Under the pieces are notes generated by a model. The model was not told where the DNA came from. It saw only the letters and a program-made list of their open reading frames with translations, and ran no database searches. A stretch of 63,846 bases of DNA, counting the filler, from Collodictyon triciliatum (Eukaryota): NCBI GenBank assembly GCA_043381765.1. It is 8 parts of 8 records of this genome, joined end to end, with 100 filler letters (N's around TTAATTAATTAA, not from the genome) between each part and the next. Parts side by side here need not be neighbours in the genome. Positions count along the whole stretch, not along the records: positions 16,682 to 24,916 come from JBHJMP010003516.1; positions 25,017 to 33,246 come from JBHJMP010003517.1; positions 33,347 to 41,576 come from JBHJMP010003518.1; positions 41,677 to 49,905 come from JBHJMP010003519.1; positions 50,006 to 58,234 come from JBHJMP010003520.1; 3 more parts are not named here. The stretch is one strand, 5' to 3'. Positions 1 through 63,846 of the stretch are shown in pieces (the stretch's first letter is position 1; each line of letters starts with the position of its first letter). The position numbers and the translations under genes were made by a program.

Positions 1-12100: not shown

Positions 12101-15100
12101 GAGTAAATATCGACTTACCGTTCTATGGCACTAATACAAAAATAAAAGAAAAAACAACAACATACCAGGTAACTCATAGAGTCAAGTTGAATGTGTTTGA
12201 TTTCCATGGAGGTAAAGAAACTAAAGGCTGGTTGGAATGCGCCTAACCAAACGATGAGTTTATAGTGCGGTAAATCAGAAAGACATCGTGATTATATAAA
12301 TAGCATAAATATCCTACCAAGATAGGAGTATAACCTCATTAGCATTATCTTGATATCATAGTTGTACTTTGAGTGAACCAGAGAGTTCACTATTATGTTT
12401 ACAAATTTTATAGTGCATACTGAGAAGGGTCCGTAATACTACGAATATATTCCGTTTTTTAACAAAAAAATGTATGTTTGAATGAAGTGTATTTACCTAG
12501 GATGCAAATTGCCTCAAATATGTAAAGATTTTGGCCTAAAGTAAGATATTTATTTTCATAGTCTGAGATTAAATGTAATATGAACTGTTTGTTTCGGCAA
12601 AGTGCTGCGTGATAAGATTACTTATGAGAAAGCAACAATTTAGATACCTGTGAGTTCCCATGCCTAAATATAATGGTTGGTTGCGAAAGTTTCAATTTTG
12701 CGAATTTATTGATGGATTACAACAGTAGTTCAAAAAAAAAAAAAACGAATTAACATTATTTAAAATTTACTCATGTAGGAAATATTTTACACGACATAAC
12801 AAGTGTCCTAGAACTAAAGCCAGATCATCACCAGAACCTCTTTCCCTAGCTTCAATATCTAATGGCAGAGCAAAGCATATGCAAGTTGAAGAGAAAATGA
12901 ACAACATGTGGGTTCTCATGATAGTTTACCTAAATAGTTCATTTTTTTTTTAAAAAAAAAAAAGTATTGACAGAACGTACTGGACTGGATGTCAATTTTT
13001 GTCGACAGAGTGTAGATTTTCATGATGGTGTTGGCTTTGATCAGAACTATGATATTAATATATAGCGTTATTTTTGAACATCGAAGCAATTAGGCCGGTT
13101 AATTATAAGTTGGCAGTATTCTATTTTTATTGTTAAATAATTCATTCTTTATCGTTTGTAAAAAAAACCCATTTTTTCAATTCAAAAGTGTTTATTGTGA
13201 ATTTGTTGTTTGTTAATTTGTTGTTTGTTAATTTGTTGTTTGTTAATTTGTTGTTTTTTAATAGGGGAATACCTTCATCAAGGGATTTGATTGATTTATG
13301 TATTCCTAGCTTCCACTCAAGAGCGTAGATTGATGACAACTTCAGTATGTGATTCGTTTTGGTTTTCTAAAAGAGGAATGGTATATCAGAATATATTCTA
13401 AATGGTAGTCTCCTTTTTTAATTTTGTTGCAGCTAAAATATTCGAATTATTTCATTTAGCTTAATTTCGGCGCATTTCGATTTATGATATATGAATGTTA
13501 ATTGTTTTGATTTGATGTGATTTTGGAAACGCGGTTGTATTTGTGAATGGTTAGATTATTGTCATTTACTAATTTTGATGGAATATCACCAGATAATTCC
13601 CAAGAGAAGAAATGTATATTATAAAAAAAAAAAATACCAAGTCATCTGTTTCAGAATATGTCGATTTCTCCAAGAGGTTAGAAACTATCCCGAGGCGATC
13701 ATCCGTATCAGTTAAATATTTCTGGGGTGATATGTTACCATTTTAGAATAGATATGAACTGGGATGAAAATAAAAAATAAATAAGTGTCTAACGTTCGGT
13801 AGCCACTGCATATATATTTAGTACCAAATATGGCTCCAGGTCATGAATAAAGCAACGTTTTGACCCAAATAGGTCGAAATACTGCTCCATCATCGAAGGG
13901 AATGCTGCGTGAATTTCTGGATGGGATGTCAAGTAGCCTTTGTCTGCGAGTTTACCGATGATATGAAAATGTGCTAGAAAAGGTCCTCGCCTACGTTAGT
14001 GAGAGATCCACAGAGAGAAGATAAAAGAAAAGAAAATACAGAATTAGTTTTCATATTTTGAGCAATAATAGAGCGGCTCATGAGAGCCCTGGTTGTTCTG
14101 ATTGATGCCCATTATGTTATTTTTATATGATTTTTTCTTTAACTATATTATAGGCTCATGAATAAATTCTTTTTAATTACTTTGCGCTACTTTTTGCCAA
14201 CTCCGCATTCTTGAGTTCTGTGATAAATCTGATAGACTCAGAAAGTTTGTCTGCAAATCCCTGAAAGAATGTTCGGTTTAATCAAAGGATTTAATTGATG
14301 AAGCTAATATATGAGTGATGACTGAGTAGTAAGAGAAAAATGTAACTGATGAATAAACTGTTATAGTATAAAGACAGGGCCCTGGTTAATCTCTACCTCA
14401 TTATCTATTCCATCCAATAGAGCGTCGATGTGAATTAGATAGTGATTCCATGAATCACAGCTAATAATCGCATTAGAAAGCTTTCAGTAAGGGAAAACAT
14501 ACATCTGGTGCGATGGTGTCACCTGCTTTACGTTTCTTAAATTCCAAGAAAAGCTTAATTTGAATTGAAAAAATCAAAAAAAATCAGTGTTCGCTCTACT
14601 TACTCATATTTAAGTATTAGAGCCTTTGAAAGCTCGATCACTTCTTGCGTATATCCCAGATGCTTAAGGAATTCAATTTCCAAAGAAAGCTTTTCTACAG
14701 GGACCTAATGGTGGCAATGCCGAATAATTATTTGTTACATGTATATCATTTGTATTGTCGTACAGCATTGCTATTAGATAAGAGTAATGCTTTTGAAAAA
14801 TCATACAAAGTAAAAATAAAATTATGTTTAATATACTTTCATTATCTCGCCCAAAGGGCCTCGAATGCTTGCCAGGGCGACGTCATACATGTTCGATTTT
14901 TTCAAAATTTCAATATAGAAGAGAAACTCTGCATTTATATAAAAATATGATAAGGATAATCGCTTGAAATTTATCATATTTCTCCTGTAAACTTTCAATC
15001 TAAATAAACCGCCCATAGGTAAGGAGAAAACCTTCAAGGGATATTGATGCGCCTTCTGCTATGAGCTTATCGACGGTTTTTCTAGATAAATCGATGGGGA

Positions 15101-16252
15101 TTTTTTGTTTTGTAGATACTCCCTACAAGTATACATAATATGTTGTATTACTATTTTGTTTGCAGAATAAAGTCAATTTGTAGATTATAATATCGGCGCA
15201 ATTACATCAACCATCGTTCTTTAAAGATAACTTTCAGGTTCATGTCGGAAATATAACACAGTAAGGTGAGTTGCATAGTTTATAGAAAACATATTGTGTA
15301 TACCTGCATGTAGCAAGATGTGATATACCACCAATAAAAATTCGGTTTTTTGAATTGCTTGAACATCCGAAGGGCAAGCTTTTCGGAAAATTATGAGGAT
15401 GAAAATTGTATTACAGGCATGACTCTATTAAACCAATATGGATGTATATCTCACTGAGACTATGATGTGTTACATCACAGAACTGAAAAGAGAGGAGGAA
15501 GCACATATAAATCGTGGAGATGCCTTTCTGGCTTTCTGTAGCAGGATGGTTGACACGCACACATTTATAGAAGATGGCGAAGATCACCCAAGTGGACAAA
15601 AAAGTACAGATAATTGGCTTATGTGCATACCTGCTGTTGTTTGGGCCAGTCCATGAGTCTGATGAGACATGTATAGTATGCACTGGCAACTGCCTCTTTG
15701 GATGGGTCCTTTTTGAAAGCCACTTCATAGAGTCGTAGACAGTCTTCGGCTGTGCGTCACACCCAGCATTGAGTGATTGGTAGGAGTGATAACCAGCAAA
15801 ATAACGAATAAGTAATACTGAAATGTCCAAACATACCCTTTTGAAGGCGCTTGAGAGTCATATAGAGAGGAATAACCACCGGATCCTCAACTGGGCCAGT
15901 CTCGAGCAGCTCAAGACAGAGACGATACGCTTCTGCCGCTTCGTTTGTGCGCTCAAGACAAAGGGCCTTCAGAGCCTGGTGATTCACAAGAGTTCGTTAG
16001 CAGCGGAAGAGAATATGACCCGACAATCATGATGTGATGGTGAAGTAGTGAGAATGAGCGGAGCATAACAGCAGTCTACGCCATTATTTTGTATGTAGCA
16101 AGTCGCAAACGCACGCGAGAGACAGGCGTGTCGGTTCCTTTCTGCTGGATGCTGTGGATCAGCTTGAGCGCCTGCTTGTAATTACGCGCATCAAGAGCGT
16201 CGTAGACAGACCGTAGGTGGCGTTGCTCTTGTGCGCTGGCCTTCGTTGCCAT
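9142..16252 (-). CDS. NAA25: NatB N-terminal acetyltransferase auxiliary subunit (NAA25/MDM20); many exons, spans the internal N gap 9689-10063
   Basis: Exon translations match the family: MATK...RHLRSVYDALDARNYKQALKL; ALKALCLERT; LYEVAFKKDP; KQQQ|LALRMFKQFKKPNFYWWYITSCYMQ; YIFEAICIL|VNSLVHSKYNYDIKIMLMRLYSYLG|AFQPAFSFFTSMEIKHIQLDSMSYL. The inferred last exon EAARIVHGIFSGISASF...VRV* ends at 9142; the 3' part across the gap is less certain. Confidence 0.88.
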
Positions 16253-16681
16253 GGCTTTTCTCTTGTGCTTGGAGATAAGAAAACAAAAGAAAACAGAAGA
16301 GAAAGGAAAGGCATCTTTGTTGAGTCGTTCTTTTGGGTGGAGACGCCTCCTGAACAAAACTTTCTGTTCTCTCGAATCGAAAATGCCTGTTGGCTCAAAT
16401 ACCCCAACAAAGGTGGAGTTTGTAGATTGGTTCTCTTAGTGTCCATCAAGATATGACGATGGGCACTGATTTTTATTTATTCTTTTTTATTCTTTTTTAT
16501 TCTTTTTTTATTCTTTTTTTATTCTTTTTTTATTCTTTTTTTATTCTTTTTTATTCTTTTTTATTCTTTTTTTATTCTTTTNNNNNNNNNNNNNNNNNNN
16601 NNNNNNNNNNNNNNNNNNNNNNNNNTTAATTAATTAANNNNNNNNNNNNNNNNNNNNNNNNNNNNNNNNNNNNNNNNNNNN

Positions 16682-16780
<99 letters not shown>

Positions 16781-17703
16781 GAAAAAGAAAAAGAAAAAGA
16801 AAAAGAAAAAGAAAAAGAAAAAGAAAAAGAAAAAGAAAAAGAACTGTGCACATCTAAAAACTCCATAGTGATTGTACAAGTTCTTATATTTTACCCAATA
16901 TCTTTATGGAACTTGAGGCTGCCATATGCTTTGTCGCTTTCACAATACTTTTCCGATAAAGCACAATAAATCAATAGAAGATGATGCTATTTAACTCTTT
17001 ACTACTGCATTTTTTTGTATTGCTTCTGGAAATGATGGGTTATACCACCGATTCATTCCAAACGACACATAAGCACCCGTGAAGTGTGTGGATGACTACG
17101 CACAAATAAATCTGCATGGGGAAAGAAGATATTCATGATTAATTCCTCAGCCTCAAAATACTCATTTTGAATATAACTCTAAAAACAAGGCTATAGCCAC
17201 TCATTTGAAAACAGTGTACTTGTCAAACTGTGAACTTATGGGATTGGAGAGCATTTTTTGTGCAAAATACAACCATGAGGTATACGATATTACCAAGCCT
17301 GTGATACAACAGACACGAATCCATCCAAGTGCAACATTTGCTAATTGTAAATGTGTCGAGTGGCACTAACTCTTTTTCTCACCTAGCCGTCTGCCACTCC
17401 TATCGTAATTGTACGGGTAACCATCGAACTGCATATATATATATGTCACATTTATATATATTTACAGGTATACGTTTTATTTTTTTCCTTCTTGAGATGT
17501 ATTAAAAGCGATTTATACCCACCGGACGAACTGATTTTGAGCAGAGGTTTTTCTTTCTGTGATCGCTTATTTTATTTTCTGTCGTTTCATATTATGGTTG
17601 GCTATGATTCCTTGCTATCGACGTACTTACATACATCTTCTGCTTCGCTTAATTGGCTATTTTTATTCTCTCCGTTCATAATATATAATATTGAACTATC
17701 CAG

Positions 17704-20700
17704 ACCGCGTACCCACACCCTCTCCGCGCTTCTTACACTGGTGATTCTGGTTGTATCGTCACTCTGCTGGAAAGGAGACAGGTTTGGCTGGTCTTTTACG
17801 TATTTAATTAACTATCGCGGAGTGAGTAAATATTTTGTAATCGAATCTATGAATGTGATTGGTAGAGCTCCAGATGCATGCGACTACAGCAAAAGCGATT
17901 TGTACCTCCTAGAAAAGGAGGAGGCAATAAACCTATTACTGCAGTGGCACTCCGAATTATGTCCAAGCTCCAACCTTGTCCACAAAGGTAACAATCAGGT
18001 GACAAGAGACGGAAGCTACGATTTCTACGAAGAAAGTCTTCGGCTCAATAATTTCCAAAATGGGGACGAAAGGCAATCATTCTACACCACCCCTGATGAT
18101 GTGGTTGCTGATGTAGTGGGTGGATTTACATATAGCAAAGGAGAGGAAGCTTCAGAACTTCGTTCTGAGGAGCAATGCGGAACTTGTAAATCCAATTTAA
18201 GTTACGGTGAAGGATGTCTCCTTCGATGCCTTTTCAAAGCGCTTGAAGGAAACTACTGGCACGATAAAAATGGCTGGAACGATCAATCGACCTCTCATTG
18301 TAATTGGTTCGGGGTCAAATGCGATGTATGTAGTGGTTGTATTTGACATTACTTATATTCCAAATCCAACGTTGCACTGTTTCATTTTCTAATTTTTCAT
18401 TTGCTCAAGCGATGAAGATATGACATAACTGATTAATCAAAGTAAAGATTTTGACTTGAATTTTTTTTTTGAGGTTAGAATAAAAGTCTTGTGACGCATA
18501 TCAAATTACCAGCCAATAACGTGTCTGGAGATATAGGAGAAGCATCCAAGATTTTTTCTGAACTAGTTCATTTGAAAAATATAGACCTTGAATATAATAT
18601 TATTGGAGGCAATCTACCAGACTTTAACTTGACATTAGTAAGAACGTTAAATCTTTATTCCAATAATATAACCGGAAGCATCCCAGACTTCCAATTTCTT
18701 CCGATGGTAAATAAACTGTTTCTTGAGAGCAATCCTCTAGGGGGAACTATACCAGATTTTTCAAAACTCGATCATTTGGAGTTTTTTAACATCGGAGGAA
18801 GCAATAAAATCTATGGTTGATTTGAGTTCATCAGAAAATATTTTTTCTTCTTTCTTTTCTTTTCTTTTCTCAAGTAATTTTACTTTGTAGGCACCATTCC
18901 AAACTTCTCCAAACTTGCATCTCTCTCAATTCTGGGCATTTATGGAACTAATATATCCGGTATTGCTTTATTTGATATTAACTGTATAAAATATGTCAAC
19001 ATTTTGAGATGCTTTTTTTGGCAATATTTATGTAACAAGTCATTCTTCAGGCACTATACCAGACTTTTTGAAATTGGGCTCCGCGACAGAAATAATGCTA
19101 TTTAGTAATCAACTGAATGGTACCTTTTTTATTTTATTTCAAAAATATATCTAACCATTACTTGAATTACATCTTAATGAACATTATTATAGGAACGGTG
19201 CCCAGTTTCTCTTTCCTGCCTAAAATTTCGCGGTTGTATCTATTGAATAATAAATTAGAAGGTATTTTCCATTGAAGCTTATATCTGACTTTTTGACTAA
19301 TACAATATGACTATCTTAGGTACTTTGCCTGACTTTAAGAACATATGCACCATTCTATACCTCTCGGTTTCAGGAAATAAAATCACTGGTATTAAAACAA
19401 TCTCGTTGATTTCATGCATTAATATTGTGAATATATCATGCATCTGACAACATCCCTTCCTCTTGAAATCATAAAGGTGATATCCCCAATTTCTCGGGTC
19501 TCCCAATAGTAAGACAACTGTACTTGTATAGCAATAGCTTTTCAGGTACGTAAATCGCTCTTGATGTGCACCAATCTTGAGTGAGGGGTAATTTAAATTT
19601 CTGGAAGAGAATTATTTATTTATTAGTTTGGTCTGTGTAGGAACAATACCGGACTTCAATCAGACCAAATCTATGATTGGCTTATATGCTGCCAGAAATC
19701 ATCTTCAAGGTCATTATCAATATAATAAAGATACCCCGAATAACGTTTCCGCTATCAATTCAAGGGAATAGAATGGGGCTATGGTTTCATGATATATGCA
19801 TTCAGGAGATGGACATGCGCACGCTATTTTACCTCTATTAATCGAGTATTGATATTTCGCTGCAGGAAGTATTCCAAATTTTAGCCATCTGCAAAACCTT
19901 GCAGTTTTAGATTTATCCAGTAATCGTCTAACGGGTATGTTTGAGTACATCGGTTAATTGGAAAGAGAAACCTATGTAATTTTGGTTTTATTATTTGAGC
20001 TATGTAAGAAAGATGTAAATGATTTTCCTTATTGCCGACCAGGATCCTTGCCTGATTTCTCTTTAATGAAGAGTCTGAAGCATATATCAGCATTTGATAA
20101 CCTTTTAAATGGCACTGTACCAAGCTTTCAAAAATGTCCAACAGTTCTCGAAATCCTTCTTTTTAGAAACAACATGACAGGACCTCTTCCTACTCTTAAT
20201 TCTAGTGTACTGAAAACAGTAGATTTAAGCGAAAACTACCTATTTGGCAGACTTCCATCGAACTGGTCAACACCATCGCTAGAATACATTGATGTATCGT
20301 ACAACCAGATAGAGGGATATGTACCTGGATATTTTGGAGAGCTCAGGAGCCTAAAGTACTTTTCGGTATCACACAACAAACTATCTGGCCGGATACTCAT
20401 ACCCTTTTGGACACTGCCGAGTTTATCATCGATTGACTTGAGTTACAATTTGTTTTCAGGAGACATCGGAGTATTTATTGTTCCTTACGGAAATTTCACC
20501 TTCTCATATGACACATTAGATGTGAGTAACAACTATCTAACCGGAGAATTAAATTGGAGAATATATACGCTACTCACAAAAATTAGGTATATCAGCTTCA
20601 GGAACAATAAAATATCAAGACTAGGAGAATTGAACATTTCTCTAAGGTGGCGCCACTTTGATGTCTCGAAGAACCCGATTGAAGGAAGGATTCCAGAGAC

Positions 20701-23079
20701 GTTCAATAAATTTTCAAAGCTCCAGTATCTAGGTCTCATAGATACAAAGATGAACCACAACTCCGGAAACTACCTCCCCAGCTTCGTGCATTATACAGAG
20801 CCATTCAATTTAAGGAGCAAAAATGATAATTTTGTTTGTCCAACAACCAACTCCAAGCGCAGTCTTTTCGTCATGGTTGTGGACATTGACCCTGCATATT
20901 ACGACTATGCATTGTGCCAATGCTTGCCGAACTATTTTGGGTTCGGGATGAATTGCAGAAAGTGTCCGCCTGGATGTGAATGCATCGATGGGGTGTCGCT
21001 GAAGAATTGTCATGCATCACCTAATGTTATTGGCGTCAAAGACATCTTATACTGCCCTCGCCATGAATCATGTCACACAAAAATACCGGAGAAGCAAGCA
21101 AACACATCCAATCCTCCAGCTATCGAAAAGCTGTGCGAAAAAGGATACGAAGGACGTGCCTGCTCTAAATGTGAGAACGGATATGGCAGACAGGGATACA
21201 CATGCGAGAAATGCGAGGATGGGGCTGTTTACTCGACGATAGTTCTTGGGACACTTGGACTCTGTTGTTTAGTGCTCTACCTGTACCATTCAGATAATCC
21301 AACATCTGGTATTGAATCGTATTTGCAAACAATCAACCGTGTGTCTTCATTTGATTTCTCTCCCTTATTTAAGAGGATGCTAATAATCATAGTAAAAAAC
21401 TTTTTTTTTTGTTAATAAATGTAGAGAAAGTAAAAAAAGCAACACAAAACTCATGCTTACATCATACAGCCAAGTTGCGTATCATCATGTTCCATATGCA
21501 AACCATCTCGGTCATCTCGTCCGGCATCATCGTGCCGAGAGCTACTAGCAACCTGGTGGATCTGTCGTTCTCGATTGGGTCGATTCAACCCCCGAATCTC
21601 GCGTGTGTACTTGGATCAACTGACCAGATGGAAGCCTTGGTGTTCAGCTTCTTGAGAATTCCTGTGTTTTTGATTATTGGACTTATTGCGTATCATTCGG
21701 GGTCAGGACGCTTTCAAACAAAGGTTGGTCATCTTTGAAAGGATTTTTTTTAAGAACAATAGAAATAATGGTGTTTAAGTTTGCGATATCTAGTATATGC
21801 TTACTTCTTGAATCGAATAAAGGAAAAAAAAGTATATGCTTACTTCTCTTTTCTTTCCAATTTTTTCATTCGATTCTCGGACTTTAATCCGGGATTCATT
21901 TTTTTTTTAAGATTGATAAGTTCTGCGGATGATTCGAATTATAGGCTGTCTTCATCACCATAAACATGCTGTTCTTCATCTACTATTCAATCGCAAGAGA
22001 AGTCTTTGGGGTCTTTGGCTGCACTGTTTACGACCAAGGAGAAGATAGCTGGTATCTTCACAATAGCCCGTGGATTGAGTGTCAACCAGCATCTGCAGAA
22101 TACAGAAAATTGATTGGAATGAGTATTCCCGTCTTCTTGTTTTTCTTGATTGGATACCCAGTGTTCATATGGAAAAAGATCGAGGAAATGCAAAACAAGC
22201 CCGGATACGACCCTATAGCGAGATATGGATTTCTGTACTTGCCGTACAAAGAGGTTTGAGTTCAGCACTTGATTTATGACCTTTATATATTGGAACTCAT
22301 TAGAATTGAAAAAGAAGACACCTAGTAAGAATCTATGTTCCTTGAAGTGAATAAATGGAAAGAATATTGATTTTTTTCATCTACTTGCCAGCTTCCTTTG
22401 CCTTTCGAAAGATTTTAAACATGCACCACAACCTTCTGAATAATCAGTCGAATCAATATAATCGCAGAGCTACAGGCACTGGGAGTTTGTGATTATTATC
22501 CGAAGACTCGCATATTCCTTTGTCATGGGAATCATACCATACACCCAGCAACCAATTTTTTATCTTTTGCTGGTGATTGTCATCCAGGTAATGAAATTTT
22601 GATATGTTTTAATGCCACATTTTCAAGAATTTAATTCACATTGTATAACTTTGAGAGTGGTGGGGATTTAGTGATCATATTTGATTTCAAAGAAGGTGGT
22701 ATTATATGTCATATACGTGAAGCTTGGGTTGTGAACTTAGCTTTATTTGTATCATTTGATTCCATATTATCTCGACGGAGGCCAGTCGTCTATATGGATG
22801 CAGAACGAGCACCGCCCGTACAACAGCAAGCTTGAGAACCAAATGGAAATAACAAGTTTATATGTGATTTTCATCTCTTTTGCGCTATCTCTGCTTGTCA
22901 GCTTTCTTGGGCCACACACGTGGGCTACTACCCTCCTCATTGCAATTAATCTAATATGGTGGGTTACAGCCGTATTAGTGGGGTTCATTTTACCTCTTAT
23001 CAAGAAGGGAAATCCACTCAAAATAGTTTGGAAAGAACTGAAGCAGTTGTCCACCAGCGACCCCTGGTTTAATAAATAG
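17704..23079 (+). CDS. Receptor-like membrane protein: signal peptide, LRRNT cap, plant-type LRR array, Cys-rich region, multi-pass TM domain (TRP-like/GPCR-like)
   Basis: Hydrophobic leader TLSALLTLVILVVSSLCW; LRRNT LFKALEGNYW...WN...HCNWFGVKC; LxLxxNxLxGxIP repeats; CQCLPNYFG...CEKGYEGRACSKC; TM region KLRIIMFHMQ...FGC...WYL..SPWIEC...YGFLYLPYK...WEFVIIIRRL...PY...LENQMEITSL. Start codon unresolved (upstream of 17704). Confidence 0.85.
21809..21830 (+). mobile_element. Ultra-short poly(A)-tailed insertion TGAATCGAATAAAGG-A7 with 17-bp TSD (intronic)
   Basis: Flanked by the exact direct repeat AGTATATGCTTACTTCT at 21792-21808 and 21831-21847. Confidence 0.9.
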
Positions 23080-23415
23080 CATGTCGACCCGCAACTGAAT
23101 GTTTTGCTTGGAAATGAAGTCCCTGCGCCTTGTTTTGAGGCTTTCTATAAGTTAACCAAGCTTGTGGAAAATCGTGACCGATTAACACCAATTTGTGCGA
23201 TTTTCTTTCTCAGCCTTGCTTTTCATGAATCATGATTTCGTTCCTCTGGTTTCTTGAAAGACACCAGCAACCCAAAATAGCTATTGTATGAAAGATAGTG
23301 ATAGATATTCTGCTACTCATTTAAGGAACGCTTTAGGGTATAAGGAAGAAAGGGAAGCGCAATGGAGGACTCAAAAGAGCTGTTATAATGATATTATGAA
23401 CAAGAGAAGAGGTCC

Positions 23416-23440
23416 TTTTTTTTCCTTATTCGATTCAAAG
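23416..23440 (-). mobile_element. Copy of the ultra-short element (CTTTGAATCGAATAAGG-A8; 1-nt deletion), no clean TSD
   Basis: + strand reads T8-CCTTATTCGATTCAAAG. Confidence 0.7.
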
Positions 23441-24256
23441 AGGAGACGAGAGAATTTATATCAAGCGCAAAAAGAAATAGATATTAACAACTTGGATGCT
23501 ATCCAACGTCTCCCTTTGTCGATTTATTCATTTATTGATTCATTAACATCAACACTTCTGCTTGACTCGTCATATTTTTTTCACCCAACATCGGGGCGGG
23601 AATATGGAAACATGAATAGTTGGAATAAACTCTCATCTTCCTGGAATTCTTTTGGGTGAGATTTTCTATATATTGAATGTTCAGTGCTTGGGTTTGGATA
23701 TGAGCCTCTGCGGGTATGCAACGTAACAGCCTATGAATCCAACAAACCTCATTGTTGCCCGGTTGTGTTACGCTGGCTGCCAAGGCCCCCATGTCCCATC
23801 ATGCACCCCAGCGTCTAAGACGTTGTCATGAAGTGAAGATATCAAGGAAGAACCAAATTCTGTGCCAGATATCTGGGCGCCAGGTTCATCATTTTCTTGT
23901 CCTGCTTCTTGGTCTTTGGTAATATGCGTGTCATTGGGAGATTCTTCGCTGGGTTCCAGGGCAAACCTCCTTTCAATCTCGTCGCCTGCGTTCATAAGAA
24001 AAGATAAAGCATACTTACTATTATGATGCAAAATAGAATATCCACTGAGCGGATTAGGTGATCCCAAGGTGTTCAGCATTTGTGTAAATACACGAAAAAA
24101 AATATGTGATTCATGTTATTCAAATCAACTTTTTATTTATTGATTCCGACTCTCGCTATTAAAAGGTGTTGTGGTTGGACACAAAATCATATTTTTTTCA
24201 ATTATACACAATAATAAGAATTAACATAAATAAAATACAAAAATAGGGTCTTTCTG

Positions 24257-24655
24257 TTAGTCGACTGAGCAAAGCATACAATAACATCCGAGGATATGAA
24301 TTCCCCTCTGGTGCTTTCCATTTGTTTCATTTAATCGTTCCTCAGGCTTCTTTATCCACCACAGACGGCTAAACTCTTCTCTAAAGAAGCTGGGCACTAA
24401 ATACCTCAGTTCATTCAGCGAAGAACTTAGCTGGTCGTTGGAACACATAAGTTTTGACAATGACAAAATTGGTGATATCCTCTGGCTCAAGGAATCTCCA
24501 GATTTGTCGGTCACCTTAACTGAGAGCCAGAGAATGCCTTTGCCATTTGGGCTGAAGTCATTTACAAGACATCCTCCGTAGGCTGCGCTGCTCGTCTTCG
24601 CAACACCAAACATAGGGAAACTGTATACCTTTCCGTCAAAACTGCCCTCCAGAAT
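24257..24655 (-). CDS. Probable terminal exon of an unidentified gene truncated by the contig end
   Basis: AG acceptor at 24657-24656 in frame with a 132-codon open stretch ending in TAA. Confidence 0.45.
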   Translation of the reverse strand: MLEGSFDGKVYSFPMFGVAKTSSAAYGGCLVNDFSPNGKGILWLSVKVTDKSGDSLSQRISPILSLSKLMCSNDQLSSSLNELRYLVPSFFREEFSRLWWIKKPEERLNETNGKHQRGIHILGCYCMLCSVD

Positions 24656-24813
24656 CTAGGTGCGCGGATATCGGATTAATGAAGTGCTTTTTTTATTTGA
24701 AAGAGTCTCATCATATTACTCAGCCGTCTTTCGTTTTCCGCTCCCAAAGAATTAAGGGGGAAAAAAAAAACGTGTCTTGGGCATCAAAAGGGAGTATCAT
24801 GGTTTCTAATTGC

Positions 24814-24844
<31 letters not shown>

Positions 24845-25217
24845 CATACATACATACATACATACATACATACATACATACATACATACATACATACATA
24901 CATACATACATACATANNNNNNNNNNNNNNNNNNNNNNNNNNNNNNNNNNNNNNNNNNNNTTAATTAATTAANNNNNNNNNNNNNNNNNNNNNNNNNNNN
25001 NNNNNNNNNNNNNNNNAATTAAAAGGGTTACTAATATCCCTAATTGCAGGAGGGAAGGATTTACCATGCTCATATGAGCTCATCTTTTAATGTTGCCGGT
25101 ATCTGCTTGAAACTTGGGATACTCGTGAGGTGTGCAATGGGTATGTATCATCCAAAGAAGGATGCGTGATGTGACTTTTTCTATGTTATGATGCACCGGT
25201 ATTATCTTTTTTATAAT

Positions 25218-25243
25218 TTTTTTTTCCTTTATTCGATTCAAAG
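25218..25243 (-). mobile_element. Ultra-short insertion CTTTGAATCGAATAAAGG-A8 with 17-bp TSD
   Basis: Exact direct repeat ATTATCTTTTTTATAAT at 25201-25217 and 25244-25260. Confidence 0.9.
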
Positions 25244-27941
25244 ATTATCTTTTTTATAATAAAAAATTATGGAATACGTTCTAATAGATTCAGACATCAA
25301 AGCGGTGGTTACGTCAATTTGTTAGCCAAGATTGCAGCTCCTTTGGAGTATAGTCACTTGGAAATAATCGAATGGTTCTCATTTGGATTAAGCTAGTATA
25401 TGCAAAGACTTATTGGTGCAACAGTAATTCTGCATCCTATCTCGATATTTCAAATTTTATTACAATCAAAATCTCTTACACAAGTTGGAAGGACGGAAAA
25501 ACCTCTATCAAAATCATTCATATATATGCATTCATGCTTCACGATGGATATTATTTTTAATAAAGCACAAATGGGTAAGATCCATCAATAATTAACATTC
25601 CAAGGAAAACTATATGGTATTTATCAATTTAAACAAATTATTATAGAAAGGAACGAAAAGGAAGGAAATGGTTGTATTTTTTTTTGTTAGTACTGAATAC
25701 ATATATCTCCAAAATCGTGATGAGCCATGAATGCAACTTCTGTGCCCCGCTGGCCTGCACCTTAAACGACATGCGTCACTGTTTTCAACCAAGGTACAAA
25801 ACAATTATGTCGGACTGTAAAAAATCTAAAAGAGGCATGTTGTTATTCCAAGGAGGTTATAGTCCAAGATTCAAGTATAAATGGGATTCATTCACTATCA
25901 ATCTACAATTGATTGCTTCGCACGTACATGCGCAGGGGTTTGGTGATTATTATATTCACTTATCCATCATCAAGAAAACCAACAAATGAATTACACTATA
26001 ATGCGATGGCAATCTGTGGGCAGGGCACAAACCCTCTGTAAGTCGTTAATTACATAAACACAACATCTATATCTATTGACCCAATGACATGTGCTACACA
26101 AATCCCCAAAGAAACCAACTATTCAAAGAATATATCCTCTCACCATCGATTCATTCATGCAGGCTATCCTTGCCGAATAAGGTGGGATAGGCGCGGCGTT
26201 GAGCGCAGCGTGTATCTTTCTTATCTTGGGATGGCTGGGATTTGTAGCGCTCCACACTTAGAACCCGCCCTCGCTGATGACTGAACCACTAATGCGAGTC
26301 ACTACGCAAACTGGTGGGGTATTTTCCAACGGTTATACGCGGTGCCGTATCCTGACTCCGTGGGGAGCAGCCCCATGGCTTCAGCACGGCTCCTGACAGT
26401 AGTGTCTATTGTGGGAAACAATGCACCAACTGTCACGTCCCATGTGCGAACTAGACCCCCAAATTTTTTACTCTTTTATTCTTGACATTCTGCACGTGGG
26501 TTAAGGAATTTGGTTCAGGACAACAGAATACATACATTAAACAAAAGATTTAACCTAATCAATTTTTCTTATTCTTTGATATTCTTTGCCATTTACAATT
26601 ATATTCCACATCAAATTTATGAATGTGACATCCATAACCTATGATTTTTCAATAACATCAATCCACAATCAAACATCTAATCAGCATCAAAACCAATCTG
26701 ACTCGAATCCCTTTTTCCGTCCCCGTCCAAGCGCTACTGCCAAGTAACTCGCACTGAACCCACGGGTAAATCGCTCCTCATTGGGGCAATGCCTTTGTGC
26801 ATTAAGAGTCGGGATAAAGTCGTATGCAATCGGTAACGCCAAGTCCTTGCGACCAGGGTTATCCGTTTATTCAAGTTTCGTACTCCCTTTTTTTCGTTCT
26901 TTTCAAGGCGGGCAGCTTCAGCAACAACTCGCCTCGCAAGCGCGACCTTTTTTTTCTTCTTTTTTTTTTTGTGGCAGCAGCAGCAGCTGGTCGGTCGCCA
27001 ACCAGCCTTGAGTCTCGAGTCGAGTCGACCAGCAACTGTTGTCCGCAACGCACAGCCACTCACACAAGCATACACACTTGCACACACTCAAATGCGAGAC
27101 TCAAAGACCGCAAAGGTAATTTACTGCACCAGAATACGATGAAGTATTCAAACATAAGAAATCAATATTGAATTATTCCATATATCCAGAATAAACAATA
27201 TTGGAACATGGAATAATTTGCCGTCGCTGTGAGAAACCCCAAGGATTGCTCCCTCTGGACTTAAAGCGTTGACAACCTCATGGTAAGGAAGAAGATAAAA
27301 ACATGTATCACGAATAAACATTGAGATTAAAAGCACGGAGGAGCACACAAAGCAAACAAGAAAAGGAAAGTGGTACAATATATTCCGTACCATTATAATC
27401 ATAAATGTAATATTTCCGGAATTTACAATATTTGCGATTATTGTGGCACATATTGAATACTATGCCATTGAAATACCTGAATTATTAAACAAGCGCATAT
27501 TAAATACATAATTAGATATATAGTATTCAACGCTATTCATTTGCTTCTCACTTGTCTCAAAAACACAACAGAGCCAAACCACACACGAACACACGGCCCA
27601 ATCCGCCTACCATCTTATATATATAGAGATGTCTATGACCACATCGTCTTCTCGGAAAATTCGCCGGCTGCAGTGGGATTTTGAAGCTTCCTCCGTTCCA
27701 AATATATGTGTGGGTTTCCGTCTGTCTTCAACCTGCCAACAGATTCCTCTCTCGACGCGCTTGCCATTCTCTCTGTGTGCAACCTAACCACCCCACTCGA
27801 TCAACTCTCGTCCCGTTTGATCTGCCAAGCGCACTTGCGAGACCAATAAACACAGATTAAAACACTGACAGATAACCCAGCAGACTCGCCCACACAGTCC
27901 TCAGAACCTGTCCAAACCGCCTTCGCCCCTTTTCTCTTGAG

Positions 27942-29962
27942 ATGACCGACAAGAATGAGCTTTTGGAAGAGGTCCGAAAAATCTCTGGGGATGCCAACAT
28001 CGCCTCCCTGAAAAGTTCCGAGAGTCTGTCACTCTATGGCAAAAGCCTGACAACTGTTCCTCAGGGTGTTTTCTTGCTGACAGGTCTCAAGGTATTGAGT
28101 CTCTCTGGCAATCGGCTCTCCTTACTGGCACCGAAAATATCGTGTCTGTCTGGTCTCACATTTCTTAGTGTTCGTGAAAACAAGCTGTCATCGCTGCCTT
28201 CAGCAATATCCCGTTTGACTGGTCTCAGTGAGCTTGATGTTGGCGACAATCAACTGTCATCACTGCCACCAGAAATATCCCGTTTGACTGGTCTCAGTGA
28301 GCTTTATGTTAGCGACAATCAACTGTCATCACTACCACCAGAAATATCCCGTTTGACTGGTCTCAGTGGGCTTTATGTTCAAAATAACCCGGTATGTTTT
28401 TATTCCTTTGCTGTTCTGTTCGCATTCAGATTAAAATAGAAAGTGACTGACAGCGATTCATACAGATGGAAGAGCTCCCACCACAAATGACAACGCTGAC
28501 GAATCTGCTGAGACTCCGGATGTGGGATGGAAGCAAGGCTGACATTCAGAGGGCACCACGCGGCATAACAGCACTCCCGCTGTGGACAAACTCGAGTTTT
28601 TGTGACTACGAATACATCCACAAGATCAAACTCACCGATTCTGTAAGCACACACCTGCCCACCATTTACCAACCCAGAATCAATCCGCTCATCATTTATC
28701 CAACTCTGAGACAGTCTCCATCGACACAGGTCGCGACCAGCCCCAACGTCCTGCCAGGTATCTATGCTGCCCCAACACCAACATCAGCCCGAGGCCCAAC
28801 ACCAACACCAACACCAACACCAACATCCGCCCGAGGCCCAACACCAAAATCAGCCCGCGGCCCAACGAGATCGCCCCCTGCAGAAGACCCTGACAGCGCC
28901 CCGGTTGTTGGAGACTACGCAGACGTGATGGGGGTCGACCTCACCAGGCAGGAGGTACTCGGAGAAGGCAGCTTCGGGACGGCGTACAAGGTGCAGCTGC
29001 GCAAGGGCACGGTGGCTGTCAAGGTGCTCAAGAAGAAGGCGAAGCCAGGAACGGCAGGGTACGAAGATCTGACGGGCGAGGCGAGGCTGATGTTGGAGCT
29101 CTCGCACACAAACATCATCGGCCTCTACACCTACGGCTGCAAGAGCCAGACCATCTTCTATGTCATGGAGTACGCCGACGGTCGCAGCATATGGGACGTC
29201 ATCAAGCCGCCCGCGGGCAGTGCGATACCTTTCGCCGACTATATCCAGTACTCACTCCACATCAATGCCGGCCTCAAGTACTTGCACACACGCACCCCGC
29301 CCGTGGAGCATCGCGACCTCAAGCCTGAGAACGTCCTCCTCTGCCGCGGTGTTGCAAAGATATGCGACTTTGGCCTCTCCACAGCCCGCGAAACCATCTC
29401 CCGCACGACCGGCTTCAGAGGCACACTCCACTACGCTGCCCCAGAATACTTTGACAGGGACAAAGGCTACGGACCCCTGAGCGACATTTACACCTTCGGC
29501 CTAGTTATCTGGGCCATGGCTGAGGGCAAGCGCCCGTACGATGGTCTTAACATGGGCCAGATCATGAACGAGAAGCTGCAGCAGAAACTCCCGCCGATTC
29601 CCTCCGCCACCCCCGCCAAGCTGGTCGCCCTGCTAAACCAGTGTTGGTCCTTCGAGCCGCGTGGCCGCCCCTCTGCGACCGACTTGGAGTTCAGGCTGGC
29701 CGACATCAAGACAAATCCAGACCCCGACAATGGCAAAAAGAGGAAATCTGTCAAGGATATGACAAACCCCGAGCTTGTTGCCTATCTCAAAGAAAAGAAC
29801 GTGTTGTCAAACTTCGTATCTGTGATTGAAAAGATGGAAAATTTTCCTGGGCGATTGTTTATCCAATTGGTGGAGCGTGACCTAACCTTTGCCCCCTTCA
29901 ACTTAGGAGAAACACAAGCTTTTCTCATTTTTGAAATAATCAAAGAGGCAAAAACCTCTTAA
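27942..29962 (+). CDS. LRR - Pro/Thr linker - tyrosine-kinase-like (TKL) protein kinase - SAM-like domain
   Basis: LRR exon 27942-28391, intron 28392-28465. Kinase motifs GEGSFG, VAVK, HRDLKPEN, DFG, GTLHYAAPE. C-terminal VKDMTNPELVAYLK...FPGRLFIQL is SAM-like. Possible extra in-frame intron from 28643. Confidence 0.92.
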
Positions 29963-30206
29963 CCAGATTTCTCACATACCCATAATTCCTCCTCTCGTTT
30001 TCCCGATTATTGATGCTTATGCCCACCCGGCCTGTGAGACTCATCCCCACCTTCCCACGCCCACCACATCTCAACCCACACAACAGAATAAAGTTTACTA
30101 TATGAAAAGAGAACTGGCTGCGTCCCTTCTGGTGGCGAGAACTGTAATTAACTCCGTTTTTTGGGTGGCAAATAGTTCGTTAAGAAGCTGGTCGGTCTGC
30201 GGGAAG

Positions 30207-30236
30207 TTTTTTTTTTTTCCTTTATTCGATTCAAAG
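30207..30236 (-). mobile_element. Copy of the ultra-short element (CTTTGAATCGAATAAAGG-A12), no clean TSD
   Basis: + strand reads T12-CCTTTATTCGATTCAAAG. Confidence 0.8.
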
Positions 30237-30700
30237 TGCAGCGAGGTTATGCCATGCATGAGGTGAGAAAAACGTTCATGGTAGGGAGGCAACGCGAGTA
30301 GGAGAAGACACTACTGTGGAGAGGCTTTCACTGGAAAGAACTCAGTGATAGCGAGTTGGTCAGGTGGGCGGCCCAAATGGTTGATTGGCTGCGTGGGAAG
30401 CAGGGGTTGGATATGTTGCGGGATATATCTTTAGACACATCACCACATCTGAAGCGAGGATTGGGTTTGGGTATTCGTTTCTTGCATAGAATCGCCACAC
30501 CTGCGAGTCGGTTGATTATCGTCACAGGACGACATTTGTGGACCTTTCCATGATTCATTATTGGTTAGATTGTCAGGGCTGAGCCATGTTTCTTGGAGGC
30601 AGATGATGTCTGCATGAGTGAAAAGAGCAGTGTTTAGGGCCTCTTTTCTTTTTTGGGGGTCGTTAATACCCCCAACGTTCCACAACAGAACGTTAAAATA
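30237..30700 (-). mobile_element. Decayed non-LTR retrotransposon APE-type endonuclease fragment
   Basis: LLWNVGGIND...ADIICLQETWL, then after a frameshift AGVAIL, and later NVFSP (NVYAP-like). These are the ordered motifs of LINE apurinic-type endonucleases. Frameshifts and stops are present. Confidence 0.8.
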
Positions 30701-31593
30701 TATGGATAGTCTATTAGGTTTTGGAGGCCGTTGAGTCTGGTGATTAAACCTCTCCGCTGGAGCTGGGTTGCTCAGAGTGGGATGGTTTACTCGAGTTACT
30801 CTTTATTTGGCTGTTACCATAATTGCTTGTGATTCTGCAAATTTTCACTCTATGAACAAAACACATAATTCTCTCTCGTATTGTTACTGCATAAATTCAT
30901 TGAGGTCTTTCTGTTGCTGTGTCTAACATCGTCGAACTGGCCGAAGCATTTATTACGTCTCCATCTGAGGCTGAACAGTTCTTAAAAAACTTTCAGGAAG
31001 CAGGCTCTTCGGCTCGTAAGAGGTACAGAAGCATTTTGACAGGTGCTACAACCTACAAGTTTCAACAGAACGAACGAGTCATTTCCTTTGCATTCCTGGT
31101 ACACTGCATAAGGGCAGTAACATGTTTATTTTCTTGGCTGTAATATACACTTTTTGTTCTACTCCTGTTTTCATGGGCTTTAGTCTAAGTGGAGCTGGTG
31201 TTGTCAGTTCCATTATTCATCTTCTCCGTTCGTGACTTTCTTACATCCTTCAAGGGGTATCTTTTATTTCAAATTTAATGAGTGAATCTGAACACTGTTT
31301 AGCGCATATATTCCTTGGGTATTGCTTGACTTCGCAAATAATACTGTAGATATATATTGAATTACCAAAAAACAAAAAACAAAAAACAAAAAACAAAAAA
31401 CAAAAAACAAAAAACAAAAAACAAAAAACAAAAAACAAAAAACAAAAAACAAAAAACAAAAAAATAAATAAAATAAATAAAAAACATATAAAAAGAAGAG
31501 CAAGGAGCTCTTTCACGTTTTTATTTGGGTTCATGAAAATCACGAATTTTTGTTCCAATCGTTTGTAAGAAAGGACATCTAAATTCTCGTGCT

Positions 31594-33151
31594 TCAAGTG
31601 CTAATCAGCTTCGTCGATATATCGGATTCCAAGTACCAGTTCACCGATATCATGGCTGATTCCTTGTCTTTGTTGTTTGATTTTGCAACTTGCTAGAACC
31701 GGGATGCGCTTATCCAGACCCTTTAAGTCTTCAGCATTCAGCTTAATTATGATTACCAAGTTAGTGAAACACGAACCAAATTTTGTAGGAAATAAGGGGA
31801 TTAAATGAATCCAACAAATACTTCAGCAGCTCCAATCAGCTGACGATCGGTTCCTGTGACAACAACCTTGATGCCATGGCTCTTGACTACCTGTGCAATG
31901 ATAAATTTGTTAGAATGAGTGTCGTGTCACTCCGGGACGTAAATCAATTACTCTTACAGACTCTTCCAGTGAGAGAAATCCGAGCCTCAACCAAACATAG
32001 TTTCTCTTGTCCCTGGTGGGTTCACTAAAGAGCTCGTGTCTACGATTTACGGCCATCAAGCAAACTTGTTTATAATGAATGCAAATGCAATAAAAATAAA
32101 CTTCATAGGGGTTCTTCCAAAAAAAAAATGGAAAGGAGCGGCCGGATTTGAATCTTACCCCGCCACAGTAATTTTGAGAATGACTTGTTGGTCAGGGATA
32201 TTCTCCAGCGTTAGGTAAGCAGACTCAAAAATCAAAAGGGAAGGCTGCTCAATTGTGACATCCCACCTAAACTCAATCCATCCCTTTAAATCTTTAATCT
32301 TGGGCTGCATATAATGATAAATACGATTAGCATGGCAGTTCAAAGGGAACGATAAACAAGAAAAACATAAACATTCATCGGTGTAGCTACAGATTGATAA
32401 ACGAGAAGACTTCAAGATATCTAATTAATTGACATTCATTCGTCTAGTATGGAGTTTTATGTTGAAGAAGAGTAAGATGGAACGTACATTGACTAAATGT
32501 GCACTCTGCGTGCCGGAAGCCGTCAAAAGCATTGTGACAGGGAATATGCATTTACCTGAGGATGGTTTAGGTTTGAATAAGAATGATAGAACAACAGGAT
32601 TGAACGGTATATACCATGAATCTGACTCACCCATCTCTTCTGGAACACGAAGAGGACCATCACTATCATAGAGCTCAATCACTAGTTTTTCGTTCTCGAC
32701 ATCAGACAAGCTGCTTACTTCCAACTTGGCTTCATGAACACCTTCCCAAGTAGGATTCAGGTCTGTTTTGGGATTCGAGACAAGAAAATAGCGAATAAGG
32801 TCAGGAGAGTTACATATGCTAAATATGTCTAATTATATCAAGGATATATTTGATGACGAACGCACTTTTAGGTATAACAACAGACTGGTACGCTGTTTTA
32901 TCTTTGTATTTAACAACGAAGAAAGGATCAGAGGTCACTAGTTTTCCTAAAAAATTCCTAACAGCCGATTCAGTTCATACTTGTTGAGCAAACAGTCAGG
33001 ATGAAAAACTTCATTTCAAATGTGGGATGGGAAGTTCATGGAGATTATAAAAAGCAGACTGGAGAACAGAATAGAAAAAAAAGGAGTACATGTCAAGCGC
33101 AGGTAACTCATGGCCTTTGACCTCGGAAAACTTGAGCACGTATACCGGCAT
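31594..33151 (-). CDS. Multi-exon C2-domain protein
   Basis: MPVYVLKFSEVKGHELPALD|GKTSDPFFVV...|NLNPTW...LVIELYDSD is a typical C2 signature. Later beta-rich exons end ...STKLIST*. Confidence 0.8.
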
Positions 33152-33346
33152 CTTTCAAAGTTTTGGGTAGAGTGAGTGATTTAAATGCATGAAATATTTG
33201 TTTCAGATACATAGACATAAAACAAAAAGACAAGATGACAAAAAAANNNNNNNNNNNNNNNNNNNNNNNNNNNNNNNNNNNNNNNNNNNNTTAATTAATT
33301 AANNNNNNNNNNNNNNNNNNNNNNNNNNNNNNNNNNNNNNNNNNNN

Positions 33347-33423
<77 letters not shown>

Positions 33424-33522
33424 AAAAACAAAAAACAAAAAACAACAAACAAAAAAAAACAAAAAACAAAAAAACAAGGAACAGAACCTGCGACCGCACG
33501 CAGAACCCAAGCAAAGCGCACG

Positions 33523-34029
33523 ATGCAAGCACAGTTTGCCCGCCACTACCCGCCCCCGCAGTACATCGAGGAGGCCGAGCCAAGCAGCAGCCGCAGCACA
33601 CATCCCGCCCCACTCGGCGCGTGTCCCTCTTCTGCGCTTTCCTCCTACTCGTCCGAAATGCCGCCGCCCTCCGCCGCCCTTCTGAGTCCGCAGCCGCACC
33701 TACAAAGCCCCACAGTACCCCCGCCACAGGGCCACTCCCAACTGCCCGTCCAGTCCACGTATTCGCCTGTCCACTATCCTGCCGTGTATGTTTTCAGTCA
33801 GCCGGGAAATACTTGCATATTACGCGTTTTCTCTGTAATATCATTTTTCTCTCTTTTCTCTCTCTTTTTCTCTCTCTCTATTTGCAAACGCGTTCATCCA
33901 AGTCAACTCATGAAAATTATGCAGCCCAACATACACGTCCCATTATCCCCCGGCATATGGAGGAATGTACGCCCCGCAATACCAGTCGCAAGAGCAACAG
34001 TATCAACAGCCATATCAACACCAATATCA

Positions 34030-34060
<31 letters not shown>

Positions 34061-34895
34061 TCCTCTTACTTCACCCAGCAATACGTCATGCCGCCATTTG
34101 GCCAAACATATACATATCCAGTGGCTCCGTCAGCCCCGGCTTATCAAGCTCTCCCTTGGGTGTGTTTTATTTTCTACTCGCTACTTTATGCGGCTGAAAT
34201 TCATTCTGTTTGGAATTTGCCATCGTGGTCCCGCATGTGACTATATTGTCGTCGAATGGGCGATGATTTTTTATCTACATGCCTTTCTCTTCAATACTAG
34301 GTTCTCGAGAACGACCCTTCCGACAGGCTCACTCTGCACGGCGACCGATTGACAATATCTTTAGACTCTAGAGGAAGTGGCTATGCTCTGGGCACCCTTC
34401 CGCTCTCAACCGGAAGGTAAGTGGATGGAAGAAATCGATCCATTTTCATTCCCATCGCCGATCTGGCTGAAAACATCAAGCATTTCACAATTAAATAATC
34501 TACTTCCCCCCACTGCAAGATGGAGCTGGTCGGTCAAGATAAACAGCCTCCACAAGACATGCGAGGTTGTGATGGGTGTTGTGCAAAAGAACCCGACGCT
34601 GCCCACGGACTACATGGCCTCGTACTCGTCCTATTCATGGAGCTCCACTGGATATGTTTTCTCAAGTGCCGGTCCGAGCGACCCATGTCCTCGAGCCCGC
34701 TGCGACGCCGGTGACGTTCTCCACTTTGTCCTGGACGTTGCAAAGTCGTCCATCAGCATGACAAACACGCGCACAAATGCAACTGTGACGCAGCCGCTGG
34801 ACAAAGGAACAATCGAGGAGCGCGGCCCGTTCTATCCTTACATCCACATGTCCACCTTCACAGATGCCATCTCTGTCAGTGTGTTTTCTTCGTAG
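33523..34895 (+). CDS. Pro/Gln/Tyr-rich N-terminus plus SPRY/B30.2-like domain protein, 4 exons
   Basis: The spliced frame gives GYALGTLPLSTGR|WSWSVKIN...VVMGVV...GDVLHFVLDV...FYPYIHM, a SPRY pattern. GT-AG junctions are phase-compatible. Confidence 0.8.
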
Positions 34896-35505
34896 AAGAG
34901 CACGCTCGACCCATCAACTGCCCGGTGGTCCCAAGGCATACACAGGCAGACAACCGAAAGCACGTTTCATGTGATGGGGCTTGTCATTCTGCACTTTTGC
35001 ACACAGCATCGCCTTTCCCCTGCCAAAGGCAACCTCGCAAATGATTCCAACCTCTTTCCAGTTTCGCTTGCCCGCCAGTGTAGAGAAAGTATAAGAAAGA
35101 AAGAAAAAAAAAGAATGGACGGCAGCATAAAACACATTTGAAGAATGATCAAAGCATCCAAAATGAAAATGAGTCCGGTCACATGTCTTGCAGTGATTTA
35201 TTAAACTGTGACTGTGGTAGTGATTTTCCTAGACATGTAGGGGTAATAGATACTATTATTCCCGTTGATTAGAAAAGAAAAAGAAAAAAGTAGTTATTTT
35301 CTTGCACTGCTGCGCTATTCTTTTTCGTGGCGGGAAATCAGAAACCAGACATGGGAAAAGATAAAAACATGGTTTTATTCGTTTGCATCCGCCGAGTGGG
35401 CCGGTTCCCTGTATTCGATGAAACTGATTAGTACATCATCCGGGGCGCACGACAAACCGATTATGAATGCAGTTATGATTTTAATGTATACAGATTTTTT
35501 TATTG

Positions 35506-35757
35506 TTAGTACTTTGATTTGGATTTCTTTCTCAAAGACTTTTTCTTCTGCTTTGTCAAGGATGAATCTATGTCGAGTTTTCTTGGGTTGACATGAAATG
35601 ATTGAATAGTGCATGCTTTCCTCTTTTCATGAAAGAAAAAGTAAGAAATTAAAAAAAAAAGAAAAAAAGAAAAGATGCCTGCTTCTTCATCATCCTCTGT
35701 TGGCACTGCGTTACTCGCACCTCTGCCTTTTGAAAACGAGCGCAAGATTTTTGGCAT
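35506..35757 (-). CDS. Possible small basic protein
   Basis: ATG-started ORF with an in-frame T-rich, intron-like middle and a Lys-rich end. No family recognised. Confidence 0.25.
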   Translation of the reverse strand: MPKILRSFSKGRGASNAVPTEDDEEAGIFSFFLFFLISYFFFHEKRKACTIQSFHVNPRKLDIDSSLTKQKKKSLRKKSKSKY

Positions 35758-36184
35758 CCAGCTCTACAAGCAAGTAAGCAAGCACATACCATAAATATAG
35801 AAGATAAGAAAAGAGAAAGGAGGAGCGCAACAAGACAACTCATGATGGCTGAATTTGTTTTTACAATGCTGTTGCGGCCACTCGAACGGGTTGGCGAATT
35901 GGGCCCCGGCTCAACGTAATCATGAGGCGAACGGACGGGCGTGTGCGCGTTCTGGCCTTCCTGTTTTTGCTCTTGGCTTCGGCTCGGTGCGATGGCTGTG
36001 CGCCACTGTTCCGATTTGCATATTCCAATCGACAGCGAGTCGAATTCCTGTGATGTGGTGGTGGGTATTGGGATTCGTCAGTGCCAATGGCATTTGCGTG
36101 GTGGCTAATCAAAAAAAAAAAAAAAGATGAAGATATAAAGAGGAGCTAAGAGCTCTTTCGAAATGACAATATAAGGGGCTAGCA

Positions 36185-37062
36185 TTATCTGTCCGAGGTG
36201 GTAAATTGAATCAAGGAGGCGAATAGTTTTTCCACAATCTTGCGCAAGGTGGAAAGGAAGAATAAAAAAAAAAAAAGTGAATAGTTTGAGTGCGTCGCAC
36301 TGGAAATGTGACAGGAAGACTCAATGTCCCTTGTTTGTGGACGTCAGCCCACATCGACCGATTGGCATGAGTATTTTCAAACGCAACTACAAGGTGAAAA
36401 TTATATGCATTTGGCGTATGGTTTCAGATATCTTTAGTTTCGCGTGCAGGATTCTTGTTCAAATCTCTACGGTAAAATGTCCATCATCTCATCAAGGTTT
36501 TTTTTGTGAAATAGGTGATTGATAGTAAAGATTTGATTGCACAGTGCTACCTCTGAAATCAGGCAAGAGCGTTTGAACACTTTCGACTAATGGCAAAACA
36601 ATAAAGTCGATAAAGTTGAGAGTCATTTTGGCTGGGTCGGTGTCGTTGCGGTCCATGTATGGTGACACAGCAAATCCAATCTTTTTTTCAATGTCCCCCT
36701 GCGGAGTGGAAAATAGTGTTTATGGTTAGCCTATGTTCCTGATGCTATGCAATCATCTGATGTATGCCTTGTACTCATCGCCAGATACGAACAAAAAAAA
36801 GCATCTTGATTATAACTCAGAGCTTTTTTTTACGAAATCCCTTAAATCATGCTTCAATTACATTCAATTATTTATTGTTTTTACAAAAAATAAATAAATA
36901 AATAAAAAAGATGACTTGTGACAGGAACTCCGCCATGACTCTTTCAGACCATCCTCGCGCAACATCCGGCGGTCGCATTACATTCCCTAAATCAGCCGTG
37001 TGGAGAATCATTCCAACAAGGAGCACACGGTCATCAATACTGCAAGGATTAGGTATGTAAAT

Positions 37063-37151
<89 letters not shown>

Positions 37152-40100
37152 GAAAAATAGAGTTGTATGGCAGTGCCTTTTAATGAAATGATTAATATCT
37201 GTCACCAGAGGTAACTTGGAAAATGCTTGCCAAAATCTTATCCGACTAAAGAAAGAAAGGTTAAGATTTATACCTTTCACGGCTTAACGGCTTGGCTTGG
37301 ATGCGTGTTGTAAATTTCGACAAGAGTTCAAAATGACGGGACATGTCGGTGTGTAGAATAGCGTTCACTACCTGGGTGATTCATACAAGAAGAAAAAAGA
37401 GCCATTAAAGGCATATTCATTTATCTCATTAATTTGCGGTTTGTGAATTTCCCAGTAAGACTCATCTTTTTTGAATCTTCAAAGCTGATATGCGCATATA
37501 TTAAAACTATTGGAACAAACAATCCTCCTGAATTCTTTCATCTCAGCTTGTGAAAGAGAGTGTGCGATGTTACAATTTGTTTGCCTAAGAATGGTGAATG
37601 CTTTGAAGCAGTGGTGATTTTCCAGCACTGACTGTTGACCAAGAGTTTGAATATAAAAAGAAATTTAATTAGTATGGGATGTCACAAAAAAAAAAAAACA
37701 CTACTTACAAACATCATATTTCGTGGGCAAATGAGTTAAATAAAATTTTTAGAAATCACTGTCGAATGCAGGGAAACAGCAAAGCTTACCTGATCATTAT
37801 ATGTGAGAGCAACAGGAGCCTTAAGAAAAATAATGTCAATGCTTGGTGATGCAACTTCTCTCATCCAATACAATATCATTAACAAAAAAAAAAAAAAACT
37901 CCCCACACGGTAAGATAGATTCAAAACTCATAAATGTGCATCATATTACTTGGCAATTAACCAGAAATGCATTGTTCACACCAGGATGATCCAAGTCATG
38001 ACAGAGTGCGGCTGAGCGTTAGGTGTGATTAAGAAAATTGATGGAATGGCTTGGAAAGTAAAGTATGCATGCTTGTGCTCGCTGAGAAGTGTGAATTATG
38101 AGACCGAATAAAACCATCCAGCGACATACCAAACGCGAGCGACAACACGTCTAAATATGTGAGGTATTCGGTCACATTTGTAGTGGCCAGAATAAAGAAA
38201 CACGTGTGCAAAACATCGACTGCGTGGCTGAAAATAGGAAATAATAAATTTAAATGTAAAAAAAATAAATTCAAAGTGCGTTAGAAAGTATATATTCCCA
38301 GTAGAATACATCAAATTATCAATCAAAGCAGATGGCTCAATATTTCTTGATGAGCGACAGACTGGAAATTGTGGTACGGGTTTGAATGGTAGAGTTCTCT
38401 GATAGCGATGGACATACTGCAGAGGGTTTTCACATCAATCGAGAACTACGAAATAAATCCAAGTAAATATGATGCTGAAAGATATTGTATTGATATTTTA
38501 AGAGTCCTCGGCTAAGGACTATTAGAATGCTTTTATGAAACACCCTCCTTTAATTCCTACCGTTGCAAATATGGAAATAATGATACACAGCTCACATATT
38601 AACTTTTGTATAAATTATTATCTACCTTCTCTATCAATTGTAAATCGGTGAATATTCGAATGATGGTGCCAAGAAGACCCTCCTCATCAAAGAGAAAAAC
38701 GTTGAAATCTGTGCGTCGTAGATTTTGGTCATACATTCCAGCCTTTGCAAAAGGCAATTCTTGCTTCGAGACATGCATAGAACCAGTTCTCTGTAATGCA
38801 GATGACTTCCGTGTGAAACTTTTTGAGGCCGAGCGTTGTTCTTGACTTGCTTCTTTTGGCAGCATTTGCTTTGTCGACAGACTTGTGCTTTTCGTGAGCG
38901 TATTTCTGCTCTCTGTATGGGTTTTTGATTCAAGCAGTTTGTCCTGTTCAATATTTTCTTGGGATTTACACAAAATTTCGCCGCTTGTAAGTATATCTGT
39001 TTGATGAGAGATGGAATCGGATGGAGATGTTTGTTCGTTTTGGACTTCAATGTCTTCTTCTGTTATTGCGAGCTTCTCCTCTTGACTACCCTGAAAATCT
39101 TCATCATCTTCAGATATATATTCAAGTCCATGTTGTTGATCTAATTGGTCGCTTTCTTCATATTCGTCGTTTTCATGGCTGTTACCGCCTTCATCGGCAG
39201 ATTCCTTGAAGAATTCCTTTTTATATTGAGAGCAAAGATAAATTAGCAAAAAAAATTTTTTGATGCTTTCGACCATTTTTTATAAAGGGAATATGATAAA
39301 TCGTAGTTTGGTTGAATAATAATAGAAATGTTGGAAGATATTCTAGATAAAAAAAAAGGACTTGTCTTATCCAATTGCGGGTCATGGGGTCAAGTGATGA
39401 ATCGGAGAGCAGCTTCTGGAACTGAGGTGCATATAAGTCAGACGAGCCGATTGACTTGATTGCATCCACTAACAAGCTCTGGAGTTCCGTTTGGTTAAAT
39501 GTTCCTGATGATAAATGCTCCAGGGAGCGAATGAGACTCTGCACAGGCGTTTCAAATGCCTTTATGATAAAATATTAGCCAGTAACCCACAGACTAGTTT
39601 TGAAATTGAGAGTATAGCTGATAACTACCATTTACAAATATTCATATACATAGCAAAAAGCACCTCTTCAATTTTTCTTTTCATAGATTCAACATCCAAG
39701 TCGTCTCTGACTGTTTGGGTCTTTCTGAGTAGTTCGAGCTCTTTTTCTTTTTCAACTAGTTGCTGACTAAGGTGTGATTTTTTGTCTTCCTAAAAAAAAA
39801 AATTGAGAAAGGTTCAGCGCCTACATTTGTTTCGAATAACATGAAGCGAACAAACAGTTGTTCCATCGATTGTCCAATAGTAAAAGGGCTTGAAATATTT
39901 TATGGATTATATTGATTAGAATATTTGAATTTTAGAATTTTATGATAAAAGAGGTTATAATGTCACTTTTATGCTTCTCTCTTTGTCAAGTAGAACTATA
40001 CGAAAGCATAGTAATCTAATTTTTTGACGCAGGTCTTCGATTATGGCATCTTTATGTCGAACAACAGAAGAATACTCCTGGCAACACCATGATTTAGTAC

Positions 40101-40992
40101 CAAATTAGAGGTCTTGCACAGGAATAAAAAAATAGATATTCTGCTTACAAAAAAAATATGTATGAGATGCGATTCACCTGTCCGGTGGACTTTTCTGTGG
40201 CTTCAAGGTATTCACCTGCCAATGGAGGGTCAACCGCCTTGAAAAATAACAAACTTCTCTCGATTCTCCTTATGAGTAAAGCTGGGCGAAACGGGTTTTG
40301 CACAAAGTCGGTCGCGCCCAAAGAAAGTAATAGATCGATACGCGTCTCATCTACCTGAGTCTTGGGAGCTGACCCTGATGCAACCACTGGAGAGTAAAAA
40401 GGAAAAATTAGCGATATGAAATTGCTGATTTGAAATTAATAAAGTGTCAGAACAGTTGACTCTCATGTCTTAGGTGCGCTGCCTAATTATGCAAATATCG
40501 ATTCAAGGCTAATATACGAATAAAGTATGTAGCAATATTGATAATGAAATGGATGGGGATAAACGATCAGCACTACCTATCACGTCAGTTTGTGACAAAG
40601 AAGCGCCCTCGCTCATTATTTGTAGAAGTTGGGCGGCGTCAACAAATGGAGGGTTATCCCAGCAGACTATTATGCGTATAGATGCGTCTCTCTGAAAATG
40701 CTCCACAGTGTCCCCCATTTTATGCAGATGTACCACTAAATATCAGTTTTATTGAGAGAAGGCTTATTAGAAAAGTGTCTGAACTAAGCGTGGGTGGTTT
40801 TTTAGGAAACAGCAGCAGTCTGATAGAGATCCTTGGGGTATCACCTTTGAAACTAGCACTGACATTTTCGGTAATCTCTTGAGCGCATCTCGCATCCGCT
40901 TCAGATGAGAAGAATAAAACAGTACTCCTGGATGCGGTATTGTCTCTTGTCTGCAGAGAGAGTCCTCGAGATTCTGTCGGCTCTGAAGGCAT
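36185..40992 (-). CDS. Class I cyclic-nucleotide phosphodiesterase with N-terminal receiver-like domain and coiled coil (RegA-like architecture)
   Basis: NPYHNF|HAVDVLH, ALCHDLDHPGVNNAF, LENHH, LHTADLGN...WSERVMAEFLSQ|GDIEK...SPYMDR, NFIDFIVLPL. Receiver-like LSLGATDFVQNPFRPALLIRRI. Start may lie in an upstream exon. Confidence 0.9.
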
Positions 40993-41676
40993 CGGTGTTG
41001 TAACGCTCAGCTATAAGTCCATCATTATTGAAAACAAAGTAACAGCATTTCTAGAAAGAAAGACCAGTGATAGAGTCCTTAATAAAGATATTGAAATCAC
41101 GCAATGAGGTATATGGCGATGATGATACTAAAAACTAGTGCTGGTAAAATAAAATCATAATACTGTAAAGAGACACAAGGCGTCCCCCGCTTCTATCGTT
41201 TTTTTTTTTTTTTTGTTGTTGTTGTTGTTGTTGTTGTTGTTTTTTGACAAACCTTCCGTTGTGTGACGGTTCGTGCGTATTCGATGTCGGCAGCAAATAG
41301 CGGGGAAGTATCCCTCGAATCCTGTGTGAATCCATCAGTGTGAAGCGCACCGCTGCCCGATTCGAATAAGCCTGATTTTTCCGCACTGGTCATCAACACT
41401 GGGGCGCTGCCTCTTCGTGCATCCCCTCTTCGCAAATACGCAAACGTGGACATTCTGGAAAGCCTCTACAGTTTCGGTTTTTTGTTTTATTGTTTTATTG
41501 TTTTATTGTTTTATTGTTTTATTGTTTTATTGTTTTATTGTTTTATTGTTTTATTGTTTTATTGTTTTATTGTTTTNNNNNNNNNNNNNNNNNNNNNNNN
41601 NNNNNNNNNNNNNNNNNNNNTTAATTAATTAANNNNNNNNNNNNNNNNNNNNNNNNNNNNNNNNNNNNNNNNNNNN

Positions 41677-41775
<99 letters not shown>

Positions 41776-42413
41776 AAACGAAAAGTTGGGCAATACGAAG
41801 TTGACTTGAAATAATGTTGCGATTAAGAAGAAGAAAAAAAATAATACTAACGCGTAAAATGAAATAAATGGCGAACAAAATATTTAAGTGACACAGAGGC
41901 AAAGCGCATTGAGTTGTTGATGGATCGATCCTCACCGAATCCTTTCCGGCCGGGAAAATGACCGAAAGGCCGATTTAAAAATATGCTTCTGACGGAAAAA
42001 AAAAAACGATGATTTTGATCAAGAAAAAAATTCGAACATTTGAATCGTCTCATGTACTTATTTGGACGTTCTGCAACTCTATTAGTTCCAATCTTGCACA
42101 AATGCGTACTGTTATCGAGACATATTTGGGAAGCTTCGCAAAAGTGTTTGTTGTAGTGGACGAGCAATAGGTAGCGCTTGGCAAAAAAGAAAGAGTCGTG
42201 ATGGTTGTGATAGATGTGTTTATTCGATACTCGGTATGGTGTTTAGATGGCTCTGGTTTCATCGTCAAGTATCCGGGTTGATTATATCGAGGCGAGAGAT
42301 TAGTGTTGCCATATATATAAAAAGATAATTCATAGAACAATCTCATTTACCTTATATTTTTGTTTGGCAATGGCATATATATATGAAGAGTTGTTTTATT
42401 TATTTTATTTATT

Positions 42414-44608
<2,195 letters not shown>

Positions 44609-44738
44609 TCTGTAGGCTGTCGGATCTCGCTGGTTTTGCTTGTGGCAGAGTTCTCTGATTTTTTTTCATGGTTTGGTTTATTCTGCTTCTGTGTGCTTTG
44701 CTAGTTCATGTCATTTGTGGTATGGCTGCAGGGTTGGT

Positions 44739-47672
<2,934 letters not shown>

Positions 47673-47900
47673 TGGGCGTCTGGTCTTCGGTGAGCCTTTG
47701 GGAGGGGAGGCAGCGGGGTTTGTCAGAAGTTGCTTGTCACGCGTGTTGGTTTGATCCCACGACATGGAGTCTGTTTGTGTGCAGCGCGGCTTAAAACGGC
47801 CTCTATTGGCTGTGGTCGGGTGGTGACGAAACGACGCGGCTCGTCCTGATAAGGTATGGTCAACCTAGTTTGCCGACACTCCCGCGCTTGATTTTCAATC

Positions 47901-48739
47901 ATGATTCTCTCGCGTGGTAGAGAAAAAAGCCTGACCCGTCCAAGGCTTCCCAAGCCAGCCAGTTCTTCTGGTTCCAACACGGGCGCGGAAAACCCCCGAG
48001 TTGCACGTAAGTCTAGGAAGACCCGTGCAAGGAAGCCGCCTGCAAGTCTGTCTGATCGGACAGTATTTTTGCATGGGGTCGAGCAAGTAGTTCACAAAAA
48101 GAACAAGGCCCGCAGGCTCACAGATGCGGTCGCCTCCTTCTTGAAAGCGAACAAACTTTGGGAAGAGTCCATCCAATTGCGCTTACCAGACAATGAAGGC
48201 CTTTGCCAATCGCCTTCCGCACTGCAGAGAACGCCCGAAAGCTTCTGGAGCTGAGGCAGGTAAGTTTGATCGATATTACGATCAGCTTCAGCAGAAGTAA
48301 ATCAACAAAGACTTTGGTGATGCTCTACCAACTACCGCTGGACGTGTGGCCGCAAATGCTTCGTGAGGAGCTGAAGCCGTTCAGACCGACCCACGTGGAG
48401 ATCAAAAAGGACAAATGCTTCTTCACAGACACAGCCGTGGTGAAGCTTCTTTGCCACAAGAACCAGCTCCCTGCAAAGTTTACGGTCATGGGCAAAAAGT
48501 ATCCAAAGCGCATCCTCAAAGAGCGTCTGCCAGCTGCGAACAACAAACGGCAAGTAAAAGCGCCGCAAAAGAATACACCTGCCAAGCGGACAAGCAGCAA
48601 CAAGGTCAAGGAATCCAAGGCCAGGCAACAACTGAGCCCGCAAGACTCACAGCAGATACGCGCATACAGCGACAGCGACGATGACGTGGAAGGAAATCTC
48701 GGCTCCTCTTCAGAATCCTGGCACTCGAGCCCTCCATAG
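47901..48739 (+). mobile_element. Frameshifted ORF1-like (RRM-type nucleic-acid-binding) remnant of an L1/Tx1-type non-LTR retrotransposon
   Basis: Two overlapping intronless ORFs (47901-48254, 48203-48739) read as one protein: DRTVFLHGV...IAFRTAENARKLL...VMLYQLPLDV...LREELKPF...LPAKFTVMG. Family assignment is from pattern memory only. Confidence 0.55.
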
Positions 48740-50006
48740 CCAACCACCGACAAGCCCGCACATCGCAAGACCCAAGAGCAGCGCATCTCCAAACCCCGAA
48801 AGCAATCTCCACTAAACTACCCATTCATACTGACGTGAATATGGTCAACATAGGAGGCCTCAAGGCAGTCTTCGTTACTTGTCCGAAAAGATACCCCAAA
48901 GCAAAGGCATCACAAGAATCAGCGCTATACCAAAGATAGTCCGTTTATTCTGCCCCAGCCCGTCGCACCGAGAAACAAGGAGCAAGAGCAAACAGCACAA
49001 GTCGAATCCAAGCTTGGAACTTTACACACTAAAGACAGTCCGAGCAAGCAGGAGCGTATGTTTCTAATACCACAAATGCGTATCCACACTCCGGTTAAGC
49101 GAAGTCCACTGCCGGCTACGCATGGCTCCGAAACCAGGGGACGGTCAAGCGCCACTTCCACTAATTCCAGACAAACAACGATGTATCGCTTTTTGTCAGA
49201 GTCGCCCAGCAAGAAACGCAAGGAAAGTGACCCGTTGTCCCCTCAAAAGACTCACCCAGTGGAATTAAATAGGATGCAAACCTTGTCTGAGATAGATGGT
49301 TGAAAGGACTCGTCGGAATCGATTTGAGAAGTGACAGCCATGTGCGTACTTACATCGACCCAACAACTTTCTCGGCTCTTTATAAGTGTCCAATACAACC
49401 AGAAATCGCGTTGGAGCTGATTCACCTCGGGTAGAATAGTCTGTGTGTGAGAACACCTCCTTTCATTCCTATCTTGTTTTCTTTTTCCTTTTTCTTTTTC
49501 TTTCAAAACACAAAAACTCCAACCACACAATCTAAGGTCTTCGCACTGTCTCGTCCACAGCTCGTTCTTGTCCTAGAGGCGAAGGCGGTTTCCTTGGCTT
49601 TGTTTTCTCTCAACAGACTGTTCAATGACCACTACATCGCCTCATTTACTGGCAGGTTTACTTCGTAGCGCGCGTTTCTCTGCTTTTTTTTTATTCATTG
49701 TGGGGTGGCGACAGCTGTTCGGCAGCATAGAATTGGGGTCGGGTGGGGAGGGACGCGACATGGTAGAAGCTTCTGCCGGTCGATCTGTAGAGGATAGTTA
49801 AGTGTCTACTACGTGAAGGTTGGAGCAGGTGGGTGATATGGATAGGGTAAGGAAAGCGTTGTTTGTTTGTGGGTCAGTATTTGGGACACATTTCGCTCAT
49901 TATCTNNNNNNNNNNNNNNNNNNNNNNNNNNNNNNNNNNNNNNNNNNNNTTAATTAATTAANNNNNNNNNNNNNNNNNNNNNNNNNNNNNNNNNNNNNNN
50001 NNNNNA

Positions 50007-50098
<92 letters not shown>

Positions 50099-50134
50099 AA
50101 TAGAGTCTAATGGCAGCCATATGAGCCAACCAAC

Positions 50135-50260
50135 CGGATTGGAGCCGAGGCTCATCATACGAGGACGAAACGGGCCGCTTCGAAAGGAGACTGGCTTTCT
50201 TTTCCTTAGCTGATCTTCGGAAACAAGGGACGAAGGCTGCTGCGGCTCCTCCGTAGCCAT
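50135..50260 (-). CDS. Possible first coding exon of an unidentified gene truncated by the contig end
   Basis: 42 codons MATEEPQQ...LRKRK...SNP followed by a GT donor and a (TTTC)n intron. Confidence 0.4.
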
Positions 50261-50796
50261 GTCGCGCAAGGTAGCCCCTTGGTTCGATCTCCTGGCTCTG
50301 CTCCTCCGCTCCTGGCCTTTGCCTACACGCGCATAGCTGGGCAATGATCAAAGCGATCAAAGAGGCGGACTCTTTTCTCGTTGGCCTTCCCCGTCGCCGT
50401 TTCCGCCTCTGTCCTTTCTCCTCGCTCACCGAGAAGGCAGTCAATTCATCCGAGACATTGACTTTTCAAGCCCTCTTCACTCTTCGCTCAAAAAGAAAAA
50501 GAAAAGAAAACGTCGAATCTTAACAGACGCGTTCTTTCTCTTTTTCATTCCCTATATATTTTCTTCTGACAAGCAAAGCGAGCAAACGGCGCCAGGCACG
50601 CCAGAAGGCAGAGCGACGGCAGTGGACTATGGATAAGTTTATGACGGGAGGGAGGGCGTCCTGGGCAGGCGCGAGAGAGCATCCACGCGCAGGCTGCCAA
50701 GACAGGGCCATGAAAGGAGCGAGAGAGAAGAGACGTCCGCACAGCACAGGAAAGACAGATAGCAAGAATAGAGAGGGCGAGGGGGCACGCAGCGGC

Positions 50797-52649
50797 CTAG
50801 TTTGCGGGGGGCTTCCGCTCGTAGGTCCTGCGGCGCTTCTCGTCGACCTGGGTGAGGTAGAAGGTGCCGGGCCAGAGGCCGTCGGTGGAGTCGGACGGGG
50901 TGTAGCTTCCGGCCAGGTAGCGCTCTTCGCGCAGGCGCAGGGCGGCAACAAAGTCGGCCGGGGTTGCGCGGGCCCGCTTGGCCAGGCGGTCGGTGATGGC
51001 GGTGGCGGCCAGCAGCGAGTCGAGCGAGCCGACGACGCGGATGGTGAAGAGCGACGAGGCCAGCCCCGACCCGTACGAGAAGAGCGCAATGCGCTTGTGC
51101 AGCAGCCCGTCCTGCGCGCCCTTTGTCGTCAGCAGCGACAGGAGCCCCGAGTACAGCGACCCCGTGTATGTGTTGCCCAGGTTCTTTGGCAGCAGGCACG
51201 AGGGCGCAACCTTGTGCTCGTAGCCGGACGCGCGCTGGGCGTCTCCCGATATTGCCAGCGTCGCCTTCTCCAGCTCCCGCGAGCTGTACGACTCGCCCTT
51301 GTCCAGGCTGCCGAATGCGCTCAGGCTCTGCAGGTCGCTCTTGGCCGGCTGTCGCTTGAAGTCGTTGTAGAACTGGGCAGGGTGGTGATGCCGGATTAGG
51401 TATGAATGAGTGGATGATTGATAGATTGTTGTTGTTGGCGTGTTGTTGTTGGCGTGTCGGGTGTGATCTGGAGGGAGCAGCGTACCAGGCGGGCGTAGGA
51501 CTTCTGGACAAGCTTGTTGTACGGGGCGTGGAAGACAAAGAAGTCAAAGTCGTCCACAGAGACCTTGCGCTGCTCCTGCTGCTCGATCTTGTCGACGAGG
51601 CCGTTGTAGCAGGCGTCCAGGGCGCCCAGGTAGCAGTTGATGGAGAGCAGGCCGTCCACATATGGGTACTCGGACTTGAGGTCCGGCTTGTAGAAGTCGT
51701 AGGCGTGGTCCATGTGTGTGAAGCGGAGGCCTGCGCCGTGGTTGGTTCGGTCAGCGTTTCGTGACATCCAGGCGGGTAGTCAGGGTTGGGAGAGGCTTTG
51801 GAACGGGGCTGGCTTTTTGCTCGCGGTGCTTATGTGGCGCCTGACGAGACGAGAAGGGAGAAGAGAAGAGAGAAGAGACTAGAGACTCACCGCGCTCAAA
51901 GACAATCGGGGCGTTGGGGCCGACAAGCATGGCCACGGCTCCGCAGCCGCCGGTCGGACGGGCAGCCCCGGCAGCGTAGACGGCAATGTCTCCGGCCACA
52001 ACGAGGGCGTAGCGGCCGTCCCAGTAGCTGCTTTCCATCCAGTTGATCGAGTTGAAGAGCGCAGCCGTCCCGCCGTAGCAGGCATTGATGTTGTCCACAC
52101 CTGCGGCAGGGGAAAGGGAAAGGTGGGTGGGTGTTGGTCGGTGTGCTTGCGTGCCCGCGTCACTTCCCGCAGTGGCATGATTACTCTGTTGCTGTGTCAA
52201 GATGTCAACGTGTCAAAGTGTCAAAGTGTCAGGCAGACGCACCTTCCAGATTGTGGTTCCCGGCCTCGGCGAAGAGGCGCAGCAGATTGGTCTTGACGGA
52301 CTTGGACTTGTCGATTAGGGTCTCGGTGCCCACCTCGAGGCGGCCAATATCCTTGTAGGACAGGCCGAACTTGTCGACCAGGTTCTGCACGACTGCGGAG
52401 AGAAAGAGAGAGAGAGGCAGGGTGAGTGGTCAGCAGGGGCGTCACGCAGCGACAGGCGGGCGTACCTGTCAGGCAGATGGACACGATGTCCTCGCGGTCG
52501 CCGACAAAGGCCATGTTGTCCTGCCCCAGGCCGATGGTGTACTTGCCCTTGGGAATATTGTCGAAGGCCTCCAGCTCCTCCTGGTTGACGTACGTGGACG
52601 GGAAGTACATGTCCATGGCCACAATGCCGATGTTGTCTGGTCTGCTCAT
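50797..52649 (-). CDS. HMGS: Hydroxymethylglutaryl-CoA synthase (mevalonate pathway), 5 exons
   Basis: GKYTIGLGQ...[36 protein letters not shown] (catalytic Cys); [45 protein letters not shown]. Confidence 0.98.
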
Positions 52650-53648
52650 TCTGTCGGCGGTCTGTGTGGGTATGTTTGCCGGTGGTGTCTACGGGGTTTG
52701 CGGGTTGTGTGCTGAGTTGTGTTGTCTTGTGTTGTATAGTGTTGTGCTATGCTTCCTTCAACTCATGTTGTGTTGATAAAATTGTGTGTGTGGGTGAATA
52801 AGCACGCTGCTTATATGCAGGCTGCGAAACGGCCCTGGTGTTGTCTTTTAGTTCATTCAGGCCACAGTTCTTGCCACAAGACAGACACATGATGTCACTC
52901 TCTGTGGCTTTGTTTATACAATTATTTTCTGTTGTTAATTTTTTTTTCCATGAATTTTGGTTTTAGATTCGATTTGATTCGATCGAAATGAGTTTGGCTG
53001 GGACAGAAATGAAATCAGTCTGTAGAATGATACATGCGGGAACCGGGGCTGGGTTTTTGGGATATTTTGTTGTGATAGAAAACAGCTAAAAAGTTTGCCT
53101 GAACGCAAAGGAAAGCGTCGGTCTTTTTGTGACTATTCTTGATGTTCTAGTTTTTTTTTCTTTTTTCTTTTCTTCTTCTTTGTTCATGTGGGTTGATGGG
53201 ATTGATGGAAGTATTCGCCGCTTGGTTGCTTGCTGGGTTCGTAATGGCGGGGTTTTTTGAATTCCCGTAATCGATGAAAATGTGGATTCCCCATATTAGT
53301 CGTGTACAATGGCCGGGATTCCCACCATTCCCATGAATCTAACACTAACGTTTTGAGTGGAAGCATGGGAATAGCGGATACCCGAATATGACACACATCC
53401 TGTAGAGGCTTATTTTATTAAAATTGTTTTCCTATGATATTTGATATAATATTACTATATATGTAGACAAATGGATCATTAGTATAATATAATAGAATAT
53501 TACACATAATATCCACAATTGGATATAGAGGTGCTTGTGGCTTTCTTCTCTTGACCTGTTAGCCCATTATTTTCCGTGGGTGCGGTAGGAACTGGCGAGC
53601 GGCCGGGTTTGCTGCTCATTGCGAATGCGCAAGGAGGCTAGCGATAAT

Positions 53649-53671
53649 TTTTTTTTTTCCTTTATTCGATT
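53649..53671 (-). mobile_element. Ultra-short insertion (TTG)AATCGAATAAAGG-A10 with 19-bp direct repeat (3 nt shared with the element as microhomology)
   Basis: Exact repeat CAAGGAGGCTAGCGATAAT at 53630-53648 and 53672-53690. Confidence 0.9.
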
Positions 53672-53721
53672 CAAGGAGGCTAGCGATAATAGACTAGTGC
53701 TACTCTTTTGACTATCTGACT

Positions 53722-54361
53722 ATGGCCAGGCTTTTAGAGAAGGCGAAAAGAAGGGCACAGCACACAACAGCTTGGGTCAGGTCAAAGATGCTTCATGCGA
53801 GCGGTAGGCTTGTTCTCCTCTTCCTTCTATGTTTGGCGGGTCTCCAGATCGTGGCCGCAGATCGAGGAAACTACTACCGCATGTTAAACGACGTGAATTC
53901 TGGGAAAAACTATTACGACCTTCTTCAAGTATCTCCCAGTGCAAATGCGACTGAGATCAGGAAGGCTTACAAGAAACTTGCCTTGCAATAGTAAGTCGCC
54001 CTCTCCTTGTGAACCAAACACATGATAATTATTACTATTCTCATAAACAGTACAACCCTGCCCACGGAAAGTAAAGATAGAAATAACAGCATGGTATTTG
54101 ATAACATATTCCCTTAGCTGTCCTTTGGCATTTATTTATTTATTTATATATTTATTTGCGCATAGTCATCCAGATAAAAACCCCGACCCTGAATCCTATC
54201 AGATCTACCTTGATATTGTTTTTGCTTTTGAAGTGCTGACTTCACCTGCAGACCGAGCACAATATGAGGAACTCTTACGCGACGGTAATTATACTACTTT
54301 AATTCTCCAAATATCACAGAAACCAGATTGTAGAGGTCTCTATAGATAATAATAATTAAAA

Positions 54362-54454
<93 letters not shown>

Positions 54455-55174
54455 ATCGTTGTGTATAATTCAAAGTGCATTTATTCTGTTTTCTTGTGTA
54501 ATTCATGGAACAAGATAAGTTTCAATAAAATATTCCAAATATCTTTGTCCTGTAAACTTATTGTAGGAATACCCTGGCACGAGCAGTATTACGGCCAATA
54601 CGCGCACAAGTTTGGTGCGCCAGACCATGACATCCGCTACGTTTTACTCTCTGTCATCATCATTATAACCATACTCAAGCATGCGTACCTTTACAACCAT
54701 TACTACAACACAATCTCCCTGGCAAAGTCTCACCCGGCATATATCCAACAACTTCACCGTAAAACTCGTGAGCTGGAGTCACAGCGCCCTAAGCCTTCCA
54801 GTCTTGCCGGAAAGCGACTCAAAGAGTACCAAGACAGTCTCCGTAAAGAGGCTGACAAGGAGCTGGAGGTTGAGATTGTTGGGCTGAGGAAGCCAACTTG
54901 GAAAGATATCTTCATTTTTGATATGTTTCGAATCCCATACGATATTGCAATGTTCTTTTGGGATGCATATACAGACAAGCGCACAAAAGAGGAGAAACAA
55001 GAACACGAACTCCGCACTCGCATGGGCTTTGTTCATATACCAGACAGTGAGTGGAAAGTCAAGTACCAGGAACATTTGGACAGACAAGAAGCATACAGAA
55101 CCTCCAACAGAGGCAAGCGGGATAGACGTTGGCTCAAAAAATATGTTCCTGTGAGTGACTACGATTGGGACTAA
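53722..55174 (+). CDS. DNAJC25: DnaJ/Hsp40 membrane co-chaperone, DNAJC25-like, 3 exons
   Basis: Signal peptide; NYYDLLQV...EIRKAYKKLALQ|HPDKNP J-domain; YY...APDHDIRYVLL TM segment; GLRKPTWKDIF. Start at 53722 or 53788. Confidence 0.88.
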
Positions 55175-55207
55175 CCCATATTCGATAGCCTCGTCTTTTT
55201 CTTTCTT

Positions 55208-55285
<78 letters not shown>

Positions 55286-55931
55286 TTACATTTTTATGCT
55301 CCTTTTTTTTCCCCTTTTTTTTTTTTTTTACCTCTTCGCACCAGCGATTATTGGATATCTGCAAGGAAGCTTCCTATCCAGAATATTTCTTCCTTTTCTC
55401 CTTATTTTGCTGTTTCGAATGGTTTCAGAGCTCGACATGTTTTTATATCGCGCACTGTCCGATTATTTGAAGAAAAAAAAATACTCCTGACCTGTTCATG
55501 TCCCATCACTACTGCTTTGAAACCTAAAGTTCTGTTCAAAATTGAGAAGGGGTTTTTCTTTTTCTTCTCTTTCCCCAGTCTTTTCATCGATTGTTGCCTG
55601 GACCTCTATCATCTGCCTTATCTTTACCATATAATGGCCGAATCTTAGCCCATGAAACGATAAAATATAAATGACAGTCGCCTGTTCCTGAGCCTATCTC
55701 CCCTCTCTCAAATCAATCACGATGTTTAAGTGTAACGAGGTTAAAAAAACATAAACAAAAAATAATATCATCAAACGCAGATATCGAAATGAGCAAACCG
55801 CCCCAATCAACTGTATCAGACGAGGGTAGTTTTCTTATTTAAAAAAAAAGTATGTTGAAACGAAAACGGGCATCATATCCAGATTTTGGGCATTCACGCT
55901 AGTGATTGTGAAAGAGTGAAAATATTTCGAT

Positions 55932-57505
55932 TTATTTCTTTGACGAGCCGAATCCTCCGAAACCGAGAGCAGACATAATCTGGTCATCATTTCCGATACC
56001 TGGGTCTCTCTCCTCCTCTTTCTATAAAATACAGAATGATTGGTAACGCTTCCAAGATGTATGACAAATGATATAGTGAATAAAATACAGCCGAGAATTC
56101 TTTTTTTAAAAGTAGACAAACTTTAATCTTTTCTTTTTCTTTTCTCATTTTCTTTTTGGCCTCTTCCTCTGCTCTCCTTCTCTCCAAGCGCGCTTCAACA
56201 TCTATTGTATTTCGTGCCCAATTCAAAAAAAAATTAATTGAAGACCTGATGACAACGAACAAAAATAAAATAAAGTAAATAGTCGCTCTCAAACTAGCTT
56301 TCCTTTAATACAAAGTGAAAATGGATTAATGATATGCAATAAACCTTCGGAGGCTGTTGGCTCGGATGTCTTCTTCTTTATCAATTTCAAACGATCTCTG
56401 ACTTGGTCAACTGAGGAACGCTCGACTCTCATCGACATACCCAACGCCCGCTGGTCTGTAGAGTTTTCATGACATGTATTAATTTTCGAAATATCAGATG
56501 CTTAGAATAATCATAGAAAAAGTACGGGGTATTAACATTTGTGAAGATGATGCTGGACAGAGCGTGAATATGTTAACCTGAATTAAGGAGATTGAGAAAG
56601 AGCAAGCAAAATTAATTACGGTTTTTTCCGTTCACATGGTCCAGGTAGTTGAGGGAATCTTTCACAAGGCAATCGCACACTTGACAATAGTAGCCCGCTT
56701 GTTGATTTAGTGGTGTCTGACTCGTGACAATCCTTTGCTTCCCAACCTTTTTTTTTTTAAAAAAAAAAAAGTTAATTGAACAAATAAATCAAGAAGACTT
56801 TATAGAACAAGACTACAAATAAGGAAATACTAATATAACAGTGTGCGACCTACCGAAGAATCAATATCCACTTTTTCTACACGACCTTTCAGAGGAGCTC
56901 GTCGAACCCCCCAGTTGGCGGGTTTTCCTACGAGTGTAAATTGAATTTACATATATGAATATATTTTTAAAAATTCCACGTTCATTCACTTCCAAAAAAT
57001 TAATAGGAGAAAGAAAGACACTTGATAAATATGTCGAAAGATTATGTGTTTCTTTTCAATAGACTGAGTTGAGTAGATAAAAAAGAAGGGACCAAAAGAT
57101 AAAAGCCAGGTATGTAACATTATAAAGTTCGATACAGGGCTATATTGTGCAATTTAATAATACCATTATCGTCATCTTCCTCATCAGATGGAATCCCTTC
57201 ATATTTTGACTTATCCCATTTCCTTCGGGCGGTGTTATCCACACCAGCCCCTGACCTTGACTATAAGTTGATTTAGAAGAAAAAATTATCTCTGCAATTG
57301 ATATATTGCCCTGTTTGAGTTATTTTTATTTTATTCGATTTAATTGAAGGAGTATTTGTGTTCTAGTTTTTTTTTTAATTGATACATGATCTCATAATTA
57401 AATACATTTTCGATAAAGAATGTATTGACAAGACCCTGATGCAAATAGCATGGTATGCTAATGATGGATAAATGACAATATAGAGTTCAAACGCACGTTG
57501 GACAT
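55932..57505 (-). CDS. ZMAT2: Matrin-type zinc-finger spliceosomal protein ZMAT2/Snu23
   Basis: [58 protein letters not shown]-terminal [14 protein letters not shown]. Confidence 0.95.
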
Positions 57506-58637
57506 TGCCTCCTTTGGCACTTGTCGTTTGCTTTCGGTGCTACCTACACATACACAGACATAAATAAAAAAACATGTAAGCTTATGAGGCATGCAACATA
57601 GAAGAAAGCCAAAGGCTTCAAGGATCAGGCCATAGGGCTGCGACTTTGGATCCGATGAAGCACTTTCTTACAGACTGTGTGGTTAGAACAAAGCCAAACT
57701 TTTGACAAGAGCAGGGGAAAGAGCGCTTAGAAAGAAGTACGTAGGGATCATGGGAGGATTGATAGCTGTGCCACGGCAGTTTAGGCTGGTTGAAATGAAG
57801 CTACTGCTCCCGGCTTCTCTCGAGCGGTTGTGTTTTCGTGCCGATCTCGAGAAAAAAACGAGACTCTATTGCAGTTCCTCTCGCTTGGGCAGACCATTTG
57901 TCGGTTGTAGAAAGAGTATTCAAGAATCGGCATAAAATATATATACAGTTTAATATTACGGTCAAAAAGGAGCTCAAACAGTGGATATCTGTGAGGCACG
58001 ATTATATACATATAAATTCCACAATATATCGTATAAAGGAAAACGTCCACGACATTTGATTTTGAACCAAAAGTTAAGAATGGCTTAAGCGCGGTGCTTT
58101 GGGGTAGCCGGGATATGCAGGCTTTCTTTCAGAAGTAACAATAACAATAACAATAACAATAACAATAACAATAACAATAACAATAACAATAACAATAACA
58201 ATAACAATAACAATAACAATAACAATAACAATAANNNNNNNNNNNNNNNNNNNNNNNNNNNNNNNNNNNNNNNNNNNNTTAATTAATTAANNNNNNNNNN
58301 NNNNNNNNNNNNNNNNNNNNNNNNNNNNNNNNNNTTCTTTTTTCTTTTTTCTTTTTTCTTTTTTCTTTTTTCTTTTTTCTTTTTTCTTTTTTCTTTTTTC
58401 TTTTTTCTTTTTTCTTTTTTCTTTTTTCTTTTTTTTCCATTTTTTACTTTTCTGTTGGAAACTATTCGTGGTTTTTGTAACTTTCGATTGTTAAATTAAG
58501 CACAACCAAACGCATTTTAGTTTTGGTCATTCGATTATTTTTTTTCTTTTTAAAAAAATAAACAGGAAAATCACAATAAAATGGAATGACGAACGGTAGA
58601 GATACAAATAAACTCAAAAAATAGTATGGTGGCATAC

Positions 58638-59993
58638 CCTAAATTGAACCTGGTTTGCATCTTTGGATGATACATGAGACAATATTCCAATCATTTGCAC
58701 AATATCTGGATCAAAATTTGTAGGAGAAAGACCCACAGCGATATGAGAAGAGACAACCTACGACAATGGCAGATTTTATAAACAACCTTTCCTAGTCAAA
58801 AATGACGATGCAATCCGTTATAGAGTGCAAAGAGGTTCTTTACAGTTTAATACACACATTCCTTCAATGCCACAGAGAAAACATTGGAAAAAAAGTGAGA
58901 GTATTCAAAACGCAAAATATATAAATATCCCTCGGATCGATTAATCCCTCAAGTATGATTAAAGCCGGGTGATGCAAAAATCGAGTATGAAAAGGAATTA
59001 CTTCTGACAAGACTATATTGTCCCTGAATGCACAAACTCCAAGATGGTATGTGCTGACAAAGAATAGTTCTTTTTGAACCTGTTGAGGCTGAAGATTTAT
59101 GAATATTCCCTACAAATCCAGATATATGAGTGCGATATAGAAAAAACGTCACTTTCTCACCAAAACCATTCCTAAACATGGTTTCTCTTTCCAATTTGTG
59201 TCTCAATTACGTGTGTATATATATATATATCTATAAGGTCGATCTCAAAGCTTACCTGAATGTAAGGAATGGACACAGAGTTGTATACCCTCCAAAGCTC
59301 CTTTGTGCGTGATGATACAAGATGCGTCTCTAATCCGTGCAACTCAACCTGGATGTTATTTAATATCAATAAAAAAAAAAACCAGATTATTAACTCAGAG
59401 TTCCAATCAGGGAGATGAAATGATAAAAAGAAAAAACGCCCACCAGTATTGCTTTCATTATCTGGTTGAGTGTTGATTTGAGTCCTTGGACCAACACCGT
59501 AGCTGACCTGATTTAATCATACAAATATGCCAAGACAAAATTAAAAAAAGTTCGTATGAATATTTTTTGCCTATAGAAAGGATGAGAAAAGAAAAGGGGG
59601 TACATCAACTTGATTATAAGATGCTTTAAACATTATTTTCTTGATAAAAATAAATAGAGAGATAGAGATCCCACTTTGTCAGAATCATTTGGTTGACATA
59701 AAGAGCCAATGAGTCTATCGGCTCCTCACTCGTCCCAGAAACAACCATCTTTTCGATAGAACGCTGCACCTTTTCCCATTCATCACCTTTGCAAAGAATT
59801 CAAGAGTTGGACATTTTCCATAGAAGCGTTGAGAAAAAAAAAAGTAAAGAAAATTGGGTTGTAAATAAAAAAAAAATAGATAAAAAGAAAAAGATGCTGA
59901 AAAGAAAAGAAGCAAAAGAGATAAAGCAATTCAGCTATTGAATAAAACCTTCCAACTCGGCAATGCCCTCTGTTTGCGAACGATTGCGCGCAT
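58638..59993 (-). CDS. Multi-exon hypothetical protein, 3'-incomplete, Arg-rich N-terminus (possible mitochondrial presequence)
   Basis: MRAIVRKQRALPSWK| followed by open phase-0 GT-AG exons (VELHGLETHL..., GIFINLQPQQ..., VVSSHIAVGL...). The second-exon frame is not fully resolved. Confidence 0.5.
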
Positions 59994-60645
59994 GGCTGCG
60001 ATTTCTAAAAAGGATCGAGTATGCCGATCGACCGAACGACTCTGCCCTGCTTGCGGGCCCACGTCGATCGTTCCTTTACCAAATCAATAATGATGATGAA
60101 AAGAGAAATAATCAATAAAACGACCTTAAAAAAAAAAACATGAAAAGTAAAAACAATTAAAAAAAAAAGTTAATAAAATGACTATCAAAAAAAAAGCAAA
60201 ACTTACAACATTCACGACGCACTACGCACGGCTCTTGTTTGCTTGTCTTTTCCTTTGTGCCCAGGCAAACGCGCCCTGTGTTTCTCAAAGAGTTTGTGGC
60301 TGCCGTGTATTCAGCGATGAGAAGAGGCAGAGGCAGGTATGGGCGGATTCTCAGCAGAATGGTCAAATAATCCGTTTTTATGATAAGGAAATACTCGCAT
60401 AATAAAAGGAAATATCGATATTAACAGGAGCAGGAAACAGCAAGAGAAGGAGGGAATTCACAGAGAAGGAGCAGAACAAACTAGAGACTATCTTTTCAAG
60501 CAAGCACGAACAAAGGCTGGGAGGTGGGAGAAGAACAAAACAACAACGACGACAGGAATCAGACGCGCTGTGCGCCTGTGAAGCAGAGAGAGATGCGAGA
60601 ATGAGAATAGCAGAATGAGCCCAGGCAACAATCGCGAGGCAGGCA

Positions 60646-63629
<2,984 letters not shown>

Positions 63630-63846
63630 TTTTCCAGTAGAGTGGGGTGGCCCGGGTGACGATGCAGCAACTTTGCCCTGGTGTGAGTGAGAGACAGAGC
63701 GGATCGATTGAGCGATTTGATCGTCATCGGACGTGAGCAATGAGAGCGGGATTGTTGGCTGTGTCGAGAGCGAATCAACCGTTTGGAAAAGTGCCAAAGC
63801 ACAGTCGGACAGCGTCAGACAATCATTCTAATAAACGGTTTTTATT

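Follow-up and report, generated by a model that had tools for sequence, protein, structure and literature searches.

Within a window of 63,846 nucleotides of Collodictyon triciliatum DNA (63.8 kb, eight concatenated contigs), four very short A-tailed inserts are best explained as dead, extremely 5′-truncated copies of an L1-type LINE of the host eukaryote, which arose through target-primed reverse transcription (TPRT), a reading to which we give a probability of roughly 0.8. An earlier note on this DNA had proposed the same mechanism for a free-standing 'nano-retroposon'. The mechanism stands, on the poly(A) and the variable 16-19-bp duplications; the entity does not, as the unit is a LINE terminus with longer copies in the window (c4, below) and in a metagenome contig (L001), and neither a promoter-bearing head nor a copy of a copy was seen.

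Motif copies and insertion sites

Allowing up to three mismatches, a scan of the window finds five copies of the motif (c1 to c5) on three of the eight contigs and on both strands, the same five, at the same positions, that had been reported. Shuffling the window 100 times gives a mean of 0.09 matches and at most 2, with no shuffle reaching five. The motif is shared by all five copies as claimed, whereas only c3 and c4 have the full 18-nt core without a mismatch, the other three differing from it at one or two positions. Likewise, an A-run was confirmed in every copy (8, 8, 9, 12 and 11 nt in c1 to c5), whereas the AATAAA hexamer said to precede it is found in four and is absent from c2. One A of the run is part of the duplication in c1, c3 and c5. 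The reported density of five per about 63 kb becomes four stubs in 63.8 kb, a figure from short contigs that are perhaps unrepresentative of the genome. The contiguous match to the LINE end, as represented by the ends of c4 and L001, is 16, 18 and 16 nt for c1, c3 and c5, and the LINE bases held are at most 16 in c1, about 17 in c2, 18 in c3 and at most 16 in c5.

Exact duplications of 17, 17 and 19 bp surround c1, c3 and c5 (three of the five copies) and differ from one another, as the earlier note had described; the last three bases of the c5 repeat also match the LINE, and the length of that duplication is therefore 16-19 bp. In a test of 57,401 non-low-complexity 16-mers, no exact repeats at close spacing came up other than these three and two coding tandem repeats, which lie near 28205-28300 and 28787. 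There are 0 mismatches over the 53 duplicated bases, but perfect repeats are what the search selected, and of the claim that the family is recently active only a bound on age is kept. The duplications start at a T|A step, and the targets read T|A followed by KTAT in three of three cases, not an A-run. For c2 and c4, neither an exact nor a degenerate search finds a duplication, even with five mismatches.

The first copy, c1 (21792-21847, plus strand), has its motif at 21809-21830 between the two 17-bp repeats (21792-21808 and 21831-21847), and its 22-nt insert consists of the last 15 LINE bases (16 counting a 1-nt microhomology) and A7. It lies within intron 21724-21944 of an expressed LRR gene; the spliced contigs come from runs X1 and X2 and place the joint at 21721-21943, with GT..AG at cut +2. 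Duplication of a splice donor by c1 was considered and rejected, since the intron starts at 21724. The c2 copy (23416-23440, minus strand) is a 17-nt LINE tail, with the hexamer one A short, followed by A8; counting back from the poly(A), its 5′ edge lies at -18, or as far back as about -27 in the case of divergence. A pair of convergent genes flanks it with their 3′ ends: the minus-strand gene has a poly(A) loose end at 23511, and the contig of the plus-strand gene ends at 23058. No empty allele at c1 or c2 was seen in the contigs of runs X1-X4 on 18900-24780, where those of X1 and X2 are spliced and skip the intron of c1, those of X3 and X4 do not cover c1, and nothing bridges c2; runs X3-X5 contain only 0.05-0.06 of the words.

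The c3 copy (25201-25260, minus strand; motif 25218-25243, 17-bp duplication 25244-25260 and 25201-25217) has an insert of 26 nt that is exactly the last 18 LINE bases and A8, with no microhomology at its 5′ junction. In c5 (53630-53690, minus strand; motif 53649-53671, 16-19-bp duplication 53672-53690 and 53630-53648) the insert comprises the last 13-16 LINE bases and A10, with a 3-nt microhomology at the 5′ junction. By eye, c5 lies about 30 bp ahead of the first ATG of a plus-strand ORF resembling a DnaJ-domain gene.

The parent LINE

Judged from sequence, the motif forms the 3′ terminus of a LINE of the L1 type, a type with an APE endonuclease, reverse transcriptase (RT), zf-RVT and poly(A). 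The metagenome contig L001 carries the zf-RVT domain (E 1.5e-07) of an ORF2 tail, after which come a UTR of 93 nt, the motif and A10. The 3′ part of c4 (30207-30450, minus strand) has the same arrangement, with the last ~45 codons of a LINE ORF2 (stops present), a 92-nt 3′ UTR, the motif at 30207-30236 and A12, and is identical to L001 at 207/243 nt (E 3e-75). Its 5′ part (30448-30703, minus strand) encodes ORF2 residues 1-86, the start of the APE endonuclease, with one frameshift after residue 64; it matches PF03372 (E 1.2e-05), which is also found in protein P0002, and tblastn with P0002 gives 87.5% over residues 1-64 and 72.7% over residues 65-86. The two halves are joined directly, with about 3 bases common to both at the joint. 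Either end finds the same set of full-length ORF2s, 1226-1275 aa in length, which have EN, RT and, in three of four, zf-RVT. No RT belonging to the c4/L001 family itself was recovered, RVT_1 being carried only by relatives at 25-38% identity, and 'L1-type' is an assignment by domain order.

Because the L001 match is fused to an APE-endonuclease start, c4 is an internally deleted LINE and not a free-standing unit; it would be an older LINE copy after the loss of ~3.4 kb of ORF2. The family had been described as units of 22-30 nt, which fails for c4: rather than a 30-nt unit, it is the terminal stretch of a LINE fragment with a length of ~500 nt or more. Searches around c4 found neither the 5′ end of the element nor a duplication; a possible ORF1 remnant upstream of 30703 is visible by eye. 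No intact full-length element of the c4/L001 family was seen. The L001 C-terminal protein, used as a query for further LINE 3′ ends, recovered 0/29 candidates in viral contigs and 0/290 in prokaryote genomes, and 0/403 candidates scored as longer relatives of the L001 protein.

Two other readings of the stubs were weighed. First, the stubs could themselves be transcribed and re-inserted as a self-propagating nano-SINE, a very improbable reading that we regard as largely refuted. It is favored by the nearly uniform length of the stubs and their number, several in 64 kb, but the stub sequence is identical to the LINE end and has no space for a promoter, and ARAGORN and Rfam give no match in the window. 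In addition, a read-through stub would bring its flank along, whereas the 5′ flanks differ among copies and each equals its target's own duplication. By these two scans no Pol III head of the SINE kind (tRNA, 7SL or 5S RNA) was found, and the insert is wholly LINE tail; a likeness to a tRNA T-arm on the opposite strand was dropped after the same two scans. Second, the earlier note had raised the chance of a library adapter or primer. The motif is not an adapter, and an origin as adapter, primer or assembly artefact has a negligible probability, with no evidence found in its favor: 23-nt patterns have one match in metagenome contigs and none in viral or prokaryote sequences, that sole match lies where the 3′ UTR of an ORF2 naturally ends, and three different exact duplications surround the copies.

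A predicted stem-loop at the truncation boundary

The 3′ UTR contains a predicted stem-loop (stem-loop 1; 30237-30258 in c4, minus strand) at -40 to -19 from the poly(A), the foot of which adjoins the 18-nt boundary. It was found post hoc from L001 and c4 only, and its energy in these two sequences is weak, at -1.9 to -3.8 kcal/mol. All 6/6 pairs are canonical in 2/2 sequences. Over the last 40 nt, L001 and c4 differ at just two positions, which make up one compensatory U-A/C-G stem pair, an outcome given by 14/780 random double transitions. These last 40 nt are also better conserved (38/40) than the rest of the UTR (37/53; Fisher p 0.003). A shuffle control for the stem-loop (245/500) is uninformative, and in L001 alone an alternative register that includes base -18 folds better (-4.0 vs -1.9 kcal/mol). 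A possible terminal hairpin (hairpin 2; 30220-30236, minus strand) in the alifold consensus spans -18 to -2, the stub sequence itself, with a closing pair probability of 0.006-0.094 and thus little folding support. As a stable structure the stub hairpin was rejected, as four stretches have z-scores of -0.02, -0.43, 0.68 and 0.46, and a value of -2.45 is reached only when c5 is taken together with target bases; c3 alone gives no fold, nor does the stub cDNA.

Drawing on established LINE biology, ORF2p would nick the target, prime on the poly(A) and copy the RNA, with a staggered second nick giving rise to the duplication. Reverse transcription may then stall after 18 bases at the foot of stem-loop 1, a step that we propose and rate somewhat below even odds, perhaps because the stem-loop is a protein-bound recognition signal. 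The 18-nt cDNA would be joined bluntly in c3, and probably in c2, and trimmed to a 1-3-nt microhomology in c1 and c5. The short class may subsequently be enriched by selection in a gene-dense genome with short introns (58-294 nt in the spliced contigs on 18900-24780), together with assembly bias. One further hypothesis, which we hold tentatively and consider less probable than the stall itself, is that of a built-in checkpoint, in which the 3′-UTR stem-loop used by the RT for self-RNA recognition would also block the template, or mark it for cutting, 18 bases in, so that most insertion attempts would end as a fixed ~26-nt stub.

Against a stall, there are only 3-4 5′ junctions, a clean 18 with a duplication is seen only in c3, and 2/4 begin no earlier than -16. 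Under uniform models the probability of clustering within 4 nt is 0.004-0.04, but a fitted geometric model gives 0.10 for three copies and 0.03 for four, and clustering in the window alone is therefore not clearly significant. A rather improbable alternative is that the template was already short: LINE RNA cut at -19/-18, between the two predicted hairpins, would leave a poly(A)-bearing 18-nt piece held by ORF2p and copied whole, the stub being a full copy of a ~26-nt RNA. The boundary between the hairpins agrees with such a cut, as does the junction of c3, and probably that of c2, which is blunt and lies exactly at -18, whereas c1 and c5 are shorter than 18. Of greater weight, although still unlikely, is that there is no special stop, with poor processivity or early second-strand synthesis giving all lengths, selection and short-read collapse of longer copies leaving the stubs, and the hairpin position being coincidental. 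In its favor, the contigs that make up the window are ~8.2 kb long and mostly have simple repeats at their ends, introns are short, the geometric model is not rejected for the three duplicated copies, and the available text of PMC7617806 gives premature second-strand synthesis as a route to truncation; Ylli is also rich in short fragments, with 104 of 30 bp-1 kb (PMC5014426). However, selection and assembly should treat an 18-nt stub like one of 10 or 30 nt, yet no shorter duplicated stub occurs among the 23 GG+A6 sites of the window, and the window has no clear LINE copy of 20-200 nt.

Comparison with known retrotransposons

In the portions of PMC2912911 and PMC7617806 available, 5′ truncation is the commonest product of L1-type LINEs, and human L1 copies made by TPRT share with the stubs the APE endonuclease, RT and zinc-binding ORF2, poly(A), duplications below 20 bp and short 5′ microhomologies. 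Full-length L1 duplications peak at 14-16 bp in a survey with a 50-bp floor, as given in the available part of PMC2912911; unlike the human copies described there, the stubs hold 13-18 element bases, fall below that floor and start within ~4 nt of one another, and their targets are T|A + KTAT and not an A-run. Alu truncation points, in the part of PMC4666360 available, correspond to RNA stem-loops and are located directly 3′ of SRP9/14 sites, with ORF2p pausing proposed. The truncation point here is similarly directly 3′ of a (predicted) stem-loop, but the Alu cases are a minority (16%) among the SINE copies and are truncated close to the 5′ end, whereas here the LINE's own 3′-terminal structure would be involved, halting the copying almost at once and yielding 4/5 window copies.

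Stringent-type LINEs require 3′-UTR stem-loops, which are also present in algal and monocot L1 (PMC5135761, available text). The conserved 3′-terminal stretch and the predicted stem-loop near the poly(A) resemble these, while the same text reports no tie of such stems to ultra-short insertions, unlike our reading. Like SINEs, the stubs are short, non-coding, A-tailed, duplication-flanked and LINE-mobilized; unlike SINEs, they lack a Pol III head or any sequence of their own, are wholly LINE-derived and have about one quarter the length of Platy-1, at ~100 bp the shortest SINE example in the available part of PMC4864456. Internal deletions associated with microhomology are described for LINE copies of Hebe (bdelloid rotifer) and Giardia GilD, with deletions of 12-200 bp and microhomologies of 5-14 bp in Hebe (PMC2861651, in the part available). 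Inactivation of c4 by internal deletion, with few bases common at the joint, is alike; the c4 deletion of ~3.4 kb is unlike Hebe, as is the heavy 5′ truncation of the LINE family to which c4 belongs. A literature search of incomplete coverage and, for most matches, limited depth gave no description of LINE-tail inserts that have a fixed start and are shorter than 30 nt.

Although the mechanism is an ordinary one, the cause of LINE 5′ truncation is still debated between pausing, early second-strand synthesis and host repair. This question would become testable, by junction counts and mutation of a single stem, in a family that most often yields a product ending only a few bases from one structural landmark. 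If the checkpoint hypothesis were true, fixed ~26-nt stubs would be a distinct, countable product class under the size floor of repeat surveys, the step from initiation to elongation of TPRT would be exposed in genome sequence, and the persistence of an active LINE in a gene-dense genome could be explained. As at least one insertion survey applied a floor of 50 bp, which the stubs do not reach (PMC2912911, in the part available), they may be missed elsewhere. They would also be good presence/absence markers between strains.

Copies of the A-tailed motif and their duplications

The window, eight contigs of about 8.2 kb each with N-spacers between them, represents an intron-containing eukaryotic genome in which LRR, kinase and F-box genes are abundant. 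All five motif copies described in the earlier note were recovered (c1, 21809-21830, plus strand; c2, 23416-23440, c3, 25218-25243, c4, 30207-30236 and c5, 53649-53671, all minus), against 0.09 expected, and none of 100 shuffles reached five. The shared core proved looser than described, since all five copies match it but just two do so exactly, and the AATAAA hexamer holds for four copies and is absent from c2. A-runs span 8-12 nt. The perfect direct repeats previously noted around three copies are indeed exact, at 17, 17 and 19 bp for c1, c3 and c5 respectively, and each begins at a T|A step with KTAT next; a search of their flanks detected no duplication at c2 or c4. Among 57,401 16-mers, the only closely spaced exact repeats were these three duplications and two coding tandem repeats.

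Putative parent LINE and the internally deleted copy

Scanning metagenome contigs with the motif pattern returned a single match (L001), and viral and prokaryote contigs returned none, which argues against a library adapter. In L001, a zf-RVT domain (E 1.5e-07) in the ORF2 C-terminus is followed by a 93-nt 3′ UTR closed by the motif. Copy c4 is identical to L001 at 207 of 243 nt, so it is longer than the 30-nt unit first proposed. At the upstream edge of this match an APE endonuclease (PF03372) begins, with 87.5% identity to P0002, a protein that also carries PF03372, over residues 1-64 and 72.7% over residues 65-86, past a frameshift. The same full-length ORF2s (1226-1275 aa) match both ends of c4; EN and RT domains are present in 4/4 and zf-RVT in 3/4. 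The element at 30207-30703 (minus strand) is thus an internally deleted LINE copy, in which residues 1-86 of the endonuclease run directly into the final ~45 codons of ORF2, and mapping onto the full-length proteins suggests that roughly 1,150 codons are missing. About 3 bases are shared at the deletion joint, as read across two copies 85% alike, and the 5′ end of c4 was not found in the window. This copy could have arisen by a single deletion event, or it could belong to a non-autonomous family.

Given the LINE-end match, endonuclease start, zf-RVT domain and full-length ORF2 matches, the putative parent of the short inserts (stubs c1, c2, c3 and c5) is an L1-type LINE, as judged from domain order; its own RT was not among the sequences recovered. 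LINE-end identity and poly(A) are directly observed for the stubs, as are duplications for c1, c3 and c5, and we consider it about 90% probable that they are LINE tails. The signature of target-primed reverse transcription is confirmed, on LINE-end sequence, and the proposed free-standing ‘nano-retroposon’ gives way to the end of an L1-type LINE. Unlike SINEs, the stubs carry no Pol III head, and a nano-SINE propagating itself is a very improbable source of their uniform length. By the features tested, they behave as, and are, 5′-truncated L1-type copies: a real feature with a known mechanism and an unusual product, distinguished by extreme shortness and a near-fixed start. We found no report of such inserts in the literature, which is weak evidence.

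Several observations accompany c4. Decayed remains of ORF1 may be present around 30700-31050. A PIP-box-like Q-x-x-I-x-x-F-F closes ORF2 in the window (about 30335-30360, minus strand) and in L001 (205-260, minus strand), and recurs in the proteins P0004 and P0009. Similar T-run plus GCTGGTCGGTC motifs flank an LRR-kinase gene on both sides in the same orientation (26960-27000 and 30150-30200), and the poly(A) of c4 abuts the second.

Stub boundaries and genomic location

Counting back from poly(A), the LINE match covers 16 bases in c1, 18 in c3 and 16 in c5. The 5′ junction of c3 is blunt at -18, and target and element overlap by 1 nt in c1 and 3 nt in c5, so these two could derive from an 18-nt cDNA that lost bases during joining, or else from shorter cDNAs. 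In c2 the match runs to -18 with one base deleted, and LINE sequence may reach about -27 in diverged form. An RNA template already cut to 18 nt would also give uniform stubs, although we regard this as improbable, and an artefact is barely conceivable. No shorter duplicated stub occurs among the 23 GG+A6 sites in the window. For three copies, uniform models put the probability of edges clustering within 4 nt at 0.004-0.04, and a fitted geometric model puts it at 0.10; for four copies, the corresponding values are 0.0002-0.007 and 0.03. On these values, the window by itself suggests a preferred stop, short of proof.

According to spliced contigs from two sequencing runs (X1, X2), whose source is this organism or a close one, c1 falls within a 221-nt intron (21724-21944), and c2 occupies the gap separating two convergent 3′ ends, 70 nt beyond the poly(A) site at 23511. 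The DNA runs compared with this stretch yielded no sequence over c1 and none spanning c2, so no empty allele was seen. Copy c5 is found a short distance before the start of a gene. The positions of c1, c2 and c5 are all non-coding, which is what selection would predict; selection and assembly bias alone, with no special stop, are a less favored but serious explanation of the uniform length.

The gene at 17387-23080 (plus strand) is expressed and multi-exon, encoding LRRs, a Cys-rich stretch and, judged by eye, several apparent transmembrane segments. Within a plus-strand coding exon, one X1 contig skips 66 nt (21018-21085) with CT..AC ends, a minus-strand intron signature that may reflect an antisense transcript or a paralogue.

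A candidate stop at a 3′-UTR stem-loop

Conservation between c4 and L001 is higher in the last 40 nt (38/40) than in the remaining UTR (37/53; p 0.003), and in those 40 nt a predicted six-pair stem-loop (-40 to -19) can form in both. The two differences (-38 and -21) are stem partners, U-A in L001 and C-G in c4; 14 of 780 random double transitions give such a compensatory pair. The stem foot, base -19, is the first base met after 18 are copied. This stem-loop was picked out after the fact from two sequences only, its energy is weak (-1.9 and -3.8 kcal/mol), and L001 folded alone favors another register that takes in -18. A shuffle control (245/500) is uninformative with two sequences. A second hairpin can be sketched for the stub sequence, but it has little folding support.

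One tentative hypothesis, somewhat ahead of selection and assembly bias, is that a reverse transcription stop at the stem-loop sets stub length. From established LINE biology, the target would be nicked, cDNA primed on the poly(A), and a staggered second nick would yield the duplication; copying would halt at the base of the stem, a step proposed here on the model of truncated Alu copies and of the 3′-UTR stem-loops in stringent LINEs. Published work describes Alu truncations that coincide with stem-loops and sit 3′ of SRP9/14 sites (PMC4666360) and 3′-UTR stem-loops in stringent LINEs (PMC5135761). LINE insertion duplications are usually <20 nt, and truncation can result from early second-strand synthesis (PMC7617806); microhomologies and truncation are common for L1 (PMC2912911).

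Other features of the window

The minus strand of 4783-8247 carries two long ORFs, of 276 aa and at least 886 aa, both lacking introns and without a Pfam match; their Atlas look-alikes are weak (<= 0.79), viral clusters being two of the top three. This is possibly a viral or mobile insert, adjoining a 725-aa LRR gene. An A-run plus ~20-nt motif recurs at 31470-31514 and, in a different contig, at 36111-36159 (78% over 49 columns, E 8e-04), and is possibly another small dispersed repeat. A 47-nt direct repeat, 87% identical, lies at 46708-46754 and 46949-46995, 241 nt apart.

Follow-up and report, generated by a model that had tools for sequence, protein, structure and literature searches.

Ultra-short 3′ tips of an L1-type LINE with preferred 5′ ends in the genome of Collodictyon triciliatum

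Copies of the tip in the window and their parent LINE

The window, i.e., the whole stretch of 63,846 nucleotides of Collodictyon triciliatum DNA analysed here, is made of joined contigs with LRR, kinase and F-box genes, from a genome assembly of 75 Mb in 14576 contigs. Window-wide repeat finding was dominated by simple repeats. We identified five copies of a short A-tailed motif, one on the plus strand and four on the minus strand, and a diverged tail of a sister LINE (Table 1). As claimed in an earlier note on this DNA, three copies start at CTTTGAATC (23432-23440, 25235-25243 and 30228-30236), and all three are on the minus strand. The 9-mer CTTTGAATC alone is at chance level, since three occurrences were reached in 14 of 100 shuffles. 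The 12-mer core has eight matches in the window with at most one mismatch (0.86 expected), and the 19-mer made of the 14-nt tip and five A has 1419 exact matches genome-wide, against none for its reversed control.

Table 1. LINE-derived features of the window
Feature	Positions	Strand	Remarks
16-nt LINE tip + A8, 1-nt target overlap	21808..21831	+	17-bp duplication 21792-21808 / 21831-21847
Decayed, older LINE tip lacking one A, possibly up to ~23450	23416..23440	-	no clean duplication
3′ copy of 17-bp duplication, 25243 insertion	25201..25217	-	first A common with A tract
18-nt LINE tip + A9, clean, blunt 5′ joint	25217..25243	-	17-bp duplication
5′ copy of 17-bp target duplication, 25243 insertion	25244..25260	-	
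3′ tip + A12 of longer LINE copy, not a 5′ boundary	30207..30236	-	
ORF2 end + 3′ UTR of the 30236 LINE copy	30219..30450	-	80% to L038 over 218 nt
Upstream-frame end + APE endonuclease start (PF03372) of the 30236 LINE copy	30448..30838	-	
Diverged short tail of sister LINE (family 3)	36230..36276	+	candidate 9-bp duplication remnant 36221-36229 / 36279-36287
16-nt LINE tip + A11, 3-nt target overlap	53648..53674	-	19-bp duplication 53672-53690 / 53630-53648

The three copies were said to diverge immediately upstream of the motif, and this held in part. They do differ from one another, but only the copy ending at 25243 is a clean 18-nt blunt insertion. The copy at 30236 continues into LINE 3′ UTR and ORF2 sequence, where it matches a further copy (L023) at 83% identity over 155 nt, and its APE start and ORF2 end meet with a 3-nt overlap, a large internal part being absent. 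The boundary of the copy at 23440 is ambiguous, because it combines a missing A and the lack of a clean duplication with a 36-nt alignment to the LINE end (89%, spanning 23450-23416). The target microhomology reported for the two shorter copies was confirmed, with 1 nt at 21808 and 3 nt at 53674.

Contigs of public runs (X1) pile on positions 30057-30476, where their depth is 627-914 against at most 43 elsewhere; that they represent RNA is a guess. Three of these contigs have a loose end at 30246 (28 nt), and contigs cannot show RNA starts. Another loose end, at 30255, is the point where the window copy departs from the main family.

The short motif is the very 3′ end of an L1-type LINE that encodes an endonuclease, a reverse transcriptase and a zinc knuckle. 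A genome search with the region of the 30236 copy gave 40 scored places with the endonuclease start, mostly at 84-87% identity. The APE endonuclease lies at the N terminus of ORF2 (PF03372 in locus L033, E 9e-20, with a fragment also in the window), and its best solved matches are L1 endonucleases. The reverse transcriptase (PF00078) was matched in a fragment, L049, that adjoins an APE match of the same LINE family; it scores better with human L1 ORF2p (E about 1e-17) than with R2 (about 1e-8). The zinc knuckle is at the C terminus (PF13966, zf-RVT, in L038 and P0001), and in L038 the tail comes after the ORF2 stop and a short 3′ UTR and carries the A tail. Upstream of APE, L060 has a 474-aa frame with no Pfam match. 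No full-length copy was seen as a single locus among the fetched loci. Judged by sequence, this LINE (family 1) belongs to the L1 superfamily (L1/Tx1), a placement that is based on domain and solved-relative matches and that covers both L1 and Tx1. A metagenome scan for the family gave a single contig, a long copy (L415), and a search of a protein atlas gave generic endonuclease clusters only.

We rejected the identification of the element as a SINE or micro-SINE. The short copies are wholly the LINE's own last bases, with no 5′ head or promoter of their own, and their 5′ ends are not fixed, showing instead a continuous spread with peaks.

Copy lengths and preferred ends in three tail families

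Nested exact family-1 tails followed by five A were counted genome-wide, giving 1747 copies of at least 10 nt, of which 1419 reach 14 nt, 1112 reach 18 nt, 468 reach 20 nt and 336 reach 24 nt; reversed controls gave 0-2. The loss per base between these successive lengths is 5.1%, 5.9%, 35% and 8.0%, rates that include mutation and the second tail family. The end point at 18-19 nt accounts for 644 of the 1747 exact-tail copies (37%), and 81% of them are under 24 nt, in counts that favour young copies. The sampled copies, which come from the first-numbered contigs, show the same mode. Among the first 100 listed, 73 end 0-8 nt upstream of the core and 27 further upstream, and the most frequent end is 4 nt upstream of the core (CTTT start, 18 nt; 24 of 100).

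The longer copies (98 of the first 100 listed) have continuous lengths, from 24 to >140 nt; 12 of them are cut off by the end of a contig and 17 run as far as the 128-nt reference does. They include a second peak at 28 nt, the exact length of 11 of 57 copies; the bin of 27-29 nt holds 19 of the 57, against 3 and 8 for its two neighbours (P about 0.0007, post hoc). Towards the shorter lengths, 13 further copies were seen, most of which start within the core and have duplications. Inserts of less than 10 nt are rare (28 matches against 9 in the control, of which ~6 are genuine by eye). Overall, copy lengths range from about 10 to >140 nt, and the 5′ boundary of family 1 is strongly preferred, not fixed, within a distribution that is far from dispersed.

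A scan for duplication-flanked A-tailed inserts in 481 kb of fetched, redundant DNA found 97, of which 82 have a family-1 or family-2 tail. The remaining 15 comprise one family-3 copy, inserts detected again on the reverse strand or with variant tails, and matches that are likely due to chance. The shortest insert was 13 nt, in a scan that is insensitive to A-only inserts. We rejected a fixed total cDNA length, as the anti-correlation between A-tract length and element length is not significant (rho -0.22, P = 0.13, 50 copies).

A second tail family has its last 16 nt in common with family 1, the tails being otherwise different, and the main family-1 end lies 2 nt beyond this common block. A sister LINE (family 3) has a different tail, with 927 exact copies, at the end of an ORF with zf-RVT that shares 44% identity with family 1 across 248 aa. 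Its copies are also short: the first 75 listed have a median of 35 nt, with 66 of at most 50 nt, 9 of at most 22 nt and 4 of at least 100 nt, and modes at about 22, 33 and 42 nt. The ~10-nt periodicity of these modes is not significant (P = 0.09-0.10 for the best period, 11.25; P = 0.12-0.13 by alignment). Inserts of less than 10 nt are rare here too, since nearly all of the 30 viewed among 36 matches are point variants of longer copies. An exact tail is retained by only 8 of 30 long family-3 copies, so that old long copies are undercounted. Extreme shortness is therefore common to the families and the preferred ends are family-specific, a combination that speaks against a pure length ruler as well as against a family-1 hairpin.

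Junctions, hairpins and the origin of the short copies

To describe the 5′ joints we used 126 family-1 copies with a duplication of at least 11 bp, a mix of targeted and incidental finds, and dropped seven with more than 6 unexplained bases. In the remaining 119, duplications are typically 15-18 bp long (97 copies) and the insertion site is often preceded by TT (69 copies), mostly with only 1-3 leading A. We counted 45 blunt joints, 34 with extra bases, some of which may be duplication decay, and 40 with overlap, i.e., 40 of the 85 without extra bases. The frequency of overlap is that expected by chance in all length classes (P = 0.27, 0.86 and 0.89), including the 18-19 nt class (10 of 28, null 12.9). 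In the short class the mean overlap exceeds the null (1.14 against 0.77, P = 0.006), with at least 3 nt in 7 of 64, which indicates that some joints were annealed. Among the blunt joints, 12 of 45 are exactly at 18 nt, and 19 of 45 are at an A|C step, which largely reflects the 18- and 28-nt peaks themselves.

These junctions resemble template ends, or direct end-joining, rather than annealed truncations; chance-level microhomology and joints that are blunt or carry extra bases favour pre-shortened templates or direct joining. The insertions are products of TPRT by an L1-type ORF2p, with extreme truncation, preferred ends and non-annealed joints, and it is the cause of the shortness that has to be inferred. 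The earlier note had argued that the copies are not the result of ordinary truncation. The concentration of 37% of the ends within two nucleotides, the shortness of 81% of the copies and the template-end-like junctions bear this out.

The same note placed the boundary at the foot of a small stem-loop. Its 5-bp stem is indeed possible on paper, but it has no predicted stability: its forced energy is 0.0 kcal/mol, the predicted minimum-energy structure of the tip RNA folded alone is the unfolded one (z = +0.73), and its predicted pairing probability in context is 0.00-0.38 (12 long copies, four lengths). Stringent LINE tails have a stable, covarying 3′ stem-loop that is recognised, and in the L2 clade, with ZfL2-2, recognition of a 3′ stem-loop goes with a repeat tail. 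No stable, covarying 3′ stem-loop was found in the family-1 tip. Of 56 anchored family-1 copies, one was dropped for an indel and the other 55 show no variation in the stem, an invariance largely forced by the fetch patterns, and there is no compensatory change. Family 2 reads CCTTG (about 57 of 80 matches), so that the stem has a C-A mismatch, again without compensation. In addition, the stem sits inside the copied part and so probably could not halt the enzyme at its 5′ foot. Given the unstable stem, the pair broken in family 2, the short copies of the stemless family 3 and a continuous spread of longer copies with common upstream sequence (10 to >140 nt), the very observation that the note had named as refuting its claim, a fixed boundary at the stem-loop base must be abandoned.

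The reading we tentatively prefer, and which we hold as somewhat short of probable, is that the template has usually been shortened before copying begins: protein-protected 3′ remnants of the LINE RNA would be copied to their end. Once translated, the RNA would be degraded or cut starting from its 5′ side, as far as the footprint that proteins bound at its 3′ end leave on it; the result would be a ladder of 3′ remnants whose preferred ends differ between families. ORF2p would copy a remnant to the end, at times adding untemplated bases, and then jump to the nicked top strand in the manner of full-length L1. A hairpin at the boundary would be unnecessary. The duplications, the sharp drop between 18 and 20 nt, the peak at 28 nt, the chance-level overlap and the position of the main end, 2 nt beyond the block common to families 1 and 2, support a pre-shortened template. 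ORF2p is described as adding untemplated bases and jumping templates, and host cleavage of the RNA or of intermediates has been argued to cause truncation, in the excerpts available of PMC10830420. Pre-truncated templates have a precedent, as a hypothesis, for short human pseudogenes (PMC2831318, from excerpts). Against this reading, the family-3 peaks (about 22, 33 and 42 nt) fit no one common footprint, oligoadenylated L1 ends are reported to be poor substrates in human cells (PMC11014359, in part), and direct end-joining of aborted cDNA gives similar junctions. Part of the ZfL2-2 report gives about 40% of junctions with extra bases and about 50% with microhomology (PMC2666801). The processed fragment suggested earlier may thus survive as a ladder of preferred ends, not as one discrete hairpin RNA.

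An early abort on an intact template, followed by capture by a pre-nicked top strand or by host end-joining, is a serious possibility. Top-strand nicking goes with first-strand synthesis and a premature switch has been proposed as a cause of truncation (PMC7617806, in part), while Ku70 and Artemis shorten LINE inserts (PMC2666801, in part). The rarity of inserts under 10 nt in families 1 and 3 and the real overlap in a minority of joints agree with an abort, and the shortness of all three tail families points to a common host or clade property. Yet overlap at chance frequency is unlike truncated human L1, a pure length ruler fails on the peaks (18 and 28 nt against about 22, 33 and 42), the pause is not marked by strong structure, and the A-tract does not significantly shorten as the element lengthens (rho -0.22, P = 0.13). 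A weak 3′ UTR hairpin (UGGC/GCYA) is predicted just upstream and ends 2-3 nt before the main breakpoint. As a candidate obstacle it is better placed than the 5-bp stem, yet its predicted folding does not surpass that of shuffled sequences (z -0.25 and +0.33). It is improbable that this hairpin, stabilised by protein, blocks the reverse transcriptase, even if its GC core is predicted to be paired at a probability of 0.7-0.9 in most of the 12 long copies folded, one common variant retains pairing (U-A 38 of 55, U-G 17 of 55) and folding of family 3 predicts a comparable one. Its invariance in family 1 was largely forced by the search patterns, and the family-3 peaks fall at differing places relative to the stem.

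We regard it as slightly less credible still that selection, later deletion or assembly bias removed long copies, so that shortness would not be mechanistic. The assembly is indeed fragmented (14576 contigs), 12 of 98 longer copies stop at contig ends, selection against long LINEs is documented (PMC3381678, in part), and the retention of the exact tail in 8 of 30 long family-3 copies means that old long copies are undercounted. However, our counts use the 3′ junction, which copies at contig ends keep. Random deletion is excluded by the intact duplications that directly flank the short inserts, and 58% of the copies are lost between 19 and 21 nt, lengths that selection is unlikely to distinguish. 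The least plausible account is the one that had been put forward for the window, a discrete 18-nt hairpin RNA with poly(A), i.e., a micro-SINE recognised by the reverse transcriptase. Eighteen nucleotides is indeed the mode (24 of the first 100 listed), with 12 of 45 blunt joints exactly there, but the model is largely refuted by the continuous lengths (10 to >140 nt), a hairpin at 0.0 kcal/mol with a C-A mismatch in family 2, the equally ultra-short copies of family 3, which has no such stem, and a sequence that is wholly the LINE's own end.

The pre-shortened-template reading can be taken further, to a version that we consider speculative and rather unlikely. Most LINE insertions in this genome would have been copied from decay remnants, 5′-to-3′ degradation stalling at protein footprints with a spacing of ~10 nt (for family 1 at 18 and 28 nt, for family 3 at about 22, 33 and 42 nt). 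These minimal RNPs would be retrotransposed by ORF2p through end-to-end template jumping. If this were true, RNA decay would serve as a defence by which almost every jump ends as a harmless ~45 bp scar, and the genome would record an RNP footprint at base resolution.

Relation to known systems

The reason for the 5′ truncation of most LINE insertions is stated to be poorly understood (PMC10830420, in part). The more than 2,600 exact-tail copies of two sister families (1747 and 927) give breakpoints at base resolution, with sharp peaks and template-end-like junctions, and this extreme, position-biased shortening is a natural test of why LINEs are usually cut short. Scars of 25-50 bp are likely to fall under the usual limits of repeat annotation, so that estimates of LINE activity in similar genomes may be too low.

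Truncated LINE tails as such are nothing unusual. The 18-nt mode, the base-sharp peaks and the chance-level microhomology are without precedent in the literature searched, where no description of ultra-short or hotspot LINE truncation was found, subscription papers and supplements being outside its coverage. The available passages on TRE5-A note typical 5′ deletions, without such short lengths (PMC3159450). The system described here resembles human LINE-1 that is 5′-truncated by TPRT, as far as the excerpted sources go, in its ORF2 with APE, reverse transcriptase and zinc knuckle, its A tail, its TT|A target, a duplication peak near 15-17 bp and the truncation of most copies (PMC7617806, PMC2912911). 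Human LINE-1 differs in often keeping a few hundred bases, by the part of PMC10830420 available, where here 81% of copies are under 24 nt and ends peak at single bases. Truncated human L1 has about 80% microhomology and 14.6% extra bases (PMC2912911, in part), whereas overlap here concerns 40 of 119 joints, a chance frequency.

The short human mRNA pseudogenes described with TSDscan are similar in being short 3′ fragments with an A tail and a duplication of about 15 bp; as excerpted, they reach up to 300 bp, derive from host mRNAs and are explained by joining at microhomology, whereas the tips are ~10 times shorter and come from the LINE itself (PMC2831318). Zebrafish ZfL2-2, of the L2 clade, inserts by direct 5′ joining; it likewise has many extra-base junctions, and end-joining factors shorten its inserts, but no peak near 18 nt was found for it in the accessible parts of these reports (PMC2666801, PMC4760211). 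The junctions resemble those of full-length L1 and Alu joined by template jumping, which in the excerpted texts also show microhomology at chance level, extra bases and a narrow range of duplication lengths (PMC2912911, PMC10830420). The difference is that the apparent template end lies here 18-28 nt from the tail, and not at the transcription start.

Contig joins and genes in the window

Runs of N with a short fixed spacer recur about every 8.3 kb, at 24917-25016 and at six similar sites. These runs are contig joins. Because the one at 24917-25016 is such a join, the span 23416-30236, which the earlier note had given for its tiny element, covers two contigs. Several genes and a pair of long open frames lie in the window. 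The gap between the end of the LRR and kinase gene and the LINE tail (30207) is about 245 nt.

Genes and open frames in the window
Feature	Position	Strand	Remark
LRR protein, 725 aa	259-2436		LRR-rich gene
Pair of long open frames (276 aa; about 886 aa)	4783-8291	(-)	First contig; no Pfam match
Receptor-like LRR protein	17387-21415		LRR-rich gene
LRR + kinase gene	27876-29962		LRR-rich gene
F-box/LRR gene	61113-63245		LRR-rich gene

Tails, duplicated loci and nested insertions

Tails of family 2, which shares its last 16 nt with family 1 (loci L147-L176), appeared more divergent, often ending in 3-5 G or in a mixed tail rather than in GG followed by pure A. The internally deleted LINE copy and about 520 nt of its upstream flank, together at 30219-31360, are 94% identical to locus L032 (G000:C10567), which lies on a different contig and has about 130 extra bases beyond the LINE tail. 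The pair is an older duplicated locus.

Another duplicated locus is represented by L242 and L252, i.e., one 28-nt-extended insertion with flanks common to two contigs. Insertions were also found within LINEs. At L038:1340-1400, a short tail of family 3 (the sister LINE) lies in reverse orientation within a family-1 3' UTR, with a 9-bp duplication, and L300 shows the opposite nesting, with the families' roles swapped. Two copies (L254 and L256) are inserted into the ORF2 end of another copy of the same LINE.

C-terminal motif of the ORF2 proteins

The ORF2 proteins of both sister LINEs carry a PIP-box-like motif at their C-terminal end (window 30335-30358 (-); L038, L340), matched 17 times as QLAITDFF and 22 times as QFLITDYF, counts that include redundant matches. 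This candidate PCNA motif, predicted from sequence, may bear on the completion of insertions. In human L1, the PIP box is located within the tower, between EN and RT (PMC10830420).
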